Shown: positions 1 through 64,000 of the stretch, piece by piece | Position numbering within the stretch: the first letter of the stretch is position 1 | Layout: the number at the start of each line of letters is the position of its first letter | From: a virus | IMG/VR virus record: IMGVR_UViG_3300021957_000004 | DNA: 64,000 bases | Direction: 5' to 3' (one strand) | The notes under the pieces: generated by a model | What the model saw: the letters and a program-made list of their open reading frames with translations, nothing else | What the model was told of the DNA's origin: nothing | The model's database searches: none | Program-made: the position numbers and the translations under genes

Positions 1-204
1 CCTTTCTGTGATAGAGCAATACAGCTTTGTGAAAAAGAAAATTTAGAATACACATATAAACTATTGGGCAAAGATTTTAACAGAGAAGAAATGCTAGAAA
101 TATTTCCTAATGCAAGAACCTTTCCTCAGATAAAGATAGAAGGAAAATCAATTGGTGGATATACGGAGCTAGTAGAATGGCACGGAGATCCGCGATATGG
201 ATAA
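1..204 (+). CDS. Glutaredoxin (5'-truncated by window edge)
   Basis: Manual translation of frame 1: PFCDRAIQLC...ARTFPQIKIEGKSIGGYTEL; (C)PFC active-site remnant, TFPQI cis-Pro motif and IGGY motif. Confidence 0.9.
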   Translation, partial: PFCDRAIQLCEKENLEYTYKLLGKDFNREEMLEIFPNARTFPQIKIEGKSIGGYTELVEWHGDPRYG

Positions 205-346
205 TATTATAATCGATTGTGAATTTTGTTTTATACGTACAGTTATAAAAGTAGAGGATGATCAGGCTATAGCTAAGTACTGCCCGATATGTGGAGAGAC
301 TCCAGAGATCGAAACCGACGAGGAAGAGCTTTTATTTGATTCATAA
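197..346 (+). CDS. Small zinc-ribbon protein (49 aa)
   Basis: Manual translation MDNIIIDCEFCFIRTVIKVEDDQAIAKYCPICGETPEIETDEEELLFDS; two CxxC pairs; fills the gap between glutaredoxin and the endonuclease. Confidence 0.7.
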   Translation: MDNIIIDCEFCFIRTVIKVEDDQAIAKYCPICGETPEIETDEEELLFDS

Positions 347-354
347 ATACTATT

Positions 355-777
355 ATGGATTGGATATATAAAGGCAAAACATTCGTACCACCAGAAGACT
401 TCTCTCCCGAGAAGATGTATGGATTCATTTATCAGATAAGAAATACTGAGAATGATATGAAGTACATAGGCAAGAAATTCTTTTGGAGTAAGAAAACCCT
501 CCCACCTTTAAAGGGACAAAAAAGAAAAAGAAGATCAATCGTTGAATCTGATTGGCGTAAGTATTGCGGTTCTTCCAAAAGATTAGTAGAAGATATAGCC
601 GAAGTAGGACTGGATAAGTTCCACAGAGAGATACTTTATATTGGTACTATGAAAGGAGAACTAGCCTACATGGAAGCTAAACTCCAGTTTGATCATGAGG
701 TATTACTAAAAGATGACTATTATAATGGCATTATTAATATCAGATTGGGATCAAATAGTGTAAATATATTGAAATAA
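355..777 (+). CDS. GIY-YIG endonuclease (endonuclease II-like)
   Basis: GFIY-x11-YIG motif and C-terminal YYN; standalone 140 aa catalytic domain. Confidence 0.85.
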   Translation: MDWIYKGKTFVPPEDFSPEKMYGFIYQIRNTENDMKYIGKKFFWSKKTLPPLKGQKRKRRSIVESDWRKYCGSSKRLVEDIAEVGLDKFHREILYIGTMKGELAYMEAKLQFDHEVLLKDDYYNGIINIRLGSNSVNILK

Positions 778-780
778 AAG

Positions 781-810
781 GTTTACATTGGCTTAAAACT
801 ATGGTATAAT
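781..810 (+). promoter_or_regulatory. T4-type early (sigma70-like) promoter
   Basis: GTTTACA-N17-TATAAT with TGG before the -10; one of eight copies with identical spacing. Confidence 0.85.
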
Positions 811-816
811 ACATAC

Positions 817-1242
817 ATGGTAAAAGATAATATAATACAGTTTCCAACCCCAGAGCAAGTTAGCAAAAAAGAAGCAGAAGAGATTATAAATCAAGCTTCA
901 AATGAATGCAATGAACTAGCCCAACATCTTTGTCATGTACTAGCAGAAGAGATATTTGCAGCAGACCATTACTTTGAAGATGCGGAATACTTCGATGAGA
1001 CTTATCAGGAGTCTCGAGACATATATGTTATAACAAACTTAATTAACGCAATGTTATTAAGACAACTAGAAATACCACACACATTACAAAGATCGCTAGA
1101 TAAGCTTTACATTAAGATAAAGCAGTTAGCACAATTACCAGAGCAAGACTTCGAGGTAAGCTTTGACCCTGAGTTCGAGGTAACATTCGAACCAGATTTT
1201 GATATAAATGATGAGGATGATAAGGATGATACAGATACATAA
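817..1242 (+). CDS. Hypothetical acidic protein
   Basis: 141 aa ORF directly after an early promoter; acidic C-terminus with FEVSFDPE/FEVTFEPD repeat. Confidence 0.7.
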   Translation: MVKDNIIQFPTPEQVSKKEAEEIINQASNECNELAQHLCHVLAEEIFAADHYFEDAEYFDETYQESRDIYVITNLINAMLLRQLEIPHTLQRSLDKLYIKIKQLAQLPEQDFEVSFDPEFEVTFEPDFDINDEDDKDDTDT

Positions 1243-2338
1243 GTTACCCACACTTTACAAAAGGGATTCAACAGGAAAAATTAGGGAATGGACTCAGTCA
1301 TACCAAACAGGTATAACTCCAGGCACATTTACTATCTCTGGGGTAAAGAATGGCAAAATGGTTCAGAGCGGATTAAATAGTTCTGAAGCTAAAAACGTAG
1401 GTAGATCTAATGCTACTACAGCAGATGAACAAGCACAGAAAGAAGCCGAAGCCAAATGGCAAATAAACCTAGATGGTGAATATTTCCAAACAATAGATTC
1501 AGTAGATACTTACGATAAGTTTAAACCTATGTTGGCTCAAGACTATACTAAACGTCCACAAGATTTTGGTTGGTCACAGCCTAAGCTAGATGGTATTAGA
1601 TGTATTGCTAGAAAAGATGGATTATATACTAGAGCAGGTAAAGAGATTACAACATGCGATCACATATTCCAAGAACTAAAACCTTTCTTTGAATCACAAC
1701 CAAATATGATATTAGATGGTGAACTATATAACCACGAGCTTAAATCAGACTTTAACAAGATTACTTCTTTAGTTAGAAAAGTAAAACCTAGTAGCTTAGA
1801 AAAAGAAGAATGCTATAAACTAGTTCAATATCATGTATATGATGTTTATGATCCATCGTTTAAAGAATGGAACTTCGAACAAAGAATACATTTTGTGCAT
1901 ATTATGATTCCAGGTAAAACTTGTAAAGCAGTAGAAACAACACAAACTAAAACACAAGATCAACTAGATGCTTTATATTCTGCTTATACTGAACATGGAT
2001 ATGAAGGTCAAATGGTTCGTAATAATACACCTTATGAAAACAAAAGGTCTAAGAATCTTCTTAAAAGAAAAGAATTTATCACTGAAGAATTTAACGTATT
2101 AGAAGTTATGGAAGGTGATGGAAATTGGGCAGGTTATGCTAAACACTTTAGATTAGAACTAGGAGATGGAAGAGAATTTAAAAGTGGCGTAAGAGGTAAT
2201 TTCGATACACTAAAAGAACTATTAAACAACCCTGACAAACCTACTTGGGTCACTGTTAGATATTTTGAAAAAACACCAGATGGCATTCCCCGCTTTCCGG
2301 TTGTAATTGATTGGGGAAAAGGTAAAAGGATAGATTAA
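1226..2338 (+). CDS. gp30: ATP-dependent DNA ligase (gp30 equivalent)
   Basis: KPMLA, QPKLDGIR (motif I), LDGELY, YEGQMVR, LLKRK, PRFP. Start set at ATG 1226 (GAGGA upstream); the ORF track opens at 1208. Confidence 0.93.
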   Translation: MIQIHKLPTLYKRDSTGKIREWTQSYQTGITPGTFTISGVKNGKMVQSGLNSSEAKNVGRSNATTADEQAQKEAEAKWQINLDGEYFQTIDSVDTYDKFKPMLAQDYTKRPQDFGWSQPKLDGIRCIARKDGLYTRAGKEITTCDHIFQELKPFFESQPNMILDGELYNHELKSDFNKITSLVRKVKPSSLEKEECYKLVQYHVYDVYDPSFKEWNFEQRIHFVHIMIPGKTCKAVETTQTKTQDQLDALYSAYTEHGYEGQMVRNNTPYENKRSKNLLKRKEFITEEFNVLEVMEGDGNWAGYAKHFRLELGDGREFKSGVRGNFDTLKELLNNPDKPTWVTVRYFEKTPDGIPRFPVVIDWGKGKRID

Positions 2339-3192
2339 TGATTATAGTAGATTATTCACAGATTGCTCTTAGCAATATAATAGTACAAAAGATAGATGAT
2401 AAAGACCTAATTAGGCATATGATTCTAAACTCTCTGCGTATGTACAACAAAAAATATAGAGATGAATACGGCCAAATGGTCTTAGCATGCGATGGTTTTA
2501 ATACCTGGAGAAAAGATTTCTTTCCAGAATATAAAGGTGCACGTAAAAAGAATAGAGCTAAATCTGACTTAGATTGGAATAACATCTTTACATCTTTAAA
2601 TGAAATAAGAGAAGAGATTAAACAAAACTTCCCATGGAAAGTATTACACCTAGATGGTACTGAAGCAGATGATATTATTGGTACACTAACTAATCAAACC
2701 CAAGAGTTTGGTCAGCATGAACCAGTTATGATTATATCATCGGACAAAGACTTTATACAATTACATAAGTTTAATAATGTAAAACAATTTAGCCCAATAC
2801 AAAAGAAGTTAGTTCAAGATCCTCACCCTATTACATATAAGTGGAATCATATCATGCGTGGCGACTCAGGCGATGGTATACCCAACGTCTTATCACCAGA
2901 TGATACGTTTATGACTGAATCACACCAGAATCAATTAAGACAAACTAGAGTCGATGAATGGATAAATAACTTAGATAACCTAAGAGAATTAATGGGGGAT
3001 GAAATATATCGTAACTTCCAAAGGAATCAAACGTTAATTGATTTTGACTTTATTCCAGAAGCTATCCAAAATAACATTATAAATACTTTTAACGAGACAA
3101 AACCAGCACCAAGAATGAAGGTATTGACTTACTTAATAAACAACAGATGCAATCAATTGATTGAATGCGTAGAGGAATTTTACAATGGCTAA
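2338..3192 (+). CDS. rnh: RNase H / 5'-3' exonuclease (T4 Rnh, FEN family)
   Basis: WRKDFFPEYKGARKK, EADDIIG, ISSDKDFIQL, GDSGDGIPN motifs. Confidence 0.95.
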   Translation: MIIVDYSQIALSNIIVQKIDDKDLIRHMILNSLRMYNKKYRDEYGQMVLACDGFNTWRKDFFPEYKGARKKNRAKSDLDWNNIFTSLNEIREEIKQNFPWKVLHLDGTEADDIIGTLTNQTQEFGQHEPVMIISSDKDFIQLHKFNNVKQFSPIQKKLVQDPHPITYKWNHIMRGDSGDGIPNVLSPDDTFMTESHQNQLRQTRVDEWINNLDNLRELMGDEIYRNFQRNQTLIDFDFIPEAIQNNIINTFNETKPAPRMKVLTYLINNRCNQLIECVEEFYNG

Positions 3193-3667
3193 ATTATTAA
3201 TACCTGAAGTACTAGAATTAGTATCAAAGGCAAAAACCAAAAAAGAAAAAGTTGAGATATTACAAAAACATAATCATCCAGCTTTAAAAGATATTATAAG
3301 GGTCGCATGCGATGACGACGTAGTATCTTTATTACCAGAAGGCACCCCGCCTTATCAGAAAGACGATGCACCTATAGGATATAGTGTATCATCTTTATAT
3401 AAAGTACACAAACAATTTAAATACTTTTTTAAAGGACCAATTGGAAATCAAGTAAAGCCAGTCCGTAGAGAAAGTTTATTTATTAATGCATTAGAAAGTA
3501 TACATCCGATAGAAGCAGAATTACTTTGTCTAGCAAAAGATAAAAAATCAGACTTAGATCCTAAGTTTTATAATGAAGTTTTCCCAGGGTTAATTGTTAA
3601 GGTTCATAAACCGAAAGCAGTTAAGAAAGCAACAAAAACTAAAAAGGAGAAAAAGCCTATGAAATAA
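3185..3667 (+). CDS. Conserved hypothetical protein of T4-like phages
   Basis: 160 aa; LPEGTPPY and RRESLFINALESIHPIEAELL resemble a family I recall next to rnh in marine T4-like phages. Confidence 0.7.
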   Translation: MAKLLIPEVLELVSKAKTKKEKVEILQKHNHPALKDIIRVACDDDVVSLLPEGTPPYQKDDAPIGYSVSSLYKVHKQFKYFFKGPIGNQVKPVRRESLFINALESIHPIEAELLCLAKDKKSDLDPKFYNEVFPGLIVKVHKPKAVKKATKTKKEKKPMK

Positions 3668-3710
3668 ACTCTTAATTATGTAATTTTAACCGACAACAAA
3701 GGGAGATGAT

Positions 3711-3869
3711 ATGATTACATCCGAGCGACTTAAGAAAGATCAAAGGGAAGCGTTTCGCTATAAAAGGCGATTAAGGGAGAAAGGGAAAGATGGTAAAGCT
3801 TTTAGAATGGGAAAAAAAGCAATCAATCTAACTCATCACATTCGAGAATTACAAACAATAGGAGGATAG
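3711..3869 (+). CDS. Small basic hypothetical protein (52 aa)
   Basis: Manual translation MITSERLKKDQREAFRYKRRLREKGKDGKAFRMGKKAINLTHHIRELQTIGG; GGGAG RBS upstream. Confidence 0.6.
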   Translation: MITSERLKKDQREAFRYKRRLREKGKDGKAFRMGKKAINLTHHIRELQTIGG

Positions 3870-3914
3870 ATTATTAGGGGAAGCCCTGGTAATCACTAGG
3901 GCGAACCCACAATT

Positions 3915-4124
3915 ATGATGACAACAAGCACAGAATTACACACCTATCAAAGAGGTGAAAGAAAATCAAAAGTCTTTCGTTCATACGAAGGATTCTACGT
4001 AGAATTTTACGTTGGTGGTAAACTAGTAGAGCGAAGAGCTTTATATGAACACTCAGAAACATATGCAGAAAATGCAGCAGAAAATTTTGTAGACGAGGTG
4101 ATTACTTTAAATGAAGGAGAATAA
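3915..4124 (+). CDS. Hypothetical protein
   Basis: 69 aa ORF in the co-oriented gene run. Confidence 0.7.
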   Translation: MMTTSTELHTYQRGERKSKVFRSYEGFYVEFYVGGKLVERRALYEHSETYAENAAENFVDEVITLNEGE

Positions 4125-4404
4125 ATTTGATCCTAAAGAGCTAGCGAATTCAAAACGAATATTTAAATCAGCAACTCCAAAATATACTCTTGATTGGTAT
4201 ATTAAATGGGTAGCTTCAGCATTTGTTTTATCAGCTATGTCAATTAGAGGAATAGAAGGATATGCATTTACGGATGTGGTTCTATCTATGATAGGAATAT
4301 CACTATGGCTTATCGTTAGTATTATATGGAACGATAGAGCTCTTATATTACTGAATGGTTTAGGACTAGGTTTACTATTAAGAACTTTTGCACAATCAAT
4401 TTAG
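4111..4404 (+). CDS. Small membrane protein (DUF6552-like)
   Basis: Three hydrophobic segments; DWYIKW and WNDRALILLN motifs. Confidence 0.7.
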   Translation: MKENKFDPKELANSKRIFKSATPKYTLDWYIKWVASAFVLSAMSIRGIEGYAFTDVVLSMIGISLWLIVSIIWNDRALILLNGLGLGLLLRTFAQSI

Positions 4405-4406
4405 GG

Positions 4407-4436
4407 GTTTACAAACACCTTGAACTGTGGTATAAT
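4407..4436 (+). promoter_or_regulatory. T4-type early promoter
   Basis: GTTTACA-N17-TATAAT with TGTGG extended -10. Confidence 0.85.
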
Positions 4437-4443
4437 ATACATT

Positions 4444-4764
4444 ATGATTCAAATACTAAGAGAAATAACAGACTGGGGTAACCAGCAAATATCAAATGGC
4501 GACTATTATGTTAATAGTCATGGATATCTTATTGGCTATATGCCAAGAGGTAAAGCTTACAAAGAGTTTAAAAATCCAATAAAGCAGTTTTCCAAATCAA
4601 GACGTAAATTCCAACTTATTGGCGAATGGCCAGAAGAATTACCAGATGGAGCAATAACTGTGAAAGGCAGTAAAGGCAATACATACACAATCATCGATAA
4701 CAAATGCTCTTGCCCCGGATTTAAATTCAGGGGTCAGTGCAAACACCTGGAGCAAGCAGCATGA
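4444..4764 (+). CDS. SWIM zinc-finger protein
   Basis: VKGSKGNTYTI...CSCPGFKFRGQCKH (CxC...CxH); ATG 4444 lies just downstream of the promoter. Confidence 0.8.
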   Translation: MIQILREITDWGNQQISNGDYYVNSHGYLIGYMPRGKAYKEFKNPIKQFSKSRRKFQLIGEWPEELPDGAITVKGSKGNTYTIIDNKCSCPGFKFRGQCKHLEQAA

Positions 4765-5384
4765 ATATATTCGTATTAAACAATGATCCTATTATTGCAG
4801 CACAAGAACAATGCGACAAACATGTTGTAAAAATGATACTAGAATCCGGTCAAATGCTATCTACAGCACACCGAATGCTAGATGCTACTGAAACACGTGG
4901 TCCATCTAAGTCAGGTAAAACAATGGTCAAGAAATGGATCTTTGAAAATGACGAAAGAGAAGATACACTATACAAAGCAGTTCACATGTATCACCCATGC
5001 ACAACTTGGACTATTGAATCTAAAGATAATTATATCTGGCATTACAAACACTTTGTTGCCTTATGCGAAGAATATACTTACAGATATGGTAAAGTCCACG
5101 TAACAGATACAAGACTTAGAAAACCATTAGAAAGATTACCAGACAATATAGAAGATAATGGATTAACACAATTTGCATTAGCAATGAAAGCTTTTCCCGA
5201 TTGTATTACAGAATGTCCAGTAGAATCATATCAGAATTATTACCATACTAAATTAGCTTATATGCCAATGGTATGGTCTAAAAGAAAACAACCAGAATGG
5301 TTTAATCCTAAGGCTTATGAAAAAAGCTTTAATAAAATAGACTGGGTAGGTCAAAATTGGGAGCAAGCAAATGCCAACGTATGA
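4761..5384 (+). CDS. Pyrimidine dimer DNA glycosylase / DenV-like family protein
   Basis: MNIFVL...CDKHVVKMILESGQMLSTAH, HPCTTW, EYTYRYGKVH motifs. Confidence 0.75.
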   Translation: MNIFVLNNDPIIAAQEQCDKHVVKMILESGQMLSTAHRMLDATETRGPSKSGKTMVKKWIFENDEREDTLYKAVHMYHPCTTWTIESKDNYIWHYKHFVALCEEYTYRYGKVHVTDTRLRKPLERLPDNIEDNGLTQFALAMKAFPDCITECPVESYQNYYHTKLAYMPMVWSKRKQPEWFNPKAYEKSFNKIDWVGQNWEQANANV

Positions 5385-5622
5385 TTTTAAAAATTTAGAA
5401 ACTGGTGAGATAGAGATAGATAGAATAATGACTATTGCTCAGATGGAAGAATATGTTAAAGATCCTAATATCACACAACTTATCAATCCGCCTAAACATA
5501 ATCTTATTGGCGGTAAAGATGGTGCAGTATTGAAACAAGCTGGAGATGGTTGGAAAGAGGTTCAAGATAGAATAAAAAGCGGTATGCCGCCAGCTGATAG
5601 AGGTTTAATTAATACGAAATAA
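5371..5622 (+). CDS. FmdB-like small protein
   Basis: MPTYDFKNLETGE N-terminus and GWKEVQDRIK; lacks the zinc-binding cysteines. Confidence 0.55.
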   Translation: MPTYDFKNLETGEIEIDRIMTIAQMEEYVKDPNITQLINPPKHNLIGGKDGAVLKQAGDGWKEVQDRIKSGMPPADRGLINTK

Positions 5623-6278
5623 TGATAGAATATGATCCAATAGAAATCAATACTGATTTAGAACAACACACAAAAAAGACTGGTAGGTATTATACCGATC
5701 CAGATGGTAATAGATATTATTCTGTTACAACAGTATTATCCATATTAAATAAAGCAGCTATAATGGCATGGCGCAAGCGCGTAGGAAACGAAGAAGCAAA
5801 TCGTATATCTTCGCAAGCTGCTACTCGTGGTACAAAAGTACACGATATGATAGAAAAATATATTGTAGGAGAAGATTTTGCTAAGGATAATTTAGTAGCA
5901 TTATCTAACTTTAAAGATATACAACCTATTATAGATAAGAATTTAACAAAAATCCATGCAGTCGAAGCAAGGTTATTCTCTAAGCATTTAGGGTTAGCTG
6001 GAACAGTAGATTGTGTAGGTATTTGGGATGGCAAACTTAGCATTATTGATTGGAAAACATCCAAGAAATTTAAAAAGAAAGAGTGGTGCGAAAACTACTT
6101 TATGCAAGCTTCCGCGTATGCAATTATGTGGGAAGAAAGAACTGGTATACCTATTACTAATTTGGTAGTAGCAATTGCTGGTGACGAAGGTACTCAGATC
6201 TTTATTGAACATAGAGATGACTGGGATAAAAAATTAATTGAAACTATAACAGAATATAATAGGAGAAAAAACAAATGA
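5622..6278 (+). CDS. PD-(D/E)XK exonuclease
   Basis: YSVTTVL, RGTKVH, AGTVDC, IIDWKTS, QASAY motifs. Confidence 0.88.
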   Translation: MIEYDPIEINTDLEQHTKKTGRYYTDPDGNRYYSVTTVLSILNKAAIMAWRKRVGNEEANRISSQAATRGTKVHDMIEKYIVGEDFAKDNLVALSNFKDIQPIIDKNLTKIHAVEARLFSKHLGLAGTVDCVGIWDGKLSIIDWKTSKKFKKKEWCENYFMQASAYAIMWEERTGIPITNLVVAIAGDEGTQIFIEHRDDWDKKLIETITEYNRRKNK

Positions 6279-6778
6279 TAGGAGTAAACGAAACGTTCCC
6301 GACATTCCATATGAATGGAGTAGAAGGAGAAGAAATAGTAACAAGAAATAGTTCCGACTATACTGGATGGAGAGTATTTTACTTTTACCCAAAAGACTTT
6401 ACCTTTATTTGTCCGACAGAGATCTGTGCAATGGATAAATTACTTGGAGAAGCTATCGTGGTAGGATTTAGTGGAGACAATGAATTCTGTAAAAAAGCTT
6501 GGAAAGAATCTAACGAAGCGTTAGGTAATATCAGACATCCACTATTAGCAGATTGCGGATTAAAATTATCCCATGAACTAGGTATAGTAGACTTTGGAGC
6601 ACTTGCATCTTTAAGAGCAACATACATTGTTGACCCAGAAGACAAGATCCAACATGTATCAGTAAATGCATTAGATACAGGAAGAAATGCAGATGAGGTT
6701 TTAAGAACTGTACAAGGTCTTAAAGCTGGCGGTTTAACAGGTTGCTCGTGGAATCCGGGTGACGATTTTGTGGTATAA
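6275..6778 (+). CDS. ahpC: Peroxiredoxin (AhpC/TSA family)
   Basis: FYPKDFTFICPTE peroxidatic motif, LRATYIVDP, GRNADEVLR, C-terminal CSWNPG. Confidence 0.92.
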   Translation: MIGVNETFPTFHMNGVEGEEIVTRNSSDYTGWRVFYFYPKDFTFICPTEICAMDKLLGEAIVVGFSGDNEFCKKAWKESNEALGNIRHPLLADCGLKLSHELGIVDFGALASLRATYIVDPEDKIQHVSVNALDTGRNADEVLRTVQGLKAGGLTGCSWNPGDDFVV

Positions 6779-6781
6779 AAT

Positions 6782-6991
6782 ATGGTAAATTACACAGGAC
6801 CTTTATTAGAAGCTTTGATTGTAAAATTAGAAGGCGATATCGCAGTAGCAAAGGCTAACATTAATGTTTACAAAAGAAATGCTGCCGGCATCGGTGAGCA
6901 TTCAGGTATAGTAGAATCTTTAGAGATAGAGATAGCTAAAATTGCTGAAGCAGATGATAAAATTGAAACAATAAGAAAACATTTTATATAA
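6782..6991 (+). CDS. Conserved hypothetical protein
   Basis: 69 aa helical protein with AGIGEHS motif familiar from marine T4-like phages. Confidence 0.7.
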   Translation: MVNYTGPLLEALIVKLEGDIAVAKANINVYKRNAAGIGEHSGIVESLEIEIAKIAEADDKIETIRKHFI

Positions 6992-6994
6992 ATA
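6987..6994 (+). promoter_or_regulatory. T4 late promoter TATAAATA
   Basis: Exact gp55 consensus, directly upstream of an early promoter and ORF 7034. Confidence 0.7.
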
Positions 6995-6997
6995 GTA

Positions 6998-7027
6998 GTT
7001 TACAAACCACTAAAACTGTGGTATAAT
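6998..7027 (+). promoter_or_regulatory. T4-type early promoter
   Basis: GTTTACA-N17-TATAAT with TGTGG. Confidence 0.85.
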
Positions 7028-7033
7028 ACTACT

Positions 7034-7630
7034 ATGATAAACTTTAAAACATATCTGTCGGAAGCGTCTAATAAAGGTTTAACGATCTTTGATATTGATG
7101 ACACTATGTTTAAGACAAAAGCTAGAGTTAAGGTTATGCCTTCTGGCAAAGTTCTTACCCCAAAACAATTTAACACTTATAAATTAGGTAAAGGCGAAGA
7201 GTTTGACTTTGGTGAATTTAAATCAGCAGAGTTATTTAAACAAACTGCTGTGCCAATTGGTAAGATGATTAATAAGTTTAATGCTATTCTGAAAAACGCT
7301 GTTAGATCAGGATCAAAAGTTATCATAGTAACTGCTCGTGCAGATATGGACGACAAGAAACTTTTCCTAGATACATTTAGATCTCATGGGATAGATATTG
7401 ATAAAGCACATATTATTCGAGCAGGTAATCTAGGTATGAAATCAAGTGCTGCAGCCAAAGCACAAGTATTCAAACAATTTCTAGACACAAATGAATACAG
7501 TAGAATTAGGCTATTTGATGATGATAAGAGTAACTTAAAAGCATTGTTATCTCTCAAAAGCGATTATAACGACATAGAGTTTGAAGCTTGGCTAGCGAAT
7601 GACAAAGGTCAAATTAAAAAGGTGAGATAG
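7034..7630 (+). CDS. HAD-superfamily hydrolase
   Basis: IFDIDDT (motif I), IVTAR (motif II), LFDDD (motif IV). Confidence 0.8.
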   Translation: MINFKTYLSEASNKGLTIFDIDDTMFKTKARVKVMPSGKVLTPKQFNTYKLGKGEEFDFGEFKSAELFKQTAVPIGKMINKFNAILKNAVRSGSKVIIVTARADMDDKKLFLDTFRSHGIDIDKAHIIRAGNLGMKSSAAAKAQVFKQFLDTNEYSRIRLFDDDKSNLKALLSLKSDYNDIEFEAWLANDKGQIKKVR

Positions 7631-7631
7631 T

Positions 7632-7844
7632 ATGCCCATTAAATTTAAAGAATCCCAAACAGTAAGGGATAGAAACACTGGTAAGTTAACAACAACAAAT
7701 TACTGGATGAAAGGTATTTCGAAAGAAGAGTTATTTGAATATATCAATAACGACAACGGAAGAAATAAAATTAAACAAAAGTGTAGAAACGAATTAGTTC
7801 GTAGAGGTGTTGAAATAGTATATGTCCCGAAAGAAGGAATATGA
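7632..7844 (+). CDS. Hypothetical protein
   Basis: 70 aa ORF abutting the upstream gene. Confidence 0.7.
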   Translation: MPIKFKESQTVRDRNTGKLTTTNYWMKGISKEELFEYINNDNGRNKIKQKCRNELVRRGVEIVYVPKEGI

Positions 7845-7928
7845 TTGGATGCTTAAACCTATTAGCGCAAGAGCTAAAAGAATTCGTGACGTTTCTAAAA
7901 AGGTAGATGCGTATAGAGCAGGTGTAAG

Positions 7929-8159
7929 ATGAGTATTAATAAAAGTAATTGGCATGGTGGAAAGGGTTCCAAAAGAAGAAACTCTAATGAATCCGCGTAT
8001 GCTGACAATTGGGAAAAAATCTTTGGTAAAAAGAAGCCAGAAATAAAAGCTAGAAAGACTCAACCCGAGCATTCAAAAACCCAAGTACATAAAGATAAGT
8101 CAAAACAGCTCCCTAGAAAGTATAAATATAACCATATAGAGGATAGCATAAGTACATGA
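7929..8159 (+). CDS. Small basic hypothetical protein
   Basis: 76 aa; GGKGSKRR...NWEKIFGKK. Confidence 0.65.
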   Translation: MSINKSNWHGGKGSKRRNSNESAYADNWEKIFGKKKPEIKARKTQPEHSKTQVHKDKSKQLPRKYKYNHIEDSIST

Positions 8160-8422
8160 GTATAGACATAGATAAGTTTGATTTTGGGTTTACTGCAGTA
8201 GATGAATCTGAATTAGAAGCGGTACAAAAAACTACTGCTAAATTAGAATCATCAGATAGTGAATCAGCCGCGTTAGAGGACAAATTAAATAAACTCTATA
8301 ATGCTATATTACCTTTATTAAGTAATTTAAAAATGAATCCAGAAAAAGAATATATACTTTGGCCGAATAGGGTAGAAAAAGTAGAAGAATTCGAAGACAT
8401 GATATCGGAGATAATTAAATAA
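8156..8422 (+). CDS. Hypothetical protein
   Basis: 88 aa; FDFGFTAVDE and NPEKEYILWPNR; late promoter TATAAATA at 8121-8128 upstream. Confidence 0.75.
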   Translation: MSIDIDKFDFGFTAVDESELEAVQKTTAKLESSDSESAALEDKLNKLYNAILPLLSNLKMNPEKEYILWPNRVEKVEEFEDMISEIIK

Positions 8423-9171
8423 TGCCACAAGTACCAACTACTAATATTTCAATGTCAGCTATTAATGCTGAGCAAGCTGGGGTTGATAGTACTAATTTAA
8501 GAGTATTATCGACTACTGGCGCTATAACTACAGGGCAAGCGATTGCTACTCTTGATGGTACAGCACCGCATAGCATGAATGAGTTTGCTGGATATTTACA
8601 TACCTCTATAGGTAGTTTCCCAAGCTTAAACGACTGGGATACAAATAACATCCGTCAAGTTTCTTCTGGTGGTTATGATAATGCACAAACTTTTTGTTCA
8701 ATATCCTTTAATAACGAACAGTCGAACAATAGGGTTAAAGTAACATATTACGGCGGAACAAATGCATCCATTGCAACCACATATACTAAATATATAGACT
8801 ATACTGGGTATACAGGAACTATTAAAGTACAATATAATAGCACTGGTTCTTTTCTTGGTAATCCTGGTACTTCTTACTATTATCCACCTTTTGGGTGGCC
8901 TGGTCATGCAAGTAATAGCACAACCATCTCTTATACTAATTCCGGGGCTAAAAAGAATCAAGCGACTGATTATGATATACCAACAAGTGGAGACGTTCAA
9001 TTTAAATGGCTAGTGGTAACAAATGCTACGCGAAACCAAAGCCAACAAAGATACACAACGCATAATGGCGTAACTTTTAAAGTTAGTTTTACATCTGGTG
9101 GAGATGTTTATGACACTACTTCGGGTTCAAAAAACATTACGAATAATGCCATTAAAGGTATGCAGCTTTAA
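8422..9171 (+). CDS. Putative virion structural / adhesin-like protein
   Basis: 249 aa, T/S/N/G/Y-rich; N-terminal ISMSAIN...APHSMNEFAGY resembles fibre-associated proteins. Confidence 0.5.
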   Translation: MPQVPTTNISMSAINAEQAGVDSTNLRVLSTTGAITTGQAIATLDGTAPHSMNEFAGYLHTSIGSFPSLNDWDTNNIRQVSSGGYDNAQTFCSISFNNEQSNNRVKVTYYGGTNASIATTYTKYIDYTGYTGTIKVQYNSTGSFLGNPGTSYYYPPFGWPGHASNSTTISYTNSGAKKNQATDYDIPTSGDVQFKWLVVTNATRNQSQQRYTTHNGVTFKVSFTSGGDVYDTTSGSKNITNNAIKGMQL

Positions 9172-9175
9172 TACG

Positions 9176-9183
9176 TATAAATA
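9176..9183 (+). promoter_or_regulatory. T4 late promoter TATAAATA
   Basis: Exact consensus in the gap before the lysozyme gene. Confidence 0.75.
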
Positions 9184-9211
9184 AATGGTAAACATAAAAG
9201 AGGATTTAAAA

Positions 9212-9652
9212 TTGGATATTAATAAATTAAGAGAACAACTCATCATAGATGAAGGACAAGTGAATGAAATATATAATGATCACCTTGGTTATCCTACATT
9301 CGGCATTGGCCATCTCGTCTTGGAAGGAGACGCAGAACATGGGGCTTCGGTTGGCACTCCAGTCACAGAAGAACGTGTTAAAGCATGTTTTGAAAAAGAC
9401 GTAGAAACAGTAATTGGAGATTGTAAAATATTACATGATGCTTGGGATGGATATCCTGAAGAAGCTAAACAAGTAATAGCTAACATGATGTTCAATATGG
9501 GTAGAACAAGGTTAAGTAAATTTAAAAAACATAATACCGCACTGCAAAGTGGGGATTGGAAAACAGCCGCTGCAGAAGGAAGAGATTCCAGATGGTATAA
9601 ACAAGTGACAAATCGAGCAGAACGATTAATGTCAAGATTAGAGGAAATATAA
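9212..9652 (+). CDS. e: Lysozyme / endolysin (GH24, T4 e-like)
   Basis: DEG...YNDHLGYPTFGIGHL (E-x8-D-x5-T triad), NMMFNMG, SRWYKQVTNRAERL. TTG start at 9212 preferred (GAGGA RBS); the ORF track opens at 9185. Confidence 0.92.
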   Translation: MDINKLREQLIIDEGQVNEIYNDHLGYPTFGIGHLVLEGDAEHGASVGTPVTEERVKACFEKDVETVIGDCKILHDAWDGYPEEAKQVIANMMFNMGRTRLSKFKKHNTALQSGDWKTAAAEGRDSRWYKQVTNRAERLMSRLEEI

Positions 9653-9653
9653 A

Positions 9654-9905
9654 ATGTCAGTACTAAGATTATTAGGATCAGAAGGCAATTTAGGTTCAGC
9701 ATCTAATGTAGGTTTTGCTAAGTTAGTAAGAGTACTAAATAACAAAACATCTGTACAAGTTATCACACATAAAAACGCTGGTGGTACTACACTAGCTACA
9801 GTTACTTTAGCAGCCGGAGAAGTTGCTATGATAGCAAAGTCCGGATCAGATACATTAACAGGCGCAGCAACTTCACTAGCAGTTAGTGTTGGGTTTGCCA
9901 ATTAA
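9654..9905 (+). CDS. Hypothetical small beta-rich protein
   Basis: 83 aa ORF between lysozyme and iscU. Confidence 0.65.
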   Translation: MSVLRLLGSEGNLGSASNVGFAKLVRVLNNKTSVQVITHKNAGGTTLATVTLAAGEVAMIAKSGSDTLTGAATSLAVSVGFAN

Positions 9906-9910
9906 GAAAA

Positions 9911-10345
9911 ATGGCTTACTCAAGTAAGGTAGTAGATCGATTCGAAGATGTACTAAAGAATCCTGCCAAACATGGTGTTGGTAGATTCGACCCCAACGAT
10001 CCAAATGTTGTAACCGGTATGACTGGTGCTCCAGCATGCGGCGATGTTATGAAGTTGGATCTTAAATTAAATCCAGACACAGAAGAAATACTAGATGTTA
10101 AATTTAAAACATATGGGTGTGGAAGTGCAATTGCATCATCTACACTTTTTGTTGAAATGCTTAAAGGTAAAACAATTGCAGAAGCAAAACTTATTAAAGA
10201 TAAAGACATTGCAGCAGCACTTGAATTACCTCCAATCAAACTCCACTGTTCTGTATTAGCAGAAGATTCAATTAGACAAGCAATTACTAAATGGGAAGAA
10301 AAAGTTTCTCATCGTAAACACAATCAACATGATAGATCTAACTGA
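9911..10345 (+). CDS. iscU: Fe-S cluster scaffold protein IscU
   Basis: GAPACGDVM, KFKTYGCGSAIASS, LPPIKLHCSVLAED: three conserved Cys and an LPPVK-type motif. Confidence 0.95.
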   Translation: MAYSSKVVDRFEDVLKNPAKHGVGRFDPNDPNVVTGMTGAPACGDVMKLDLKLNPDTEEILDVKFKTYGCGSAIASSTLFVEMLKGKTIAEAKLIKDKDIAAALELPPIKLHCSVLAEDSIRQAITKWEEKVSHRKHNQHDRSN

Positions 10346-10646
10346 TGCTGCGATCAGTCAGGCGATTAGCCAAACGGAGAATAATGGCAACGATACTATT
10401 CGAGTTGGCATTACTGGCGGCGGGTGTACTGGTTATAAGTATGTTATCCGTTTCGCTGGCTCTATTCATTCAACAGATCACATCCTAGATTACGGCAAGT
10501 TTTCTATAGTAATAGATGAGGATTCTCTTCCTCTTTTAAAAGGTTCTACTCTTGACTATGTTCAGGAAGGACTTAATCAATCATATAAGATAATCAATCC
10601 CCAAGAAACTGCATCCTGCGGTTGCGGTGTTAGTATTTCATTCTAG
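10329..10646 (+). CDS. iscA: Fe-S cluster assembly accessory protein (IscA/HesB family)
   Basis: IRVGITGGGCTGYKY, GSTLDY, NPQETASCGCGVS. Confidence 0.93.
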   Translation: MIDLTDAAISQAISQTENNGNDTIRVGITGGGCTGYKYVIRFAGSIHSTDHILDYGKFSIVIDEDSLPLLKGSTLDYVQEGLNQSYKIINPQETASCGCGVSISF

Positions 10647-10658
10647 CACTTTAAATTA

Positions 10659-10666
10659 TATAAATA
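10659..10666 (+). promoter_or_regulatory. T4 late promoter heading the curli-cyclase cluster
   Basis: Exact TATAAATA, ending 5 bp before ATG 10672. Confidence 0.7.
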
Positions 10667-10671
10667 GATAC

Positions 10672-10965
10672 ATGGAAATATTTGAACTGATTATGGAAGT
10701 AGGTGCACCTGTTGCAGGCGCATTACTTATGGGTTATTTTATATTCCTAATATTAAAACAGATATTAGGTGGCTTGGTTGATTCGATTGCGACTTTAACT
10801 ATGTTCTGTAAGAGCTTAGAAACAAGAGTTACAACAATGAACAACGAGATGATTAAAATAGATCTATTAGTAAGTAGTGCATTAGAGCTTACTCCACCTG
10901 TCGATAGAGTTGCTAGAGCAAGTAACTTTGTTGAAGATGGCAAAATAGACGCAAGGAGAGATTAA
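10672..10965 (+). CDS. Small single-TM membrane protein 1
   Basis: N-terminal TM (GAPVAGALLMGYFIFLIL) followed by a coiled-coil-like region; ATG 10672. Confidence 0.75.
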   Translation: MEIFELIMEVGAPVAGALLMGYFIFLILKQILGGLVDSIATLTMFCKSLETRVTTMNNEMIKIDLLVSSALELTPPVDRVARASNFVEDGKIDARRD

Positions 10966-10966
10966 A

Positions 10967-11281
10967 ATGGAAGAGGTAGCTTTAGTTACTAGTAGCGATC
11001 CAACCATAGTATCACTTATTAATGATTATGGTTTTCCAATCGTACTTGCTGTCGGAATGGGATATTTTATCTACTACGTATGGCAATTTATTTCCAATGA
11101 ACTGGAACCTGAAATAGAAAAAATGCACTTTGCATTAATCAGGTTAATTGATCAGGTAAGAATGCTTGATCAAGATATGATTAGATTACAGCAAAAAGTA
11201 AATGTTGTTCTCGAATATAGGGAAAGACAAAAATTCCTAGAAGAAGCAGAAGGAAAAATAAAGAATGAAGAAACCACCTAG
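10967..11281 (+). CDS. Small single-TM membrane protein 2 (paralog of the preceding gene)
   Basis: GFPIVLAVGMGYFIYYVW TM plus coiled coil; shares GxP...MGYFI with ORF 10672. Confidence 0.75.
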   Translation: MEEVALVTSSDPTIVSLINDYGFPIVLAVGMGYFIYYVWQFISNELEPEIEKMHFALIRLIDQVRMLDQDMIRLQQKVNVVLEYRERQKFLEEAEGKIKNEETT

Positions 11282-11831
11282 CGCAGGAATGAATCCCTGG
11301 TTATTAACCGGAGTTATGTTTGTAGCAATCTTGCTACTTTCTTCTGTCAATATAAAGGCAGATGAGCTTGTACACGAATTTAAGAATCCGTCCTTTTCGG
11401 GGATTGGAAGTTCTGCCCATTACCTAACAGTAGAGAACCAAGAGAAATCTAGAAGAGATGCTATCAAAAAAGATATAGAAGCAGCTCTAAAACAGGCAGA
11501 AAGAGATGCAGAGAATACCACACTTGCTAAATTTATGCGTAACCTCGAAAGTAGGATTTACGCACAACTATCTAAACAACTGGTAGAAGAGTTATTTAAA
11601 ACATGTTCAGTAGAAGCAGTAGCAGCTGGAACTTGTTCAGAAACAACATTCGGTAGTTTTGTATTAGAAGGTAATACAATAACATATCAAAAAACAATGT
11701 GTGATGCATCCCTTTGGGCTTGTACTCAAGGAGATGATGTTATTGTTATGACAATCGTGGCAGAAGATGGAACAGAAACTCAAATAGTAATACCAATAGG
11801 TGCGGGGACAGTAGGCAGTGGAGATGGTTAG
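11265..11831 (+). CDS. csgF: Curli assembly protein CsgF-like
   Basis: Signal peptide then DELVHEFKNPSFSG (CsgF N-terminal NPxFxG motif); directly upstream of csgG. Confidence 0.85.
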   Translation: MKKPPSAGMNPWLLTGVMFVAILLLSSVNIKADELVHEFKNPSFSGIGSSAHYLTVENQEKSRRDAIKKDIEAALKQAERDAENTTLAKFMRNLESRIYAQLSKQLVEELFKTCSVEAVAAGTCSETTFGSFVLEGNTITYQKTMCDASLWACTQGDDVIVMTIVAEDGTETQIVIPIGAGTVGSGDG

Positions 11832-12789
11832 AAATCTATTTTTAATATCATTACTTGGCTTACTTGCCAGTTGTGCCTCTGTTGTACCTCCAGGAGGATT
11901 AAAATCTACTGGTTGCAATCCTAATTTAAATTTACAATGTGTAGAAGAACCACAAGTGGTTGAAATGCCTACACATAAAGAATTAAGAAGTTTACCGTCA
12001 CCAGCTAAACCGGTTGTTGTAGCTGTATATCAATATATGGACAAGACTGGGCAAAGAAAACAGAAAGGTAATGCAGCAATGTTTAGTACTGCAGTATCAC
12101 AGGGCGGTGAAACAATGCTAATCGATGCATTGAAAAGTGCTGGTGAAGGAACGTGGTTTAGAGTGGTAGAAAGAGTAGGATTAGATCACCTTACTCGAGA
12201 ACGACAGATCGTTCGTACTACTAGAGAACAGTATAACACTGATGGAAAAGATGAAACAGGTCTTGCTCCATTATTGTTCGCTGGAATTATTCTTGAAGGC
12301 GGTATCATAGGTTTTGATACTAATATTGAGACAGGAGGAATAGGAGCTAGAACGCTTGGTGTTGGTTACTCACAACAATACCGAAGAGATATAGTTACAG
12401 TATCCCTCCGAGCAGTGAGTACTTTAACTGGAGAAATCCTATTAAATGTACAGACATCAAAAACTATTCTGTCGATCGCAGATGGTTATGATGTATTTAA
12501 ATTCGTTGACTTAGATACCCAATTGATAGAGATCGAAGATGGTATGACAGAAAACGAATCAGTAACACGGTCGCTTCGCTCAACAATTGAAGCAGCTGTG
12601 TTGGAAATAATCTATCAGGGAGATGAACGAGGATTCTGGGAAATCAATTGGCCAGTAAATAAAATAATAGAAGGTAAAGTTGGTGAGATTATCGACGAAG
12701 CTGAAATTATTCTTACTAAGCCTATTGAAAAATCAGATCTACCTATTGAAGTTCCTACTCCTGATAATATAGAGGAAATAAGAGGATGA
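11818..12789 (+). CDS. csgG: Curli secretion channel CsgG
   Basis: Lipobox LLASC; VAVYQYMDKTGQRK, FSTAVSQG, WFRVVERVGLDHLTRERQI, EGGIIGFDTNIETGG, VSLRAVSTLTGEIL. Confidence 0.93.
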   Translation: MEMVRNLFLISLLGLLASCASVVPPGGLKSTGCNPNLNLQCVEEPQVVEMPTHKELRSLPSPAKPVVVAVYQYMDKTGQRKQKGNAAMFSTAVSQGGETMLIDALKSAGEGTWFRVVERVGLDHLTRERQIVRTTREQYNTDGKDETGLAPLLFAGIILEGGIIGFDTNIETGGIGARTLGVGYSQQYRRDIVTVSLRAVSTLTGEILLNVQTSKTILSIADGYDVFKFVDLDTQLIEIEDGMTENESVTRSLRSTIEAAVLEIIYQGDERGFWEINWPVNKIIEGKVGEIIDEAEIILTKPIEKSDLPIEVPTPDNIEEIRG

Positions 12790-13514
12790 AAATGTTTAAA
12801 AGATATATCGCATTTTTAATTTTATTATGCCCTGTGGTTTTATTTGCCGGAGTAAACGATAACGAAGTTAAGCTTGACCAGGCTGGTGACACACTTAAAT
12901 TATACATTGACCAAATAGGTTATGGTAATAAGATTTGTGGAACTATTTCATCTGGAGCTTGTGCTAGTGATTGGACACTAACCGGTAATACCGTAACAAT
13001 GGATATTGATATGATTGGTAATCTAAACCAAATCTTCGGTCCAACCTTATTTGATAGTACTGATGTTGACTTAAAGTTAACTGGTAATAGCAATATATGG
13101 GATTGGAACGTAGGCTATGGTGGAAGTGCTGATAGTTCAACATTAGATGTAGACATTACTGGAAACTCAAATACATTCGATATAGACTGGGCTTATTCAG
13201 CTTCAGCCGAAAGATTGGATTTTGATTTAGATATTACTGGTAGTTCAAACGTCTGGAATATTGATATTGAAAACGATGATGCAACTTGGAATGTTGATGT
13301 TGTAGGAAGTTCGAATAACTTCTTAACAACCCAATCCGATGGTGCTTATAATTCAATCACTATGGAATACATAGGTTCGAATGGAGACATCGATATATTA
13401 CAATCTTCAGGTACATGCCCAACGGGTATATCTGGATGTTACGGAGTTATAAATGCAGATTTTGATTCAGAGAATGCAATTATTGACATTAAGCAAAAAG
13501 ATACTGGCGACTAG
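12786..13514 (+). CDS. Secreted curlin-like beta-solenoid protein A
   Basis: Signal peptide; repeats such as IDQIGYGN, IDMIGNLN, LKLTGNSN, VDITGNSN, LDITGSSN, VDVVGSSN; directly after csgG. Confidence 0.7.
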   Translation: MKMFKRYIAFLILLCPVVLFAGVNDNEVKLDQAGDTLKLYIDQIGYGNKICGTISSGACASDWTLTGNTVTMDIDMIGNLNQIFGPTLFDSTDVDLKLTGNSNIWDWNVGYGGSADSSTLDVDITGNSNTFDIDWAYSASAERLDFDLDITGSSNVWNIDIENDDATWNVDVVGSSNNFLTTQSDGAYNSITMEYIGSNGDIDILQSSGTCPTGISGCYGVINADFDSENAIIDIKQKDTGD

Positions 13515-14616
13515 TTTATTAGTTAGTTCTTTTGCTTTTGCAGATAATATTGGTGATATAACAGAACACAAGGGCAGTGGTGGGATTACTCGCGAAGGTG
13601 AGAGCTTTACCACTGAACTTGGACTAGGTGTTCAACAACTGGACGCAATTGAAACGGCTAAAGGTCGGATTAAATTGACATTCCTAGATGATACAGTATT
13701 AAGGTTAGTAGAACACACAGAGGTTATACTAACTGAATACTATTTTGATCCAAATAATACTAAGAAAAATACTCTTGGTATGAAGTTTGTATCAGGTACT
13801 GCACGATTCGCTACGGGCGGATTAGGATTAGTACCAAAAGAGAATATAGTAATAACAACCCCAACAGCTACCATAGCAGTTAGGGGAACAGATTTTACTA
13901 CTACTGTGGATGAATTAGGCCGAAGTTTAGTTATACTTCTACCGGAAACAGAATGTACAATCGATGGAGATTGTTCACCATCTGGATCTATCACAGTAAC
14001 AAATGAAGGCGGTACAGTAGCTTTAACCGAAGCATACCAAGCAACAATGGTATCAAGCTTTGATAAAATACCTACACAGCCCGTTACATTAGATAATATA
14101 AATTTAAATATGATAGACAATATGTTTATCGTTTCTCCACCCCAGGAAATAAAAGAGGTGGTAGAAGAAGAAAGTAAAGGCTCAGACACTAGTACTTCTT
14201 TACTAGATTTTACTGAGCTAGATCAGGATTTATTAAAAGAAGAATGGGAAGAAGAAGATTTAGAATATACTGAACTTGATATGGATCTATTGGATGTAGA
14301 TTTCTTACAAGATGTTTTAGTTGCTATTGAAGAAGTTAATATATTAAAACGTAGTACTCAGTCAGCTAACAATTCATCAGGTACAGCTGATATTCAAGGA
14401 ACCATTTTAGGCTTTGATAAAGATACACAATATAATACTATCATAGATCAAGGTATGGGACAGATATGGTTTTATAGAGAGGTGAATGGAATCATTTCTG
14501 TAAAAATACCTATAGATAGTAACACAACATTAAGGAGCGAGAATGAGGGGAAAGAAAACCTTATCACTGTTGGCGATGGTCAGTCTATCGTTATCGTCAT
14601 ACGTCAAGGCGGGTGA
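13474..14616 (+). CDS. FecR-domain periplasmic protein
   Basis: Signal peptide; DAIETAKG, FLDDTVLRL, TPTATIAVRGTDF FecR motifs; acidic linker and beta-rich C-terminus. Start 13474 or 13453. Confidence 0.85.
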   Translation: MQLLTLSKKILATSLLVSSFAFADNIGDITEHKGSGGITREGESFTTELGLGVQQLDAIETAKGRIKLTFLDDTVLRLVEHTEVILTEYYFDPNNTKKNTLGMKFVSGTARFATGGLGLVPKENIVITTPTATIAVRGTDFTTTVDELGRSLVILLPETECTIDGDCSPSGSITVTNEGGTVALTEAYQATMVSSFDKIPTQPVTLDNINLNMIDNMFIVSPPQEIKEVVEEESKGSDTSTSLLDFTELDQDLLKEEWEEEDLEYTELDMDLLDVDFLQDVLVAIEEVNILKRSTQSANNSSGTADIQGTILGFDKDTQYNTIIDQGMGQIWFYREVNGIISVKIPIDSNTTLRSENEGKENLITVGDGQSIVIVIRQGG

Positions 14617-15355
14617 TGAACACAACCACGTAGAAATAGACCAAGTTAGTTCTAGTGATAACTTTAACCTGACTATAGAACAGATCGGGTATGAAACCCA
14701 TGCAAGATTCTCTTTTGACCACAATAACAATACTGTAAATCTTTTACAATCAGGAAACAATATGTATTTTGGATATTCAGATGCATGGGGTTCTGGTTAT
14801 AGTTGGGGTGGGGATTTAGATGGATTACGTAATGAGATAGATGTAAGACAAAAATGTTCTGTGACTGTTTGTAATGCTAATGATTTCCAATTTCACGTTT
14901 GGGGTGATGACAATAAAGTCGTATTCGGACAAGGATATGAAAACAATAATAGTACTACACCAAACTGGAATTATGACGGGACAGAGCCAGGTGGAAATTT
15001 TGTTAGATTAGATATTCACGGGGACAATAACGAATTTAAGGGAAGTCAAAAGCAGGATACGAATACTATATCCCATTCTATAATAGCAAATATATACACT
15101 GATAATAATGATGTATACGTTAAACAAATGCAAAATGGAAACAAATCATTTACTCTTACAATTAGAAATTCGCATGGTAATGAAGTTGACGTTGTACAGA
15201 AAAATGACGGAGCTCATACAGCAACAGTAAATTTATTAGGATCACAGCCAACAGATTTATCTTTAACACAATCAGGTAGTACAACCCAATCATATACGTT
15301 ATCCCAAAATTGCGTGACAGTTGGTGGTTGTAGTATATCAGTAACACAGAATTAG
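14543..15355 (+). CDS. Secreted curlin-like beta-solenoid protein B
   Basis: Signal peptide ending VKA; Q/G/N-patterned repeats (IEQIG, LLQSGNN, VKQMQNGN, VVQKNDG, LTQSGS); Cys pairs. Confidence 0.7.
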   Translation: MRGKKTLSLLAMVSLSLSSYVKAGDEHNHVEIDQVSSSDNFNLTIEQIGYETHARFSFDHNNNTVNLLQSGNNMYFGYSDAWGSGYSWGGDLDGLRNEIDVRQKCSVTVCNANDFQFHVWGDDNKVVFGQGYENNNSTTPNWNYDGTEPGGNFVRLDIHGDNNEFKGSQKQDTNTISHSIIANIYTDNNDVYVKQMQNGNKSFTLTIRNSHGNEVDVVQKNDGAHTATVNLLGSQPTDLSLTQSGSTTQSYTLSQNCVTVGGCSISVTQN

Positions 15356-15377
15356 TATTGCATAGTATAACACTTTT

Positions 15378-17225
15378 ATGAAATATATAACAACGATTTG
15401 GACAAGTATTGCACTTTGTATTGCACTTTTAGGCATAAGAGTTTTAGACCCAGTTTTAGTAGAACAATTAAGATTAAATAGTTTCGATCAATATATTCAG
15501 AGCTTACCCGACAAGGAATCCGATGTTGTTCTACTATCATTCGGAGAAGAAACTCTAGCTACATATGGCCAATACCCTTTTCCAAGACATACCTACGCAC
15601 AACTGATATCAGATCTAAGAGCTGCTAACGCTGGGATGATTGGGTTTACTATTATGTTTCCAGAAGCAGATAGGTTTGGTGGTGATGAGGTATTTATTTC
15701 CTGGGTAAACAATAACGGAGTCATTCTCGCGCAAGACGCGTCCTCTCGCGGGCGCTCGGATACGGCCCCGTACGTGGGTACGGCCACGCTCGGCGAGGGC
15801 GACGCGTACGACTTTGTTCCTAAATATAGTGGGTTAGTAACAAATATAAAAGAATTAGAAGACGCTGCATGGGGTGTAGGATTAATAAATGCAGGTCAAG
15901 AAGTAGATAATATAACAAGACGGATTCCTTTATTGTCCCAAATAAACGGACAGTTATATCCATCAATGCCTTTAGAAATCATAAGAGTAATACAAGATAA
16001 AAAGTCTTATTCACTAAAAGCAAACTATGATGGTATAGAAAATGTAATGATTCCACCATATGAACCTATTCAAACAGATTACAATAGTTCTATATGGTTA
16101 AATATGAATTATACTCATAAAGAATATGAATACGGTAAAGATGTATTACCTAATCTTCAAGGTCAAACAGTCTTGGTTGGTCTAACAGCAAGTGGCCTTG
16201 CTTCTCAAATACCAACTCCTCAAGGTTTGTTCTCTGCTCACCAATTGCAGGCGTCGGCACTTCAGACTGTGATAGATGGGAATTCGATATCTCGTCCTGG
16301 TTGGACATACTTAGTTGAATTGTTAGCTCTCGCCATAGGATCGGTTCTGATTGTTCTAGGGATATATCAGATGTCTGTCTTGACAGGTGCTGTATTCTCC
16401 GCCGTGATCGTGCTTGGCTACTCTGTATATGTTTGGTACGTCTGGACCTCAATGGGTATACTCCTTGATCTAACCTATCCTATAATAGTATATATACTTT
16501 CTTTTTCCTCAGCCGCATTTAATAATTTTTATATACAATTTAAATTAAGACAACAGATTAAAGGTCAATTCTCTACATACCTTTCTCCAGATATGGTTAA
16601 CATGCTAGTCAAAGATCCTAGCTTAATGAAGCTCGGTGGTGATAGAAAAGAAATGACATTCCTCTTTATGGATATATGTGGTTTTACCCCTATCTCGGAA
16701 TACTATAAGAACAATGATGATCCAGAAGGATTAGTAGAATTAGTCAATGAATTCCTAGATGCTATGACTACTATCATCTTATCCAACGGCGGAACCATCG
16801 ATAAATATATGGGTGACTGTATAATGGCATTTTGGAATGCTCCATTACCTTGTAAGAACCATGCTGAAATGGCAGTTAAGTCAGCAATAGAAATAGAAGA
16901 AAAAACAAATGAACTTAAAGAACTTTATAAAGAACGTGGCCTTCCCGATATTAACGTTGGCACTGGTGTTAACACCGGCGATTGCATTGTTGGTAATATG
17001 GGTAGTAAATCCAGATTTGATTATTCGGTCATTGGAGATGCAGTCAACCTTGCCGCCAGGCTCGAGGCTACCGCGGCTCGTCATGAGTATGTAGAATACA
17101 AAACCATTATATCATCCTTCACACAACAACTTCTTCCTCAGGGTTATGTCTCTCATAACATCGGAACCATCAAGGTTAAGGGTAAAGAAGAAGAAATCAC
17201 TATATATTCCCCTAAAAAGAAATAG
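15378..17225 (+). CDS. CHASE2-domain class III adenylate cyclase
   Basis: N-terminal TM, CHASE2-type region (GQYPFPRHTYAQLI, FPEADRFGGD, RRIPL), three TMs, FSTYLSP, FMDICGFT, IDKYMGDCIMAFW, RFDYSVIGDAVNLAARLE. Confidence 0.93.
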   Translation: MKYITTIWTSIALCIALLGIRVLDPVLVEQLRLNSFDQYIQSLPDKESDVVLLSFGEETLATYGQYPFPRHTYAQLISDLRAANAGMIGFTIMFPEADRFGGDEVFISWVNNNGVILAQDASSRGRSDTAPYVGTATLGEGDAYDFVPKYSGLVTNIKELEDAAWGVGLINAGQEVDNITRRIPLLSQINGQLYPSMPLEIIRVIQDKKSYSLKANYDGIENVMIPPYEPIQTDYNSSIWLNMNYTHKEYEYGKDVLPNLQGQTVLVGLTASGLASQIPTPQGLFSAHQLQASALQTVIDGNSISRPGWTYLVELLALAIGSVLIVLGIYQMSVLTGAVFSAVIVLGYSVYVWYVWTSMGILLDLTYPIIVYILSFSSAAFNNFYIQFKLRQQIKGQFSTYLSPDMVNMLVKDPSLMKLGGDRKEMTFLFMDICGFTPISEYYKNNDDPEGLVELVNEFLDAMTTIILSNGGTIDKYMGDCIMAFWNAPLPCKNHAEMAVKSAIEIEEKTNELKELYKERGLPDINVGTGVNTGDCIVGNMGSKSRFDYSVIGDAVNLAARLEATAARHEYVEYKTIISSFTQQLLPQGYVSHNIGTIKVKGKEEEITIYSPKKK

Positions 17226-17259
17226 TTTCGTCACAATCTCGTGAACTTTGCAAAAAAAG

Positions 17260-17289
17260 GTTTACATCCATGCTGTTTTACGGTATAAT
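17260..17289 (+). promoter_or_regulatory. T4-type early promoter
   Basis: GTTTACA-N17-TATAAT preceded by an A tract. Confidence 0.85.
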
Positions 17290-17318
17290 ACACCTATATT
17301 CAACAAAAAGGAGTTAAT

Positions 17319-17414
17319 ATGAAAACATTAAAAAAGCACGGATTACTAGATTCTGATTTTCTAGGGCCAATGATTACTTTGGCAGTATTTCTAATTATAG
17401 GAGAGATAGTATAA
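17319..17414 (+). CDS. Small membrane peptide (31 aa)
   Basis: MKTLKKHGLLDSDFLGPMITLAVFLIIGEIV; strong AAGGAG RBS; TAATG coupling to the next gene. Confidence 0.65.
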   Translation: MKTLKKHGLLDSDFLGPMITLAVFLIIGEIV

Positions 17415-17854
17415 TGAAAATAATATTTGACGTAGACGGAACACTTTTGGATATCGAACACAGAAGACATTTCGTAGAAGGTCCTAATAAAGACTGGGAT
17501 ACATTTATGGATCCAGCAGAAATGTTTAAGGACATTCCAAATCAACCAGTAGTTGATATAGCCATAGCTATGGAAAAAGCTGGACATGAAATAATCGTAG
17601 TTTCAGCAAGAAACGAAAGACATAGAACAGTTACAGAAAACAGTCTTAACAGTGCTGGTGTATTTAGATCAGCTCTTTTTCTAAGACCAGATGGTGACTT
17701 TAGAACAGATAGTGAATTTAAGCAAGAAGTTCTTGACAGTCTTATTGCTAACGATTGGAAACCTGATTTGGTCTTCGATGACAGAAATCAAGTGGTTAAC
17801 ATGTGGAGACAAAACGGTCTTACATGTGTACAAGTTGCAGAAGGTGACTTCTAA
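17414..17854 (+). CDS. HAD phosphatase (like the PseT 3'-phosphatase domain)
   Basis: IFDVDGT, VSAR, RPDGDFRTDSEFK, FDDRNQVVNMWR...QVAEGDF. Confidence 0.88.
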   Translation: MKIIFDVDGTLLDIEHRRHFVEGPNKDWDTFMDPAEMFKDIPNQPVVDIAIAMEKAGHEIIVVSARNERHRTVTENSLNSAGVFRSALFLRPDGDFRTDSEFKQEVLDSLIANDWKPDLVFDDRNQVVNMWRQNGLTCVQVAEGDF

Positions 17855-17964
17855 GATGGGACGAGTGGGTGTAATGCGTAAGGCTTTAAATAGCGAACCG
17901 TTTCCCAGAATCCTTTCTTGTGACGTAACTGTGACAATTCGTGACGAAATAGTCACAAAAAAAG

Positions 17965-17994
17965 GTTTACAAACTACCAAAACTACGGTATAAT
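17965..17994 (+). promoter_or_regulatory. T4-type early promoter
   Basis: GTTTACA-N17-TATAAT preceded by an A tract and GTGAC repeats. Confidence 0.85.
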
Positions 17995-18025
17995 ACATAC
18001 ATCATTTAAAAATTAAGGAGTTAAA

Positions 18026-18526
18026 ATGAAATTAGTAATTAACACACAATATAGAGAAAACTACGCGGCTCATGACGAAGATTATGTTCACGGTGTTTCT
18101 GAAGCATATTGGAAATTCAAAGGCGGTACTACTTACGTGGTTCCTAATTTTACGGATTCCGTAAACATCACAGAGGTTATGAAAAACCTTACTACTCTTA
18201 TCGAGTACGGTAATGCTGGTTCAGAGGAATATATCCTCGGTTACGAAATCTTTGAAGATAACGCAAAGGTCTGTGAAAACTGGGAAACTGTTACTCAGGT
18301 ATTTTATAATACGGATAATGTTACTGCTCTTAAGGTTACAGATAACCGCGAAGATGGTTGGATGAGATCAGAGATCTTGGAAAAGACCGAAGCTTGGACT
18401 ATGCTTCCTGAATCAAAAAGAGGAAAATATGCAGCATCTTACCTAATGCGTGATGGTGACATTTGTGAAAGCCAAAAAGATCTTGAAAACTGGTTCGATA
18501 CATGCGGCCAAGTGGAGGTAGTATAA
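18026..18526 (+). CDS. Hypothetical early protein
   Basis: 166 aa; TAAGGAG RBS; TQYRENY...YWKFKGG motif. Confidence 0.8.
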   Translation: MKLVINTQYRENYAAHDEDYVHGVSEAYWKFKGGTTYVVPNFTDSVNITEVMKNLTTLIEYGNAGSEEYILGYEIFEDNAKVCENWETVTQVFYNTDNVTALKVTDNREDGWMRSEILEKTEAWTMLPESKRGKYAASYLMRDGDICESQKDLENWFDTCGQVEVV

Positions 18527-18753
18527 TGAGAATTAGTACCTATTTAATGACTGTCGATCCTTTAGATGCAGGCGGTATGCTAGAATTAGAAACCATTAGA
18601 AAAGCTTTAAAGATCGCAGGTAATGTATTTGGTCTACACGTAAGAGGAAGAGGACCAAGAAAAGAAGCTGGTCTAAAAGATGGTAAAAATTATACATCGT
18701 ATTTACCTCTTAGACATGCAACAAGATACGATGTTTATTTAAGGAGAAGATAA
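18526..18753 (+). CDS. Hypothetical protein
   Basis: ATG 18526 with GGAGG RBS; RGRGPR...YDVY motif. Confidence 0.7.
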   Translation: MRISTYLMTVDPLDAGGMLELETIRKALKIAGNVFGLHVRGRGPRKEAGLKDGKNYTSYLPLRHATRYDVYLRRR

Positions 18754-18947
18754 TGGAAAGATATTTAATAACAACAGAGTCATACGTATATGCTAAAGAC
18801 GAGAAAGCTGCAAAGTCACTCGCAGGATATATTCAAGGCAAACAAAGAAAGTCATATGACAACCAATGTCATGTAACAAAATTAGAGTACGCCCCGTTTG
18901 GTGGTGGATTCTCAGACAAGAATTTAATCGAAGGAGAGATACTATAA
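18753..18947 (+). CDS. Hypothetical protein
   Basis: 64 aa; TAATG-coupled; AAGGAG RBS. Confidence 0.7.
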   Translation: MERYLITTESYVYAKDEKAAKSLAGYIQGKQRKSYDNQCHVTKLEYAPFGGGFSDKNLIEGEIL

Positions 18948-19213
18948 TGCATCAGTCCAAATATAGGGTATCAGTTAACAAAGTTAATAATGGTGTTCAA
19001 CACATATATTCATTTCCAAATGGTTATGGAGCTAGTGTAATTAAACATGATGGTAGCTATGGTGGTAACCTAGGACTATGGGAATTAGCTGTATTAGATG
19101 ATGAAGGATCTTTATGTTATTCTACACCTATTACATCTGATGTTATAGGACATCTTTCCGATGAGGAAGTTATTTTGAAATTAAATGAAATTAGGGGTTT
19201 ACAAACATCGTAA
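18947..19213 (+). CDS. Conserved phage hypothetical protein
   Basis: FPNGYGASVI...SYGG...LWELAVL...TPITSDVIGHL motif. Confidence 0.75.
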   Translation: MHQSKYRVSVNKVNNGVQHIYSFPNGYGASVIKHDGSYGGNLGLWELAVLDDEGSLCYSTPITSDVIGHLSDEEVILKLNEIRGLQTS

Positions 19214-19226
19214 ACTATGGTATAAT
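19197..19226 (+). promoter_or_regulatory. T4-type early promoter
   Basis: GTTTACA-N17-TATAAT. Confidence 0.85.
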
Positions 19227-19260
19227 ACACCCTACAAACAAATATTAATAAGGAGTTAAT

Positions 19261-19578
19261 ATGAATAGATTAGAATTAATCAAACAAGCGGCACTAAAAG
19301 CCAAAGCAAAAAAAGAAAAAACCACAGTCGAAGAACTAAAATTCCAAGAAACAGTTCGTAACCTCGACAAGCGTAAAGCTAAAATCAAAGAAGAAATGAA
19401 ACTACATAAGAAGCTTACTGCTTCGGTAAAGAAAGCTGGCAAACAAACCGCTAGCTCTTTAGAATGTTTTGCTCCAGAAAATATGTATTATTCAGAAAAA
19501 GATACTAATCGTTTTTTAGAAAACTCATCTTACATGGATGCATATAATGCTAATAGATCAGCAGATGGAGATTACTAA
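19261..19578 (+). CDS. Hypothetical Lys-rich early protein
   Basis: 105 aa; TAAGGAG RBS; first gene after a promoter. Confidence 0.75.
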   Translation: MNRLELIKQAALKAKAKKEKTTVEELKFQETVRNLDKRKAKIKEEMKLHKKLTASVKKAGKQTASSLECFAPENMYYSEKDTNRFLENSSYMDAYNANRSADGDY

Positions 19579-19757
19579 TGAGAGAAGTTTTATTTAATTA
19601 TGGTGATGCTAAAATCCTTAAGGATAAGTCACCAGGTGGGATACCAAGATGGATTGTACAATGGAATGACGGTTCTATGCAAATATATAATGCAGCTTGG
19701 TACCACCTAAAAACAGTTAAAGGTTTTGTAGTTAAAACCTTAGGAGAAATGAAATGA
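19578..19757 (+). CDS. Hypothetical protein (59 aa)
   Basis: Manual translation MREVLFNYGDAKILKDKSPGGIPRWIVQWNDGSMQIYNAAWYHLKTVKGFVVKTLGEMK; coupled by TAATG and ATGA overlaps. Confidence 0.65.
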   Translation: MREVLFNYGDAKILKDKSPGGIPRWIVQWNDGSMQIYNAAWYHLKTVKGFVVKTLGEMK

Positions 19758-20023
19758 GTCAATATGATAGCAGAGTCGAAAAACAAAGATTAAAGATAGA
19801 AGCTGAAGAATGGGCCAAAGGTGTTAAATCACTACACGCACATTCATTGGATTCAATGCACTATGACAATCGACCACAGGATACCGAAGATGGTAAAAAT
19901 GTTATGGATATAGAGTTCAATGACGGAAGCGTTAAAAGAACTTTACAAAATGGTGAAGTAGTTATATTAGGAAAAGCCTTAAGAGGTAAAGAATTACTAA
20001 ATCAATTTATTAGAAATCAATAA
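19754..20023 (+). CDS. Hypothetical protein
   Basis: 89 aa; AGGAG RBS. Confidence 0.7.
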   Translation: MSQYDSRVEKQRLKIEAEEWAKGVKSLHAHSLDSMHYDNRPQDTEDGKNVMDIEFNDGSVKRTLQNGEVVILGKALRGKELLNQFIRNQ

Positions 20024-20026
20024 GGG

Positions 20027-20056
20027 GTTTACATCTCTTAGAAATTGTGGTATAAT
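20027..20056 (+). promoter_or_regulatory. T4-type early promoter
   Basis: GTTTACA-N17-TATAAT with TGTGG. Confidence 0.85.
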
Positions 20057-20063
20057 ATATATT

Positions 20064-20420
20064 ATGAGTACAACAAACTTTTACATGGGTTCATTAAGAT
20101 ATGGACCATCTGGGAAAAAAAGAAAGAAGCATGCGGCTAACCCAGTTAAAAAAACAAGGCCAAAGTTCATACCTATGGAAATAGATCCTGTTAAACAGGC
20201 AGCAGCATTAAAAGCTGCAGATATCAAAGAGCAAGAAAGAGTAGATTTTCTACAAAGACTTTCCAAGACTCAAAATGATAACATGGGTAAAAAAGAAAAT
20301 CTCCAATATACCGGAGAAAGAAAATTAGTAGGTATTGCAACAATGCATAAGTCAAATGCAGTACCAATCTTCGAAGACGATAAGGAACACGCTATAGATA
20401 TAGCACGTATGCGAAGATGA
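20064..20420 (+). CDS. Conserved hypothetical protein
   Basis: YTGERKLVGIATMHKSNAVPIF...DIARMRR motif familiar from T4-like phages. Confidence 0.75.
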   Translation: MSTTNFYMGSLRYGPSGKKRKKHAANPVKKTRPKFIPMEIDPVKQAAALKAADIKEQERVDFLQRLSKTQNDNMGKKENLQYTGERKLVGIATMHKSNAVPIFEDDKEHAIDIARMRR

Positions 20421-20428
20421 ACAATTTC

Positions 20429-20479
20429 GGGGTATGTCGCTCTTTAACTCCTTATCTTTCAGAATGCGACCTCTGCCCC
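20429..20479 (+). ncRNA. Candidate structured RNA with an anti-Shine-Dalgarno loop
   Basis: Stems GGGGTA/TGCCCC, GTCGC/GCGAC and TCT/AGA enclose loop TTAACTCCTTATCTTTC, complementary to AAGGAGTTAA RBSs. Confidence 0.55.
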
Positions 20480-20498
20480 ACTTTATTATAAGGAAATT

Positions 20499-21680
20499 AT
20501 GGCACTTAAAAAATTAAATAAGAAAAGAATCTCGATGAGGAAAGATAGAGTTTCTTTAGATGCAAAGATGATGGGTCCAGAACCTCTCTTCACAGAAGAA
20601 GATGGACACATGGACATTGAAGAACAATACGATGGAAAGATTGGCCGAAAATGGGCTAAAGCTTCCAGATGGTATAATTACTTTTATCAAAACAAAGATT
20701 ACCTTCCACACGCAGTAGACTTTCTAAGAGATGTATATGGTTGGGATGATGATAAGTTAAAAGTCTTTTTACGTTTACCCGATTATACAATTAGAAGAGT
20801 CGGTGGGGTTGGCGTTATATGGTCAAGAGGTTACAAATATGATCCATTGTTTATCGAAGGCTTTAAACCTATTACTGATGAACTATATGAAAAAGCTACT
20901 TTATTAGAAGAGCAAAGAGTAGAAGCAGTAAAAGAAAAACCTAAAATGCCTAGTATACAAGAAAGAACTAGAGCAAAGGTATTAGAAACCATTTATATGG
21001 AATTTGATGTTAACGTAGTTGATGAATGGATGGAAGGTAATTATAAAGTTGACTTCGAAGCATTCTCTCTATTTAAAAACTTTGGATTAAAAGGTAATGC
21101 TATTTCTATATTCCAAGACATGATCGATGTAGAATATCTAGGACTAAAAGAAGCATACGATAAAACATGTCCTGATTGTGTAGAAGCTTATTCACACATT
21201 ACGAAAGGCAATAAAAAGAAAATGCTCAACGTATACGACAATATTTATTCTGACCTTGATAAACTTAAAGATAGCTTTAAAGCGACGCGTAAGGCGCGTG
21301 TACGTGTCCCTAGGAGCAACGAACAACAGGTATCTAAGTTAAACTATATGAAAGAAGACTTAGCAGCTAAGTTAACATCTATTAATCCTATCCTTATTCC
21401 AACCGCATCTAAGCTATATGTTTATAATGTTAAACAAGGTAAGCTTGCAGAATACACTGCATTAGATGCTAAGGGTTTCGAGATCGCTGGATCTACTATT
21501 AAGAACTATGATACTAAACTAAGTAAAATAACTAAGTTAAGAAAGCCAGAGGAAATACTACCGCTTATTCTAAACAAAACAGAAAAGCAAATACTAAAAG
21601 TATGGAAAGGATTAACAACAAAGATTTATGAACCAACAGGCCGAATCAACAAGGACTGTATTTTAATGAGAGTAATATAA
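20499..21680 (+). CDS. Conserved hypothetical protein upstream of gp33
   Basis: 393 aa; C-terminal KLRKPEE...GRINKDCILMRV; position before gp33. Confidence 0.75.
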   Translation: MALKKLNKKRISMRKDRVSLDAKMMGPEPLFTEEDGHMDIEEQYDGKIGRKWAKASRWYNYFYQNKDYLPHAVDFLRDVYGWDDDKLKVFLRLPDYTIRRVGGVGVIWSRGYKYDPLFIEGFKPITDELYEKATLLEEQRVEAVKEKPKMPSIQERTRAKVLETIYMEFDVNVVDEWMEGNYKVDFEAFSLFKNFGLKGNAISIFQDMIDVEYLGLKEAYDKTCPDCVEAYSHITKGNKKKMLNVYDNIYSDLDKLKDSFKATRKARVRVPRSNEQQVSKLNYMKEDLAAKLTSINPILIPTASKLYVYNVKQGKLAEYTALDAKGFEIAGSTIKNYDTKLSKITKLRKPEEILPLILNKTEKQILKVWKGLTTKIYEPTGRINKDCILMRVI

Positions 21681-21919
21681 TGGATATATTAAATGAAAAG
21701 ATTATGACTAAGAAAAGATTTAGTACAGCAGTAGAAGAGCTAGTTGCTAAAAACAAAATGTCATATATGGATGCTATGAACTACGTGATAGAAAAAAGAG
21801 GTATGGATTATGGAAACATAAAGAAACTACTATCTGATTCTTTAAAAGAAAAAGTTACAGCAGAAGCCCAGGGGTTAAACCTAATCAGAGATAAGAAAGG
21901 TAATACATTACCAGTATGA
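21680..21919 (+). CDS. gp33: Late transcription coactivator gp33
   Basis: FSTAVEELV...SYMDA...LKEKVTAEAQGLNLI...LPV; gene order 33-59-32. Confidence 0.88.
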   Translation: MDILNEKIMTKKRFSTAVEELVAKNKMSYMDAMNYVIEKRGMDYGNIKKLLSDSLKEKVTAEAQGLNLIRDKKGNTLPV

Positions 21920-22506
21920 TGCAACCTTTTGATGCATATAGTATGTACAATGCACTTAAGCTGCATTTCGAACAAGACAGCTATGATGCAGTTAAATACA
22001 ATTTTAAATCTAACGTAAGTCCTAAATCGTTCTTTGCTAGGAAAGATAAATACTTCTTTGCCAAACTAGCTAAGACTTATGACGATAAACTCTTACAGTA
22101 TTATATAGCTAACTTTAAGAATGGGATTAGTTACGTTGGGGATATGCTAAACGAAGGTGGTGAAACTAACTTTAAGCAGCATATGAAAGTTCGCGAGTCA
22201 ATACATCGTGAGTTTCAAAAAGATATAAATAGTTTAATAGATATGGATATACAGTTTGATGATTTGTTTATGACAAAGCAAACGCATCCATTGATAGTAA
22301 AATTATTGATGAGAGAAGAGATTAGTTTAGAGACTGTTGTTATTCTGGATTCAATATTAGGGTTTATGAAACGTGAAGGATCTAAGATAACTGAGACAAT
22401 TATTTGGCCAGATATCTCTAGAAAGATTATGAAGTATAAACCTTTTGTAGACTTTAATAAAGATAAATGCGTAAGTATTATCAAAAAAGGGTTTACAAAA
22501 CCATAG
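21916..22506 (+). CDS. gp59: Helicase loader gp59
   Basis: YNALKLHF...YDAVKYN...RKDKYFFAKL, ISLETVVILD, KYKPF. Confidence 0.9.
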   Translation: MMQPFDAYSMYNALKLHFEQDSYDAVKYNFKSNVSPKSFFARKDKYFFAKLAKTYDDKLLQYYIANFKNGISYVGDMLNEGGETNFKQHMKVRESIHREFQKDINSLIDMDIQFDDLFMTKQTHPLIVKLLMREEISLETVVILDSILGFMKREGSKITETIIWPDISRKIMKYKPFVDFNKDKCVSIIKKGFTKP

Positions 22507-22520
22507 GAGTGTGGTATAAT
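22491..22520 (+). promoter_or_regulatory. T4-type early promoter for gene 32
   Basis: GTTTACA-N17-TATAAT with TGTGG. Confidence 0.85.
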
Positions 22521-22583
22521 ATACTCATTATATTATGAACAAAGTGGATAATTCAACAATACAGTGTACATGGAGAAAATAAA

Positions 22584-23492
22584 ATGTCATTCGAAAACTT
22601 AAAGAGCGCACGAGGCTCATCAATCGATAAACTCGTAAAAGCTGCAGAAGCAGTATCCACCCCAAAAGCGGACAACTCATCTTATGGTGATGATCGTCTT
22701 TGGAAACCTACAAGAGATAAAGCAGGAAACGGTTACGCGGTAATCAGATTCTTACCTGCCAAAGAAGGTGAAGATCTTCCTTGGGTAAGATACTGGGATC
22801 ACGGATTTAAAGGTCCTAATGGTCTATGGTACATAGAGAAATCATTAACCTCTATTAATCAACCAGACCCTGTCTCAGAACAAAATACTGTTCTTTGGAA
22901 TACTGGTAGAGATGAGGATAAAGCTATTGCACGTGAAAGGAAAAGACGTTTACATTATGTTTCAAACATTCTAGTAATCAGTGATCCTGAACACCCAGAA
23001 AATAATGGAAAGGTATTCCTTTACCAATTCGGTAAAAGAATCTTCGACAAAGTTATGGAAGCTATGCAACCACAATTCGCCGATGAGCAACCTTGTAATC
23101 CATACGACTTCTGGGAAGGCGCTGACTTTAAAATTAAAATCAGAAAAGTAGATGGATGGGTTAACTATGATAAATCAGAGTTCTCAAGTCCTTCAGCATT
23201 ATTTGATAGTAATGAAGCAGAGCTAGAAAGTGTATATGGGAAACTACATTCATTAAGTGAATTCACTGATCCTAAATCATATAAATCATATGACGAACTT
23301 AAAGCCAAACTTAATAAAGTATTAGGTGTTGATGCTGGAATTACTGCCGATATGGCAACTATGACTAGCGCTCCTGTTCCAACAATGGAACAAACACCTT
23401 CAATGATAGAAGAATCTCCAGCAATGGAAACCTCTTCTAGCGATGAAGATGATACGTTAAGTTACTTTAATAAATTAGCTAACGAGAGTTAA
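22584..23492 (+). CDS. gp32: Single-stranded DNA-binding protein gp32
   Basis: DDRLWKP..DKAGNGYAVIRFLP, WYIEKS, NYDKSEF, acidic tail DDTLSYFNKLA. Confidence 0.96.
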   Translation: MSFENLKSARGSSIDKLVKAAEAVSTPKADNSSYGDDRLWKPTRDKAGNGYAVIRFLPAKEGEDLPWVRYWDHGFKGPNGLWYIEKSLTSINQPDPVSEQNTVLWNTGRDEDKAIARERKRRLHYVSNILVISDPEHPENNGKVFLYQFGKRIFDKVMEAMQPQFADEQPCNPYDFWEGADFKIKIRKVDGWVNYDKSEFSSPSALFDSNEAELESVYGKLHSLSEFTDPKSYKSYDELKAKLNKVLGVDAGITADMATMTSAPVPTMEQTPSMIEESPAMETSSSDEDDTLSYFNKLANES

Positions 23493-23512
23493 CTAATAGA
23501 TCTTACGATCGG

Positions 23513-23539
23513 AAGGGGTGCGAAAGCGCCCCTTTTTTT
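23513..23539 (+). terminator. Rho-independent terminator
   Basis: AAGGGGTGC-GAAA-GCGCCCCTT stem-loop followed by a T run, between convergent genes. Confidence 0.9.
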
Positions 23540-25346
23540 ATCTGCTGGTTACAGATCCAAGAACAGAAGTTGCTCTTGTAATTGGACTTTGTACTACTGT
23601 TGATCGAATAGAAGTAGCATTAGTAACATTACCACCTGTTGCGTTAGTAATTACTGCGCTTACAGATTGACCTGCAGATTTCTGTGCTTCATTGGATTGT
23701 GACTTTGCTAATATCTCACTGCCATCTACTGTAGTTTTCGGATCTACCTGGCTCGATATATCTGGCATTTCACCTGATAACATTTTTTCCATATCAGCAT
23801 CTGTTTGTCCTGTATCTGGACCTTTCTCTGCCGCAGCTGCTTCATTCTTAGCTCTTATCTCATCAGCTGCTCTTTTACCTCTTCCGGTATCAAGACCCTT
23901 AGAGATAGCATCTAATGCTGACGTGTCGAAATCATCTCCAAATAACCATTTGGCTGCTCTCTTACCTAAGAAGGATATCATTTTTCTTGGGATGTATGTA
24001 ATCCCATTTACGATCGATGCTAAGAAGTCAACAAAATATAACATTGCAACTTTTAACGTATCCATTATACTTGCGCCAGGTCCTAATGAATCTTGTAGCT
24101 TTTTAAACCCGAAGTATAAACCACCTATTAATGCCATGATAGCTAATATAGGTACTAGTATTGGAGCCATCGCAACCACTATTGGTGTTATCGCTGTCAT
24201 CATACTCATAAATGCAGCATATAGAGTTGGGATAAATGTTCCCATCATAAAGATTCTAAATACCCTAGCTGCTTTTAGTGCAGTACCAATAACCTTAATT
24301 AACTTACCACCAAACAATAATGCTAATGATCCAACTAATAGACCAAAGGTTCCCATGTTTTCTGAAAATAGTGATCCAGCTTCTTCAAAGTCACCACGTA
24401 AAAGAGCAGAGATCGTATTAAATACAATAGAAGCTTTCTCTATTATATCAACCATGATTGCTTGGAATTTTTCTGGATCTAAGAACATTAAAGCTAAACC
24501 AGTTAGTCCAGCTAGAAGTCCTGCTCCTTTAGCTCCTGCGGAAACCGTTTCATCGAACTTATCACCAAACTCTTCGAAACCTTTAGCCATTTGGAATAAT
24601 CTAGAGTTAGCTTCTTCGTTAAGCTTTCGTGCCTCTCTTCTGTTTTCTTCTGATTCTGCACCTTTTGCTATTTCAGCAAGTTGAGCATTAGCAAGTTCTA
24701 TCCCTCTATCATCACCATCTTCTATTGCTGATTTTAGATCTTCGTTTGCTTTATTATATGAATCTTGTAATTCTTTAACTTCACCCTTTAGGTTTCTTCC
24801 GAAAGCTCCGCCAAGTTTTTTTAATGATCTTTGTAGATCTTTATTTAAAGTATCATCATCTAAAACTTTTTTACTTTCTTCAAGCTTTGATATAATACCT
24901 TTTACGCCTTCAAGATTATTTTTACTCTCTTGATCGTTCCAAGTTGTTTGTAATTTTAAAAGATCACTAGATTGTGATTCAATAGCGGTTAGTTCTTTTA
25001 ATCTATTATCTAAGGTTTTGTCAGTTTTAGATCCGGCAAGAAGTTCAACAGAAGCATTCAAAGCCTTCTGCATTTTTTCTGCAGATTTATATTCTCCTGT
25101 TGCTCTTAACTCATCTATTTTTAGCTGAGCATCTTGCATTTTAACAAGAGCATCTGCTTTGACCTGTGCTCGTTTAGATGCTCCGTCCGTGGCATTGATT
25201 AACTTATTAAGATGTTTATTCGTAGATACAACTTCTTTCTTAGTATCTTTCTCTACTTTTTTATCTTCCTTCTTTGACTTTGCCGGCTCTTTTCTTTCTG
25301 CTATCGGCTTTTGCTTTGAAGTTGTAGGTTTTTTATCGTCTGCCAT
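23538..25346 (-). CDS. Putative tape measure / tail length determinant (gp29-like)
   Basis: 602 aa; long coiled-coil N-half and hydrophobic helical middle; lies downstream of gp26/gp51. Call rests on position, size and composition. Confidence 0.55.
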   Translation of the reverse strand: MADDKKPTTSKQKPIAERKEPAKSKKEDKKVEKDTKKEVVSTNKHLNKLINATDGASKRAQVKADALVKMQDAQLKIDELRATGEYKSAEKMQKALNASVELLAGSKTDKTLDNRLKELTAIESQSSDLLKLQTTWNDQESKNNLEGVKGIISKLEESKKVLDDDTLNKDLQRSLKKLGGAFGRNLKGEVKELQDSYNKANEDLKSAIEDGDDRGIELANAQLAEIAKGAESEENRREARKLNEEANSRLFQMAKGFEEFGDKFDETVSAGAKGAGLLAGLTGLALMFLDPEKFQAIMVDIIEKASIVFNTISALLRGDFEEAGSLFSENMGTFGLLVGSLALLFGGKLIKVIGTALKAARVFRIFMMGTFIPTLYAAFMSMMTAITPIVVAMAPILVPILAIMALIGGLYFGFKKLQDSLGPGASIMDTLKVAMLYFVDFLASIVNGITYIPRKMISFLGKRAAKWLFGDDFDTSALDAISKGLDTGRGKRAADEIRAKNEAAAAEKGPDTGQTDADMEKMLSGEMPDISSQVDPKTTVDGSEILAKSQSNEAQKSAGQSVSAVITNATGGNVTNATSIRSTVVQSPITRATSVLGSVTSR

Positions 25347-25355
25347 TAGTTAGTC

Positions 25356-25739
25356 CTAATCTGGGTTACTGTCACCGTGTTCTTTTGCTGCACTTGATGT
25401 ATATAAACCGAACCAAGCTGCGCCTGCACCTACTAAGATACTGATTAAGCCTGATTGCTCAAGTGATGGTTCTGGTAATTCCATAAACCAGAATGTAGCA
25501 TAATATAATAAGTACATGTAAATAGATAAGAATAGTCTCGGTATAACTCTCCATGCATCTAGTGTTTTAGCTGCAAAGACCCATTTTTGCCACGGGTTCT
25601 TCCTATCATTTGTTGTTAATTCAAAAATTTCTTGTTTTAATTCACCAATCTCGGTAACCATAGCCATAAACTTTTTAAGGTCTATTTCTACTTCATTACG
25701 ATCCATGTCACCTTGAAACTGTCCTGTTGGTTGATTCAT
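25356..25739 (-). CDS. Two-TM membrane protein
   Basis: LDAWRVIPRLFLSIYMYLLY...EQSGLISILVGAGAAWFGLY; GAGG RBS. Confidence 0.7.
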   Translation of the reverse strand: MNQPTGQFQGDMDRNEVEIDLKKFMAMVTEIGELKQEIFELTTNDRKNPWQKWVFAAKTLDAWRVIPRLFLSIYMYLLYYATFWFMELPEPSLEQSGLISILVGAGAAWFGLYTSSAAKEHGDSNPD

Positions 25740-25740
25740 T

Positions 25741-25938
25741 TTATTTCCTCATTTTAGCTTGCTGTTGTTGCAACCTTTCGTTCTCCTTTTGGATATGATC
25801 CTGCAGGAGAGCAATGTAAATTTCCCTCTCCCATGGCATCATATTTTCCAATTCGGTTAACGAATAACCGTGATGCTGCATCATTGCAAAGTTAGTCTTG
25901 TAATGGTTTACAAGGCTATCATGCGAGAGGCCTAAGTA
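25741..25938 (-). CDS. gp51: gp51-like baseplate hub assembly protein, probably the -1 frameshift extension of gp26
   Basis: Manual translation YLGLSHDSLVNHYKTNFAMMQHHGYSLTELENMMPWEREIYIALLQDHIQKENERLQQQQAKMRK; first ATG only at 25884. Confidence 0.8.
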   Translation of the reverse strand, partial: YLGLSHDSLVNHYKTNFAMMQHHGYSLTELENMMPWEREIYIALLQDHIQKENERLQQQQAKMRK

Positions 25939-26642
25939 AAAAAACTTTGAAGACCTTTTAGTTCTACTTTGTTTTCTTTACTACACTTAATACATTTATA
26001 CTCTATATCATGAGTTAATGTTGGAACTGTTTCAAAGAAAGCAGATATCAATTTGAATTGTGGTGCGGTTAAGTTATTCACAAATGCCTCAACAGATTCT
26101 CTTGGTTCGTCTTTCGTATCATATACTCCATCATCATCAAATATTGTATCAATACAATCAATAACTAAATCAAACGCACCTTCTGCTTTCGCTAGGTGGG
26201 ATTCATCATATTTTTCTATATCCATTATTCCAGGATATCTAAGCGTTACGCCTATATCCTTATCTATAATAACGGTGTTAGATTCTGGAAGATCTGTTAG
26301 ATTTATTTCTTCTAAATTAACTCGGACTGGTGTAACGGAATTACACGTTTCATCTAAGCATTTAAGTTCTAAATCTACGATCTCGCCAACAGACTTTGAA
26401 CGTAAGGCTAAAAACATTTTTTCGAAATCAAAAAGTGTAAAATGATTCATGTCTAGTTTCTCATATACACAATCTTCGATTATATCTTTTAAAGTTCTAA
26501 TAATCATTTTTTGATCTTTCGATTCTAAAGCAATCATTAAAAGTTTTTCTTCCTTTACATTATAAGGTCTGTATTCTATTTGTTCTCCTGTACTCGGCAA
26601 AATTGTCGTGTACCTAGAACTATTCACTACTGGCAAAGCCAT
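25932..26642 (-). CDS. gp26: Baseplate hub assembly protein gp26
   Basis: MALP...LPSTG..I.YRPYNVKEEKLL, LRSKSVGE, CxxC pairs, terminal GLQSFF. Confidence 0.88.
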   Translation of the reverse strand: MALPVVNSSRYTTILPSTGEQIEYRPYNVKEEKLLMIALESKDQKMIIRTLKDIIEDCVYEKLDMNHFTLFDFEKMFLALRSKSVGEIVDLELKCLDETCNSVTPVRVNLEEINLTDLPESNTVIIDKDIGVTLRYPGIMDIEKYDESHLAKAEGAFDLVIDCIDTIFDDDGVYDTKDEPRESVEAFVNNLTAPQFKLISAFFETVPTLTHDIEYKCIKCSKENKVELKGLQSFFT

Positions 26643-26653
26643 AATTTATTCTC

Positions 26654-27289
26654 CTAAGTAATAGTATTAATTGCGCTTCTTATTGCTGAACCTGTAGAAC
26701 TCAAAGGTCCTTCAGGCACGAATCTATCGTAAGCAAAAGTTACGCTCATTTCAGTTACTGCATCTGTTTGGGCATTATCTAAAGCAATGCCTTCATAACT
26801 TACAGGATAAGCCTTTAAAAGCTTAACTCCATAGACCGGAATGTTCTTCTGGTTCAGTTGCTGTATTATCACGTCAACAGAATAATCATTTTTAAATCCT
26901 GTGACATATGATTCGGTATTAAATATGCCTGACTGCCATTGTTCAAGCATATTTCTCATATAATAATCATTTGTTAAATGGAATGTCATAGTAACATCCT
27001 CATCAATAAATGTATATGGGTATTTGTTTTGTTGTTTGTCGTGATCGTGCTCAAATGTAGATAATGTTCTACCTGGCATATTAACTGATTTACATAAGAT
27101 AGATATATCTCTTGGATCGTTAAGTAAATTACCAGCGCTAAAATTTCCTGATAATAGCGAGCTTACGATTTGTTGTGGATTAATGTTTAATAAAGAAACT
27201 GCAGGAGGTGCAAAAATAACATTGAATCTATTAGCTGGGGCTAATCCACCTTTCTTTGCTATTGTTGATTTTAAATTTTCAATATTCAT
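26654..27289 (-). CDS. Tail-tube-fold protein (gp54 tube initiator / gp19-like)
   Basis: GGLAPANRF, LCKSVNMPG, LLKAYPVS, VTFAY. Confidence 0.75.
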   Translation of the reverse strand: MNIENLKSTIAKKGGLAPANRFNVIFAPPAVSLLNINPQQIVSSLLSGNFSAGNLLNDPRDISILCKSVNMPGRTLSTFEHDHDKQQNKYPYTFIDEDVTMTFHLTNDYYMRNMLEQWQSGIFNTESYVTGFKNDYSVDVIIQQLNQKNIPVYGVKLLKAYPVSYEGIALDNAQTDAVTEMSVTFAYDRFVPEGPLSSTGSAIRSAINTIT

Positions 27290-27291
27290 TA

Positions 27292-27879
27292 TTACCCTCT
27301 AATGATTTTATTAGAATCAGCCCAAACTGCTGATTTACCTTTCTTCTTAAATTGTTCTGTTGGTAAGAATATAGCTATTTCCCATTCTGCCATAGGTACA
27401 CGAACTATCTTTGAAGCTACGTGACCTGTTAGATAGTGTTTAAAGCAAGGTTTAAATTCTTTAAACTTTTTACTTGATTGCAATAAATTATATCTAGCTT
27501 TTATTCTACTTTTATCTGTTATCTTTTTTGGCGCTGTTTTCATTAGCTCATCTAAAAACTTAGCTCTTACTCTCGGATTTAAATAATGTAAATTTAATCC
27601 GTAGAATCCACCAGGTGCAGGTTCAACCATTAGCACTAATGGAAATCTATCATAGTAAGGCAATTCTTCTTTATATTTAGGATCGTAAAAATACATGTAC
27701 ATATTTCCAAATACCGTTTTTGTTACTGGATCTAATGCGTCATCTTTTAATAAAGATGTACGATTTACCTGACCTAATTTTTTTATATTAGCCTGAAACC
27801 ATTTCTTGCTTTCTTCTGTTCTAGCAGTTATGCCAGCTCGGAATGCGCCTAATTCTAATGTATCAAATAAACTTGCCAT
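27292..27879 (-). CDS. gp2: DNA end protector protein gp2
   Basis: YDPKYKEELPYYDRFPL, GLNLHYL, CFKHYL, AIFLPTEQF, VWADS. Confidence 0.92.
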   Translation of the reverse strand: MASLFDTLELGAFRAGITARTEESKKWFQANIKKLGQVNRTSLLKDDALDPVTKTVFGNMYMYFYDPKYKEELPYYDRFPLVLMVEPAPGGFYGLNLHYLNPRVRAKFLDELMKTAPKKITDKSRIKARYNLLQSSKKFKEFKPCFKHYLTGHVASKIVRVPMAEWEIAIFLPTEQFKKKGKSAVWADSNKIIRG

Positions 27880-27883
27880 AGTA

Positions 27884-28336
27884 CTATTTATGCTTTCCTG
27901 TTAGTAGTTTGATCCCTAAATTCTTTAAAGTATCTTCTGTCCACACCTGGAACTTCCACCCTTTATGTTCAGCAAACTGTGATGCAGCATTCCATTTATC
28001 TGTATTTTTAATAAATGTGGTTACTTCTCTTAAATGTTTCTTGGTTTTTCTTCCGCCTTTTGGTGGAACCGTTTCTTTCTTCGGTTTAATTTCAACTAAA
28101 TATACATCACCATTGGTCATTTCTATTAATAAGTCAACAAAATAACGGTGTATTCTTCCGTCCACTTGCCATTTATATGGTACAACTACTTCTTCACTGT
28201 TCCAAAAACGTATGTTTGGATTAGCTTCGCACCATTTAAACGCTTGTCTTTCCCATAAAGATCTATATTGTACTTTACTTGCATCGCCTGCATACTTTGA
28301 TTTGTTTTTTATTGTGTATTTGCCTTTGTAACTCAT
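27884..28336 (-). CDS. gp4: Head completion nuclease gp4
   Basis: MSYKGKY...YRSLWE, WNSEE, HRYFVD, VEIKP, KWNAA; ATG at 28336. Confidence 0.92.
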   Translation of the reverse strand: MSYKGKYTIKNKSKYAGDASKVQYRSLWERQAFKWCEANPNIRFWNSEEVVVPYKWQVDGRIHRYFVDLLIEMTNGDVYLVEIKPKKETVPPKGGRKTKKHLREVTTFIKNTDKWNAASQFAEHKGWKFQVWTEDTLKNLGIKLLTGKHK

Positions 28337-28378
28337 ATAAATAAACCTATAATAATTAATTTTATACAGGTATTTATA
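28336..28378. promoter_or_regulatory. Pair of opposed T4 late promoters
   Basis: TATAAATA at 28336-28343 (+) and TATTTATA at 28371-28378 (minus-strand TATAAATA) between divergent gp4 and gp48. Confidence 0.8.
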
Positions 28379-29208
28379 TGGCTTCAATATTAACTTTCCC
28401 AAGAACTCTTCGCAGTGCAGCGGATGATAAAATGCCACATATTGGATTTTCTCTTACTGGTAAAAATAAACCAGATGCTACAGAAATAGATAGAGTACAT
28501 TTATTCATTCCATCTGGATTTTCAGTAAAAGACGGTGCGTCATTTCAAGGTTTAGAGCTTGGTACTATTAATGCTATGAAACAAGTTGCTGATACCGTAA
28601 AGAAAGGCGAAAGTGTTGATTCTTCAGATATATTTTCAGGTACAGATGCTACTGTAATGGGAATGAAAGCTATTGAAGGTCTTACAGGTGGAGCAGGTGG
28701 TGCATCAGCAAAAGCTGCTATGGATCAAGGCGTTGCTTTTAACCCACAAACAGCATTGGCATTTGATGGTGTTGAATTAAGAACATTTTCCTTTGCGTTT
28801 AAGTTAGTACCAGAATCAAAAGAAGAAGCAGAAGACGCAAGACGAATAGAAAACTTTTTTAGAAAATACTTATATCCAGAAGCTGCAGGAGCTTTTTCAC
28901 TTAAGTATCCTCCTAAATTTAAAATACAATTCTTTGTTGGTGAAGAAGAAAACACATATATGCCAATGATACACGATTGCTATTTATCTGGGGTTCAGGC
29001 AAACTTTAATCCAGACGGTAATTCATTCTATATAGATGGACAACCAACTGCCATTGAATTATCATTAGAATTCTCAGAAGCGAAACAACTTACAAGAAAT
29101 GATTTATATATTAAGAGCACAGGAGGTAGTGATCCTGAATATGATTACACAAGACCAGGATCATTCCCAAATGAATCTTCAGCTGGTAAATCCGGAGGTC
29201 AAGGATAA
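28378..29208 (+). CDS. gp48: Baseplate tail tube cap gp48
   Basis: NPQTALAFDGVELRTFSFAFKLVPESKEEA, YPPKF, DGQPTAIELSLEFSE. Confidence 0.85.
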   Translation: MASILTFPRTLRSAADDKMPHIGFSLTGKNKPDATEIDRVHLFIPSGFSVKDGASFQGLELGTINAMKQVADTVKKGESVDSSDIFSGTDATVMGMKAIEGLTGGAGGASAKAAMDQGVAFNPQTALAFDGVELRTFSFAFKLVPESKEEAEDARRIENFFRKYLYPEAAGAFSLKYPPKFKIQFFVGEEENTYMPMIHDCYLSGVQANFNPDGNSFYIDGQPTAIELSLEFSEAKQLTRNDLYIKSTGGSDPEYDYTRPGSFPNESSAGKSGGQG

Positions 29209-30047
29209 TGGCATTCTTTAAACAATTTCCTAAAGTACAATATGACTTCGAAAGAAATGGAATAGTACAAAACGTGGTTAACATTTACAGAAGTGTTAGA
29301 CCTTTACAAAATTTTATTGATGACTCTACTGCATATACTTTTTATGAAATTAAAAATGGCGAAAGGCCTGATATAGTTTCACAAAGGTTATATGATAACC
29401 CAAATTATTATTGGACGTTCTTTATTGTAAATGATATACTACATGATGGTATGCGTGCATGGCCAATGAGCCAAGAAGATCTATTTGATTACTTAGAAGT
29501 TGAATATGAAGGTTATGTTATTAATACTAACCCGAGTATTGTTCGAAACACTGATGGTATTATAACTAAGTTTACAGATAGTTTAGCTGGTTCAGTTCCA
29601 AATGTTTCAAATGGAGCATTTAATATGGGTGAAACTGTTACAGGTTCTATATCCGGATTCAGTGGTCAACTAACTAAAAAGAATGTAGATTTAAATCAAT
29701 TGGTAATACAAAACGTAAATTCAAAAGCACCACTTGGTGATCCAGAAGCTATAAGCGGTGGTACTGAATTGTTAATTGGTCAAACCTCAGGTGATTCTGT
29801 TGGTACTTATCAAGCATACAAATATTCAGAAGCACCACATCATTATTATATAACTGGTGATAAAGAAAAAAGACAAGTGACAAATGCACAATTCATACAA
29901 GGTGGAGAACCTTCCTCCAATTTAAGTTTCCAAACAAATAGATCTTATGTGAATGAATTAAACGAGGAAAGGTCCAGAATAAGGGTGGTTGATCCAGCCT
30001 ATATAGATCGATTTGCAGATGAGTTTGAGAAAATATTAAATGTCTAG
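29208..30047 (+). CDS. gp53: Baseplate wedge subunit gp53
   Basis: FFKQFPKVQY, GERPDIVSQRLY...YYWTFFIVN, WPMSQ, NEERSRIRV. Confidence 0.88.
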   Translation: MAFFKQFPKVQYDFERNGIVQNVVNIYRSVRPLQNFIDDSTAYTFYEIKNGERPDIVSQRLYDNPNYYWTFFIVNDILHDGMRAWPMSQEDLFDYLEVEYEGYVINTNPSIVRNTDGIITKFTDSLAGSVPNVSNGAFNMGETVTGSISGFSGQLTKKNVDLNQLVIQNVNSKAPLGDPEAISGGTELLIGQTSGDSVGTYQAYKYSEAPHHYYITGDKEKRQVTNAQFIQGGEPSSNLSFQTNRSYVNELNEERSRIRVVDPAYIDRFADEFEKILNV

Positions 30048-31353
30048 TGTAAGCAGTAGATCCGTCGAAGGCGTTGATGGAAATATAACCCCTGATTCTT
30101 ATATATTGGAATCAGTTAAGTTCTTTCCTAACTCTGGTAAAAAAGAAATTGATATTAAATCTTTCGTACAACAACTAGAATTCTATGAAGATATTAATAC
30201 GCCTTTTATTGAAGGTATCATTTATATACAAGATGCTGCTAACTTCCTAGAAGAACAAAAAGTAAATGGTAATGAAAGATTAGAGGTTAAAGTAAAAAGA
30301 ACTCCTCTCGATGGTACACAAGAAAAAGTTTCTAAATTCGAATTAACGTTATATATTGCAGAAGTATTTAACTTTGTTCGAGAAGCACCAGGTAAACAAT
30401 TCTATAAATTTAGAGTCGTATCAGAACAGTTATATAATAACCAAGGTAAAACATTACAAAGATCTTTTCAAGGATCTATAGGTAAATTAGTAAAAGACAT
30501 TTGTAAGAAAGATCTTAAGATAAATGCTAAACTAAACCTAGACACTAAAGATATTATTAAAGGGGTTTATCCAACGCTAAGACCTATTCAAGCTATTAAT
30601 TGGTTATTGAAAAATGCATACGATAACGGTACACCTTATTATTTCTATGAAACATTAAAAGATGGATTACATTTTAATTCATTAGAGAATTTATACGAGC
30701 AAGAACAATATGAGGAATATGAATTCCTTCCTTATTTTAAACATGACATCGGAACAAGTGGTTCTTATAACGAAATAAGAAAAAGAATAATAGCTTTTGG
30801 TAGTGATTTAGGTATGGGTAAGTTAAATGATGTTGGTTCGGGTGCGTACGCGAGCACGCTCCATACGGTCGACCTCGCGAAGAAATCATATAAGAAAACA
30901 TTTTATAACTACGATTCAGCTAACCCAAAAAAATTAAACAAAAATAAACCATTTAGCGATAACACTAAAATCTTAGATAGAAACTTAGTTGATCTAAAAG
31001 AAGGAAAGAACTATTTTATTTCTTTAAATAGTGAAGCATTTCCTTTACACAAGAATTACCACGGTCCAGCTTATACCACAATATTAAAATCAGAATCACA
31101 TTTACAAACATTAGGATTTAATACCCACACGATAGCTTTACCAGGGGATTTTGGTTTATGTGTTGGATCTAAAATAGGTATTGTTACAATCAAGCCGACA
31201 ACAATAGAAGATGCAGATCAAGCCCCAGTTATGTTAGATAAATACACAGGTGGAAATTACTTAGTCACAAGAATAGTACATAAGTTTGATGACTTCTATA
31301 CACAAAAATTAACTATACAAAGAGATTCAAGTGGGGTAAGTGTAGATGCGTAA
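30040..31353 (+). CDS. Putative baseplate hub protein (gp27-like)
   Basis: 437 aa between gp53 and gp5; FYEDI, YYFYET, GNYLVTRIVHKF. Confidence 0.6.
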   Translation: MSSVSSRSVEGVDGNITPDSYILESVKFFPNSGKKEIDIKSFVQQLEFYEDINTPFIEGIIYIQDAANFLEEQKVNGNERLEVKVKRTPLDGTQEKVSKFELTLYIAEVFNFVREAPGKQFYKFRVVSEQLYNNQGKTLQRSFQGSIGKLVKDICKKDLKINAKLNLDTKDIIKGVYPTLRPIQAINWLLKNAYDNGTPYYFYETLKDGLHFNSLENLYEQEQYEEYEFLPYFKHDIGTSGSYNEIRKRIIAFGSDLGMGKLNDVGSGAYASTLHTVDLAKKSYKKTFYNYDSANPKKLNKNKPFSDNTKILDRNLVDLKEGKNYFISLNSEAFPLHKNYHGPAYTTILKSESHLQTLGFNTHTIALPGDFGLCVGSKIGIVTIKPTTIEDADQAPVMLDKYTGGNYLVTRIVHKFDDFYTQKLTIQRDSSGVSVDA

Positions 31354-32113
31354 TGATATGTTTGTAGATGGAACCTTTACTTGGTTCATGGGTGTTATAG
31401 AAAATGTAATAGATCCTAAAAAAAGAAATAGAGTAAAGGTAAGATGCTTTGGTTATCACACCGACGATAAGGCATTATTAGCAACTTCTGATTTACCGTG
31501 GGCAACAGTTATGATGCCAAACACTTCTCCAAGTGTAGATGGTATAGGAATGAATCACCAGCTATTAACAGGAAGTTGGGTGATTGGATTCTTTAGAGAT
31601 GGACCAAGTGCACAAGACCCTATTGTAATGGGTAGTTTAGCTTCATTCACAGAAGAAGCACCAGATCAATCTAGGGGCTTTACAGGCAACTACGGTAATA
31701 CCGCAGGCAAAGAAGATCTGCCTACAGAGGTTGATCTGTTTAATGAAAATCAAGTTATTAAAACCATGGGTGGGCATTTAATTGAATTAGATAATACCTT
31801 AGGTCTAGAAAGAATTAATGTTAAGCATTTTTCTGGAACAACTATATTAATTGATCCAGCCGGTGGAATACAAATCGATGCGGTAAATGATGTAGTTAAT
31901 ATAGATGGTAACGTAACTGTTACGGGTTATATACATGCTTCAGGAGATATTTCAACTGCTGCAGGAAATGATATCACTCTCGCATCTCATACGCACACGG
32001 AAGTACCTGGAACTGGTGGACAAGCTTCACCTAACCCTGCAACACAAGAAACAACTGCTGGTAATGGCGGCGCGGGTCCTGTTGTACCTGAAGAAGAATC
32101 CGAATCCACCTGA
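31346..32113 (+). CDS. gp5: Baseplate central spike (gp5 OB-fold, no lysozyme domain)
   Basis: WFMGVIE..DP...RVKVRCFGYH, LPWA, WVIGFFRDG..AQDPIVMG; C-terminal LASHTH. Confidence 0.85.
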   Translation: MRNDMFVDGTFTWFMGVIENVIDPKKRNRVKVRCFGYHTDDKALLATSDLPWATVMMPNTSPSVDGIGMNHQLLTGSWVIGFFRDGPSAQDPIVMGSLASFTEEAPDQSRGFTGNYGNTAGKEDLPTEVDLFNENQVIKTMGGHLIELDNTLGLERINVKHFSGTTILIDPAGGIQIDAVNDVVNIDGNVTVTGYIHASGDISTAAGNDITLASHTHTEVPGTGGQASPNPATQETTAGNGGAGPVVPEEESEST

Positions 32114-32121
32114 TAAAAGAG

Positions 32122-32129
32122 TATAAATA
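32122..32129 (+). promoter_or_regulatory. T4 late promoter TATAAATA
   Basis: Exact consensus before gp25. Confidence 0.75.
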
Positions 32130-32134
32130 GATAC

Positions 32135-32596
32135 ATGGCAAATGAAACATCACCTTTAATACAATCCGACGCTAGTGTTAGTAAATCTATCTCTAAGTCA
32201 AAAATTGTTGCAAGAAGAAAAGGATATAGGGATTTAGACCTAGCATTAAAGATACATCCAATTAGAAAAGATTTAAATATATTAAAGGATGATAATGCTA
32301 TTAAGAATGCAGTAAGAAATTTATTAATAAGTAATGCATTCGAGCGTCCGTTTCAACCACAACTTGGTGCTAATCTAAGAGGTTTATTATTTGAACCAGC
32401 AGATGCTATAACCAAGATAGCTATAAAAGAAAATGTAAGTAATGTGATTAAAGATTATGAACCGAGAGTTAAATTACTTTCAGTTGCTATAAACGATTTA
32501 TCTGATCAGAATGCTTATAGATTAACAGTTAAATTTTTAATAAAAGAATATGACACAAACGAATCTGTGGAAATATTACTACGAAGGTTAAGATAA
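32135..32596 (+). CDS. gp25: Baseplate wedge subunit gp25
   Basis: YRDLDL, AIKNAVRNLL, ERPFQPQLG, YEPRV. Confidence 0.92.
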   Translation: MANETSPLIQSDASVSKSISKSKIVARRKGYRDLDLALKIHPIRKDLNILKDDNAIKNAVRNLLISNAFERPFQPQLGANLRGLLFEPADAITKIAIKENVSNVIKDYEPRVKLLSVAINDLSDQNAYRLTVKFLIKEYDTNESVEILLRRLR

Positions 32597-32597
32597 A

Positions 32598-34445
32598 ATG
32601 GCAAGTAATTTAAAAGTCACCGAACTAGATTTTGATCAGATCAAAACTAATCTAAAAAACTTCCTAAAAACACAATCAGAGTTTACTGATTATGATTTTG
32701 ATGGATCAGGCATGAGTGTATTACTAGATGTTCTAGCATATAATACACATTACAATGCAATGAATGCTCACTTCTCTTTGAATGAAGCATTCTTAGATTC
32801 CGCACAAATAAGAGGAAACGTTGTAACAAGAGCAAAACTATTAGGTTATGTTCCTCGTTCTATTCTATCACCAAGAGCTACTGTTACTTTTGTAGTTAAT
32901 GTAAATGGAGTAGATGGAACTATCCCAACTACGCTTACGTTAAAAAGAGGAACTAAATTAAATACCTTAGTAGATGGTGAAGAGTTTCAGTACGTTGTAT
33001 TAGACAATCACACAGCAACTATATCGGATAACATATTTACGTTTTCTAATATTATTATTGCAGAAGGTTCTTTTAAAACTTTAAAATATAGGGTTGATAA
33101 CGATATAGAGAATCAGAAATTTCAACTCTCAGACTCAGATGCAGATACTTCTACGTTAAGAGTTAGAGTACAAGACAACGAAGAAAGCTCAGCCTTTGAT
33201 ATATACACAAAATTCGAATCATTAAAATCAGTTGATTCAACAACAAAGACTTATTACTTACAAGAAAATTCAAATGAATATTTTGAAATATATTTTGGTG
33301 ATGGAGTAACGGGTTATAAACCTATTAATAATAACATCGTAACTTTGGATTACATTTATACAAATGGAAAAGATTCTAACGGCGCTAATACATTTTTTAA
33401 AGTAGATAATATTGAGGGTTTTGAGAATATAACTATTACAACAATCGTAAAAGCAGCAGGTGGTGTTGATGCAGAAACAACAGAAAGTATTCGATTCAAT
33501 GCACCATTAACATTTACTTCCCAAAACAGAGCGGTTACATCGGACGATTATTCTGCTATTATTAAAAAATCATTTACTAATATCGATTCTATTTCTACTT
33601 GGGGTGGTGAAGACAATGATCCACCTGATTACGGTAAAGCTTATATAGCTATTAAACCTCTTACATCTACTATATTAACTACAGCAGAAAAGAATGAAAT
33701 CAAAGATACAATTTTAAAAGGAAAGAACGTAGTTAGTATTACGCCAGAGATTTTAGATCCTAACTTTACTTATTTAGAATTAGATGTATTTTTTAAATAT
33801 AATCCTAACCTTACAGATAGATCTAGTTCGGACTTACAATCCGTTGTAAGAGATACAATAAGCGATTACAACTTTAATAACTTAAATAAATTCGATGGTG
33901 TGTTTAGGCATTCCCAATTATTAAAGAACATTGATAACGCAGATCCATCAATTCAAAACAGTACTGTTAGACCTCGTATGTTTCAAAACATACCAGCAAC
34001 AACTAACATAACTACGAATAACTTTTCATTAACGTTTACTTCGCCTTTTTATCAATCAGGAGAATCAACCAAGCATATTATATCTTCTACTGCATTTACT
34101 ATTAATGGTGAAGATCATTACTTTGGTGATGAACCTATTACAGGATCAACAAGCAGAAAGGTTATAGTATATAAGGTTGTATCAGGTTCAAACGTAATTG
34201 TTATTTCAGACGCAGGAATAGTTAACGTAGACAGTGGAACAATTACATTAAATAGTTTTGCACCAGCTACTAATACAACTATTCGAATAACAGTTATACC
34301 AAACTCATTAGACTTAGCGCCAAAAAGAGATCAATTACTTTCTATTGAAAACACAAGAGTAACAATTACTCCTGAAGTTGATACGATATCAGTAAGTGGA
34401 TCCGCTGGTTCTATTCGATACACAACTACCCCAAGACTTAAATAA
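32598..34445 (+). CDS. gp6: Baseplate wedge subunit gp6
   Basis: LDFDQIKTNL, FTDYDFDGSG, LAYNTHY, QNRAVTSDDY, WGGEDNDPPDYGK. Confidence 0.95.
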   Translation: MASNLKVTELDFDQIKTNLKNFLKTQSEFTDYDFDGSGMSVLLDVLAYNTHYNAMNAHFSLNEAFLDSAQIRGNVVTRAKLLGYVPRSILSPRATVTFVVNVNGVDGTIPTTLTLKRGTKLNTLVDGEEFQYVVLDNHTATISDNIFTFSNIIIAEGSFKTLKYRVDNDIENQKFQLSDSDADTSTLRVRVQDNEESSAFDIYTKFESLKSVDSTTKTYYLQENSNEYFEIYFGDGVTGYKPINNNIVTLDYIYTNGKDSNGANTFFKVDNIEGFENITITTIVKAAGGVDAETTESIRFNAPLTFTSQNRAVTSDDYSAIIKKSFTNIDSISTWGGEDNDPPDYGKAYIAIKPLTSTILTTAEKNEIKDTILKGKNVVSITPEILDPNFTYLELDVFFKYNPNLTDRSSSDLQSVVRDTISDYNFNNLNKFDGVFRHSQLLKNIDNADPSIQNSTVRPRMFQNIPATTNITTNNFSLTFTSPFYQSGESTKHIISSTAFTINGEDHYFGDEPITGSTSRKVIVYKVVSGSNVIVISDAGIVNVDSGTITLNSFAPATNTTIRITVIPNSLDLAPKRDQLLSIENTRVTITPEVDTISVSGSAGSIRYTTTPRLK

Positions 34446-36823
34446 TGTCACACGATAAAGAATATAGCTCACCAGGATACGTAGAAACCGTAGTGTCTTC
34501 TAAGAAGAAAACAAAAGAGCATATTAATTATAAACAATTAGTTCCATCAGAGATATTACAAAACTCCTCTAGGATGGAATCTTTGATGAAGTCATATTAT
34601 ACCTTTATGAATTTAGAGGAGTTTATATATTCACAAACTAAAACATTTACAGATGTTGTGCTAGATGATAAAGCAGTATTTAGAATATTGGATCCAAAAA
34701 ACGAGAATGATGAATTCTTTACAGATGAAACAGGTGCTGAATCTACATTAGTTATAACTGATACCGATGGAACAACTACCCCAATCTCTTTAGATCCACA
34801 AAACGTAGCAATTACAAATGGTAATGAATTACCTGGAACCTTAGCTATAGAAACATCTGAAATTGGTAAAACATATACTGTTACTGGTTTATCAACACAT
34901 AATTCTAAAACAGCAACATTAACTACAGTGATTAAAAACTGGGTTGGACCAGGACCTTCGAACGTAATGAATACAATCGAAGAAGCTATGGATATAGATG
35001 GCAATGCTTCTAACTATTTAGAGTTTATGCAAAAAGAAATAGCATCAGCTATTCCAAGAGACGTAACAGTTAACAAAAGAAATTTATATAAGAATATAAT
35101 TGATTTTTATAAAGTAAGGGGATCAAGTGATAGTATAGAAATATTCTTTAGATTATTATTTAATGAAGTGGTAGAAGTAGAAAGACCTTACGATAAAACA
35201 TTAATACCTTCAAGTGGTAACTGGGATTCAGGATCAAATGCATTCTTGGATAACAAAGGATTTTTATCAGATAGAATAAGAATACAAGATAGTTTAAGAT
35301 ATCAAAAGTTTAGTTATTTAATTAAAACTGGTAAAAATATTTCTGATTGGTCAGATGCTTTTACAAGATTAGTTCATCCAGCAGGTTTTAAATTCTTTGG
35401 CGAGATTTTATTGCTATTAAACTTTGTTAATATAGGTACGGTAAACAATAAAAAAATGATGAGTACTCTGGCCAGATTATTTTCTGCAATGCCAGGTATA
35501 CAACCAGGTGTAATTGGGGTTGAAGATTTACCAGTATTAGTGGAAATGTTTGCATCTGCTTTCTTACCACAGGTCACAGCGAATATTCACCAAAGTGCTA
35601 CACTTTCTACCTCATTAAAGAATGGGGTAATTACCGGATCATCTATTACTAATGGTGGTACTGGATATATAGTAAATCCAACACTGACATTCTCTGATGG
35701 CTCTAGTGGAAAAACAATTCCTGTAGGTGCCGCGGCGGGGACAGATGGTTTTGGTACCGTAAATTCTATTGGATTAGGTGATGGTGGAAGAGATTTCCAA
35801 GCACCAACTGCAACATTTTCTGCACCAGAACAACATGTATTTAATGGATCAAGTTCATCTATAGTGAGTACATCAGCTAACACTATAACATTAACTGCTC
35901 CACAAGCAGCAGTATTCCAGGCAAATGATCAACTAACATATACAGCTGATGTTGGTGCAATACCAGGTTTAGTATCTGGAACAGCTTATTTTGTTAAAAC
36001 TAAAGTGGGTAATGCTATAACCTTATCCGCAACAGTAGGTGGAGCAGTAATTAGTCTAACAGGGGTAGGAAGTGGAGCAGTTCACAAATTCCAAGGTGTA
36101 ACAGCTACAGCAACATTTGTAAAAACAGATGGTTTACTTGATGTTGTAACGATAGATCAACCTGGATTTGGATATTCATCTGCACCGACTGTTGGACTCA
36201 ATGGTACTGGTACTAATATGAATAATCCAGTTGTGACACTTACTATTGATTCTAAGGGAAGAGTCAATGGTGTAACTATTTCAGATAGGGGTTCTGGTTT
36301 CAACACTATATTCTTAACCCCAACAGGTAATACAAACGTAGGTAAAATAGCTGCTATAAATATAATTGAAGGCGAACCTAAAAATTATAGAGTTGCTCCT
36401 ACGTTAATAATTGATCCTCCGACTGCTAAAGATGCAGATGGAGAATTATCAGGAACAAATGTACAGGCAGTAGCTACATTACCTTTAGATGGTAATGGAA
36501 ACTTAACTGGCTCAGCAGCAATATCTAATTTTGGTAATGGTTATATATCAGAACCCCAAATTAGATTAGGAAGTCAAGTACATAACGAAATTCGTGCTAA
36601 GGATGTACAAGATATATTAATACTATATCTAAACCATAAGGAAGATCGTAGTGAAACACTTGATGAAACACATCTATTTGATCTAAAAGCCCCGTTTGAT
36701 ACAACGGCAAGGTTATACGATCAAAATGGAACTTTAGAACATTTTGGGTCCACAGAGATCCAAAACATGAATACAACTAGTATAAATAGATATAACGTGA
36801 ACAGTTTTGTTCATACAGATTAG
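34445..36823 (+). CDS. Baseplate wedge initiator gp7-like
   Basis: FYKVRGS..SIEIFFRLLF, IQDSLRYQKFSY, LVHPAGFKFFGE; lies between gp6 and gp8. Confidence 0.75.
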   Translation: MSHDKEYSSPGYVETVVSSKKKTKEHINYKQLVPSEILQNSSRMESLMKSYYTFMNLEEFIYSQTKTFTDVVLDDKAVFRILDPKNENDEFFTDETGAESTLVITDTDGTTTPISLDPQNVAITNGNELPGTLAIETSEIGKTYTVTGLSTHNSKTATLTTVIKNWVGPGPSNVMNTIEEAMDIDGNASNYLEFMQKEIASAIPRDVTVNKRNLYKNIIDFYKVRGSSDSIEIFFRLLFNEVVEVERPYDKTLIPSSGNWDSGSNAFLDNKGFLSDRIRIQDSLRYQKFSYLIKTGKNISDWSDAFTRLVHPAGFKFFGEILLLLNFVNIGTVNNKKMMSTLARLFSAMPGIQPGVIGVEDLPVLVEMFASAFLPQVTANIHQSATLSTSLKNGVITGSSITNGGTGYIVNPTLTFSDGSSGKTIPVGAAAGTDGFGTVNSIGLGDGGRDFQAPTATFSAPEQHVFNGSSSSIVSTSANTITLTAPQAAVFQANDQLTYTADVGAIPGLVSGTAYFVKTKVGNAITLSATVGGAVISLTGVGSGAVHKFQGVTATATFVKTDGLLDVVTIDQPGFGYSSAPTVGLNGTGTNMNNPVVTLTIDSKGRVNGVTISDRGSGFNTIFLTPTGNTNVGKIAAINIIEGEPKNYRVAPTLIIDPPTAKDADGELSGTNVQAVATLPLDGNGNLTGSAAISNFGNGYISEPQIRLGSQVHNEIRAKDVQDILILYLNHKEDRSETLDETHLFDLKAPFDTTARLYDQNGTLEHFGSTEIQNMNTTSINRYNVNSFVHTD
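36781..36788 (+). promoter_or_regulatory. T4 late promoter TATAAATA
   Basis: Exact consensus shortly upstream of gp8. Confidence 0.65.
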
Positions 36824-36834
36824 AGGAAACGAAA

Positions 36835-38424
36835 ATGACAGCAATAGTCACATCAAAATTCAGAACAGTTAACGCTGAGAATTTTAAGGAAGATATCGGA
36901 GCAAATAGCGTATATGTAGCTATTGGTAAACCAGATGTCTGGTCTTTTACAACATCAGATACAACTGATACAACCCCATTTACCCCAAATGATCATAGTG
37001 ATGACATTGGTGAAGCAAGAGCAAACCTTATGGCTATGCAAAAAGTTTCGTCAACAGACGTTACTCATGTCGTACCAAGATACACATGGGCTACTGGATC
37101 AGTGTATTATGCATGGGATTCTAACGATGGAGCAATATTTGATAAAAAATTCTATGTAATTACATCAGAGTTTAAAGTTTATAAATGTATCATTGCACCA
37201 GCAACAGCATCTACTGTTCAACCAACACAAACATTAACTGCACCAACACCAGAATCAGATGGTTATACATGGAAATATATGTATACCTTAACTGTTGCAG
37301 ATTCAGAAAAATTCCTAACCACTTCATACCTACCAGTTAAGACCGTTTCCCTTGGTGGACAAGGTACAGTATTAGGAGCAGTTTCTTCAAGCGCGACTGT
37401 TATACTATCAGAAATTAATTCAAAAATACATACTGGAATGACAGTATCGGGTACAGGAATCTCTGGAACACCAACAGTTCTATCTATTGCAGGTTCAGTA
37501 CTCACTTTATCAGCAGCACAATCTATATCAAATGCAGTTATTTTAACTTTTGCATATGCTACCGATGGAGCAGCAGAATTAGCTTTATCAGAAGGAGATT
37601 ATGCACAATATCTTAACCAAAAGGCTTCAAGAGACGTTGCAAATGCAGCTGGTATCGAGAGAATAGAAATTAGTAATGGCGGTGGAGATTACTCTGCAAA
37701 ACCTACTGTAACTATTACAGGTGACGGAACAGGCGCAACAGTATCTGCCGGTAATATTACAATGAGTGGTTCTGGTTCAACACAAAGTGTTGCTAGTATT
37801 ACTTTAAACAATAAAGGTAATGATTATACTTTTGCAGATATTTCTTTCTCAACAGGTTCAGCATCAGCTAATGCTACAATCGCACCACCAACAGGGCATG
37901 GAACAGATCCAGTATCAGAATTAGGTGGATTCTTCGTAGGTATTAATACACAACTATCCGGCACAGGCGGAGCAGGTGCAGACTTAACTGTTGGTAATGA
38001 CTTTAGACAAATATCTTTAATTAAAAACCCAACTAATTATGGAACAACAACTATATCAACAGCTTCTACATTAAAAGCTATGAGCTATTTAGATTTTGCC
38101 GATGGCGTAACAGTAGCTAATTACACAGTGGATGAATTACTAGTTGGTGGAACATCAGGAGCTCAGGCTTACGTAGTTTCTATAGATAGTGGGACTGGAT
38201 TTATTTACTACACACAAAATAGTAAAACCGGATATGGGAATTTTGCAAATGGCGAAACAGTTACTGGACAAACCTCTTCTACAGCAGGAGCATTACACAC
38301 GAGTGCAAATGGTAATCCAGAAGTTAATCGTAGTTCAGGTGAAATGTTATTCCTAGAAAACAGAAATCCTATTAATAGAACAACTACACAGATTGAAGAT
38401 ATAAAAGTAATTATAGAATTCTAA
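36835..38424 (+). CDS. gp8: Baseplate wedge subunit gp8
   Basis: VPRYTW, VYKC, DGYTWKYMY, DFRQISLIKNP, SGEMLFLENR.PI.R...Q.EDIKVIIEF. Confidence 0.9.
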   Translation: MTAIVTSKFRTVNAENFKEDIGANSVYVAIGKPDVWSFTTSDTTDTTPFTPNDHSDDIGEARANLMAMQKVSSTDVTHVVPRYTWATGSVYYAWDSNDGAIFDKKFYVITSEFKVYKCIIAPATASTVQPTQTLTAPTPESDGYTWKYMYTLTVADSEKFLTTSYLPVKTVSLGGQGTVLGAVSSSATVILSEINSKIHTGMTVSGTGISGTPTVLSIAGSVLTLSAAQSISNAVILTFAYATDGAAELALSEGDYAQYLNQKASRDVANAAGIERIEISNGGGDYSAKPTVTITGDGTGATVSAGNITMSGSGSTQSVASITLNNKGNDYTFADISFSTGSASANATIAPPTGHGTDPVSELGGFFVGINTQLSGTGGAGADLTVGNDFRQISLIKNPTNYGTTTISTASTLKAMSYLDFADGVTVANYTVDELLVGGTSGAQAYVVSIDSGTGFIYYTQNSKTGYGNFANGETVTGQTSSTAGALHTSANGNPEVNRSSGEMLFLENRNPINRTTTQIEDIKVIIEF

Positions 38425-38432
38425 TATAAATA
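38425..38432 (+). promoter_or_regulatory. T4 late promoter TATAAATA
   Basis: Exact consensus in the gap before ORF 38452. Confidence 0.75.
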
Positions 38433-38451
38433 TTAGAAACAGGTAAAAAAT

Positions 38452-41400
38452 ATGGCAACAAGCAAAGTTAAAAACTATAACATCCCACCATACTACGATG
38501 ATTTTGATGAAACAAAAAATTATCATAGGATCTTATTTAGACCAGGATATGCAGTACAAGCAAGAGAATTAACACAATTACAAACTGCTTTGCAATCTCA
38601 GATAGATCGATATGGTCAGTATGCATTTAAAGATGGTTCAAGGGTATTGGATGGTAAGGTTACAGTTAATACTAAGTATGACTTTATTAAACTTAAATCT
38701 TCTTTTGATCACAGCGTTGGAGGATCATTAAATACAGATACTTACTTATCAGACTTTTTAGGATCAACTATTACTGGTTATGCTAATGGTACAAACAAAG
38801 TTACCGCAAAGGTAATAGGATTTGAAACTAAAACAGATGCTTCTAATCCAAACACTTTATATATTTCATATGAAAGTAAAGGTGGAAATGATAGAGACGT
38901 TGGTACGTTCGTAGGTGATGAAGAAATTATTTCGGATGCAAATACAGTTTCAGGTAATGTTCGATACGGTGAATTAGTTGCTAATAGTGGCACACCAACA
39001 GGATATGGTTCAGCTGTTAACGTAGAGCAAGGCGTATACTTTATTGCAGGTACATTTGTTTATGTAGAAGCACAATCTTTAATTTTAGATAAGTATACAA
39101 ATACCCCAAGTTATATTGTTGGTTTATCAGTCACAGAGAATTTAGTTTCTTCTGATACTTCTGGCCATTCAGCATTGGTTGATAATGCTGCAGGTACTCC
39201 TAACTTTGCAGCTCCAGGCGCAAATAGATATCAGATCTCCACATCTTTAGTAAAAGAACCTTTAGCAATTGCTTCTAGATCAACAGGAAATTATATTCCA
39301 TTGGTCACAGTGGAATTAGGAAAAGTCCAATTCGATAAAACAGATAAGAATAATGACACTGCCCTTACTCGTAGATTAGCAAGACGTACTTTTGAAGAGT
39401 CTGGAAATTACGCAGTACAACCTTTTGAATTAAACATTAGAGAATATTTAAATGATGGTTCAAATAAAGGATATAAAACAAATACACAAATCGTAGCAGA
39501 CGGAGATGCAGGAAGTAATTCAGCTGGTACAACATTTGGTTCTTCTAGATTAGCAGTTGGTGTAGAACCATCAGTAGCTTACGTGAAAGGATTCAGGAAT
39601 GAAAACCTTGCAACTAAATATGTTAAAGTAGAAAAGCCAAGAGGAGCAGATGCTACTAATGATGTTAATAATGCTACAACACAAATTAGATTAGGAAATT
39701 ATATTAGATTAACTAATTCAACTATTTCTGGTATACCAGATATTAATAATTTCACGCCAATTACTTTACTGAATCAATCTGGTTCTAATATTGGAACTTG
39801 TCGTGCAAGAGGTATGGAACAACCTATAATAGGTACAAGTGGATATACAGCATTATATATTTTTGATATTGCTATGACTGGCGGAGCTACATTTAATCAG
39901 GTAAGAGCAGTTTCACAAGCAGGTACACCAGCATTTTCAGCACATTTAATTAATAAGACTGGATCAGTTGGTCCATCTCCACAACCATCTGCAAATTCAG
40001 ATGCATTAATATATGATTCTGGTTTTAGTTCATTAGTATATAAATTACCATACGATGCAATAAAATCACTTAACACAGCAAGTGAAGATACTATCTTTAG
40101 ATCAAAAGAATTGTTTACAGGAACTTCAGATGGATCAGGTAGTATAACATTCTCAGTATCGGGAACAAATACATTTGTTGATAGTGATGATAACTTAATT
40201 TTTGCAACAGGTGGAAACTTTGGACAACTAGCTAATTCCGGTGGAACGTATAACTATACTACATCGAACACAACTACACTTACAATTGGTGGACTTCCAA
40301 CAAGTGCTGTTATTAAAGTATTAGCAACAGTGCAAAGAAACGAAGCAGCTATTCCCAAGACAAGAGTACCCAATGCAACAAAGGCAGCTACAGTAAGTTC
40401 TGGTTATATTGGATTAGCAAAAGCAGATATCATTCGAATAGTTTCTATCACAGATGGAAACAGCCTAGATGTTACAGAAAGATTTTCATTAGATAACGGC
40501 CAAAGAGATAATTATTACGGAGTAGGTAAAGCAGTTCTTAAACCTAACTTCCCAACTCCAACCGGGACATGTACAGTCACATTTGATTATTATTCACACG
40601 GTGCAGGTAAATATTTCTCAGTAGATTCTTATCCAGCATTAGATTATAGTACTATACCAACTTTTACGGGTATTAATGGGGAATTACAACTAAGAGATTG
40701 TATTGACTTTAGACCAAGAAAAGATGATAACGATGCAAACTTTACTTCTTCTGGTTCAGCATTAACTGTTGCACCACATCCATCTTCTACATTGACTGCA
40801 GATATAACATACTATATGTCACGTATCGATAAGCTATATGTAAACAGAGAAGGCGAATTCTTAATAGAAAAAGGTGTTCCATCAGATATTCCTAGTTCAC
40901 CAGAAGTACCAGATGATGCAATGGCATTATATGACTTACAACTTAAGCCATACGTATTTTCTTTATCAGATATAAAACCTAGAATTATTGATAACAAACG
41001 TTATACAATGAGAGATATAGGTGGATTAGATAAACGTATTAAAAATTTAGAATATTATACTTCATTATCTTTGCTAGAACAAAGTGCAGCTGATGCTCAT
41101 ATAGTAGATGCAGCTGGATTAAGCAGATTCAAAAATGGATTCTTAGTAGATTCATTCCGTGGACATCAAGTTGGTGATACTGCAAATAATGATTATCAGG
41201 TATCGATTGATAAGAATAATGGATTACTTAGACCTAAGTTTGATGAAAGAAGTGTTAACCTAATTAGAAAAAGCGGTGATTCAGGTTCAGTAGTAATTAG
41301 TTCTTCATTAGCTCATTTACCTATAGCATCGAATACAACTATTATCGAACAACCGTACGCGAGCTCGTACGTAAACGTAAACCCGTATAACGTATTTTCC

Positions 41401-43725
41401 TGGGATGGTGTAGTTAAACTTTCACCAGACTCAGATGAATGGAAAGAAGTTGATCAGCGTCCAGCTATTTTAATCGACGATACTTCTCAATATGATCAGT
41501 TTGTTAAAATGGCTGAGGAACAAGGTATATTAGGTACAGTTTGGAACGAATGGGAAACAAACTGGTCAGGCCAAGACATCCAAGAAACATTCCAAAGAGA
41601 ACAAATTATTGGTGGTGGACCAAACGGGGAAAATATTAAAGAGACAACAACTACTACTACAACCACAACTTCTAATCAGTCAAGAACAGGATTAAGAAGA
41701 GACGTTAGTTTTGATGTAGTTAAAAGAGAATCAGCTAGCAGAGTGGTAGAGGTTAACTTTATACCATTTATGAGATCAAGAGAGATATTCTTTTCAGCTC
41801 AAATGTTAAAACCAAATACTAAATTCTATGCATTCTTTGACGGATCAGATATTACAGCTTATTCTAAGCAAAAAGCCTTTGAAGAGTTTGCAGGTAGATC
41901 TAATATTGTAAACCATAGAGATGCTACATCTCACCCTGATTCAAGTTCAGGCACATTGGTATCAGACGGTAATGGTGATCTTGATGGTTCAATTATTATA
42001 CCAAACAACTCAGCATTACAATTTAAAACAGGTTCAAGAGAATTTAGATTAACAGATTCTCCTACCAATACAATTGCCACAGAAACTTCTTCAGCAGAAG
42101 CACAATATCAGGCAAGAGGATTATTAGAATCTAAACAATCAACTATTACTTCTACAAAGGTTCCACAGTTATCAACACAGGAATTAAACGACGGAAGATC
42201 AATTGTAGAAACAGAAGTTTCAGAAACAGTAGAATGGATTGATCCAATTGCAGAATCAATATTAATAACAGAACCAGGTGGGACATTTGCAACAAGCGTA
42301 GATATATTCTTCCAGAGTAGAAATGCTGAAAACATTCCAGTTAGATTAACAATCAGAGAAATGGAAAATGGTTCACCAACGCAAAGAATTGTACCAGGAG
42401 CAGATAAAGTATTAGCACCAGGTTCAGTTAATATATCAGCAACAGCAGCTTCAGCAACAAACTTTGTATTTGATCATCCAGTATTTTTAGAACAAGATCA
42501 CGAATATGCAATCGTACTTACTTCTCAGTGTGATGATTATAATGTTTGGATTGCAGAAATGGGTAAATTTGATGTTGCAAATCAATCATTCAGAATTACT
42601 AAACAACCATATAACGGTGTATTCTTTAGTTCAGCTAATGCTTCCACTTGGACTGCAGAGCAAGCTAAAGATCTTAAGTTTAAATTAAACTCAGCGGTAT
42701 TCCAGACATCAGGCGAAATAACATTAGTAAATGATATATTACCTGTTAGAACTTTACCATCTAACCCATTTACAACTGCATCCGGTGATGCTACAGTGAC
42801 TGTAAATCATCCTAACCATGGTTTACCTAATAATAGTTCTAAGGTAACGTTTGATAATACAGATAATGTTAACGGGCTTACAGGAGCTAGTCACATTGAT
42901 GGACAACGAACTGTTACAGTAGTAGATCACGATTCTTATACGTTTGAAGCTGGAACAACAGCAAATGCAACTGGTTCAGGTGGTGGTACATCTGTAACCG
43001 CTACAGAAAACAGACACATTGATGTTATGAATAACTACATACAGAATTTAACTTTACCGAATACACAACTAAGGTTACATGCTACAACATATAGCGGTAA
43101 ATCTATAAGTGGAACAGAAACGCCTTATCAAGCACAACCAGAGTTTGAAATATTACCGAATTCAAATGTTATATTTGCAGTTCCAAGGTTAATAGCTAAT
43201 GCTGATAATGAATCACAACAAGGTAATAATAAAGGTTATGCATTAAGATGTTCAATGAGCACAACTAAGACTAACTTAACTCCTCTTATTGATTTAAATA
43301 GAGCTTCAGTAGTTACAGTACAAAATAGAATCAACTCAGGATCAGCAACAGAAACTGCAGCATCAGGCGGAAATAACCTTGCAAGATATATTACTAAAAC
43401 AGTAGAACTGGCAGATGATGCAGATGTAATTACAGCTTTCCTAGCAGTAAATAGGCCTTCTGCTTCAAGCGTAGAATTATATTATAGAGTACTAACATCT
43501 GGTTCAGCTGCTTCAATGGTTGATACAACATGGGTATTAGCTACACCAACTGCTTCTATTTCTATTAACGATAACCCAGCGATATTTGAAGAAGTACAAT
43601 ATGATTTAGATCCATTAGGAGCTAACGTAAGTTTTGGTTCAATGCAATTTAAGATTGTAATGAGATCAACAAATACTTCAACTGTTCCATCAATAAGAGA
43701 CTTTAGAGCCATTGCGGCAACGTAG
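38452..43725 (+). CDS. Large virion structural protein (DUF4815 / VrlC-like)
   Basis: PYYDDFD..KNYHRILFRPGYAVQARELTQLQ, LARRTFEESGNY, RYTMRDIG.L.KRI.NLEYYTSLSLLE, terminal DFRAIA. Confidence 0.85.
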   Translation: MATSKVKNYNIPPYYDDFDETKNYHRILFRPGYAVQARELTQLQTALQSQIDRYGQYAFKDGSRVLDGKVTVNTKYDFIKLKSSFDHSVGGSLNTDTYLSDFLGSTITGYANGTNKVTAKVIGFETKTDASNPNTLYISYESKGGNDRDVGTFVGDEEIISDANTVSGNVRYGELVANSGTPTGYGSAVNVEQGVYFIAGTFVYVEAQSLILDKYTNTPSYIVGLSVTENLVSSDTSGHSALVDNAAGTPNFAAPGANRYQISTSLVKEPLAIASRSTGNYIPLVTVELGKVQFDKTDKNNDTALTRRLARRTFEESGNYAVQPFELNIREYLNDGSNKGYKTNTQIVADGDAGSNSAGTTFGSSRLAVGVEPSVAYVKGFRNENLATKYVKVEKPRGADATNDVNNATTQIRLGNYIRLTNSTISGIPDINNFTPITLLNQSGSNIGTCRARGMEQPIIGTSGYTALYIFDIAMTGGATFNQVRAVSQAGTPAFSAHLINKTGSVGPSPQPSANSDALIYDSGFSSLVYKLPYDAIKSLNTASEDTIFRSKELFTGTSDGSGSITFSVSGTNTFVDSDDNLIFATGGNFGQLANSGGTYNYTTSNTTTLTIGGLPTSAVIKVLATVQRNEAAIPKTRVPNATKAATVSSGYIGLAKADIIRIVSITDGNSLDVTERFSLDNGQRDNYYGVGKAVLKPNFPTPTGTCTVTFDYYSHGAGKYFSVDSYPALDYSTIPTFTGINGELQLRDCIDFRPRKDDNDANFTSSGSALTVAPHPSSTLTADITYYMSRIDKLYVNREGEFLIEKGVPSDIPSSPEVPDDAMALYDLQLKPYVFSLSDIKPRIIDNKRYTMRDIGGLDKRIKNLEYYTSLSLLEQSAADAHIVDAAGLSRFKNGFLVDSFRGHQVGDTANNDYQVSIDKNNGLLRPKFDERSVNLIRKSGDSGSVVISSSLAHLPIASNTTIIEQPYASSYVNVNPYNVFSWDGVVKLSPDSDEWKEVDQRPAILIDDTSQYDQFVKMAEEQGILGTVWNEWETNWSGQDIQETFQREQIIGGGPNGENIKETTTTTTTTTSNQSRTGLRRDVSFDVVKRESASRVVEVNFIPFMRSREIFFSAQMLKPNTKFYAFFDGSDITAYSKQKAFEEFAGRSNIVNHRDATSHPDSSSGTLVSDGNGDLDGSIIIPNNSALQFKTGSREFRLTDSPTNTIATETSSAEAQYQARGLLESKQSTITSTKVPQLSTQELNDGRSIVETEVSETVEWIDPIAESILITEPGGTFATSVDIFFQSRNAENIPVRLTIREMENGSPTQRIVPGADKVLAPGSVNISATAASATNFVFDHPVFLEQDHEYAIVLTSQCDDYNVWIAEMGKFDVANQSFRITKQPYNGVFFSSANASTWTAEQAKDLKFKLNSAVFQTSGEITLVNDILPVRTLPSNPFTTASGDATVTVNHPNHGLPNNSSKVTFDNTDNVNGLTGASHIDGQRTVTVVDHDSYTFEAGTTANATGSGGGTSVTATENRHIDVMNNYIQNLTLPNTQLRLHATTYSGKSISGTETPYQAQPEFEILPNSNVIFAVPRLIANADNESQQGNNKGYALRCSMSTTKTNLTPLIDLNRASVVTVQNRINSGSATETAASGGNNLARYITKTVELADDADVITAFLAVNRPSASSVELYYRVLTSGSAASMVDTTWVLATPTASISINDNPAIFEEVQYDLDPLGANVSFGSMQFKIVMRSTNTSTVPSIRDFRAIAAT

Positions 43726-43733
43726 GATACATT

Positions 43734-43952
43734 ATGCCAAGAAAGAAAAAAGAAAACCAAGTAGAAATAATTGATCAACCTGATCTAGTTAAAGATACTA
43801 CTTCACAAGCAGTTATAAATAATAACACATCTGCTTTATTAAACCGAAGAGCACAAATGAATGCTTTAAGAGTTAAAGATCAAGAGTTAGATGATATTAA
43901 AAAAGACATCAAAGAATTACAAGCTTTGGTTAAAAAATTAGGTAAAGGATAA
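43734..43952 (+). CDS. Hypothetical protein
   Basis: 72 aa; LVKDTTSQAVIN followed by a coiled coil. Confidence 0.7.
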   Translation: MPRKKKENQVEIIDQPDLVKDTTSQAVINNNTSALLNRRAQMNALRVKDQELDDIKKDIKELQALVKKLGKG

Positions 43953-46900
43953 TGGCCGAAAATAAAGAAACCAGAATATTAAAATCAAGTTCCATTGAAG
44001 AACTCAGACAAAAGTCTAATGAGATTTCCTTTGGATTAGGGGATAAAACTTTATTAGATTCAGATATATCTGATAAGGTATTTAGTCATACGGCAGCAGC
44101 TGGTGATTATTTAGTTTCTCCTGCAACTACAAGGTTTGAATATAAACCTGAAGAGACAATTGATAATACTGCAGGATATATCCTTTTAACTGGAAGTCCT
44201 ACGGTTGGTGCAGGTTTTTCAGCAGGTTCAGCGGTCACACAAAGTGGAGGATATTCCGCTACTATAGTAAGTGCTTCTACTAATAAAATTCTTGTAAAGA
44301 ACTCCAGTGGAACATTTAGTTCTAGTTCTACATTAACAGCTGGTTCAAGTACAATTGCAGGTTCTGCTATTCGAAGCTTAGTTGCTGAATCATACAAAAA
44401 AGCAGAAGTAATTGTAAAAGTAGGATCAACAGTTTATACCCAAGACTCTACCTCTACTACTGGATTTCATATACCAAATCATGCAGGATCAGTCACACTT
44501 ACTGGAAGTCCTGATGTATCGGATTTTGAAGAAGGCGCAGTTGCATATCAAGGATCAAACCTTGCAAATGCTACTTGGCAAGGAACAATTTTAGATTGTT
44601 CTTCTACATTATTAAGAACAAAAACAGTTTCTGGTTCATTTAGCGCATCAACACAAATAAAAGTTGATGGTGGTACAGATACAATTGCAGGATCAAACCA
44701 TGGCGATATAACAAACGAAGATGTAACATTTGGAAAACTTATTGAATTTAATACTCCGTTAAGTGTAAATGATGCAGTTGTAATTACATCAACAAATTTA
44801 GTAGATGCTATTAACGAAGTACAAGATGATATTGGTACAATCAGTTCATTAGCTTCTGGTATATCAAATAGAACAGACTTAGTAAATGCTACCAACTCTC
44901 TTAAAACAGAAATCGGTACAGCTTCTCTAGACACATCAGCAAATTCATTAAGAGGTGCAGTTAATGAACTACACACAGAAATAGTTTCTAATGATACAGA
45001 TATTGCTACAATCAATACTAAGCTTGGAACAATTACAGCAGGAGCATTTGGAACGACAGCATCGACAGTAAGTACTGCAATCGCAGAATTACATACTGAC
45101 GTAGATGCTAGATTGATGTTAACGAAAGGAACATCACAAACAATTAATGGTAATATATCATTTAGTAACGGTAAAACATTTACATTCCCATCGGGATCTA
45201 CACTAGATATAAGACAAGGTTCTATATTAACTGGATCTGGTGGTGGTGAATTAACATTTGATACCGCATTCTTAACCCTGATAGCTAATGATACAACAGC
45301 AGCTGTTAACCAATTTGGTCTGGAAGGACGAAGAGTTGGTTCAGGTAAAGATGTAAGAATACAATTTAATGAAACCCAAGTCACTGGAAACAAAGAAGCA
45401 AGAGCATGGCAGTTACAAGGATTAGATGATTCTAATGCTTCAAACACTGCCGATATAGTTACATTCTATAATGCTAAAGAATTAGTTTCCAGTAATACAG
45501 AAACAGGTATTGATGTAACATGGGATTCAACAAATCAAAACTTTGATTTTGCTTTATCAGCAGATCCAACTATTACATTGGCTGGCGATTTAGGTGGAAC
45601 AGCAACATTAACTAATTTAACAAGTGCTACATTAACAGCAACTATTCAGGCTGGTTCAGTTGAGAATAGTATGTTAGCTGGTGGTATTACTAATGCTAAT
45701 TTAGCTGGTAGTATTGCAAATGCTAAATTAGCTAATCCAAGTATTACAGTAAGTGATGGATCAAATACAAGTCCAGTTGCTTTAGGTGGAACATTAACAT
45801 TCGCAGGAACATCAGGCGAAGTAACGGTAGCAGAAAATGCTGGAACAGTTACAGTTGGATTACCTGATAACGTAACAGTTGGTGGTAACTTAACAATTAC
45901 TGGTAACTTAGATGTTAACGGAACACAAACAACTATTAATACATCAACATTAGAAATAGATGATACATTAGTATTAATGGGAGCTTCAAATTCAGAACCA
46001 ACAACAGGTGGTTTCGGTTTAGAAACAAGAAGCTTCACGGGCGTAGGCACGCACTCGAATAATGCAGCAAACGTAACTGGTTCACACTCTATTGTATATA
46101 ACTTTGCAACAGATAGATGGGAAGCAGATGGTTCATTAATATTATCAAGTGCTACCCAAGGTGCACCTAAAATTGAAGGACAGTTATTTGAATCCAATGA
46201 TAATTTACAATTCTCAGCTGGCTCAGGTTTAACCGAATCAGTTTCAGTATCAGGTCTTAACACAACCGTTACATATACAAACTCAGATAAAGGTTCTGAT
46301 GTAATGACCTTTAAAAATGTAGCTTCAAGTTCAGGTACTGCGGTTGCAGATAATAATACTGACACACTTACTATACTAGGTGGTAATGATTTATCAACAT
46401 CAGTAAGTGGAGACACATTAACGATTCAACATGATAACTCGGGCGCAAATGCAGGAAGTTATGGAGCACAACATACTGTTCCAAGCATTACAGTAGATGC
46501 AAGAGGTCACGTAACAAGTATTTCTAATAATAGTGCAATCACACTTTCTTCATTAGGTTATACAGGTCAAACAAACGCAAATAATTATTCATTTAATATT
46601 GACGGTGATAGTGGAACATCTAACGTTATATCCTCTGGAGAAACATTTGAGATAGAAGGTGGAACTCACTGTTCAACCGTAGTTGAATCTAACAAAATTA
46701 TTATTAATTCTGTAAATACCGAATATGACACATCCACTGGGTTAACAGATAATAACTTTACAAATGCATTAAAAACTAAACTAGATAATATAGCAGGCAG
46801 TGCGAATAACTATTCATTTTTAATTGGGTGTAATGGAACAAGTGGAACTTCTACAATAAACAATGGTAATACTTTAACTGTTAATGGTGCAGGAGCAACC

Positions 46901-47608
46901 AGTGTTACTAGATCGGGTGATGCATTCACTATTACTTCTACAAATAATACATATACAAGTTCAAGTTTTACTATTACCGATCTATCTGGATTCCCTGGAG
47001 GATCTACGGGATTCTTAAGAGCAGACGGATCATTCCAAACACCAAATTATCCAAGCGTACCAGGTGTTGGTGATAATGGATTAACACAAAAGAACTTTAC
47101 AACCACTTTATTTAATAAACTAAACGGTATAACTGGAGGAGCAACAGCAAATACAGGTACAGTTACAAATGTAACCGGATCAAATGGTATAAGTGTATCA
47201 AGTGGAACAACAACTCCTGGTATAAGCTTAGCTGGAACTTATTCTGGAACATGGGCAGTTTCGGGAGCGATTACAGCTACAGGTGATATTACATCATCCG
47301 TTTCTGATTCTCAATTAAAAGACAGAAAAGCTAATATTGATAATGCATTAGAAAAAGTAGAACAAATAAATGGATTCTATTTTAATTACAATGATACAGC
47401 AGTAGAACTACTAGATGCAGATAAAGAAGAGATGCAAGTTGGTGTATCAGCTCAGGAAATAGCTAAAGTAATGCCAGAGGTAGTTAAACCAGCACCAATA
47501 AATCCAGAGAAATATAAAACAGTACAATATGAAAGATTAGTACCGTTATTGATAGAAGCAATAAAAGAGTTAAATGCTGAAATCAAAGAACTAAAAAAGC
47601 ATAAATAA
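43952..47608 (+). CDS. Tail fibre protein with C-terminal intramolecular chaperone (S74-type)
   Basis: T/S/G-rich shaft; NLVDAINE coiled-coil repeats; SDSQLK...ALEKVEQINGFYF...GVSAQE...YERLVPLLIEAIKEL. Confidence 0.82.
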   Translation: MAENKETRILKSSSIEELRQKSNEISFGLGDKTLLDSDISDKVFSHTAAAGDYLVSPATTRFEYKPEETIDNTAGYILLTGSPTVGAGFSAGSAVTQSGGYSATIVSASTNKILVKNSSGTFSSSSTLTAGSSTIAGSAIRSLVAESYKKAEVIVKVGSTVYTQDSTSTTGFHIPNHAGSVTLTGSPDVSDFEEGAVAYQGSNLANATWQGTILDCSSTLLRTKTVSGSFSASTQIKVDGGTDTIAGSNHGDITNEDVTFGKLIEFNTPLSVNDAVVITSTNLVDAINEVQDDIGTISSLASGISNRTDLVNATNSLKTEIGTASLDTSANSLRGAVNELHTEIVSNDTDIATINTKLGTITAGAFGTTASTVSTAIAELHTDVDARLMLTKGTSQTINGNISFSNGKTFTFPSGSTLDIRQGSILTGSGGGELTFDTAFLTLIANDTTAAVNQFGLEGRRVGSGKDVRIQFNETQVTGNKEARAWQLQGLDDSNASNTADIVTFYNAKELVSSNTETGIDVTWDSTNQNFDFALSADPTITLAGDLGGTATLTNLTSATLTATIQAGSVENSMLAGGITNANLAGSIANAKLANPSITVSDGSNTSPVALGGTLTFAGTSGEVTVAENAGTVTVGLPDNVTVGGNLTITGNLDVNGTQTTINTSTLEIDDTLVLMGASNSEPTTGGFGLETRSFTGVGTHSNNAANVTGSHSIVYNFATDRWEADGSLILSSATQGAPKIEGQLFESNDNLQFSAGSGLTESVSVSGLNTTVTYTNSDKGSDVMTFKNVASSSGTAVADNNTDTLTILGGNDLSTSVSGDTLTIQHDNSGANAGSYGAQHTVPSITVDARGHVTSISNNSAITLSSLGYTGQTNANNYSFNIDGDSGTSNVISSGETFEIEGGTHCSTVVESNKIIINSVNTEYDTSTGLTDNNFTNALKTKLDNIAGSANNYSFLIGCNGTSGTSTINNGNTLTVNGAGATSVTRSGDAFTITSTNNTYTSSSFTITDLSGFPGGSTGFLRADGSFQTPNYPSVPGVGDNGLTQKNFTTTLFNKLNGITGGATANTGTVTNVTGSNGISVSSGTTTPGISLAGTYSGTWAVSGAITATGDITSSVSDSQLKDRKANIDNALEKVEQINGFYFNYNDTAVELLDADKEEMQVGVSAQEIAKVMPEVVKPAPINPEKYKTVQYERLVPLLIEAIKELNAEIKELKKHK

Positions 47609-47627
47609 AAGACATAAGGTAAATTAA

Positions 47628-47963
47628 ATGGCAGTTTATTCGAACATGACAATCGACCAAGGAACAGATTTTAGTTCTGCAATCGATGTAACGGATGCAG
47701 ATGGTGATGCAGTTAATTTGACAGGCTATACAGTTAAAGGTCAAATTAGAAAATCATATACATCTAGTACTGCGGTTGATTTAACTTGTGCAGTTTCAAA
47801 TGCAGCAGCTGGAATTATCAGCATTGCATTAACAGCAGCGCAGTCAAATGCGATGAAATACGGACGTTATCTCTACGATGTAGAAATGACAAGTTCCGGA
47901 GGGGCTAAAACAAGAGTTTTAGAAGGGCAAGTAGAAATTACACCTGGAGTTACGCAGATATAA
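47628..47963 (+). CDS. Small virion protein (BppU-like beta sandwich)
   Basis: IDQGTDF...NLTGYT..QIRKSY...GRYLYDVE...RVLEG...PGVT. Confidence 0.7.
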   Translation: MAVYSNMTIDQGTDFSSAIDVTDADGDAVNLTGYTVKGQIRKSYTSSTAVDLTCAVSNAAAGIISIALTAAQSNAMKYGRYLYDVEMTSSGGAKTRVLEGQVEITPGVTQI

Positions 47964-48178
47964 TGGCAAACTTAAAGGCAAAGATTCGATCTAATCCTAA
48001 TAAGATTGTTGCACAAACCCTAAAAATAGGTAACGTATCTTTGGCGGATTTAACCGACGTAGATACAGGGAATCTAGCAGATGGAGCAATGATCCAGTAT
48101 AATGCTGGAACGAGTAAATTTAAAATGACAAACAGTTTAGATGGTAACAATCTAATTATAAATTCAGGAACATACTAA
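47963..48178 (+). CDS. Small virion-associated protein
   Basis: 71 aa; LADLTDVD...DGAMIQYN; C-terminal NSGTY resembles DGGTY of the next gene. Confidence 0.65.
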   Translation: MANLKAKIRSNPNKIVAQTLKIGNVSLADLTDVDTGNLADGAMIQYNAGTSKFKMTNSLDGNNLIINSGTY

Positions 48179-48179
48179 T

Positions 48180-49721
48180 ATGGCAGCTTTAACAAGAATT
48201 AAAATATTAAATACCGCGTCCACAAGTTCGGCGCCAACTAATATTTACACAGGGGAAATGGCGTATTCTTACGTTACTGGAACCCAAGCAAATAATGGAG
48301 ACAGGTTATACATTGGTACTGGTACTGAGAACCCATACGCTCCAAACGTAGACATTATCGGTGGTAAATACTTTACCGAAATGTTAAATCACGTACACGG
48401 TACGACAACAGCATCGAGTGCATTAATTACAGATGCTAACTCTCATGTTAGTGCTTTAAATACAGCAACATTTAAAGTTGCAGCTACAGGGTCATTAGGA
48501 TCTGCAGTTGGTATTACCAGTATCTTAGATGAAGATAATTTAGCTTCTGATAGTGCTACAGCACTTGCTACTCAACAGTCAATTAAGGCTTACGTTGATA
48601 CAATTGTAGATGCACAAGACTTAGATATTACTACGGATTCAGGTACAATAGCAATTGACCTTGATGATGAAACATTAACCATTTCAGGTGATACAGGTAT
48701 ATCAACAACTGCTAGTGGAAACGCTATTGAAATAGATCTAGATGATACAGCAGTAACAGCAGGATCTTACGGTTCACAAACAGCTATACCAACATTCACA
48801 GTTGATCAACAAGGTCGATTAACAGCTGCTTCAACAGTAACAGTTGCTACAGCATTAACAGTAGATGGTGATTCAGGAACAGGCGATGTATCCTTATTAA
48901 CAGATGATTTAAGAATCGTTGGTACAGCTCAAGAAGTTACAACAGCGGTAGCTAAATCAGGTACAGACGTAACGGTCACCGTTGGTTTACCAAATGACGT
49001 TACTATTGGATCAGATTTAACAGTTACAGATAACTTAGTTGTTAACGGGAACGTAACATTAGGTAATGCTACATCAGACACAGTTCAAACTGGCGGTAAT
49101 TTAACAGTTGGTGGTGATCTTACAGTTAACGGTACAACAACATCAGTTAACTCAACTACTACTACTTTAACAGATCCAGTTATTGAATTAGCTAAAGATA
49201 CTTCTGCAGCAGATGGTCTTGATCGTGGTGTTAGTTTCAAATGGCATAACGGTTCAGCAGTTAAAACAGGTTTCTTTGGATTTGATATACAAACTCAAAG
49301 GTTCTCCTTCACTAACGATGAAGATCTATCAGGTGGAGATAATGCTTCCTCACCATGGCATGATGCACAATTCGGTGGAGTTTACGCAGGTAATGTCCAA
49401 GTTGGTATTACAGGCGATAATGAGATCGATACAACCTCTGGCAATTTAACAATTGATTCAGCTGGTGGTACAACAACTATTGATGATATATTAACCGTAA
49501 CAGGTGCAGCATCAGCAGCTAGTTTAACACTTACAACAGATTTAGCAGTAGCACATGGTGGTACTGGATTAAGTTCATTCACTGGTAAAGGTGTATTTAC
49601 ATCTAACTCTGGTGGTACAGCAATTGATTTTGTTACATCTTCTGCAGAAGGTGCAATAATGCAGTTTAATAGTTCTGGTGTACCTATTGCTTCTGTCATC
49701 GTAGATGGTGGAACATACTAA
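48180..49721 (+). CDS. Tail fibre-like structural protein
   Basis: GEMAYS N-terminal module, LATQQSIKAYVD, AGSYGS..AIPTFTVDQQGRLT, GDLTVNGTTT, terminal DGGTY. Confidence 0.75.
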   Translation: MAALTRIKILNTASTSSAPTNIYTGEMAYSYVTGTQANNGDRLYIGTGTENPYAPNVDIIGGKYFTEMLNHVHGTTTASSALITDANSHVSALNTATFKVAATGSLGSAVGITSILDEDNLASDSATALATQQSIKAYVDTIVDAQDLDITTDSGTIAIDLDDETLTISGDTGISTTASGNAIEIDLDDTAVTAGSYGSQTAIPTFTVDQQGRLTAASTVTVATALTVDGDSGTGDVSLLTDDLRIVGTAQEVTTAVAKSGTDVTVTVGLPNDVTIGSDLTVTDNLVVNGNVTLGNATSDTVQTGGNLTVGGDLTVNGTTTSVNSTTTTLTDPVIELAKDTSAADGLDRGVSFKWHNGSAVKTGFFGFDIQTQRFSFTNDEDLSGGDNASSPWHDAQFGGVYAGNVQVGITGDNEIDTTSGNLTIDSAGGTTTIDDILTVTGAASAASLTLTTDLAVAHGGTGLSSFTGKGVFTSNSGGTAIDFVTSSAEGAIMQFNSSGVPIASVIVDGGTY

Positions 49722-49722
49722 T

Positions 49723-49730
49723 TATAAATA
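49723..49730 (+). promoter_or_regulatory. T4 late promoter TATAAATA
   Basis: Exact consensus in the intergenic region before ORF 49811. Confidence 0.75.
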
Positions 49731-49810
49731 GTATTATAACACATTAATATGTGTTTGTAAACATTTTTATTAATTTCTCTATATAGAGATTGAACATATA
49801 GGAGCCAAAA

Positions 49811-52800
49811 TTGGCACGTAAAACGAACATACAACTGAGGCGTTCAGCAACAGCTGGAGGCATTCCAACTACAAGTAATCTAGACTTAGGTGAATTAGCG
49901 CTTAATACCTACGACGGTAAAGCGTATATGAAGACCACGGAGTCTTCTCTTGATAGTATAATTCAGATTGGCTCCGCAACAGATACTTATCATAAGATAA
50001 GAAAAGGTAATACAATAACTATTACCGTCACCGTTGCTACAAAAACAACATCGCACCCACATCATGGATCTGGTTCAAGCTCAGCATACTTTTTAAATGG
50101 TATTGAATCACCTCATTTCCATATGGTTCCTGGGAACACATATAAGTTTGATCAAGCAGATAGTTCCAACTCTGGTCATCCATTAAGATTCTATTATGAA
50201 GCAAATAAATCAACTGCTTATAGTACAGGTATTACGACATCTGGAACGCCAGGAAGTTCAGGCGCGCATACAACTATTGTACCTACTGATGCTACTCCAA
50301 TGGTATTACATTACCAATGTTCAGCACATGGATATATGGGTGGTAGATCAGATTATGCTACAAGAAACTTTACTGGATTTAATACAGGTGATTTAGCAGA
50401 AGGGACAAATCTATATTACACAGACGCTAGAGCAAGAGCCTCAATTAGTGTAAGTGGAGATTTATCCTATAATAGTTCAACAGGTGTTATATCTTTTACA
50501 GAAACAACAGCAGCTACAACTCGTGCATTAATATCAGTCACAGATGCTGGTGGAGATGGTTCATTAGCATATAATAACACCACGGGCGTGATCACGTACA
50601 CGGGTCCGAGCGCGAGCGAGGTGCGAGCGCACATCTCCGCGGGTACGGGCGTAACAGTTTCTAATGGTGCTATATCAATAGGACAAGCAGTTGCAACAAC
50701 TTCTGATGTAACCTTTAATGATTTACAAGTAGATGGTAATACAATCATCACTGGTAACTTAACGGTTAATGGAACAAGTACAACTTTAAATGTTGCAACA
50801 TTAGATGTAGAAGATTTAAATATAACAGTTGGTAAAGCAGCAACAACAAGTTCAGCAACTAACGGCGCAGGACTTACATTTGGTGCTTGGTCTTCAGGTA
50901 CTATACCTACATTTACATGGGATCATGCTAACCAAAGATTTGCAGCTAACTATGCTATTGCAGCTAATATTACAGGTGCATTAACAGGTAATGCAGATAC
51001 AGCTACTACATTAGCTACAGCAAGAACTATATCAGGTGTATCATTTAATGGTTCAGCTAATATAACACTAAACACTTCTGCAATAACAGAAAATACTAAT
51101 CTATACTATACCAATGCTCGAGCAGATGCTAGAATTGCAGCGGCAAGTTTACTAGATTTAAGTGATGTTGGTTCTGACGGAACAAACGGTCAAGTACTAA
51201 CAACAGATGGTAGTGGTGGATTTACATTTACAACAGTAAGTGGTGGCGGTTCAGCAATAACTGTACAAGAAGAAGGTTCATCCTTAGCAACAGCAGCAGC
51301 AACAATTAACTTTGTGGGTGCTGGGGTAACAGCAACAGGTACTGGTGCGACTAAAACAATTACTATTCCTGGCACAGGTACAGTATCAGAAGCATTTAAA
51401 ACAATTTCAGTTTCAGGCCAATCAGACGTCGTAGCAGATACAGCAACAGATACATTAACATTAGTAGCTGGTTCTAATATGACACTTACTACTAGTGCTA
51501 GTGGAGATACAGTTACATTTGCATCTTCAGGAAGTGGTGGTGGTGGTTCAGCCTCAGCTTCAGACATAAGAACAAAATTTGTTTATACTACATCATCTAG
51601 TACAACCGCATTCAGTGGATCAGATGATAATTCAGCAACATTAAGTTATACATTAGGTGCAGTGGATGTTTACCTAAATGGTGTATTACAAAAGCTTACA
51701 ACAGATTACGCCGAAACTAACACATCAACTATAACATTTGTTAATGCTATAGCATCAGGTAACGTTGTAGAAATCATAGCTTATTATAGGACTATTGGTA
51801 CAGGCAATTCTGTAGTGGATCAATTTACAGGTAATGGTTCAGCAACAGATTATACAGTTACAACTGCACCAGTTTCAGAAAACAATCTATTAGTTTATAT
51901 CGATGGTGTATACCAGCAGAAAACAGATTACACTGTATCTGGTACAACACTAGCATTTGATACAGCACCAGCTAGTGGAGCAGTTATAGAAACTGTAGCG
52001 ATGGTTGGTGCTATTACAGAACAAGCTAGCTTAACATTAACAGGTGCATTAACATCTGTAAGTGCAGATTTATCTGGTGACTTAACAGTTGCAGGTAATA
52101 TATCATTAGATGGTTCAAATAAAGAATTAAGATTTTATGAAGGCTCAAATTATGTAGGGTTCGAAGCTCCAGCATTAAGTGCTGATAAAATTTGGGTATT
52201 ACCAGCAGCAGACGGCACAGCAGGATATGCACTTAAGACAGATGGTTCTGGAAATCTAAGTTGGGGATTAGCTGGTGGTAATGCATTCGAAACAATTTCA
52301 GTATCAGGTCAAAGTGACGTTGTTGCTGATAGTTCATCTGATACATTAACTTTAGCTGCTGGAACAGGTCTTGCTATTACAACAGCAGCCGGTTCAGATA
52401 CAATTACATTTACAAATACCGCAGTTGGTGCTAACGCATTTGGAACAATCGCAGTTAGTGGACAATCAAATGTTGTTGCAGATTCAACTGCAGATACATT
52501 AACATTAGCGGCTGGGGCAGGTATAGTATTAACAACTGCAGCAGGTTCAGACACAGTTACAATAGCAGGTGGATCAGGCTCAGTATTCACAACAGATTTA
52601 TTTACAGCTTCAGGTTCACAGAATGCTTATACACTTTCAGTAGCTCCGGCTTCAGAAGATGAGATCATGGCTTTTGTGGAAGGTGTATATCAGAATAAAA
52701 ATTCATACGCATTAAGTGGTACAACATTAACCTTTGATGCTGGTATAACAAACGGTCAAGAAGTTGTTGTACATCATATTGGTGCAGGCATAGTTGGAAC

Positions 52801-53425
52801 AAGTCCAAACGTTGAAACGTTTACAGGAAATGGTTCAGCTTATTCATACACACTAAGTGTTGCACCACCTAATGAAAACTATTTACAAGTATTCTGGGAT
52901 GGAGTATATCAGAACCATGATCAATACACAGTAAGTGGAACAACTTTAGACTTTGGTTCAGGTAACGTTCCGGCTAATGCAACAGCAATTGAAGTTGTTT
53001 ACCCAAGTATAAATGGTATAGGAACACCAAGTGATGCATCAGTCACACCAGCTAAATTAAGCACAGGCGCACCATCATGGGATGGTAATTCTAATTTCAT
53101 AGTTGGTAATTCTTATGTAAGATCTGATAGTACTTCTGTTAGTGCAACCAGCGCAACGACAGTGGCTTCACATGCAGTTGCTACATATAGAACAGTTAAA
53201 TATCAAGTACAAATAACACAGGGTTCAGCATATCATTCAACAGAATTAAATGCAATACATGATGGAACAACTGTATACTTAACAGAGTATGGAACAATCT
53301 TTAGTGGTTCTTCTCTTGCAACATTCGATGCAACAATTAGTTCAGGTAATATGTTATTACAGGTAACAATGGGGAGTTCTTCAAGTTCAACAATTAAAGT
53401 AATATCAAGTGCAATAAGTGTATAA
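49811..53425 (+). CDS. Modular tail fibre protein (TTG start)
   Basis: IQLRRS...LGELALNTYDG N-terminus, cupredoxin-like domain, NLYYT.ARA repeats, AF.TI.VSGQS.VVAD repeats, four V(Y/F).(D/N/E)GV.Q domains; AGGAG RBS. Confidence 0.8.
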   Translation: MARKTNIQLRRSATAGGIPTTSNLDLGELALNTYDGKAYMKTTESSLDSIIQIGSATDTYHKIRKGNTITITVTVATKTTSHPHHGSGSSSAYFLNGIESPHFHMVPGNTYKFDQADSSNSGHPLRFYYEANKSTAYSTGITTSGTPGSSGAHTTIVPTDATPMVLHYQCSAHGYMGGRSDYATRNFTGFNTGDLAEGTNLYYTDARARASISVSGDLSYNSSTGVISFTETTAATTRALISVTDAGGDGSLAYNNTTGVITYTGPSASEVRAHISAGTGVTVSNGAISIGQAVATTSDVTFNDLQVDGNTIITGNLTVNGTSTTLNVATLDVEDLNITVGKAATTSSATNGAGLTFGAWSSGTIPTFTWDHANQRFAANYAIAANITGALTGNADTATTLATARTISGVSFNGSANITLNTSAITENTNLYYTNARADARIAAASLLDLSDVGSDGTNGQVLTTDGSGGFTFTTVSGGGSAITVQEEGSSLATAAATINFVGAGVTATGTGATKTITIPGTGTVSEAFKTISVSGQSDVVADTATDTLTLVAGSNMTLTTSASGDTVTFASSGSGGGGSASASDIRTKFVYTTSSSTTAFSGSDDNSATLSYTLGAVDVYLNGVLQKLTTDYAETNTSTITFVNAIASGNVVEIIAYYRTIGTGNSVVDQFTGNGSATDYTVTTAPVSENNLLVYIDGVYQQKTDYTVSGTTLAFDTAPASGAVIETVAMVGAITEQASLTLTGALTSVSADLSGDLTVAGNISLDGSNKELRFYEGSNYVGFEAPALSADKIWVLPAADGTAGYALKTDGSGNLSWGLAGGNAFETISVSGQSDVVADSSSDTLTLAAGTGLAITTAAGSDTITFTNTAVGANAFGTIAVSGQSNVVADSTADTLTLAAGAGIVLTTAAGSDTVTIAGGSGSVFTTDLFTASGSQNAYTLSVAPASEDEIMAFVEGVYQNKNSYALSGTTLTFDAGITNGQEVVVHHIGAGIVGTSPNVETFTGNGSAYSYTLSVAPPNENYLQVFWDGVYQNHDQYTVSGTTLDFGSGNVPANATAIEVVYPSINGIGTPSDASVTPAKLSTGAPSWDGNSNFIVGNSYVRSDSTSVSATSATTVASHAVATYRTVKYQVQITQGSAYHSTELNAIHDGTTVYLTEYGTIFSGSSLATFDATISSGNMLLQVTMGSSSSSTIKVISSAISV

Positions 53426-53428
53426 ATA
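53421..53428 (+). promoter_or_regulatory. T4 late promoter TATAAATA
   Basis: Exact consensus overlapping the stop codon of the upstream gene. Confidence 0.75.
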
Positions 53429-53461
53429 GATACATAATAACGATGGAGAGTGAAATCGTAA

Positions 53462-56161
53462 ATGGCTACAAATAAAAATTTCGAAGTAAAGAATGGTTTA
53501 ACCATAGCAGGTACTGAGCGTATCTCATCTGCTGGTGCATTCACTGGTTCATTGGCAAGTACTACTACTGCAACAACACAATCAGCAGCAGACAGCTCTA
53601 CTAAAATAGCAACGACAGCATATACAGATGCTGCAATCACTGCATTAATTGGTGGAGCTCCAAGCGCCTTAAATGACCTTAATGAATTAGCCGCTGCAAT
53701 CGCAGACGATGCAAACTATTCTACTACTCTTACCACAGCATTGGCTACTAAACTACCTTTAGCAGGTGGTACAATGACTGGGAACTTAACTGTTAATGCT
53801 ATTGTAGATGCAGACAATTTTAAAATAAATAACGCACAAGGAACAGACGGACAACTATTAACCTCCACAGGAAGTGGAGTGGCATGGGAAGATGCGCCAG
53901 CGAGTGGTCCAACATTTAAAACATTTGGTACATCTTCGATCATGGTTGGTGATAGTACTACAGGAACTATTAATGCTGCTGATTACAACACAGGTTTAGG
54001 TGTAGATGTTTTTGCGAATTTAACAAGTGGAGACCAAAATACTGCAATTGGTTTCGAGGCTGGAAATGGTATAACCACCCAGGGACAGAATACTTTAATA
54101 GGATATCAAGCAGGAAAACAAGTTGGCAATGCTGCAGAGTCCTGGGAAGCTCAAAGAAATACCTTTATTGGATTCGGTGCTGGTCGTGATGTTGACGAAG
54201 GCCAAAAAGCTATTGCAATAGGTTATTATGCCATGATGAGTAGTACTGGTAGTACAACCGGTGATATAGCCATTGGCTATCAGGCAATGCAATATAGGGC
54301 TTCTAATAGTGGAGATAGTATTGCTATTGGTTCTAATGCGCACAGAGGCGATATAAATCAAGGATATCAAAATGCCAATAGAAATGTTGCAATCGGAAAT
54401 AATGCTTTATCGGTGGTAGAAACTGGTGCCATACAAAATACGGTTGTTGGCTGGTGGGCAGGTCAGAATGTGACAACTGGTCCCAATAACACATTAATTG
54501 GTTCTGAAGCTGGACAGGCAGTATCAACAGGCCAACTCAATACTTTACTTGGATATCGTGCTGGTGAGCTGATTACTACAGGAAATTATAATATTGTCCT
54601 TGGTAGTTATGACGGTAATGAAGGCGGTTTAGATATAAGAACCGCTAGTAATCGCGTTGTAATATCCGATGGCGCTGGTAATATTCGAATGTATATTGAT
54701 AATACTGGCAAAGTTGGAATTAATGACACTAACCCATCACAAATGTTATCTGTATCAGGAACAGGTTCAGTACCTCCAGCTAGATTTACTGCAGGAGGAA
54801 ACACTAATACATTAGAAGTTTTTGGACACTCTACAACAGATGCATCAACAGGTCTTTTAGTGAGCGCAGGTACTTCGGCTAGTGACTATGCTGCATATTT
54901 TAGAAAGGTTGATGGAACTACGCCAATAATGATGGTTAGAGGTAATGGTAACGTTGGAATTGGAACAACTTCTCCAGCAGCTCCATTAGATGTAAAATTT
55001 GTAGATAACACAAATGCTCAAAGATGGTCTTATGGCTCTTCAGAAGATAATTTTTATTTAGAACTTGATACAGCTATTCCTGGTAGTGGAGTTGTTACTT
55101 ATAATTTTAATACTAAAAACAATGGCACTTTGTATAATAATAATCTTGTTTTAGATAGAGGCAACGTTGGTATCGGAACGACTGCCCCATCAACAAAACT
55201 TCATGTAGATACTGAGACTGATAATGCATATGGCATAAGACTATCAGGTAGGACAAATAATGGGAGTGGAGTATGGACTGGTATAGGTATAGGTGGAGAA
55301 ACTTCTAATACTAAATCGGCTATTATATTTCAAGATATCGGCTCTAGTTATTCAAGAGGTAAACTTCTTTTTTGTGTTAATAATGATCAAGATCAATCAA
55401 ATGCAGATCCAGGTGATGCAAGATTAACTATACAAAATGACGGCAACGTTGGTATCGGAACGACTGCCCCAGGTAGGGTTTTAGACGTTTCACATAGTGC
55501 AGGTCAACATATCCCAGTTTTAAGACTTTCAGGAATGTCAACTTCTGCTTATTCAGGTGGCTTATCGTGGTACTCAGGTTATGGCCCTAAAGAAACAGCT
55601 GAAATGCACAGCACTGCAAGTGGTTCACAAGGTGGAGAATGGTGGCTAAATTGTAGAAACCAAAATTCGAATGCTCAGTCCAGAGTTATGGCAATAAATA
55701 ATGTTGGCAGGCTCAGGCTAAGTGGGCTTTCAGAAGCCTGTTCAGGTGCTTTTAATGTTATGGGTGAAGTTGGAAATAGTTATGACGCAATACAATTTTA
55801 CCATAACTCAATGACACTAGTTGGTCGTATTAGAACAGCAGCTGGTTCAACTTCATATAATACATCTTCTGATTACAGATTAAAAGAAAATGTAGATTAT
55901 ACCTGGGACGCTACAACAAGATTAAAACAACTCAAACCAGCTAGATTTAATTTTATAGCTGATGATACCAATACATTAGTTGATGGTTTCCTAGCTCACG
56001 AAGTATCAAGTATAGTTCCTGAAGCAATTACAGGAACAAAAGATGCAGTTGATGGTGAAGGCAATCCTGATTATCAAGGTATTGACCAAAGTAAATTAGT
56101 ACCATTACTCGTAAAAACAATACAAGAATTAGAAGCTAGAATAGCTACACTAGAAGGATAA
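53462..56161 (+). CDS. Tail fibre protein with S74-type chaperone
   Basis: LNELAAAI.DD module, NT.IG..A repeats, GNVGIGT repeats, SDYRLKEN...GFLAHEV...LVPLLVKTIQEL. Confidence 0.85.
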   Translation: MATNKNFEVKNGLTIAGTERISSAGAFTGSLASTTTATTQSAADSSTKIATTAYTDAAITALIGGAPSALNDLNELAAAIADDANYSTTLTTALATKLPLAGGTMTGNLTVNAIVDADNFKINNAQGTDGQLLTSTGSGVAWEDAPASGPTFKTFGTSSIMVGDSTTGTINAADYNTGLGVDVFANLTSGDQNTAIGFEAGNGITTQGQNTLIGYQAGKQVGNAAESWEAQRNTFIGFGAGRDVDEGQKAIAIGYYAMMSSTGSTTGDIAIGYQAMQYRASNSGDSIAIGSNAHRGDINQGYQNANRNVAIGNNALSVVETGAIQNTVVGWWAGQNVTTGPNNTLIGSEAGQAVSTGQLNTLLGYRAGELITTGNYNIVLGSYDGNEGGLDIRTASNRVVISDGAGNIRMYIDNTGKVGINDTNPSQMLSVSGTGSVPPARFTAGGNTNTLEVFGHSTTDASTGLLVSAGTSASDYAAYFRKVDGTTPIMMVRGNGNVGIGTTSPAAPLDVKFVDNTNAQRWSYGSSEDNFYLELDTAIPGSGVVTYNFNTKNNGTLYNNNLVLDRGNVGIGTTAPSTKLHVDTETDNAYGIRLSGRTNNGSGVWTGIGIGGETSNTKSAIIFQDIGSSYSRGKLLFCVNNDQDQSNADPGDARLTIQNDGNVGIGTTAPGRVLDVSHSAGQHIPVLRLSGMSTSAYSGGLSWYSGYGPKETAEMHSTASGSQGGEWWLNCRNQNSNAQSRVMAINNVGRLRLSGLSEACSGAFNVMGEVGNSYDAIQFYHNSMTLVGRIRTAAGSTSYNTSSDYRLKENVDYTWDATTRLKQLKPARFNFIADDTNTLVDGFLAHEVSSIVPEAITGTKDAVDGEGNPDYQGIDQSKLVPLLVKTIQELEARIATLEG
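55160..55471 (+). repeat. Exact 30-bp direct repeat at GNVGIGTTAP module junctions
   Basis: GGCAACGTTGGTATCGGAACGACTGCCCCA at 55160-55189 and 55442-55471; first 20 bp again at 59797-59816. Confidence 0.9.
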
Positions 56162-56162
56162 T

Positions 56163-58400
56163 ATGGCAAATACAAAGATAACAAGTAACGTAATAGCTAA
56201 TGATGCTGTTACGGTAGACATGATTACTGATGCAGCGGTTACAGCTGATAAACTTCATGCGACTTTAGATTTATCTGGTAAAACTTTAACATTACCAAGT
56301 GCACAAGCAGCAACAACACAATCTGCATCAGACAATACAACAAAAGTAGCTACAACAGCATATGTTACTACAGCAATAGCAAATCTAAGTGATAGTGCTC
56401 CAGCGGCATTAAATACATTAAATGAAATCGCAGCAGCACTTGGTGATGATGCTAACTATGCTGCAACAACAACAGCAGCGATCGCAACTAAATTACCTTT
56501 AGCAGGTGGTACAATGACTGGTGCCATAGCAATGGGTACTTCCAAGATTACAGGTCTTGGAGATCCTACTGCAAATCAAGATGCAGGAACTAAGTTATAC
56601 ATTGATACAGCAGATGCTTTAAAATTAAATCTATCAGGCGGAACGCTTACAGGTGATTTAATATTAAATACAACAACTGCTTTAAAAATACCAGCTGGTA
56701 CAACAGCTCAAAGACCAAGCGCAGCAACAGGGCAATTAAGATGGAATACATCTGATGGCGCTTTAGAAGTTTATAACGGATCCGCATGGACAGCAGTTGG
56801 AACAGGTTCTTCTAATAAAATCCTAGATACATTTACAGGAGATGGAAGTACAACAGCTTATACTCTAAGCGTTACTCCAGCAAACGAAGATGCTCTTATA
56901 GTATTCATAGATGGTGTATACCAAGAAAAAGGTGATTATGCATTATCAAACGCAGTACTTACATTAGATACAGCTCCGGCTTCTGGTGAAAAACTTGCAG
57001 TACATATAACTACTGCTTCAGTCCACGATGGAACATCTGCAGTTAATCAACAATTTACAGCTACTGCAGGACAAACAGCATTTACATTAAGTGCAGATCC
57101 TAAATCAGAAAACAATACACAGGTTTATATTAACGGTGTATATCAACAAAAGACAGATTACACAGTAAGTGGAACAACTCTGACTTTTGATACAGGATTA
57201 ACAGTTGGTGATGTAGTTGAAGTAAATATGTTTACAGTTACTACGCTCGGAAATACAGATACAGTAAGTGAAGGCACAAGTAACCTTTATCATACGACCG
57301 CACGTGCACGAGGCGCGATTTCTGTAAGTGGTAATGCATTATCATACAATAGTTCAACAGGTGTTATAACATCAGCTTATGAAGAAAGTCCAACATTTAC
57401 AGGCGATGTTGTATTTAATAGCACAGGTTCTATAAAAATTCCTATAGGAACAACTGCTCAAAGACCTGCTTCTCCTGCGAATGGCATGGTTCGTTACAAT
57501 ACAACTGAATCAGAGTACGAGGTATATAAAGGCAACGCATGGTTTATTCTTGATTCTAGTGGCTACACTTATACTGCTGATTTTCTTGTAATTGCAGGTG
57601 GCGGTGGTGGTAGTGGAACTAGTTTAGCAGGTGGTGGTGGAGCTGGTGGTTATAGGACATCAGCAGGAACATCAGGTGGCGGTGCTTCTGCTGAGTCAGC
57701 TTTAACTTTTGTTGGTGGAACAACTTATACAATTACTGTTGGAGCAGGTGGTTCAGGTGGGGCAAGTGGAAGCAATGGTGGTAACTCATTAATCTCAGGC
57801 TCAGGCTTAGCTACAATTACATCTATTGGCGGTGGTAGTGGTAGCAATAATGCCAGTGCAGGTGCAAGTGGTGGCTCAGGTGGTGGTTCAGGTAGAGACT
57901 CGGTAAATACAGGTGGTGCAGGAACATCAGGACAGGGGTTTGCAGGTGGTACTGGTGGCGGTAGCTCAAATAGTTCTTCAGCTTCAGGCGGTGGTGGAGC
58001 AGGTGCAGTTGGTGCAAATGCAGCGTCTCCGTGGACAGGTGGAAATGGCGGTGTAGGAGTTGCATCTACAATTACTGGTTCATCAGTTTATAGAGCAGGT
58101 GGCGGTGGTGGTGCAGCATATGCTGGACTAGGCAGAGATGGCGGTACAGGTGGAAATGGTGGTGGTGGAAATGGTTCAGGAAATTCAGCAACTAGTGCAA
58201 CCGCAGGAACAGCTAACACAGGTGGCGGTGGTGGTGGCGGTATGTCTAACAGTAGTGGTGGCTCAGGTGGTTCAGGTGTGGTTATACTTAGAGTAGCTAC
58301 ATCAAAATATTCAGGCACAACTACTGGCTCACCAACAGTAACAACAAGTGGTAGCAATACAATCATTACCTTTAATTCAAGTGGGAGCTATACAGCATGA
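56163..58400 (+). CDS. Tail fibre protein with glycine-rich C-terminal domain
   Basis: LNTLNEIAAALGDD, IP.GTTAQRP modules, IAGGGGG...GGSGVVILR glycine-rich domain. Confidence 0.82.
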   Translation: MANTKITSNVIANDAVTVDMITDAAVTADKLHATLDLSGKTLTLPSAQAATTQSASDNTTKVATTAYVTTAIANLSDSAPAALNTLNEIAAALGDDANYAATTTAAIATKLPLAGGTMTGAIAMGTSKITGLGDPTANQDAGTKLYIDTADALKLNLSGGTLTGDLILNTTTALKIPAGTTAQRPSAATGQLRWNTSDGALEVYNGSAWTAVGTGSSNKILDTFTGDGSTTAYTLSVTPANEDALIVFIDGVYQEKGDYALSNAVLTLDTAPASGEKLAVHITTASVHDGTSAVNQQFTATAGQTAFTLSADPKSENNTQVYINGVYQQKTDYTVSGTTLTFDTGLTVGDVVEVNMFTVTTLGNTDTVSEGTSNLYHTTARARGAISVSGNALSYNSSTGVITSAYEESPTFTGDVVFNSTGSIKIPIGTTAQRPASPANGMVRYNTTESEYEVYKGNAWFILDSSGYTYTADFLVIAGGGGGSGTSLAGGGGAGGYRTSAGTSGGGASAESALTFVGGTTYTITVGAGGSGGASGSNGGNSLISGSGLATITSIGGGSGSNNASAGASGGSGGGSGRDSVNTGGAGTSGQGFAGGTGGGSSNSSSASGGGGAGAVGANAASPWTGGNGGVGVASTITGSSVYRAGGGGGAAYAGLGRDGGTGGNGGGGNGSGNSATSATAGTANTGGGGGGGMSNSSGGSGGSGVVILRVATSKYSGTTTGSPTVTTSGSNTIITFNSSGSYTA

Positions 58401-58714
58401 GTAAGTATTGGGCAAAAATAAATAATGGTTTAGTAGAAAAAGTAATCATAGCAAATGAAGATTTTTTTGATACCTTTGTTGATGATTCAGCAGGAACTTG
58501 GTTAGAAACTAAAATTGATGGCTCTATAAGAAAAAATTATGCAGGCATAGGATATACTTATGATTCAACAAGAGATGCATTTATACCTCCAAAACCATAT
58601 GAGTCATGGACATTAAACGAAAGCACTTGTCAATGGGAATCACCAGTAGCATATCCTGATGCGACCAAACTATATAATTGGAATGAAACAGATCAGACAT
58701 GGGATGAGGTATAA
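58397..58714 (+). CDS. Small fibre-associated protein
   Basis: RKNYAGIGYTYD..RDAFIPPKPYESW.LNE..C.WESP...Y.WNE; follows the glycine-rich fibre. Confidence 0.7.
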   Translation: MSKYWAKINNGLVEKVIIANEDFFDTFVDDSAGTWLETKIDGSIRKNYAGIGYTYDSTRDAFIPPKPYESWTLNESTCQWESPVAYPDATKLYNWNETDQTWDEV

Positions 58715-58717
58715 ATA
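58710..58717 (+). promoter_or_regulatory. T4 late promoter TATAAATA
   Basis: Exact consensus ending 5 bp before ATG 58723. Confidence 0.7.
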
Positions 58718-58722
58718 GTACT

Positions 58723-60843
58723 ATGGCATATTCAAAAGCAAGAAGATTATCAGATTCAATATCAGCAACAGGCGAGATAGCAGCATTCGTAGACGGATCA
58801 ATTACACACGCTGATCTTCATACCGATATGAACTTAACTAGTAAAACAGTACTAGTAGCAAATGCATCAACTGGCGATAGTGATACGACCGCAGCAAATA
58901 CGGCATTCGTACAACAGGAAATTGCAGCATTAGTTGATAGCGCACCAGGTACATTAAATACATTAAACGAATTAGCAGCAGCCTTAGGTGATGATGCAAG
59001 TTTCAGTACAACTATTACCAATAGTATTGCTTTAAAAGCACCATTGGCAAGTCCTGCATTTAATTCAGGCGCAGCAAATGTAGTTGCTTCATTTACCTCA
59101 ACCGATGGTACAGGAGCAATTCAACTAGCAGATAATGCAGGTAACGTAGAACTTGCAGCAGTTGGAAATGACTTCCACATTCAAAATGCAGGGTCAGCTG
59201 CTAAGATGGTTGTTCTAAATTCAGGCAATGTTGGAATTGGTGAAACTGGTCCTGCATATCGTTTACATGTTGATGGTACTAATGTTTCTTCAGGTGGTGG
59301 TTTAGCTAATCTTTGTTTAGTTGATAGAACTGCTTATAACGGCACGCTTCCCGGCGCAGGACTAACTTTTAGAGGTGAATATACTAGTGGTGGAAATACA
59401 ACTAATTTCGCAACAATACAAGGCATTAAAGAAAATACTAGTTCAGGAAACTATGATACTGCGTTAAGATTTACAACTAGAGCTAATGGTGGTAATCTTA
59501 CAGAAAAAATGCGTATTAATTCTTCAGGAAATGTTGGAATTGGAGTTACCAGTCCAGGTGCAAGATTAGAATTAGATAATCCAAGCTCATTTACTAATAT
59601 GATTGAATATGGTAATGTGACATGGAATCAAAATAGTGGGCATGGTTTAGTAGCAGTTAATAGAGGCTCAGATGGTTATGTTCAACTTCAACTTACTTCA
59701 GGTGTAGATGATTCAGATGTATTTACAATTAGAAATTCAGGAACTGGAGCAAATGTACAGCATAATTTATTATCAAATGGTAATGTATACCATGCCGGCA
59801 ACGTTGGTATCGGAACAGCAACTCCAGGTAGTAATCATGCCAAAGCTAATAATTTAGTAGTTGGTAGTGGTAGTGCAGGTGGTATGGCTATATTCAACGG
59901 CACTGGAGAAGGCTGGTATGCGTTCTCAAGAGCTAATGCTAATAATACTGATGCATATGATGGAGGAATAAGCTACGATGGAAGTAGAAACTTAAAATTC
60001 CATACTAATGCTGGTGCAGCTAGATGGGTTATTAGTGGCGCAGGACACTTTACACCAAACAATCAACATTCATTTGATATAGGTGGAACAAATGCTGAAG
60101 TAAGAGACATAAAAGCACAATCAATTGATATGGGTACTGGAACAGGTTCGGCAAGATTACCAAACGGCACAACAGCACAAAGACCTTCTTCTCCTTCAGC
60201 TGGAATGATGCGATATAATTCTACAACTTCAGAATTTGAGGTTTATAGTACTATGTGGTTGCCTATGAAAACAACGGCACCTTTAGAATTTCAACAAGCA
60301 AGTACAGTCCATCAAAAATGGACGATTGCTGCTGGTGGTCAATCAGCTCAAGCCGGAAGTGGGTATAGTGCTATTTCAGTAAATTTAAACTTTGAAGGTA
60401 ATTTTACTGTAATATCTAAATGGTCACATGATTATATGGGAATTGGTATAGGGTATAAAGCTGGAATCACAAATGGAAACTTTACAGGAGAAAGTAATGA
60501 TGGTGCTGGTCCTTATGGTGGAGGAGCTAGTGTAGATGGATTTGATAGTACTGTATCTTACATGGGACAATATCATTGGCCAGTAAGTAATGGCGGTGGC
60601 GATGATCATCAAACAACTTGGTATATTAAACACCAAAGAGCAGGTAATACTATTAGTACACATTATAGTACAAATGCAGCTTCTGCGACGGATCCAAGTC
60701 ATTCAAGCTGGAGTCAAGTACAATCTGCTACAATTAGTTCTACAGATCATTGTAAACCATTATGGGGAGAAGCTTCAACAAATGAATCTGTAGCTTTAAC
60801 ACTACTTTATAGTGAAATAACAGGAGGATTTAACGACTCATGA
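58723..60843 (+). CDS. Tail fibre protein
   Basis: LNTLNELAAALGDD module, three GNVGIG modules, GTTAQRP module, distinct beta-rich C-terminal domain. Confidence 0.8.
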   Translation: MAYSKARRLSDSISATGEIAAFVDGSITHADLHTDMNLTSKTVLVANASTGDSDTTAANTAFVQQEIAALVDSAPGTLNTLNELAAALGDDASFSTTITNSIALKAPLASPAFNSGAANVVASFTSTDGTGAIQLADNAGNVELAAVGNDFHIQNAGSAAKMVVLNSGNVGIGETGPAYRLHVDGTNVSSGGGLANLCLVDRTAYNGTLPGAGLTFRGEYTSGGNTTNFATIQGIKENTSSGNYDTALRFTTRANGGNLTEKMRINSSGNVGIGVTSPGARLELDNPSSFTNMIEYGNVTWNQNSGHGLVAVNRGSDGYVQLQLTSGVDDSDVFTIRNSGTGANVQHNLLSNGNVYHAGNVGIGTATPGSNHAKANNLVVGSGSAGGMAIFNGTGEGWYAFSRANANNTDAYDGGISYDGSRNLKFHTNAGAARWVISGAGHFTPNNQHSFDIGGTNAEVRDIKAQSIDMGTGTGSARLPNGTTAQRPSSPSAGMMRYNSTTSEFEVYSTMWLPMKTTAPLEFQQASTVHQKWTIAAGGQSAQAGSGYSAISVNLNFEGNFTVISKWSHDYMGIGIGYKAGITNGNFTGESNDGAGPYGGGASVDGFDSTVSYMGQYHWPVSNGGGDDHQTTWYIKHQRAGNTISTHYSTNAASATDPSHSSWSQVQSATISSTDHCKPLWGEASTNESVALTLLYSEITGGFNDS

Positions 60844-61148
60844 TTAATTATACATGGACAATAGAAGATGTAATTGTAACGCCAACAGTAACAATAGGCG
60901 ATGATGCGTTTACAGATGTTATACACACCATAAGATGGAAATGTGTAGGAACAGAAGGTTCATACAGCGAATTTGAAGAACAATCCTGGTCAGTGGATTT
61001 TAATAATACAGGAAGCTTTACTTCTCTAGATTCTTTAGACATAGATGTAGTTCTAGGTTGGCTAATGAATGCAGACGAAAGAAATAACCAGGAAAGAAAA
61101 ATAGCTGGTTATATAGAAGCTAAAAAGAATACTAAAAATATAGGCTAA
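60840..61148 (+). CDS. Small fibre-associated protein
   Basis: YTWTI...DVIHTIRWKC.G...VLGWL; ATGA-coupled to the fibre gene. Confidence 0.65.
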   Translation: MINYTWTIEDVIVTPTVTIGDDAFTDVIHTIRWKCVGTEGSYSEFEEQSWSVDFNNTGSFTSLDSLDIDVVLGWLMNADERNNQERKIAGYIEAKKNTKNIG

Positions 61149-61154
61149 TATAAG

Positions 61155-63377
61155 ATGGCAAATACTCAAATACAATCCGAACAAATAGCAGATGATGCAG
61201 TAACAGGTTCAAAGATAGAAAACGCTGTTACGATTGCTACATCAGTTACAAGCCCATTAGTAGATGGACAGAATTTTAAGATTAACGGTGGTCAAGGCTC
61301 AGACGGGCAACTTCTAACATCTACTGGAAGCGGAGTGGCTTGGGAAGATGCCCCTGCAGGTGGTCCTACATTTAAAGCTTTTGGCACGTCCTCCATAATG
61401 ATTGGAGACAACGCCACAGGCACGATTGATGCAGCAGACCAAAATACTGGAGTGGGTGTAGATGTTTTTGCAGCTTTAACGACTGGTGATAGAAACTCTG
61501 CCCTTGGTTACAGGGCTTTGTATGCGAATACAACAGGAAGTTATAATACTGCGGTAGGAAGAACTGCATTAGAAAATGTTACAACAGCAGATGGCAATAC
61601 TGCGGTAGGTGTTGCGGCAGGGTCGCAAATTACAACAGGTGCAAATAACACCTCAATGGGTTACCTAGCTTTAAATCTAAACACCACAGGTGCTAATAAT
61701 GTAGCTATGGGTAAAGATGCTTTAGCAGCAAACACTACAGCTTCAAACAATACTGCTATTGGGTTAGATGCAATGACATTAAATACCACTGGTACAGGTA
61801 ATGTAGCGATGGGGCAAAATGCTTTAGCAACAAACACAACAGGTGGAACTAATGTTGCTATAGGTCAAGGTGCATTAGATGCTAATACTACTGCTTCTAA
61901 CAATACAGCAGTAGGAACTGATGCTTTAGGAGCAAACACCACAGGTTACGATAATGCCGCAGTTGGAAGGAACTCACTTGATGCAAATGTTGGTGGGCAT
62001 AGTAATACCGCACTTGGAGAAAGTTCTTTAACAACTAATAATGAAGGCGATAGAAATGTTGCTATTGGCCAGGGTGCCTTATTATTAAACAGCACAGGTT
62101 CTGAAAATGTGGCTATAGGTCGCGGAGCTTTAGATGCTAATACAACTGCTAGTGGGAATACTGCTATTGGTGATTCTGCTTTAGGATTAAATACTGCAGC
62201 TTCTAATACAGCTGTTGGTTGGGCCGCGTTAAGTACTACAACCACAGCAACACAAGTAACAGCACTTGGTTATAGAGCAGGTCAAGATTCAACTGGTAGT
62301 TCAAATACTTTTATAGGGTTCTTAGCAGGAGCAGAAAATACTACAGGAAATCAAAACTGTTTTATTGGAGCTTCAACAGCAGAATCTGGAGTATGTACTG
62401 GTCATTCTAATACTGCAGTGGGTGGTAATAATTTTACTGGAATTACATCAGGCTCTCTTAATACTGTTATGGGAACTCATGCAATGCGTAGTTTTCAAAC
62501 AGGTGAAGGTAATGTTGCAATTGGATATAATGCAAAAAGATTACACTCATCAGGAGATGATGCTGTAGTCGTAGGAAATCATGCAGCTTATAACATGACA
62601 ACTGGTAGAACAGTTGTTGTGGGTAATGAAGCTTTTTACACAGGAACAAGCACAGATGATTCAGTCTTTATAGGGAATCGTGCAGGCTACTTAGTTACAA
62701 CTGGTTATACAAATGTAATCATTGGAGATAGAGCTGCTGATAGTGCTCTTACGACTGGATATGCTAATACTATGGTAGGGTATAAGGCAGGAAGAAGTTG
62801 TGGCGGTTTTGCAAATGCTTTTTTTGGCTCAGGTGCAGGAAGTAGCAATACAGGTGCATACAATACCGTTGTTGGTGCAGGTGCTTCAGTAAGTGGCGCA
62901 AGCAATGGTGGTATAACAATTGGGTACGGAGCAACATCCGGAGCAGCAGGCACATACGCAACTCTTGGTTATGGTGGTAGCAAATCTTGGATTTCTTTAG
63001 GAGCAACAGGTTGGAGCGGAAGTTCAGACGAAAGGTTGAAAGAAAATATACGACCCAGTGAAGCAGGACTTGCGTTTATAAATGATTTAAAACCAGTTAA
63101 TTTTGATTGGAGAAAGAAAAAAGACATTGATGCTGAATTATCAAATCATAAATCTGACTCAGACGAAAGGTATGAGAAAGATAATCCAATAGGAAAAATT
63201 GGATTTATTGCACAAGATGTTAAAGAAGCACTGGATAATCATCCAGAAGTCATATCACATATATGGGAACAACAGGAAGATGGAACACAGGCATTAACAC
63301 CCAATGAATTAATACCTATGTTAGTAAAAGCTGTACAAGAACTTTCGGCTAAAGTAGAGGAATTACAAAATGGCTAA
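61155..63377 (+). CDS. Tail fibre/spike with 14-aa beta-roll repeats and S74-type chaperone
   Basis: Many N(T/V)A(V/I/M)GxxALxxNTT repeats; SDERLKENI...GFIAQDV...LIPMLVKAVQEL. Confidence 0.85.
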   Translation: MANTQIQSEQIADDAVTGSKIENAVTIATSVTSPLVDGQNFKINGGQGSDGQLLTSTGSGVAWEDAPAGGPTFKAFGTSSIMIGDNATGTIDAADQNTGVGVDVFAALTTGDRNSALGYRALYANTTGSYNTAVGRTALENVTTADGNTAVGVAAGSQITTGANNTSMGYLALNLNTTGANNVAMGKDALAANTTASNNTAIGLDAMTLNTTGTGNVAMGQNALATNTTGGTNVAIGQGALDANTTASNNTAVGTDALGANTTGYDNAAVGRNSLDANVGGHSNTALGESSLTTNNEGDRNVAIGQGALLLNSTGSENVAIGRGALDANTTASGNTAIGDSALGLNTAASNTAVGWAALSTTTTATQVTALGYRAGQDSTGSSNTFIGFLAGAENTTGNQNCFIGASTAESGVCTGHSNTAVGGNNFTGITSGSLNTVMGTHAMRSFQTGEGNVAIGYNAKRLHSSGDDAVVVGNHAAYNMTTGRTVVVGNEAFYTGTSTDDSVFIGNRAGYLVTTGYTNVIIGDRAADSALTTGYANTMVGYKAGRSCGGFANAFFGSGAGSSNTGAYNTVVGAGASVSGASNGGITIGYGATSGAAGTYATLGYGGSKSWISLGATGWSGSSDERLKENIRPSEAGLAFINDLKPVNFDWRKKKDIDAELSNHKSDSDERYEKDNPIGKIGFIAQDVKEALDNHPEVISHIWEQQEDGTQALTPNELIPMLVKAVQELSAKVEELQNG

Positions 63378-63651
63378 AACAGTTGAACAAGTACTTACAG
63401 GTGCAGATGATTCTGTAACTTTAATTAATCAAATTAATGATGGCGACTTTTCATATTTCATGGAAGGCCGCACACAACAAATTGTAAATCGTAGAGTACA
63501 AGAAAATGTAGACTATTTAGAAATTGTATTAGCTATGTCACCAATGGATGATGAGGATCCTACACCTGATGTAGCAAGTTCAGCAGTAGATAAATCAAGT
63601 TACACAACAGCAATTGCAACAGGCAAACAATACATAACGGATAACACATAA
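63370..63651 (+). CDS. Small fibre-associated hypothetical protein
   Basis: 93 aa acidic ORF overlapping the fibre stop codon. Confidence 0.65.
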   Translation: MAKTVEQVLTGADDSVTLINQINDGDFSYFMEGRTQQIVNRRVQENVDYLEIVLAMSPMDDEDPTPDVASSAVDKSSYTTAIATGKQYITDNT

Positions 63652-64000
63652 TGGCATTAACAAAAATTACATCAGCAATTATAGCAGATGGCGCAATTAC
63701 AGCTTCAGCAATTACAAATACAAGTATTACTGCTGATAAATTACATACAACCTTAGATCTTACAGGTAAAGCAGTTACAGTTGCAACAGCAACAGCTGGT
63801 GATAATGATACGACAGCCGCAAGTACTGCATTCGTATCAACAGCAATTGCAAACCTAGCAGACTCTGCACCAAGTACATTAAATACATTAAATGAATTAG
63901 CTGCGGCTTTAGGAGACGACGCAAACTTCAGTACTACTGTAACAAATAGTATTGCAACAAAATTACCATTAGCTGGTGGAACAATGACAGGCAACTTAAC
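63651..64000 (+). CDS. Tail fibre protein (3'-truncated by window edge)
   Basis: Manual translation MALTKITSAIIADGAIT...DSAPSTLNTLNELAAALGDDANFSTTVTNSIATKLPLAGGTMTGNL; open to the window end. Confidence 0.85.
   Translation, partial: MALTKITSAIIADGAITASAITNTSITADKLHTTLDLTGKAVTVATATAGDNDTTAASTAFVSTAIANLADSAPSTLNTLNELAAALGDDANFSTTVTNSIATKLPLAGGTMTGNL

Follow-up and report, generated by a model that had tools for sequence, protein, structure and literature searches.

In pelagiphages, which are phages of SAR11 bacteria, a T8SS curli module has been described in podoviruses and myoviruses that encodes, in this order, one or two small membrane proteins, CsgF, CsgG, a curlin, FecR, a second curlin and a cyclase (Wittmers et al. 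2022, mSystems, PMC9599517). The module is reported to be expressed in ocean metatranscriptomes (PMC9599517). Related genes are found in bacteria in separate settings. Alphaproteobacterial csgF–csgG–curlin loci share with the phages CsgF followed by CsgG, with Curlin_rpt proteins alongside. In the clr-cyaD1-smc02177-smc02178 locus of S. meliloti, as in the phages, a periplasmic FecR-domain protein is encoded beside a CHASE2 membrane receptor (PMC5498481), and the same FecR/CHASE2 pairing recurs in a Burkholderia operon that encodes a LysM-FecR protein and a CHASE2 histidine kinase (PMC5192318).

The window analysed here, a stretch of 64,000 nucleotides from the IMG/VR virus record IMGVR_UViG_3300021957_000004, comes from a marine T4-like phage carrying the eight-gene operon known from SAR11 phages, the function of which we infer below. 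The module is not new: this gene set, in this order, was published in 2022, PHROG families exist for all operon genes, and the window holds another lineage of the pelagiphage module without structural difference. An earlier sequence-only reading of the window had mentioned only csgF and csgG from marine myophages, but the whole module, FecR and cyclase included, was already in print (PMC9599517). What we add is the union of two modules found apart in bacteria, the neighbours of the cellular cyclases, a FecR protein without the anti-sigma part, the finding that the histidine kinase label is unsupported, and cAMP as a proposed output.

Gene order, late promoter motif and conservation

The motif TATAAATA and the eight co-oriented, abutting or overlapping genes that the sequence-only reading had placed behind it were all recovered at 10659–17225 (Table 1). 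TM1 and TM2 are separated by 1 nt, the junctions from TM2 through CurB overlap by 17, 14, 4, 41–62 and 74 nt in gene order, and a gap of 22 nt precedes the cyclase gene. For the FecR gene, the start at 13474, which gives 380 aa with a signal peptide, is more likely than that at 13453. Across the whole window TATAAATA is not enriched (16 observed versus 12.4 expected), and internal copies in the operon are few. Of 49 related loci, 39 have it near the start of the first TM gene, most commonly at position −13, and it is because of this retained position, not its overall frequency, that we count it as meaningful. No convincing terminator was found ahead of 17225. The endolysin gene previously noted about 1 kb upstream corresponds to a lysozyme-like gene at 9185–9652; the link to lysis timing drawn from it is unsupported and pure speculation.

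Table 1. Coordinates and basis of assignment of the features in the cluster
Feature	Position	Strand	Basis or note
T4-type late promoter motif TATAAATA	10659..10666	+	5 nt 5′ of first-gene ATG at 10672
TM1, 97 aa, single-pass membrane protein, coiled-coil tail	10672..10965	+	phrog_18771, E 3.5e-23
TM2, 104 aa, single-pass membrane protein, coiled coil	10967..11281	+	phrog_18771, E 1.9e-27
CsgF-like, 188 aa, signal/anchor segment	11265..11831	+	Pfam CsgF 2.6e-10; phrog_35372, 5e-38
CsgG-like outer-membrane lipoprotein channel, 323 aa	11818..12789	+	Pfam CsgG 6.3e-48
CurA, secreted curlin-like repeat protein, 242 aa, signal peptide	12786..13514	+	Homology to bacterial curlins
Periplasmic FecR-fold protein, 380 aa, signal peptide	13474..14616	+	Pfam FecR 1.8e-10; model
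CurB, secreted curlin-like repeat protein, 270 aa, signal peptide	14543..15355	+	HMM and model
CHASE2 receptor and class III adenylate cyclase, 615 aa	15378..17225	+	Pfam CHASE2 5.1e-36, Guanylate_cyc 2e-19

Linkage of the cluster genes across related viral loci is near absolute. Pelagibacter phage HTVC008M and Methylophilales phage Melnitz carry the same eight genes, with protein identities to HTVC008M of 35–51%, and set and order are kept in 49 of 49 cyclase-anchored loci (those holding TM genes) and in all 46 CsgG-anchored viral loci with enough flank. The linkage of FecR and cyclase to csgF and csgG, on which the sequence-only reading had made its proposal depend, therefore holds from both sides. 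TM1 was found in 47–50 related loci, and the TM1/TM2 pair stays with the cluster even when it is moved or inverted (L223, L240, L249 and L257). CurB is variable and in some phages is fused to lectin-like domains: in HTVC008M it combines Curlin_rpt with PA14, and an F5/8 type C domain is present in the gene that takes its slot in L227. In one myovirus subclade the cyclase is kept and CurB is missing (L062–L082 leave no room for CurB), and a NifU/IscA or glycosyltransferase gene is sometimes inserted between the two. At least 597 IMG/VR contigs encode relatives of the cyclase.

Encoded proteins and their probable bacterial sources

CsgF retains a conserved N-terminal motif (F-K-N-P-S-F-S-G) and has a Cys-rich C-terminal extension. 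CsgG, 42–45% identical to its counterparts in HTVC008M and Melnitz, has a lipobox (LLAS/C) with a conserved Cys and a non-conserved C-terminal tail. Neither CurA nor CurB of the window reached the threshold for Pfam Curlin_rpt, which counts against the main reading given below; their status as curlins rests on homology to bona fide curlins and on a β-solenoid model. The phage CurA HMM matches the Curlin_rpt proteins of alphaproteobacterial csgFG loci, CurA weakly matches the CsgA equivalog model (E 1.4e-3) and Melnitz CurA lies above the Pfam Curlin_rpt cut-off; CurA of the window drew no Pfam match. Similarly, the CurB HMM matches bacterial curlins with E down to 3e-13. CurB, which has a C-terminal Cys pair, is predicted to fold as a β-solenoid, with regular paired strands in the model (pTM 0.76) and top fold matches that are all β-helical proteins. 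The sequence-only reading had preferred a sensor to an exporter. Its FecR–CHASE2 partnership is reasonable (see below), but export is the simpler reading, because the Cur proteins are homologous to genuine curlins and the CsgF motif and CsgG lipobox are kept.

TM1 and TM2 are paralogues, and the TM1 tail ends in a conserved ARRD motif. We reject the 'histidine kinase' label given to them (PMC9599517), because they are only about 100 aa long, TM1 contains no His residue, and a search of 36 family members at E ≤ 1 gave no match to HisKA, HAMP or HATPase_c; TM2 keeps one His in 16 of 16 aligned orthologues. They are module-specific inner-membrane coiled-coil proteins.

The FecR-fold protein comprises a FecR/PupR-CJM-like β-domain, a conserved acidic linker and a small C-terminal β-domain. 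Its model (pLDDT 74) matches the PupR CCSSD (Z 15.4), 4m0h (Z 13.1) and the periplasmic retention domain of the RTX adhesin MpIBP (Z 7.1, 22% identity). Neither a cytoplasmic anti-sigma domain nor a membrane anchor is present in the translation or the model, and identity as a true FecR is rejected because the anti-sigma part is missing. A Pfam scan of the cluster found no gene for an ECF sigma factor or a TonB-dependent transducer. The nearest relatives are FecR domains from adhesin-type and cyclase-linked proteins, including one from a locus with T1SS and CHASE2-cyclase genes (33% identity, E 3e-17).

The cyclase has one TM segment, a periplasmic CHASE2 domain, three further TM segments and a cytoplasmic catalytic domain, and is 44% identical to that of HTVC008M. 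The motifs quoted earlier (FMDICGFT, KYMGD, IDKY, RFDY and NLAAR) are all in the translation, and all six catalytic residues are kept (D432, D480, K476, D548, N557 and R561). Eight phage homologues all share D432, K476, D480 and R561; Melnitz alone has Ser instead of D548 and N557, which counts against the main reading. A search of HTVC008M, Melnitz and three large contigs for a cAMP receptor (cNMP_binding or GAF) found none, which also counts against that reading.

In seven alphaproteobacterial csgF–csgG loci the phage CurA/CurB HMMs hit Curlin_rpt proteins, and the phage CsgG HMM matches alphaproteobacterial CsgG with E down to 4e-88. Within 20 kb of these seven loci there is no FecR-domain gene, CHASE2 cyclase or TM1/TM2 pair. 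Among the 80 closest bacterial CHASE2-cyclase loci, a FecR-domain gene adjoins the cyclase in 29 (versus 0 of 14 control loci), and HlyD occurs in 24, a giant FecR-headed cadherin/RTX protein in 17 and a LapG-like BTLCP protease in 16; small FecR and TPR pairs form another setting, and CsgG, CsgF or a curlin lies near none of the 80 cyclases. The cluster joins two bacterial modules, csgF–csgG–curlin and FecR with CHASE2 cyclase, that were found only apart in the bacteria sampled. For the half comprising FecR and the cyclase, bacterial loci that secrete adhesins to the cell surface seem to be the source. FecR and the cyclase most likely reached the phage together, because in the bacteria sampled FecR-domain genes accompany CHASE2 cyclases rather than csgFG, and their recurrence beside the closest bacterial CHASE2 cyclases makes a FecR–CHASE2 partnership a reasonable inference. 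In the bacterial relatives the FecR-like domain is often found at the head of a giant adhesin secreted by the type I route.

Proposed function and alternatives

Our main reading, to which we give a probability of roughly 0.55, is that the published curli module acts as one late unit, combining export of CurA and CurB with production of cAMP by FecR and the CHASE2 cyclase. The operon would be transcribed as a single late unit, and late in infection CsgG and CsgF would assemble an outer-membrane channel that exports CurA and CurB to form β-solenoid fibres or a coat on the infected cell. The FecR-fold protein would remain periplasmic and work together with the CHASE2 part of the cyclase, as presumed for the bacterial relatives, and the pair would make cAMP in response to conditions in the periplasm or at the surface (fibre export, assembly or contact). 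Given that the cyclase comes last in the late operon, cAMP would be produced by the module as an output rather than serve to switch the curli genes on. In S. meliloti, CyaD1 becomes constitutive once CHASE2 is deleted, so this domain gates the activity of a related cyclase (PMC5498481). Signal perception by CyaD1 does not require its FecR-domain neighbour, which is also a target of cAMP/Clr (PMC5498481); both points count against the main reading.

It is possible, if unlikely, that the operon houses two independent functions, with FecR as an accessory of the curli channel, for example replacing the missing CsgE gate or acting as a curlin chaperone, and the cyclase as a separate host-takeover enzyme that raises cAMP on an unrelated external or periplasmic cue. 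In many podovirus versions FecR is present but the cyclase and the second curlin are not (PMC9599517), which also counts against the main reading; FecR may accordingly serve the secretion system directly. Such independence is further suggested by the lack of any reported CsgE in pelagiphage modules (PMC9599517), the subclade that retains the cyclase without CurB, the insertions separating these two genes, and signal perception by CyaD1 without its FecR-domain neighbour. Against it stand the bacterial association of FecR genes with CHASE2 cyclases and not csgFG, the 33% identity between the phage FecR domain and one from a cyclase-linked bacterial locus, and the presence of both genes in every assessable CsgG-anchored viral locus.

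Following Buchholz et al. 2022, CsgG–CsgF could instead be a repurposed gated outer-membrane pore (pinholin-like or secretin-like) that helps time lysis or passes small molecules, with no fibre and the remaining proteins as regulators, a proposal we consider improbable. The model presented by these authors is of an altered CsgGF pore, and in cells infected with Melnitz they saw no clumping (PMC9004378), the second point also counting against the main reading. The predicted late expression of the unit would fit, and TM1 and TM2 could be holin-like. However, PMC9004378 assumed that csgA/B were absent, whereas two curlin-family genes with signal peptides, homologous to bacterial curlins, are conserved in the operon. 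The position of the lysozyme-like gene, about 1 kb upstream here and directly abutting TM1 in many relatives, speaks for the proposal, but the cluster lies far from any lysozyme gene in HTVC008M and Melnitz, and TM1 and TM2 travel with the cluster rather than with that gene.

That FecR is an iron regulator of the ferric citrate type and the small genes are histidine kinases that govern curli transcription jointly with cAMP (the PMC9599517 annotation), is highly improbable: the Pfam name FecR, the influence of cAMP-CRP and two-component systems on E. coli curli expression (PMC9599517) and the conserved TM2 His speak for it, but the FecR protein consists of a signal peptide and periplasmic domains only, sigma factor and transducer genes are absent from the cluster, the nearest FecR relatives are adhesin-type and cyclase-linked, TM1/TM2 lack kinase-domain matches, and a T4-type late promoter would drive an operon in which the cyclase comes last.

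The main reading thus differs from that of PMC9599517 in three respects: the genes labelled 'HK' do not encode kinases, FecR normally accompanies CHASE2 and is no iron regulator, and the cyclase is recognised as carrying a CHASE2 sensor domain, a term with 0 occurrences in that paper. The closest bacterial cyclases are 30–36% identical to the phage enzyme over their full length. Bacterial FecR/CHASE2 pairs adjoin TPR proteins, or T1SS genes with LapG-like proteases and giant adhesins, and never CsgG; for these systems a cAMP receptor (Clr) or a response regulator is known, whereas none is recognised in the phage. In Bradyrhizobium-type loci the CHASE2 cyclase is flanked by a LapG-like protease, a giant FecR-headed cadherin/RTX protein and T1SS genes, the LapA and LapG model matches in bacterial loci being below curated cut-offs. 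A Pfam scan of the eight phage ORFs found no protease or T1SS gene. With regard to Lap-type control (LapA retention module, LapG and LapD), the phage FecR fold resembles the retention domain of MpIBP (RIN domain, PDB 5ix9). The inner-membrane partner in the cyclase-linked loci is a cAMP-making CHASE2 cyclase, in contrast to the c-di-GMP receptor LapD of the Lap system, and the phage cluster has curli in place of the RTX adhesin.

Organization and linkage of the gene cluster

The window comes from an uncultured marine myophage of the T4-like kind and, besides the cluster, codes for an ATP-dependent DNA ligase, a gp6-type baseplate wedge, tail proteins and a T4-lysozyme-like protein. The cluster comprises eight co-oriented, abutting or overlapping genes, from two small membrane proteins (TM1 and TM2) to a CHASE2 adenylate cyclase. 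The T4-type late promoter motif TATAAATA is separated by 5 nt from the first ATG, and an early-type promoter follows the cyclase stop; the unit therefore ends at 17225. What a sequence-only reading had observed of these genes was right in every checkable particular.

Features of the cluster and its surroundings in the window (CurA and CurB, curlin-like proteins A and B)
Feature	Window position	Assignment
NifU-like and IscA-like gene pair	9911-10646	
Eight-gene cluster	10659-17225	
Late promoter motif TATAAATA	10659-10666	T4-type
TM1	10672-10965	phrog_18771
TM2	10967-11281	phrog_18771
CsgF	11265-11831	Pfam 2.6e-10
CsgG	11818-12789	Pfam 6.3e-48
CurA	12786-13514	Curlin homology
Sigma-70-like promoter	13323-13352	TTAACA-18-TATAAT (11/12)
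FecR-domain protein	13474-14616	Pfam FecR 1.8e-10
CurB	14543-15355	Curlin homology
CHASE2 and class III cyclase	15378-17225	Pfam CHASE2 5.1e-36, cyclase 2e-19
GTCAC/GTGAC boxes	17230-17245	
Early-type promoter	17261-17289	TTTACA-17-TATAAT
GTCAC/GTGAC boxes	17920-17956	
Early-type promoter	17966-17994	TTTACA-17-TATAAT

On the 3′ side of the cyclase gene, GTCAC/GTGAC boxes lie just 5′ of both early-type promoters and include a perfect palindrome, GTGAC-N6-GTCAC. These boxes were rejected as CRP sites, their spacing being 2 bp too wide, and the CRP site TGTGA-N5-9-TCACA has zero occurrences in the whole window. The sigma-70-like promoter, which lies within CurA and precedes the FecR start by about 120 nt, may be due to chance, because such matches are no commoner in this region than in shuffles. 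The NifU-like and IscA-like pair stands ahead of TM1 in the window, whereas several relatives have it between the CurB and cyclase genes (loci L015, L035, L022, L031, L053 and L040 compared), and where relatives lack it the lysozyme-like gene abuts TM1 directly; this is the behaviour of a mobile cassette for Fe-S assembly, placed within the operon or next to it.

Relatives of the cyclase are encoded on at least 597 IMG/VR contigs. We compared a cyclase-anchored set of the best 80 loci together with Pelagibacter phage HTVC008M, Methylophilales phage Melnitz and the window, counting gene order only in the 49 loci in which the TM genes are present and preceded by at least 150 nt. The order TM1-TM2-CsgF-CsgG-CurA-FecR-(CurB)-cyclase is kept in all 49, and TATAAATA occurs near the first gene in 39 of them, most commonly at position -13. 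Consistent with this, FecR and the cyclase lie downstream in 46/46 CsgG-anchored loci with enough flank on both sides. The linkage of FecR and cyclase genes to csgF/csgG, on which the sequence-only reading depended, clearly holds in the relatives. CurB is absent from one subclade, in which the FecR–cyclase interval is too small to hold it, and the TM pair is sometimes inverted or at the opposite end of the cluster, still attached to it.

Three large IMG/VR contigs also carry the cluster, one of 340 kb (L229) with the TM1/TM2 pair and two others (L262, 338 kb; L227, 164 kb) without an adjacent pair. The annotated flanks of L262 and L227 contain SAM synthetase, sugar epimerase, glycosyltransferase, ketoacyl synthase and carbamoyltransferase genes; all three contigs may be jumbo phages or cellular DNA. 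On another viral contig (L024:7795-8954), FecR is encoded by two separate ORFs of 256 and 125 aa, the result of either a frameshift or an assembly error.

Channel, curlin-like, FecR and cyclase proteins

The outer-membrane lipoprotein channel of the type VIII system is present, the phage CsgG having a conserved lipobox Cys. The N-terminal CsgF motif F-K-N-P-S-F-S-G is conserved over 50 homologues, and we take it to be the segment that inserts into the CsgG barrel, as in the E. coli CsgG–CsgF structures. A Pfam scan of the eight ORFs gave no match to the CsgE gate, the CsgC chaperone or the CsgD regulator, which are reported to be absent from the module, as in Alphaproteobacteria (PMC9599517).

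CurA, the FecR protein and CurB have signal peptides. Both CurA and CurB of the window fall below the Pfam Curlin_rpt cut-off, which is passed by Melnitz CurA, Melnitz CurB and HTVC008M CurB. In support of curlin homology, HMMs of the phage CurA and CurB families match proteins encoded beside csgF-csgG in seven alphaproteobacterial genomes, and these are strong Curlin_rpt proteins (E down to 1e-69). The CurB model (pTM 0.76) is a regular beta-solenoid with paired strands; its fold neighbours are all beta-helical proteins of a generic kind, with nothing at E <= 0.001 and curlin structures absent among the matches listed. In HTVC008M CurB (L001:6639-7964), curlin repeats are fused to a PA14 domain, and the gene in the CurB slot of L227 (L227:10863-12608) encodes an F5/8 type C (discoidin) domain. 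Such lectin-like fusions suggest that CurB may be a surface-exposed, ligand-binding subunit.

TM1 and TM2, of 97 and 104 aa, are paralogues that share a layout of one TM helix plus a coiled coil. TM1 contains no His and TM2 a single one, conserved in 16/16 orthologues. Because none of 36 TM1/TM2 family members matches HisKA, HAMP or HATPase_c at E<=1, the 'histidine kinase' label given to these proteins (PMC9599517) is unsupported; their size and the lack of His in TM1 also speak against it.

The FecR protein carries a periplasmic FecR (CJM-type) domain. Its model (pLDDT 74) has a cleavable signal peptide leading directly into a beta domain, followed by a conserved acidic linker of low model confidence and a small C-terminal beta domain. 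The N-terminal beta domain resembles the cell-surface signalling domain (CCSSD) of PupR (Z 15.4) and the Bacteroidetes anti-sigma factor 4m0h (Z 13.1), and for the C-terminal domain no fold match exceeds Z 4. Another structure similar to the FecR fold is the periplasmic retention domain of MpIBP, an RTX adhesin (PDB 5ix9; Z 7.1); assigning 5ix9 to the C-terminal domain was rejected, as a second aligner places it on the N-terminal FecR domain. Whereas true FecR/PupR anti-sigma regulators have a cytoplasmic anti-sigma domain and a membrane anchor, the phage protein has neither and is therefore functionally not a FecR-type regulator. A Pfam scan of the eight ORFs found no gene for an ECF sigma factor or TonB-dependent transducer within the cluster, and we reject the label 'iron regulator'.

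In the cyclase, the CHASE2 match covers residues 14-324, and hydrophobic segments indicate one TM helix N-terminal to this periplasmic domain and a block of three after it. The class III catalytic set is complete and, following established knowledge of the class, presumably consists of two metal-binding Asp (D432 and D480), a substrate-specifying Lys/Asp pair (K476 and D548) of the adenylate-cyclase type and transition-state Asn and Arg (N557 and R561); each of these predicted catalytic residues had been named in the sequence-only reading. The Melnitz cyclase (L002:8326-10377) has Ser at the positions of both the adenine-specifying D548 and the catalytic N557 and a C-terminal extension of about 70 aa; it may therefore be weakly active or changed in specificity. 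A search of HTVC008M, Melnitz and three large related contigs for a receptor of cAMP revealed neither a cNMP_binding nor a GAF domain.

FecR and CHASE2 in bacteria, and a proposed working of the operon

The 80 closest cellular relatives of the phage cyclase, mostly alphaproteobacterial, are 29-36% identical to it over the full length. None has CsgG, CsgF or curlin encoded within 10 kb, and the phage CsgG query found no CsgG in five genomes with the closest cyclase relatives. What accompanies the cellular cyclase is a FecR-domain gene (29/80 loci), a gene for an HlyD-type membrane-fusion protein (24/80), a giant FecR-headed protein of >600 aa, in some cases containing cadherin-like, Ig or RTX repeats (17/80), a BTLCP protease matching the LapG model (16/80) or a TPR-protein gene, mostly adjoining a small FecR gene (10/80). 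Relative to 14 control loci, there is enrichment of FecR (Fisher, p 0.004) and of HlyD (p 0.018); with a control of this size, BTLCP falls short of significance (p 0.12). The seven alphaproteobacterial csgF-csgG-curlin loci, for their part, have neither FecR nor cyclase within 20 kb.

The FecR domain of the phage is 33% identical (E 3e-17) to that of a protein in a bacterial T1SS and cyclase locus, and the bacterial FecR-headed proteins touch the NCBI LapA retention-module model at the start of the FecR domain, below its cut-off. A homologue search with the phage FecR protein was uninformative on bacteria, the 120 matches listed all being marine metagenome copies 83-100% identical. Overall, there is a lead that the FecR/cyclase half comes from bacterial adhesin-secretion loci. 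The phage sequences form a clade of the cyclase tree that falls outside all bacterial ones, and the tree therefore picks no donor context (adhesin/T1SS or small FecR plus TPR).

In Bradyrhizobium and related Alphaproteobacteria (bacterial loci L088, L089, L092, L102, L104, L111, L124, L125 and L135), a LapG-like BTLCP protease, a giant FecR-headed cadherin/RTX protein, T1SS genes and a CHASE2 adenylate cyclase occur together. There the cyclase stands where classical Lap systems have LapD, and none of the papers listed by our literature search joins CHASE2 with LapG, BTLCP or RTX-adhesin terms. Elsewhere, clr, cyaD1, the FecR-domain gene smc02177 and smc02178 are consecutive loci in S. meliloti, in which CyaD1 is constitutive once CHASE2 is deleted and smc02177, dispensable for signal perception, is itself a cAMP/Clr target (PMC5498481). 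In Burkholderia, a LysM-FecR protein and a CHASE2 histidine kinase share a biofilm-regulating operon (PMC5192318).

The simplest and most likely reading is that the operon encodes a working curli-type exporter joined to a FecR/CHASE2 pair. We infer that the exporter would decorate the infected cell late in infection and that the pair would turn the periplasmic or surface state into cAMP. Because a T4-type late promoter drives the operon and the cyclase is its last gene, cAMP would be the output of the operon and could not be the trigger of curli gene expression that has been suggested (PMC9599517). The sequence-only reading, which had preferred a sensor circuit to an amyloid exporter, is partly supported: FecR and CHASE2 are habitual partners, but its dismissal of export runs against the simplest reading.

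The main rival holds that FecR serves the channel directly, for example by replacing the missing CsgE, with the cyclase an independent add-on. Podovirus modules that keep FecR without a cyclase (PMC9599517) favour this arrangement; the co-occurrence of FecR with CHASE2 rather than CsgG in bacteria speaks against it. The idea that CsgG–CsgF is a lysis pore (Buchholz et al., PMC9004378) assumes that curlin genes are missing, an assumption that fails.

A broader proposal, which we regard as unlikely, with a chance of roughly one in five, is that CHASE2 receptors in general sense FecR-like periplasmic domains that belong to or dock on secreted surface fibres, RTX adhesins in bacteria and curli in phages, so that the cell or the phage would read the state of its own surface filament (exported, anchored, cleaved or loaded) as cAMP. 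Pelagiphages would then have moved the circuit from a type I adhesin to curli, with fibre assembly or contact feeding back on late infection. We know of no CHASE2 ligand reported since the domain was defined, and the proposal, if true, would supply the first candidate.

The published module and other known systems

The module is already known, and the window is one more lineage of a published, very abundant module; the finding itself therefore has no discovery value. Zaragoza-Solas et al. 2020 (PMC7029224) and Buchholz et al. 2022 (PMC9004378) describe a 'curli operon' only, leaving FecR and the cyclase unmentioned. The statement in the sequence-only reading that csgF/csgG alone had been noted in marine myophages is out of date, since Wittmers et al. 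2022 (PMC9599517) report the complete module in HTVC023P-type podoviruses and pelagimyophages. In their study it was present at each of the 65 GOV2.0 ocean stations and made up about 0.1% of assembled viral proteins; they detected its expression in metatranscriptomes and inferred an alphaproteobacterial origin with transfer between virus families, and nowhere mention the CHASE2 domain. Curli genes are reported to be absent from the SAR11 and OM43 hosts (PMC9599517, PMC9004378). As the module is ocean-wide and expressed and its hosts lack curli genes, it would be a widespread phage way of changing the host surface, and possibly host signalling, in bacteria that are among the most abundant in the sea.

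The value of the present analysis lies in sharper hypotheses. It recognizes the CHASE2 domain and identifies FecR as the habitual partner of that domain, rejects the labels 'iron regulator' and 'histidine kinase', argues from the late operon for the direction of signalling and gives a lead to an origin of the FecR/cyclase half in adhesin-secretion loci. The FecR protein is accordingly to be studied as a partner of the CHASE2 cyclase and cAMP to be treated as a late-operon output, and bacterial relatives in adhesin-secretion loci (for example, Bradyrhizobium) are tractable organisms for CHASE2 sensing.

Identical gene order and content occur in HTVC008M and the Melnitz phages, where GenBank names CsgF, CsgG, the cyclase and a curlin-associated protein, and in Melnitz also a FecR-domain protein. 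Megablast of the cluster against deposited phages gave zero matches, and these relatives were found by protein-level searches only. In gene set and order, the cluster matches the published pelagiphage T8SS-FecR-AC module (PMC9599517): one or two small membrane genes (the 'histidine kinase' genes of that list), CsgF, CsgG, a CsgA/B-like protein, FecR, a second CsgA/B-like protein and adenylate cyclase. The carriers of that module are marine T4-like or HTVC023P-type phages, and the phage of the window is of the T4-like kind.

Follow-up and report, generated by a model that had tools for sequence, protein, structure and literature searches.

CpG-dense patches in the genes of an AT-rich marine myovirus

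The window, the whole 64,000-nucleotide stretch of IMG/VR virus record IMGVR_UViG_3300021957_000004 analysed here, derives from a marine, AT-rich myovirus of the SAR11 type, several genes of which harbor short CpG-rich patches (islands). All islands and motif positions listed in the original prediction were found where it had placed them, and its hand counts (74% and 71% GC) were close to our recount, which gave 19 CpG and 74% GC for 15726-15812 (island A) and 13 CpG and 71% GC for 50581-50650 (island G); island A2 was absent from that list. The patches are 20-95 nt long with sharp edges and, as had been claimed, are spread over unrelated genes, those on the minus strand included. The features in the window are the following.

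Island A, 15716-15812, no strand assigned: 19-20 CpG, ~72-74% GC; in the CHASE2-adenylate/guanylate cyclase gene (15378-17225), amino acids ~113-145
Island A2 (weak), 17054-17080, no strand assigned: 5 CpG; near the 3' end of the cyclase gene (15378-17225)
Island B, 21282-21321, no strand assigned: 6-7 CpG; in the 393-aa gene 20499-21680 (phrog_11903, no assigned function)
Island C, 30838-30882, no strand assigned: 9 CpG; in the tail protein gene 30040-31353 (phrog_350)
Island D, 41346-41394, no strand assigned: 8-9 CpG; in the VrlC-like/DUF4815 structural gene 38452-43725
Island E (weak), 46036-46057, no strand assigned: 4 CpG; in the tail-fibre gene 43952-47608 (Peptidase_S74 end)
Patch F, 48390-48406, no strand assigned: 3 CpG; carries CACGTACACG
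Island G, 50581-50651, no strand assigned: 13-14 CpG, ~71% GC; in the 1204-aa tail-fibre gene 49811-53425, on its conserved TGVITYTGPSASEVRAHISAGTGV motif
Island H, 57294-57317, no strand assigned: 6 CpG; in the 745-aa tail-fibre gene 56163-58400, on NLYHTTARARGAIS

Taken singly, the patches at 48390-48406 (3 CpG) and 46036-46057 (4 CpG) are weak, and patch F, which is defined by the motif discussed below, is doubtful as an island. Further islands lie upstream of the window in nrdA and nrdB. The spacing of the islands appears irregular, and they occupy 6 of 225 equally permissive sites.

A codon-shuffled null, proposed along with the original prediction, was generated by permuting synonymous codons inside genes (300 runs). 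Seven patches reach 6 or more CpG per 30 nt, compared with 0.16 expected and a maximum of 2 under this null, and the patches thus exist far above it. The main islands contain 76-89% of the CpG that synonymous codons would allow (19 of 25 possible in island A, 14 of 16 in island G, and 8 of 9 in island D, the GC content of which is just ~50%), where 1-3 CpG were expected. The patches are not assembly artefacts, since IMG/VR assemblies made independently from many different samples contain the same islands.

CpG-directed codon choice, gain and retention

Of the island codons able to form a CpG, 76% do so, compared with 11% in the background; where CpG formation is impossible, GC3 is 59% in the islands versus 19%. 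Codons in the islands end in C in 76% of cases if the next base is G and in 44% otherwise (p=0.0125), compared with 17% and 19%, respectively, in the background, and the NCG:NCC ratio is 36:9 in the islands and 252:326 in the background. The dependence of C endings on the next base, together with the 36:9 ratio, indicates a force at the dinucleotide level, and since the signal crosses codon boundaries, it acts on the nucleic acid and not via codon rarity. Codons of 2-6% usage make the islands a local excess of rare synonymous codons, and the rarest codons, CTG, CGG, and CCC, do not occur in them. Where G or C would give no extra CpG, the islands keep common A/T-ending Gly and Val codons, and in island D conservative F>Y and I>V changes generate a CpG. 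The earlier observation that LYHTTARAR at 57.3 kb is CpG-rich while the paralogous LYYTDARAR at 50.4 kb is not was reproduced; the 50.4 kb site is AT-rich in the window and carries a CpG patch in the related genome G014.

Islands are formed where they stand, by substitutions that are strongly directional and accelerated. Newly gained islands show a W>S:S>W ratio of 106:9, compared with 391:402 in their flanks, and a divergence of 0.38 versus 0.22. Once gained, islands are retained, with gains and losses among close relatives. In the comparison of synonymous sites among relatives suggested with the original prediction, G/C third positions were kept at 72-92% inside islands and at 27-49% outside (92% versus 49% in the remainder of the gene for island A, 72% versus 44% for island B, and 89% versus 27% for island C), and the G/C states of islands are fixed at the same sites over ~20% divergence. 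In comparisons with relatives of 75-81% overall identity, island A accounts for one of the longest exact matches. The CpG preference spanning codon boundaries, the W>S gain, and the synonymous-site retention together bear out the view that the signal resides in nucleic acid and not in protein.

Islands A, B, C, and E are found at homologous positions in close relatives and are missing in more distant ones. Island A occurs only in close relatives (L014-L018, L094-L100, G001, G011, and G014); its peptide is written with AT-rich codons in more distant homologues, and GC-richer relatives differ in sequence at this site. Island B is common to G001, G011, G013, and G014, and island E to G011-G014, while 12 relatives of ~70-75% amino acid identity have the core of island C (GCG TAC GCG AGC/GCC ACG CTY CAY), the island being missing in G014. 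Island D is found only in the window and G012/L104, partially in G014, and is missing in L105/L106 and in more distant homologues despite the same peptide. Island G is present in G012/L184, largely present in L188/G014, represented by its 3' part in L191, and missing in L185-L187, L189, L190, L192, and G016, its bearers being non-monophyletic in a flank tree. A single relative was informative for A2, and at patch F every relative covering the site has 0 CpG.

Shared and private islands stand side by side in one narrow lineage of pelagimyophage-like contigs, to which the trait is restricted. Island density is 1.23 per 10 kb in the loci of this lineage and 0.18 per 10 kb in other AT-rich relatives, of which 1.7 Mb were covered (~0.1-0.2 per 10 kb elsewhere); HTVC008M and five long contigs have 0-1 islands per 100-147 kb, with HTVC008M at ~0. 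The GC content of the lineage, 35.9%, is not raised, that of island-lacking relatives being 33-39%.

The CGTACRCG motif

The original prediction had linked the islands through CGTACRCG and inferred a distributed cis-element; we took this up as a sequence-specific site, dispersed over the genome, at which a protein of packaging, partition, recombination, or restriction-modification would act. Its six copies are present at the positions given (four on the plus and two on the minus strand), CACGTACACG is indeed found at three places that differ in reading frame or strand, and CGTACGCGAGC is found at both 30845 and 41354. The six copies compare with 0.30 expected in dinucleotide shuffles and 0.37 in codon shuffles, all 7 copies of CGTACG in 72.5 kb fall in islands, and additional CGTACRCG copies are found in nrdA and in independent islands of relatives, all of which favors a recognition site. 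However, most of the excess disappears when the composition or codon usage of the islands is taken as given: 1.05 copies are expected from island composition, and 2.8-3.5 (P=0.03-0.08) from island peptides and codon usage. The copies come from NCG-TAC-G.., CAC-GTA-CAC-G, and CGT-GTA-CGT-G coding, with x-Tyr-x, His-Val-His, and Arg-Val-Arg as the peptides that yield the motif under CpG-saturated coding. Motif discovery, likewise proposed earlier, returned no dominant word when k-mers were ranked without bias across 21 independent islands. Several strong islands lack CGTACRCG, with H, E, A2, and many private ones listed among those without it; the motif has no orientation bias, and islands lie in genes of both orientations. 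A shared recognition site is therefore unsupported and in our judgment very unlikely, the motif being mostly a by-product. A part played by the islands in packaging, recombination, or genome organisation is likewise unsupported; the breakpoint test described below showed no enrichment, and no trans-factor came to light. Chi, DNA-uptake sequences, and parS resemble the patches in their many copies in coding DNA at synonymous positions, but they are defined words with an orientation bias, whereas here there is no common word beyond what CpG-rich coding gives.

Explanations for the patches

The explanation we favor, tentatively and with a probability of about 0.38, is that the patches are DNA elements defined by CpG density, which a lineage-specific factor reads. 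They would be cis-acting nucleic-acid elements, most likely acting as DNA rather than RNA, defined by how dense CpG (and G+C) is locally instead of by a sequence motif. A lineage-specific trans-acting factor, missing in relatives and possibly a protein able to read or modify DNA dense in CpG, would make dense CpG clusters advantageous. Selection, which we infer to be the force in place of biased repair, would install the clusters where the peptide tolerates CpG, namely in stretches rich in Ala, Ser, Thr, Pro, Arg, and Gly, or where Tyr, Asp, Asn, or His precedes a G-initial codon; the clusters would be built from silent W>S changes, along with a few conservative ones, and then maintained. Candidate roles include binding platforms, marks of maximal modified-cytosine density, and local duplex or shape barriers. 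A further reading, which we consider unlikely, sees in the patches a type of cis-element new to phages, "CpG-density marks" coded by composition that a factor unique to the lineage would read or create. One candidate for this factor is an extra cytosine-hypermodification step, with which the density of modified bases would be maximal at each patch on both strands, and such putative spots would serve as recognition or protection points of the genome.

No trans-factor for the islands was found in the part of the genome covered. There being no shared motif, a reader would need to sense composition or shape, which is unusual among phage DNA-binding proteins, and with 6 of 225 permissive sites used at irregular spacing there is no positional logic supporting function. 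Island-lacking relatives commonly have an Asp-type TS homologue together with dCMP deaminase; among 32 loci encoding both, the AT-rich ones contain 0 strong islands, and no link of the islands to the Asp-type TS homologue was found. Asn_synthase had no match in 9 related contigs. With respect to Z-DNA, no signal emerged: the summed longest alternating purine-pyrimidine runs were 101 versus 98 in the codon null (P=0.38), and a location effect was weak (5 of 11 islands).

The main rival, possible although in our view not probable, is a drive without function by CpG/GC-biased gene conversion or other biased repair, in which heteroduplexes between co-infecting relatives would be repaired to G:C, especially T:G or A:C in CpG context, so that short patches would become saturated in CpG step by step and pass from genome to genome. 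T4-like phages recombine heavily, and GC-biased gene conversion (gBGC) classically leaves clusters of W>S substitutions that turn over. Such a drive would account for the clustered, accelerated W>S change (106:9), for island edges that are gained, lost, and extended among relatives, for conservative amino acid changes to GC-rich codons within islands, and for the lack of a motif across islands. It is also favored by the identical free codon choices of island G in non-sister clades, a pattern that patch-limited conversion and retention with losses would fit equally. The occurrence of gBGC in prokaryotes is debated (PMC6867656, PMC12290510). The phage patches share with the gBGC known from mammals short, accelerated, near-exclusively W>S clusters with lineage-specific turnover, but they are 10-50 times shorter than gBGC tracts, near-maximal in CpG, and long held, without detectable breakpoints or a genome-wide rise in GC. 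Sharp-edged patches of 20-95 nt are unlike known conversion tracts, and an identity-step/breakpoint test of low power at islands A, B, and C gave mean percentiles of 0.35-0.46, with no enrichment. Heteroduplexes between close relatives should form genome-wide, yet the GC content of the lineage (35.9% versus 33-39%) is not raised, which counts against a general conversion bias. Moreover, the strong excess of NCG over NCC would need an additional CpG-context-specific enzyme, none of which was seen, and conversion does not sit easily with G/C states fixed at the same sites over ~20% divergence.

Other proposals concern translation, nucleases, RNA, and foreign DNA. Rare-codon clusters that slow the ribosome at set places for co-translational folding or assembly would be in keeping with in-frame patches of codons of 2-6% usage at positions conserved among homologues, in many gene classes, with neither RNA structure nor motif; clusters with position-specific conservation are known (Chaney et al. 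2017, PMC5438181), and likewise consist of in-frame rare synonymous runs in unrelated genes at homologous positions. We nevertheless judge a translational pause quite unlikely, because here codon choice tracks CpG across codon boundaries and not rarity: the rarest codons are avoided, NCG:NCC is 36:9 though both are equally rare, C endings vary with the first base of the next codon, and Tyr, Asp, Asn, and His go to NNC, from which slowness is not expected. In addition, homologues with the same peptides in sister lineages fold without patches, and the trait is lineage-wide and not protein-specific. Recoding of conserved stretches to escape sequence-specific nucleases, either homing endonucleases or host defences, is another account that we hold to be improbable. 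Homing endonucleases read the minor groove, where W>S changes are the only silent ones that show, and several islands lie on ultra-conserved motifs of the kind that endonucleases classically target, those in nrdA and nrdB on catalytic motifs (the NrdA active site CSQGGVRGGAAT and the NrdB iron site FACSWAFAE) and others on conserved tail-fibre motifs; the patches are of a size with nuclease footprints, and presence differs among close relatives. Free-standing endonucleases favor conserved sequence and spare their own genome via target polymorphisms (PMC2790892, PMC2988022), and those of the T4 MobE/nrdB type (PMC2790892; review PMC2988022) are likewise silent changes in conserved nrdA/nrdB-type genes that differ between related phages. 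Here, however, no endonuclease gene abuts any island in the window, and the sole one within reach, SegE-like (355-777), is present in 8 of 8 relatives with or without the nrdB island, so that no co-variation links it to the islands; the extra ORF beside it in some relatives encodes a cytochrome c. Peptide conservation lies at percentile 99 for island G, 96 for C, 80 for A2, and 73 for D, but island A is averagely conserved (47). A few substitutions would suffice for escape, leaving uniform CpG saturation and the preference of NCG over NCC unexplained, and other T4-like lineages, in which endonucleases are common, lack such patches. Structured RNA, short import from GC-rich donors, and assembly artefact, the latter two of which the sharp compositional edges could suggest, are largely refuted and together highly improbable: the islands fold no better than shuffles on both strands (z -1.0 to +1.2) and have no Rfam match, the same peptide at the same place in distant homologues shows that the patches are not insertions, the A/T-ending Gly and Val codons kept where no CpG is possible argue against GC-rich donors, as does the differing sequence of GC-richer relatives at the island A site, and independent assemblies contain the same patches.

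Silent sites of phages are usually assumed free to drift, whereas in this very abundant ocean phage lineage short stretches of essential and structural genes have repeatedly been rewritten to maximal CpG and then kept so. If selection is responsible, the patches would constitute a signal on phage DNA, unrecognised so far, that is read by its composition and may be linked to base modification; if biased repair is, they would represent an unusually clear conversion-type drive that shapes a virus genome at a resolution of 20-95 nt. In both cases, they serve as lineage markers and call for caution in dN/dS and codon-usage analyses, and they are tractable for long-read modification calling and population-genetic tests in existing marine metagenomes. 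By analogy only, they recall vertebrate CpG islands, with their CpG density in a CpG-depleted genome and composition-sensing readers; those, however, are hundreds of bases long, lie at promoters, and are kept by lack of methylation, whereas the phage patches span 20-95 nt within coding sequence.

CpG-dense islands and the level of the signal

The CpG-dense islands and CGTACRCG positions named in the original prediction were all found in the window, where G+C content is 36% and CpG stands at 0.64 of expectation. All patches, including one additional weak patch (A2), are in frame inside long ORFs. They are given here with CpG counts, where stated against the synonymous maximum for the same peptide, and with their occurrence in related IMG/VR contigs (G numbers).

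A, 15716-15812, cyclase gene; CpG 19/25; in G001, G011 and G014, with differing 5' extents
A2, 17054-17080, weak patch
B, 21282-21321; in every covering contig
C, 30838-30882, tail protein gene; CpG 9/11; in G011-G013, missing from G014
D, 41346-41394, VrlC-like gene; CpG 8/9; in the window and G012 only, partial in G014
E, 46036-46057; 4 CpG; in every covering contig
F, 48390-48406; 3 CpG
G, 50581-50651; CpG 14/16; in G012 and G014, missing from G016
H, 57294-57317

When synonymous codons were permuted inside genes (300 rounds, patch threshold ≥6 CpG per 30 nt), 0.16 patches were expected (maximum 2) against 7 observed, so that the islands exceed the codon-shuffled null proposed for them; E and F are weak alone. 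CpG in the main islands reaches 76-89% of the ceiling that synonymous codons allow for the peptide, where normal codon usage would give 1-3 CpG, and the island codons GCG, ACG, TCG, CCG, CTC and CGC each make up just 2-6% of the usage of their own amino acid.

Of codons able to make CpG by a silent third base, 76% do so in islands versus 11% in the background, while GC3 at positions where CpG is impossible is 59% versus 19%. Island codons end in C in 76% of cases before a G-initial codon and in 44% otherwise (p=0.0125; background 17% versus 19%), the NCG:NCC ratio is 36:9 (252:326 in the background), and the rarest non-CpG codons CTG and CCC, as well as the very rare CGG, are unused. The dependence of C endings on the next base, the preference for NCG over NCC and the disuse of CTG, CCC and CGG point to a force on dinucleotides across codon boundaries, and the signal therefore lies at the level of DNA or RNA, not of codon rarity. 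Eight island stretches were folded as RNA on both strands, with results no better than those of shuffles, no Rfam family was matched by the islands, and purine-pyrimidine runs of the Z-DNA type were no longer than under the codon null (P=0.38).

The window carries T4-like replication and recombination genes (SegE-like GIY-YIG endonuclease, ATP-dependent DNA ligase, RNase H, PD-(D/E)XK nuclease, PNKP-type phosphatase, gp59 and gp32), a CHASE2 adenylate/guanylate cyclase and a long run of baseplate and tail-fibre genes; no tRNAs were found in it. Its closest cultured relatives are the Pelagibacter phages HTVC008M and Mosig and the Methylophilales phage Melnitz, with 30-38% protein identity, and no near-identical phage was found in GenBank. 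Synteny with HTVC008M, including cyclase matches, fits membership of the pelagimyophage group (PMC7029224), the description of which makes no mention of CpG-rich patches. The cyclase gene (15378-17225), in which a phage CHASE2 sensor is fused to an adenylate/guanylate cyclase domain, has at least 597 confirmed candidate homologues in IMG/VR contigs.

Origin and distribution among relatives

Relatives were drawn from IMG/VR, which holds many. At the corresponding positions, distant homologues encode identical or similar peptides in ordinary AT-rich codons, among them APYVGTA..G.GDP (cyclase), QPY.S...VNPYNVF.W (VrlC-like protein) and TGVITYTGPSASEVRAHISAGTG (tail fibre), and the islands are thus not insertions. 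Comparison of island-present with island-absent pairs revealed 106 changes from A/T to G/C (W>S) and 9 in reverse (S>W) at 38% divergence, against 391:402 at 22% divergence in the 300-nt flanks. Some conservative amino-acid changes make CpG, such as F>Y and I>V in island D. The common A/T-ending Gly and Val codons are kept in islands where G/C adds no CpG, and GC-richer relatives differ in sequence at the island A site; both observations favour evolution of the islands in place over their import.

Consistent with the predicted synonymous-site conservation, G/C third positions were kept at 72-92% in islands versus 27-49% elsewhere in the same genes. This test was made within island-bearing close relatives and replaced one of overall nucleotide identity, by which CpG-dense windows come out as less conserved on average, since the islands are missing from distant relatives. 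When compared with relatives of 75-81% overall identity, island A takes a place between first and fourth in the order of longest exact matches. Nucleotide divergence of 10-25% is the scale on which islands appear, disappear and lengthen, and each relative has private islands at sites with 1-2 CpG in the window, some in minus-strand genes and one on the LYYTDARAR site at 50.4 kb.

The trait is restricted to the lineage of island-bearing, pelagimyophage-like contigs. Among fetched AT-rich loci, strong patches occur at 1.23 per 10 kb in lineage members and at 0.18 in the remaining 1.7 Mb, where most residual matches are lineage members missed by the alignment filter. In five long related contigs (35-39% GC), strong patches number 0-1 per 100-139 kb, and the 147 kb of HTVC008M contain a single Gly-codon run and no counterpart of the islands. 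Contigs 99% and 81-85% identical to the left end of the window carry more islands in the upstream genes nrdA, on or near the active-site motif CSQGGVRGGAAT, and nrdB, on FACSWAFAE, and yet another lies further upstream (locus L383). CpG depletion itself differs widely between related contigs (observed/expected 0.33 in G005 (L274-L279), 0.19 in L381 and 0.64 in the window), so that CpG avoidance is a variable trait of this phage group.

The window's ligase, PNKP phosphatase and a 249-aa ORF are among the genes without a match in six island-lacking genomes; as five of the six are incomplete, this is weak evidence that the genes are specific to the lineage. For the ATP-dependent DNA ligase (1208-2338) and the PNKP-type phosphatase-domain protein (17414-17854), tblastn gave no match in six island-lacking relatives, the complete genome of HTVC008M among them, and both may provide lineage-specific nick- or end-repair functions. 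The 249-aa ORF (8422-9171) matched no Pfam or PHROG family, was not recovered by tblastn from six related genomes and fell only into unnamed viral clusters of the protein atlas, with no functional lead.

The CGTACRCG word

CGTACRCG occurs in 6 copies, against 0.30 in dinucleotide shuffles of the window and 0.37 in codon shuffles. When only the islands are dinucleotide-shuffled, 1.05 copies are obtained, and re-encoding of the island peptides with island-type codon usage yields 2.8-3.5 (P=0.03-0.08); under the latter, the 10-mer CACGTACACG is expected about 1.0-1.1 times and is observed 3 times. The copies are encoded as NCG-TAC-G.. (x-Tyr-x), CAC-GTA-CAC-G or CGT-GTA-CGT-G. As CpG is scarce outside the islands, all seven CGTACG copies in 72.5 kb fall within them. 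When every 5- to 7-mer in 21 independent islands from the window and relatives was ranked without bias, no dominant word emerged, the top counts (CGAGC in 9, CGCGAG in 7, GTACACG and TCGACCG in 4 each) being modest for the number of words tested. The shared word had been proposed as a signal in its own right; its excess largely follows from the islands, and we conclude that CpG density is the primary signal, of which CGTACRCG is a by-product.

The 9-mer TTTCCTGGG, coding for Phe/Ile-Ser-Trp, lies just upstream of island A (15696-15710) and just downstream of D (41395-41410). A private CpG island of relatives (L099 8201-8250, also L100 6349-6398) contains TGTTTCGCGTGAAACG, two mismatches away from the Bacillus-type parS consensus, probably by chance.

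Competing explanations and candidate causes

The data show that CpG density in short stretches of coding sequence is subject to a force that is specific to the lineage, at first directional and later conservative. The most likely of the explanations, at a tentative probability of roughly 0.38, is selection for composition-defined DNA elements that would be read by a lineage-specific factor; it is ranked first because the patches are tiny, sharply bounded, near-saturated and long held, while the GC content of the lineage is not raised. CpG-biased gene conversion, the main rival, predicts an identical clustered W>S footprint and would account for the sharing of islands by non-sister clades, but patch size, CpG specificity and the missing genome-wide effect are not easily accounted for by it, and we consider it possible though unlikely. 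In the flank tree of island G, island-bearers fall in two non-sister clades, a pattern that could reflect patch-limited transfer or repeated loss.

Immunity of nuclease targets and translational pausing would each account for some features and fail on tested ones, which leaves both doubtful. A role for the specific CGTACRCG site is very unlikely given the by-product status of the word, and structured RNA, import or artefact is the least likely of all. We found no description of CpG-rich synonymous patches in phages in the literature searched; the islands differ in tested features from the nearest known kinds, namely rare-codon clusters (PMC5438181), clustered substitutions of the gBGC type (PMC6867656, PMC12290510) and endonuclease target polymorphisms (PMC2790892, PMC2988022).

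Placement of the islands at recombination junctions gained no support in a test of low power, the identity step to each relative across A, B and C lying at the 35th-46th percentile of positions. Peptides under the six strongest islands have high CpG potential (93rd-100th percentile), a property that is permissive only, since just 6 of 225 equally permissive sites carry an island. Peptide conservation, which is high for G, C and the nrd islands and average for A, gives a mixed account of island location.

The SegE-like gene (355-777), 0.6 kb downstream of nrdB, is the only endonuclease gene within reach, and it was rejected as the source of the nrdB island because it is present in 8/8 relatives, three of them without that island, with no co-variation. 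This GIY-YIG gene is flanked by nrdB and the DNA ligase gene (also L319 8902-9324), with amino-acid identity of 90-94% in most close relatives (70% in one) and 56-59% in three more distant contigs, which suggests a fixed, possibly domesticated gene rather than a sporadic mobile one. The variable ORF beside it, likewise rejected as island cause, is a cytochrome c-like auxiliary gene of 146-147 aa, which some relatives (L326 8292-8735; L329 8295-8735) carry between nrdB and the SegE-like gene and which is missing there in L319, from the window's own population.

An operon of a TS homologue and dCMP deaminase was also rejected as cause: it is common in island-lacking relatives, and no strong island occurs in the AT-rich ones among 32 operon loci (27 with GC ≤0.39), so that the TS homologue does not explain the trait. 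An added AsnB-like gene would be a candidate lead; Asn_synthase family matches were absent from nine related contigs, all covering regions other than the relevant one of the lineage. The operon, widespread in related marine myovirus contigs (L266 443-2447 in G002; L351-L382), comprises SNase-like nuclease, DUF1599/Nmad1-like, TS homologue and dCMP deaminase genes without an AsnB-like gene; its TS homologue has Asp at the ThyA Asn177 position (RSNDV....ND), and the operon is a candidate dCMP-modifying pathway.

Follow-up and report, generated by a model that had tools for sequence, protein, structure and literature searches.

An uncultured marine T4-like myovirus carries a hairpin between a 118-aa ORF (20064-20420) and a 393-aa ORF (20499-21680), and the loop of this hairpin is complementary to the ribosome binding sites (RBSs) of early genes. 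The window, which is the whole stretch of 64 kb that was analysed, also encodes gp33 (21680-21919), gp59 (21916-22506) and gp32 (22584-23492). The questions raised by this locus are whether the hairpin is a genuine RNA structure, with what its loop may pair, and what such pairing would do to the early genes. The original prediction had been a trans-acting antisense RNA which shuts off an early regulon, a cis switch in which early mRNAs release the RBS of the operon leading to gp33, gp59 and gp32, or both.

The hairpin and its conservation

The hairpin is located at positions 20430-20479 of the plus strand. Folding yields an outer stem P1, in which GGGGU (20430-20434) pairs with GCCCC (20475-20479), an asymmetric internal loop (AU / CUCU), an inner stem P2 formed by GUCGC (20436-20440) and GCGAC (20466-20470), and a hairpin loop of 25 nt (20441-20465). 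The stem is GC-rich, with eight G-C pairs and one G.U pair among its 10 bp. The core of the loop, AACUCCUUAUC at 20446-20456 of the plus strand, is preceded by U-U, a YUNR-like context, and the full stretch that pairs with early RBSs extends from 20443 to 20455. The loop presumably also shares UAACUC with the operator loop of T4 gene 43. Behind the stem, at 20480-20501 of the plus strand, follow the tail ACUUUAUUAU, which has the appearance of an eroded U-tract, the Shine-Dalgarno (SD)-like word ATAAGGA at 20488-20494, which is lineage-specific, and the start of the 393-aa ORF. Covariance model R1 assigns 86.5 bits to the hairpin and, even when its filters are turned off, finds no second copy in the window. 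The z-score of the fold calculated from the window only is weak (-1.0 to -1.4, not significant). A scan of the 64 kb with Rfam 15 detected no family at its gathering threshold, and the best matches by E-value in 20350-20560 reached 9.8-16.6 bits as compared to family thresholds of 37-105.

Conservation was followed in relatives from IMG/VR, where a scan reported about 576 of them. Their loci were anchored on the 393-aa protein, found by the loop pattern, or anchored on two other genes of the cluster. Combined, these loci gave about 25 distinct versions of the hairpin, with one copy per relative contig of 40-50 kb. Stems are replaced wholesale, as in GUCGC/GCGAC, GUCAC/GUGAC and GUCCG/CGGAC, and entirely different helices occur in the relatives L044, L058, L059, L073, L082, L087, L103 and L139. 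In alignment A4, which is fitted to the covariance model, 96.7% of the stem cells are paired versus 45-56% in slid controls, compensatory changes are found in eight of the ten pairs, and none of 500 shuffles reaches the observed value. The aligned stems contain 22 G.U versus 2 A.C cells, which places the helix in the plus-strand RNA. The loop core AACUCCUUAUC is invariant in the set anchored on the protein, where selection of the loci was independent of the loop, and loop lengths range from 13 to 27 nt. Conservation of the hairpin with compensation in its stem, which had been proposed as a check, is thereby borne out, and on these comparative grounds the hairpin is a real, conserved plus-strand RNA structure. 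The YUNR or U-turn motif, reportedly defined by Franch et al. in 1999, recurs in the relatives: U-U or C-U stands directly before AACUCC in 19 of 30 aligned rows, and CUAA is located one base upstream in 6 more. A different architecture is seen in L081 (5180-5260), where the stem GGGGCA/UGCCCC encloses two hairpins in a three-way structure (-35 kcal/mol) with the anti-RBS word in its single-stranded junction.

The hairpin is absent from more distant phages with TTGACA/TATACT promoters and weak SDs. The nearest cultured relatives of the virus are pelagiphage HTVC008M and the Melnitz methylophages, with about 54-56% identity in gp32, and megablast found no cultured close relative. HTVC008M, which also has curli and cyclase genes, contains neither the hairpin nor TTTACA-type promoters in the regions examined. 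A 256-nt intergenic stretch in that phage, at 145181-145437 (L231:6682-6938), reaches -76.9 kcal/mol over 260 nt in folding calculations and is possibly a structured RNA, unrelated to the hairpin.

Complementarity of the loop to early ribosome binding sites

The word AAGGAGTTAA occurs four times in the 64 kb, three times on the plus strand (17308, 18015 and 19250) and once inverted in the loop (20444-20453). All three plus-strand copies are the RBS of the first ORF behind an early promoter, at 17261, 17966 and 19198. These promoters are of the form TTTACA-N17-TATAAT and score 11/12 each, in agreement with the claim that every target is the first gene behind its own early promoter. The first target (17261-17321, plus strand) consists of a class-1 promoter (17261-17289), an unstructured leader, the RBS AAGGAGTTAA at 17308-17317 and the start of ORF 17319, and the RBS is the reverse complement of 20444-20453 in 10 of 10 positions. 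The second (17966-18028, plus strand) has its class-1 promoter at 17966-17994, followed by a leader, the RBS TAAGGAGTTAAA at 18014-18025 and the start of ORF 18026 (166 aa), orthologues of which show the longest loop match in most lineages; here the complement of 20443-20454 is exact over 12 of 12 nt. In the third (19198-19263, plus strand) the class-1 promoter at 19198-19226 and a leader precede the RBS ATAAGGAGTTAA at 19248-19259 and the start of ORF 19261, which heads the operon running into the hairpin, and the RBS matches the reverse complement of 20444-20455, again 12/12. The complementarities reported originally, including a shorter one of 7/7 between 20449-20455 and the RBS of the adjacent gene at 20488-20494, were thus all reproduced. 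The three complementary leaders share the strand of the hairpin and lie 1.2-3.2 kb upstream of it; no strong terminator is predicted in the intervening sequence. Class-1 leaders are unstructured (-1.2 to -5.5 kcal/mol).

The predicted duplexes of the loop with these RBSs have energies of -12.8 to -15.3 kcal/mol versus -8.2 to -8.8 kcal/mol for a generic anti-SD on the same RBSs, which is a predicted gain of about 5-6 kcal/mol. Much of the complementarity consists of the generic SD/anti-SD core. A duplex-energy scan of the 64 kb did not single out the three RBSs: several chance partners are as stable as these, the RBSs do not rank highest, and loops of shuffled sequence reach duplexes of the same stability, so that the scan was not counted as evidence. 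By itself the window is not beyond chance, and it is the comparison with relatives, as a body of sequence evidence, which carries the case.

Two further candidates were rejected. A gene or RBS on the minus strand does not account for the loop, as had been stated before: the 15 nt behind the SD-like word contain no ATG, GTG or TTG, and the G.U statistics exclude a minus-strand RNA helix. Pairing of the loop with GAUAAGGA, 67 nt upstream in the 118-aa ORF (20379-20386), is seen in the main clade only and is absent from other clades; there the word encodes Asp-Lys-Glu and its synonymous sites vary.

In every lineage examined the loop is complementary to promoter-proximal early-gene RBSs over 9-14 nt. 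Where 10 nt or more are complementary, the partner is nearly always an RBS of this kind, 0.8-3.6 kb upstream on the same strand; one exceptional complement, in L034, has no start codon after it. The relation was also approached from the other side. Loci were fetched via the orthologue of ORF 18026, and the reverse complement of the 22 nt before its ATG was searched in the locus. In seven loci of this loop-blind test a match of 9-13 nt falls within a strong hairpin. Without exception these matches occupy the loop or the junction strand, and the hairpins are GC-rich and located 1.8-4.6 kb downstream. In other loci matches of 9-12 nt occurred without such a context.

The flanks of the core differ between lineages and do so together with the RBSs. 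In the main clade UUUAACUCCUUA matches UAAGGAGUUAAA; in L087 AUUCACUCCUU matches AAGGAGUGAAU, which involves two double changes; and the corresponding pairs are AACUCCUUAUUUU and AAAAUAAGGAGUU in L082, UCACUCCUU and AAGGAGUGA in L103, CACUCCUUA and UAAGGAGUG in L081, UCUAACUCCUUAU and AUAAGGAGUUAGA in L031, and UAAACUCCUUA and UAAGGAGUUUA in L033. The first flank position is mismatched in L058, L059 and L195. For 23 distinct loops the contiguous extension of the match past the AGGAG core on RBSs of the own lineage had a mean of 6.04, as compared to 4.93 +/- 0.25 for loops shuffled among lineages, and 0 of 20,000 permutations, a procedure which ignores relatedness, reached the observed value. 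The expected co-variation of the loop with early RBSs is therefore present, matched flank by flank according to lineage. Within the AACUCCUUAUC clade a preference for the own RBSs over those of other lineages is absent, so that the signal stems from a handful of events (L087/L103, L081, L031, L082 and L033). Since the early RBS cassettes are PeSL-like repeats and may be homogenised by recombination (PMC4122927), the uniformity of RBSs inside one genome is not independent evidence. Early leaders are the best-supported pairing partner of the loop in these sequence comparisons, because complementarity of 9-14 nt in all lineages is joined by co-variation of the flanks.

The same data bear on the possibility that the loop (…ACUCCUUA… in the window type, AUUCACUCCUUU in L087) is a protein operator or a mimic of the 3'-tail of 16S rRNA, to be bound by a phage or host protein with affinity for this tail or by another sequence-specific RNA-binding protein, its SD complementarity being a by-product. 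Invariance of 11 nt across deep divergence is typical of protein-binding sites, the core of the loop equals the anti-SD core CUCCUU, and the L087 loop lacks a single C in comparison with GAUCACCUCCUUU, which it otherwise resembles. The base which appears to be missing from that loop is, however, also missing from the L087 RBS, where AAGGAG-UGAAU faces AUUCA-CUCCUU, and loop flanks in general follow the RBS flanks of the phage itself rather than one rRNA sequence. Moreover, no candidate RNA-binding protein was found beside the hairpin, where the neighbours vary and the 118-aa and 393-aa proteins match no known family. This explanation is considered unlikely.

It is harder still to uphold that GATAAGGAGTTAA-like words act as double-stranded DNA operators, sites of one phage DNA-binding protein whose specificity is reflected in the co-variation. 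Such a protein would account for the same word of 10-13 bp occurring four times per cluster with all copies changing together between lineages, but would leave unexplained why one copy is inverted, always so and always single, and why it is set in the loop of a compensating stem with G.U pairs on the plus strand only.

The border between early and replication genes

In the relatives the hairpin is always found at the 3' boundary of one early cluster, comprising orthologues of ORFs 18026, 19261, 19578 and 19754. It is directly preceded by the 118-aa ORF, an orthologue of ORF 19754 or an ORF of 63-73 aa, depending on the relative, and its downstream neighbour likewise differs, being the 393-aa ORF, a small membrane ORF or, in L087/L104, an unrelated ORF of 471 aa. 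In the window the stop codon of the 118-aa ORF lies 9 nt before the stem. A U-tract directly after the stem is present in about half of the lineages, with runs of U5-U8 in L005, L014, L031, L058, L082, L139, L177 and L183 and none in the rest of the main clade. For this reason the hairpin is, on the sequence evidence, probably a terminator or derived from one. The clade of the window has lost the intact U-tract, which makes a defined 3' end doubtful there. A clade consisting of L139, L148, L194, L195, L200 and L211 has a textbook terminator, with a strong stem and U8, behind which a new early promoter and an SD serve the 393-aa gene. The hairpin of the window is not followed by a promoter, and its 393-aa ORF is without one of its own.

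The loop of 25 nt compares to about 3-8 nt in intrinsic terminators, and a scan for the terminator consensus does not call the hairpin. A canonical intrinsic terminator does occur in the window directly after gp32 (23511-23536), where an 11-bp stem, a GAAA loop and a U-run contrast with the large-loop hairpin. The size of the loop is relevant to the view that the hairpin is an ordinary terminator and its likeness to RBSs a neutral relic, such as a piece of a PeSL cassette in inverted orientation. These cassettes often recombine (PMC2839356, PMC4122927), and within one genome the match energy is not beyond chance. A neutral loop would nevertheless not be expected to stay invariant while both stems are replaced, nor to follow changes in the RBS flanks, and a loop of 20-26 nt, though it comes at a cost to a terminator, has been retained by all lineages. 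Little credence is therefore given to a relic.

More weight, though still small, is given to a control of transcription, close to the cis switch originally proposed, in which pairing of the nascent loop with a leader or with free early mRNA alters the folding of the terminator and hence the read-through into the 393-aa, gp33 and gp59 genes. A terminator-like hairpin located exactly at the border between the early cluster and the genes for replication and late regulation would suit this role, to which the same complementarity and co-variation apply. A helix of 10-13 bp inside a loop of 20-26 nt need not open a GC-rich stem of 10 bp, however. In the window clade, with its eroded U-tract and a downstream ORF without its own promoter, read-through seems constitutive, and the gene behind the hairpin of the L139 clade is served by a promoter of its own.

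Local hairpins which occlude an RBS are familiar from the T4 genes e, 49 and soc. A comparable local element could be imagined here, with the loop masking the RBS of the next gene in read-through transcripts or the hairpin aiding re-initiation at an AUG without SD, 10-20 nt downstream. The upstream stop codon, the hairpin and the next AUG are tightly spaced in the main clade, the window contains the 7/7 complement at 20488-20494, L034 has a complement of 11 nt just downstream, and L058 and L063 have AUAAGGA. Among main-clade relatives, however, the pseudoknot with the adjacent RBS that had been proposed can form in this genome only, since none of the 20 relatives with the hairpin directly before the 393-aa ORF has an SD for that ORF. 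The RBS behind the hairpin of the L139 clade is complementary to the loop over 9 nt, as compared to 11-12 nt for the upstream RBSs, the match is poor in L195, and the gene downstream is not constant, being a small transmembrane ORF in some relatives and the 471-aa ORF in L087/L104. A local role is thus rather improbable. Of the regulatory loop originally proposed, the plus-strand hairpin, the RBS complementarity and the co-variation of the flanks have held, and the pseudoknot with the adjacent RBS, and with it the cis switch, is not general.

A possible stand-alone form of the element was found in L050 (2218-2343). The 118-aa gene is missing from this locus and an early promoter is located 92 nt before the loop, without any gene in the interval, from which a short RNA is predicted. 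Going by this arrangement, L050 is the best candidate for a small-RNA version.

For the 393-aa protein no match was obtained in NCBIfam, Pfam, PDB sequences or by Foldseek against the PDB, and for the 118-aa protein none in NCBIfam and only a sub-threshold hit to Nnf1 in Pfam (E 0.076). Both fall into PHROGs families of unknown function. The structural model of the 393-aa protein (pLDDT 76, pTM 0.39) matches only uncharacterised phage proteins in BFVD; it is helical in its N-terminal part, ends in a small beta domain and corresponds to no known fold or family. The ORF is conserved as far as Caulobacter phage Cr30, Sinorhizobium phiM12 and Pseudomonas PA5oct with 26-30% identity, and in most relatives it lacks an SD. 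The small membrane ORF of about 40-60 aa (…AYMS.H…IPLPWE; L023:1985-2110, L031:3782-3967, L139:3598-3720) follows the hairpin in some clades and precedes it in that of L139.

A proposed brake on early translation and its known counterparts

Taking the comparative evidence together, the hairpin is probably an RNA brake on the translation of early genes. The form of this brake which is favoured, by a narrow balance of judgement, is a 3'-terminal anti-RBS loop that would pair with SD-led early leaders, in cis or in trans, and repress them. A terminator-type stem-loop would close the early cluster at its 3' side and display in its unusually large loop of 20-26 nt an anti-RBS word of 11-13 nt, for which the SD region (AAGGAGUUAA and variants) in the unstructured leaders made from PeSL-like early promoters would be the partner. 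As the leaders precede the hairpin on one strand and no strong terminator is predicted to separate them from it, RBS and loop are expected on the same transcript, and each class-1 transcript would carry the RBS 5'-terminally and the loop 3'-terminally or nearly so. The large loop appears wide enough for a helix of 10-13 bp. Pairing could occur within one molecule, as in icaR, and also in trans if a stable 3' fragment accumulates; we infer pairing in vivo, and its action in cis or trans, from the sequence. Since the hairpin is probably on the same transcription unit as all its targets, cis pairing between 5' and 3' ends is regarded as equally likely as the trans action. The gain of about 5-6 kcal/mol over a generic anti-SD predicts that the SD would be occluded, and the translation of SD-led early genes would consequently be limited or shut off.

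Not all early genes would be subject to such a brake. At 20028-20420 of the plus strand a class-2 early promoter (20028-20056) is followed by the 118-aa ORF (20064-20420), the ATG of which is located 7 nt past the -10 box, and a leaderless mRNA is predicted. Class-2 promoters, defined as TTTACA-N17-TATAAT with an ATG 6-7 nt after the -10 box, also occur at 782-810, 4408-4436 and 6999-7027 in the window, and their spacing is conserved in all relatives examined. The promoter of gp32 at 22492 gives a leader of 14 nt without SD. Given these distances, leaderless or SD-less messages are predicted, and transcripts from the promoter at 20028, being leaderless, would lack the word recognised by the loop. 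An SD-led and a leaderless class of early genes therefore seem, from their promoters, to run side by side in these phages. The leaderless or SD-less genes, among them the 118-aa ORF, the 393-aa ORF in relatives and gp32, would escape targeting.

Pairing of an RBS with a distant downstream sequence has been described in bacteria. In B. subtilis an RBS can be bound by aSD-like words located hundreds of nucleotides downstream, whereby translation is inhibited and decay promoted (PMC12697547), the 3'-UTR of icaR in Staphylococcus aureus pairs with its own SD (PMC3868564), and the interaction of the 5'- and 3'-UTRs of hbs in B. subtilis is a related case (PMC5737220). As in icaR, an anti-SD word near the 3' end of the transcript complements an SD at the 5' end, with a predicted block of initiation with or without decay. 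Unlike icaR, the element belongs to a phage, uses the loop of a terminator-type hairpin, and would serve three nested, probably 3'-co-terminal polycistronic transcripts of 1.2-3.2 kb; its pairing is supported here by co-variation in the sequences.

In phages the closest parallel is the c4 RNA of P1 and P7 (immI operon, Rfam C4), a processed RNA of 77 nt with two loops, which is located upstream of its target and controls icd/ant. Like c4, which is co-transcribed with its target and pairs with the RBS region via exposed loops, the hairpin is a structured phage RNA that would share a transcript with its targets and pair with their RBS regions, but it is located downstream of these targets, has one loop for three of them and gives no Rfam match. 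Among small RNAs, RsaE/RoxS and RNAIII of Firmicutes have C-rich loops that pair with SD regions. The cuckoo/CcsR RNAs of Alphaproteobacteria consist of 2-4 adjacent hairpins with CCUCCUCCC loops and variable stems (PMC4615179). These RNAs share with the phage hairpin the variable stems, the constant pyrimidine-rich loop word and, as predicted for the hairpin, the addressing of several mRNA SDs; they are chromosomal stand-alone sRNA genes with C-rich words, however, whereas the phage has a single hairpin within an operon and its word AACUCCUUAUC is U-rich and is lengthened in accordance with the RBS flanks of the phage itself.

PeSL cassettes of T4-type phages are described, in the sections drawn on here, as a stem-loop joined to an early promoter, an SD and an ATG (PMC2839356, PMC4122927). 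The stem-loops appear in those sections as terminators and recombination sites, with no mention of a loop complementary to an SD, in which they differ from the present hairpin (PMC2839356, PMC4122927). The three targets are promoter-SD-ATG cassettes of the same kind, and in the L139 clade the hairpin is itself a stem-loop directly before such a promoter.

In T4 the early genes are shut off by RegB, which cleaves GGAG in early SDs, and by the repressor RegA. There, as here, early messages would be singled out via a ribosome-binding sequence specific to their class, but in T4 this is brought about by proteins or local hairpins, and the agent proposed here is a distant RNA loop. Although it would work like icaR, c4 and the anti-SD sRNAs, the element lacks the defining features of the named families among them. 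To our knowledge, timing of early translation by an RNA loop has not been described for T4-type phages, where RegA and RegB act. A more far-reaching version of the brake seems doubtful. It would divide the early genes into SD-led (AAGGAGUUAA) and leaderless or SD-less classes and would make the terminator-loop RNA a stable 3' fragment silencing the SD-led regulon in trans, while the genes for replication and late regulation are still translated, as an RNA counterpart of the T4 shut-off by RegB and RegA and as an instance of a broader, so far undescribed tendency among phages to direct anti-SD RNAs against their own early genes.

If the pairing is real, abundant marine T4-like phages would time early translation with an RNA element built from a terminator. 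The element is small, single-copy and absent from Rfam, and the window type and the L087 type offer natural orthogonal pairs of loop and RBS, which permit a compensatory test in a heterologous host though no host is cultured. The leaderless early promoters suggest translation in two classes, which would affect gene calling and the inference of expression timing in uncultured phages.

A separate feature was observed around the early promoters. GTGAC/GTCAC repeats are found at 17226-17960, just upstream of the promoters at 17261 and 17966, and the words cgtgaac and gtgacgaaa recur before the orthologous promoters in relatives. These repeats may be a protein-binding array.

Follow-up and report, generated by a model that had tools for sequence, protein, structure and literature searches.

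A Conserved Slippery Site in the gp26-Like Gene of T4-Like Phages Probably Directs −1 Frameshifting into a gp51-Type Extension

Organization of the Locus

The window, by which we mean the whole 64-kb stretch of DNA, from an uncultured marine T4-like phage, that was analyzed (64,000 nucleotides; IMG/VR record IMGVR_UViG_3300021957_000004), encodes on its minus strand, in this order, a head-closure gp4-like protein, a gp2-like protein, a gp19-like tail tube protein, gp26 with an extension, and two further proteins of 127 and 602 amino acids (aa; Table 1). The gp26-like protein matches the family PF12322 (T4_baseplate) with 194.6 bits, against a curated cut-off of 24.5 (E-value 2.4e-57), and covers positions 5–233 of the 282 positions of phrog_150 (“baseplate hub”). 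Throughout the 64 kb, one PF12322 body and one extension are present.

The 3′ end of gp26 reads GGT CTT CAA AGT TTT TTT ACT TAG, and the protein ends in SFFT before the TAG stop. The seven T's in this stretch are phased as T_TTT_TTT in the gp26 frame, which is the X_XXY_YYZ pattern, and lie one codon ahead of the stop. From the last T onward the −1 frame is open for 65 sense codons until a TAA at 25741–25743; its translation begins YLGLSHDSLVNHYKTNFAMMQHH... and includes PWEREIY. Upstream, the −1 frame is closed by a TAA at 25978–25980, and no ATG, GTG, or TTG occurs in this frame between that stop and the first ATG of the −1 ORF, which is codon 19 of the 65. The predicted products are thus a protein of 236 aa and, after a slip, one of 300 aa (235 + 65), for which codons 1–235 would be read in the gp26 frame, base 25938 would be read twice, and the 65 codons of the −1 frame would follow. 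In the window's phage the predicted trans-frame junction is ...GLQSFFYLGLSHDSLVNHYK. The heptamer, the −1 frame with its 65 residues, and the two product sizes had already been described in an earlier note on this DNA, and every one of these sequence facts proved correct on re-reading.

The 602-aa ORF is the candidate for a tape measure gene, and it falls into the length class of T4 gp29 (590 aa). A protein atlas gave a lead to PF25671 (T4_Tape_measure) at rank 16. No PHROG or Pfam match was obtained for this ORF, and the comparison with T4 gp29 yielded a BLASTP E-value of 0.036 and, in an hhalign run with shallow profiles, a probability of 1.9%. A tape-measure identity is not demonstrable, and no homology to T4 gp29 was detected. 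The earlier description of a tape-measure-like gene two genes downstream stands as regards position and length, but not as regards homology to T4 gp29.

Table 1. Features of the gp26 locus in the window (all on the minus strand).
Feature	Coordinates	Strand	Evidence or remark
Tail tube gene, gp19-like, immediately upstream	26654..27289	-	phrog_45 “tail tube”, E 1e-36; PF06841, E 1e-7
gp26-like gene, zero frame, 236-aa short form	25932..26642	-	PF12322, phrog_150, AlphaFold2 model
Predicted 300-aa frameshift product, coding range	25741..26642	-	Collinear with T4 gp51; product inferred
Weak Shine-Dalgarno (SD)-like AAAGGT, 8 nt upstream of heptamer, possible dnaX-type stimulator	25953..25958	-	Role inferred
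Slippery heptamer T_TTT_TTT	25938..25944	-	Sequence; T_TTT_TTY in 104/104 homologs
−1-frame extension, 65 codons + TAA	25741..25938	-	phrog_634, phrog_150, tblastn, T4 gp51 C-terminus
Hairpin CUUGUAA-ACCA-UUACAAG, 7 bp, begins 23 nt past heptamer	25897..25914	-	Function doubtful
First ATG of the small ORF, start chosen by annotators in relatives	25882..25884	-	No SD
127-aa ORF, downstream	25356..25739	-	phrog_10198 (unknown function), E 5.6e-20
602-aa ORF, candidate tape measure	23538..25346	-	Position and length only

Conservation of the Slippery Site

The gp26 junction was read in nine isolates of different lineages, in 80 IMG/VR contigs with 34–54% gp26 identity, and in 14 closer relatives. 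The set of 104 homologs includes Kyanoviridae cyanophages, the Methylophilales phage Melnitz, a Vibrio phage of the genus Schizotequatrovirus, a Sinorhizobium phage of the genus Emdodecavirus, Pseudomonas phage pf16, and 94 metagenomic contigs. All 104, from several T4-like lineages, carry T_TTT_TTY in phase with gp26, and in each of them the −1 frame is open and leads into the conserved domain; the slippery run and the −1 phase, which the earlier note had singled out as the features to look for in relatives, are retained without exception. When the region was compared with phage genomes by blastn, its sole DNA-level conservation started exactly at the T run.

In 90 homologs the site was surveyed in detail. 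The gp26 stop lies 0–1 codon past the heptamer in 85 of them, and in 22 it follows the run directly, giving eight T's; a zero-frame stop at or next to the site, as found in most sequences, may add to slipping. The codon preceding the run is AGT in 50 cases, GAT in 13, AAT in 12, TCT in eight, GCT in five, and GGT in two, so that the wobble T ahead of the run is invariant (90/90) over six codons and five amino acids. The first Phe codon is likewise always TTT, compared to 73% of the Phe codons elsewhere in the same genes. Based on codon usage and assuming independence, these two invariances correspond to log10 P values of about −23.6 and −12.3, respectively, which overstate independence because the homologs are phylogenetically related; 88 of the 90 represent distinct sequence contexts. 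The second Phe codon, which contains the Z position, is free to vary (TTT 51, TTC 39). This pattern points to a constraint at the heptamer that acts on the nucleotides and not on the Phe–Phe pair alone. We conclude that the gp26-like gene very probably carries a programmed −1 ribosomal frameshift site, which would give rise to a short and a long form of a hub or tail chaperone.

Putative stimulatory elements were sought on both sides of the heptamer. Upstream, a G-rich SD-like sequence made by (E/K/R)-G codons at 8–10 nt from the heptamer is enriched across the family. Predicted pairing with the anti-SD sequence reaches −4 kcal/mol or lower at 84% of these sites, compared with 11% of the control positions taken from these genes, whereas the AAAGGT of the window reaches only −3.8 kcal/mol. 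Codon choice at the site is biased as well: the Glu codon is GAG in 34 and GAA in 10 cases, against 25% GAG elsewhere, and GGG accounts for 19% of the Gly codons, against 5% elsewhere. Downstream, the first 60 nt past the heptamer, when folded sequence by sequence, had a mean minimum free energy (MFE) z-score of −0.69, with 15% below −2, and RNAalifold found no consensus structure (0 pairs) in an alignment of 41 sequences. The hairpin listed in Table 1 was rejected as a stimulator: 63% of its cells are paired across the 41 sequences, with weak covariation, and its conservation is limited to the closest relatives of the window's phage, where one G–C pair is changed to A–U, while it is lost in the contigs L125–L130. 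A distance of 23 nt from the heptamer is also too large for a canonical stimulator.

The same 300-aa fusion would result if RNA polymerase, rather than the ribosome, slipped in the T run and added an extra U to the transcript. Such transcriptional slippage would suit a homopolymer of seven or, in the 22 homologs mentioned above, eight T's, and the comparative data cannot separate it from ribosomal slippage because the fusion protein would be identical. In 39 of the 90 homologs, however, the run consists of only six T's followed by C, which is shorter than the runs known for efficient polymerase slippage. Moreover, if slippage of the polymerase were selected for, TTT would be favored at the second Phe codon, which instead is free to vary; all sites follow the X_XXY_YYZ phasing exactly; and the upstream SD-like element with its codon-level enrichment is sensible for a ribosomal mechanism only. 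Polymerase slippage, the main rival, thus appears unlikely, and a slip of the ribosome remains the preferred explanation for the site.

Coding Potential of the −1 Frame

When conservation among the homologs was analyzed column by column, it showed a three-base periodicity that follows the −1 frame and sets in at the second codon past the heptamer. Accordingly conserved as coding sequence are also the residues ahead of the first ATG, a point on which the earlier note had made its proposal depend. The extension matches phrog_634 (“baseplate hub assembly catalyst”) over residues 3–64 with an E-value of 1.7e-28, as well as positions 236–279 of phrog_150, the same profile to which the gp26 body aligns up to position 233. 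A tblastn search with the 65 residues retrieved 564 phage records, among them cyanophages and phages of Vibrio, Sinorhizobium, Rhizobium, Pseudomonas, Pelagibacter, and Methylophilales. Nearly all matches begin with residue 2 and, in a different frame, overlap the 3′ end annotated for gp26.

According to a second rival explanation, no recoding takes place: the small ORF would be translated on its own from its first ATG to give a “gp51” of 47 aa, and the T run would simply code for a conserved Phe–Phe. In 76 of 90 homologs, codon 19 or 20 of the −1 ORF is indeed an ATG, and the GenBank records of many relatives have such an ORF annotated. This ATG is poorly equipped for initiation, however. In the window it is preceded by no SD sequence, in line with the earlier remark that a clear ribosome binding site is missing, and the predicted anti-SD duplex amounts to −0.7 kcal/mol; across the homologs, pairing at this position averages +0.07 kcal/mol with 4% reaching −4, as opposed to a mean of −5.6 kcal/mol with 76% reaching −4 at the gp26 starts. 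Nor is the ATG universal. It is missing in 13 complete homologs, several of which have their first ATG at codon 33, and one homolog lacks any ATG within the first 40 codons of the −1 ORF. No T4-type late promoter motif separates gp26 from the small ORF; on the minus strand, the nearest one, at 28371–28378, heads the operon gp4–gp2–gp19–gp26. Independent translation would furthermore leave the 18 conserved codons before the ATG unreachable from any start codon, and a Phe–Phe requirement does not explain the invariant wobble T and first TTT. T4-type gp26 proteins keep F–F, F–I, or L–F at this place without a slippery run, and the T4 segment homologous to the extension is the C-terminus of a gp26-like body (see below). 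Separate translation of the small ORF is therefore regarded as very unlikely, even more so than slippage of the polymerase. Judging from these sequence comparisons, the ATG at codon 19 or 20 appears to behave as a conserved internal Met codon of a frameshifted product.

Counterparts in T4

In T4, the PF12322 family is represented by two proteins. T4 gp51 (249 aa) matches PF12322 over residues 1–201 (E-value 3.9e-52) and phrog_150 over positions 13–280, and its C-terminus matches phrog_634. T4 gp26 (208 aa) matches PF12322 too, but phrog_150 only over positions 14–235; the two T4 proteins are related to each other with a BLASTP E-value of 2e-6. In a joint alignment, T4 gp26 ends with GLKEFFELL where the gp26 of the window ends with GLQSFFT, whereas T4 gp51 runs on past this point and aligns with the −1 ORF of the window. 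The motif shared by T4 gp51 and the window's extension is ...Y.(T/I)N(F/H).L(M/V)...YSL..(I/L)..M(I/M)P.ER.... Because gp51 continues into the extension where gp26 ends, T4 gp26 and gp51 are a short and a long paralog. The gp26 of the window thus corresponds to T4 gp26, and gp26 plus extension is collinear with gp51. By means of a frameshift, the single gene of the window would reproduce both T4 forms, and it appears to be the one-gene counterpart of genes 26 and 51.

The number of PF12322 genes in complete genomes agrees with this assignment: Melnitz, P-SSM2, phiM19, and Vibrio phage PG216, all of the frameshift type, have one each, and T4 has two. In contrast to the arrangement in the window, the long form of T-even phages is a separate, divergently transcribed paralog, and it is encoded by a single ORF in at least 1380 T-even-type records. 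The gp26 genes located beside such a gp51 lack the slippery site; none of 11 complete genes has it, and the equivalent codons are GAG TTC TTT, GAA TTC ATT, GAG TTT ATT, or AAA TTA TTT, so that not even Phe–Phe is always kept. The strict heptamer therefore goes along with the one-gene arrangement.

Although homopolymer runs are error-prone and T4 gp51 provides an example of this architecture in a continuous ORF, the idea that the frame break is a sequencing or assembly error or a sign of a decaying gene, and that the true gene is one 300-aa ORF, is effectively refuted by the identical frame arrangement in 104 of 104 sequences from independent isolates and metagenome assemblies obtained on many platforms, by the independent contig L117, one of the 14 closer relatives, whose junction is identical to that of the window, and by the lack of any in-frame fused version among the 104.

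Table 2 of Leiman et al. (2010, PMC3004832) lists both T4 proteins as hub assembly chaperones. T4 gp51 is described there as a protein that is essential, whose function is unknown, and that is needed to assemble the baseplate but does not occur in the final particle, and gp26, too, has been proposed to be required for assembly yet absent from the virion; the function of gp26 and gp51 is called contradictory and unknown in the hub-assembly literature (PMC3004832).

Structural Models of gp26 and gp51

An AlphaFold2 model of the window's gp26 was obtained with a mean pLDDT of 91.3 and a pTM of 0.81. With this model, VIA-align retrieved four structures, all aligned to residues 1–95, ahead of the next unrelated row (Z 4.3): an uncharacterized protein of B. 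stearothermophilus (3fgx; Z 8.1, 85 aligned residues), YqbN of the B. subtilis skin prophage (3klu; Z 7.1, 85 residues), the HK97 tail assembly chaperone (2ob9; Z 6.9, 84 residues), and ORF19 of a V. cholerae PICI-like element (5ir0; Z 5.2, 81 residues). YqbN is presumably a member of the XkdN-like tail assembly chaperone family. In the model, the N-terminal domain of gp26 may thus resemble tail assembly chaperones (Z 6.9–8.1), but this likeness is suggestive only, because Z-scores of 7–8 are common according to the warning issued by the tool. Foldseek gave 2ob9 its highest probability, 0.75, but with an E-value of 0.33, and it returned no match at E ≤ 0.001 for either the gp26 model of the window or a model of a T4-type gp51. 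Searches with phmmer against PDB sequences gave no match, and Pfam scans of gp26 and of the extension reported PF12322 alone, or nothing, and no tail-assembly-chaperone family.

In the model of the T4-type gp51 (pLDDT 88.2) the extension forms three helices (residues 207–248). With this model VIA-align did not reproduce the chaperone match; its hit list was taken up by generic helix-loop-helix matches to the helical extension (Z ≤ 5.8).

Proposed Mechanism and Similar Frameshift Systems

With high probability, then, the gp26-like gene produces proteins of 236 and 300 residues because some ribosomes slip back by one base at the seven T's. Most ribosomes would read AGT TTT TTT ACT TAG and release the short form. 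A minority, carrying two tRNA-Phe on U_UUU_UUU, would slip back by one base and translate the 65 further codons of the −1 frame, yielding the long form, whose C-terminal helical extension would be the “gp51” of database entries for cyanophage-type genomes. The ratio of short to long form would be fixed by the slip frequency. The pair would correspond to the T4 hub assembly chaperones, with gp26 as the short and gp51 as the long member. If lambda G/GT is a guide, the shared body and the extension might contact different partners, on the tail hub or the tape measure, in the course of assembly.

Long-tailed phages reportedly share a conserved −1 frameshift in their tail assembly chaperone genes. 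The gene order in the window parallels V-G-T-H of lambda, and there are several similarities to lambda G/GT: a short and a long form would share their N-terminal body by way of a −1 slip at an X_XXY_YYZ site a few codons before the stop, the gene directly follows the tail tube gene, and no downstream structure is obligatory. The proteins would also be alike in serving as assembly chaperones, a role known for the T4 proteins, and possibly in their N-terminal fold, given the likeness of the model to 2ob9 and 3klu. There are, however, several differences. The gp26 of the window belongs to no Pfam tail-assembly-chaperone family, and its body has twice the length and comprises two domains plus Cys pairs; the 127-aa ORF intervenes between this gene and the candidate tape measure gene; and the T4 proteins are assigned to the baseplate hub and not to the tube. 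On balance, the pair of gp26 and extension would by analogy belong with the G/GT kind of system. That this T4-like lineage uses the G/GT strategy had been proposed in the earlier note, and the proposal gains support from the T4 gp51 paralog with its extension, from the single PF12322 gene, and, suggestively, from the chaperone-like fold.

The second system to be compared is the tau/gamma −1 frameshift of E. coli dnaX. It shares with gp26 the homopolymeric heptamer and an SD-like sequence about 10 nt upstream, which in the gp26 family is GAGG or AAGG at 8–10 nt and might act as a stimulator in the same manner. In contrast to gp26, dnaX additionally uses a strong downstream hairpin, no equivalent of which is conserved in the gp26 family, and its shifted frame ends at once and gives a short product, whereas the shifted frame of gp26 would give the long one.

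Evolutionary Implications and Annotation

To our knowledge, T4-like phages have been treated as lacking the tail-chaperone frameshift, and full-text searches of the literature turned up no account of frameshifting between gp26 and gp51. We lean toward the view that −1 frameshifting is the ancestral route of the T4-like superfamily to a short/long pair of the G/GT type, and that the T-even lineage later replaced it by duplication into genes 26 and 51. The superfamily is meant here to include cyanophages, pelagiphage-type and Methylophilales phages, KVP40-like vibriophages, phiM12-like rhizobiophages, and pf16. If this reading is true, T4 is no exception to the tail-chaperone frameshift rule, and its essential gp51, a puzzle for a long time, would be the “GT” form, docking on tape measure or hub. 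Recoding and paralogs would then represent two evolutionary solutions to one stoichiometry problem, with the loss of the slippery site in the paralog lineage serving as a natural control. The conserved tail-chaperone frameshift would be extended to T4-like phages, and T4 gp26 and gp51 would be given a concrete and testable role as the short and the long version of a single chaperone, like those of lambda G/GT.

The frameshift would also affect annotation. Databases label the 3′ part of the extension “gp51 baseplate hub assembly catalyst,” and a joined gp26/gp51 coding sequence is present in none of 10 annotated records. If the extension is reached by frameshifting, the several hundred free 50–60-aa entries with this label would be mis-annotated frameshift extensions, and the annotation of a core gene would be corrected in over 560 sequenced genomes of T4-like phages, in which a fragment without a start of its own is now called “gp51.” In the record of Acinetobacter phage Octan, gp51 is called “tape measure protein assembly chaperone.”

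The gp26 Protein and Its Relatives

The gp26 protein of the window recurs with 100% identity on a public metagenome contig of 4.6 kb (IMG/VR record IMGVR_UViG_3300009086_000911), on which the junction of the gp26 3′ end, slippery heptamer and -1-frame extension is likewise identical and the start of the 602-aa gene is 98% identical. Judged by sequence, this contig represents the phage of the window or a nearly identical one.

In its structural model, gp26 of the window appears to consist of two similar halves, each with a beta-beta-alpha-alpha-beta-beta arrangement. Two cysteine pairs (KCLDETC and KCIKC, around residues 95–102 and 217–220) are located on beta-hairpins and resemble a zinc ribbon. 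According to the joint gp26/gp51 protein alignment, both pairs are common to the window protein, its close relatives, and gp26 and gp51 of T4, and have been lost in the homologs of cyanophages and of Melnitz. The KVP40-type gp26 of Vibrio phage PG216 (353–1198) owes its length of 281 aa to an insertion of approximately 45 residues, which the same alignment places in the middle of the body. As in other homologs, this gene has both a heptamer (T_TTT_TTC) and the -1 extension. The GenBank note on this PG216 gene describes similarity to the final 40 residues of T4 gp51. The gp51 homolog of Acinetobacter phage Octan (MT409116.1, 119583–120332) is labeled 'tape measure protein assembly chaperone', which among the records examined is the sole annotation that treats gp51 as a protein of the tail assembly chaperone type. 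In T4 itself, an additional product 26′ is annotated within gene 26, so that this phage possibly produces a set of three related proteins (gp26, gp26′, and gp51).

Transcription Signals and Neighboring Genes

Two back-to-back matches to the T4-type late-promoter motif, with the gp4-like gene on one side and the gp48-like gene on the other, have the appearance of a pair of divergent late promoters. For the gp4-like ORF, the GTG that was called mechanically as the start is upstream of the motif on the minus strand, and the PHROG match does not begin until residue 35; the real start of the gene is therefore probably located downstream of this GTG. The GC-rich hairpin that separates the convergent gp32-like and 602-aa genes is probably a bidirectional terminator. 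Downstream of the baseplate wedge genes (gp6-like and others), three very long ORFs presumably encode fiber or structural proteins.

Coordinates of features in the window and, where stated, in the T4 record
Feature	Position	Strand	Remark
gp32-like ssDNA-binding gene	22584–23492	+	
Hairpin	23511–23536		11 bp, followed by T's
602-aa gene	23538–25346	-	
gp26 gene	25932–26642	-	
T4-type late-promoter motif TATAAATA	28336–28343	+	motif match
T4-type late-promoter motif TATAAATA	28371–28378	-	motif match
gp48-like baseplate tube cap gene	28378–29208	+	
gp4-like head-closure gene	28438 (start)	-	mechanical GTG start
gp6-like baseplate wedge gene	32598–34445		
ORF	38452–43725	+	1757 aa
ORF	43952–47608	+	1218 aa
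ORF	49811–53425	+	1204 aa
T4 product 26′	2303–2590 (T4 record)	-	annotated internal in-frame start
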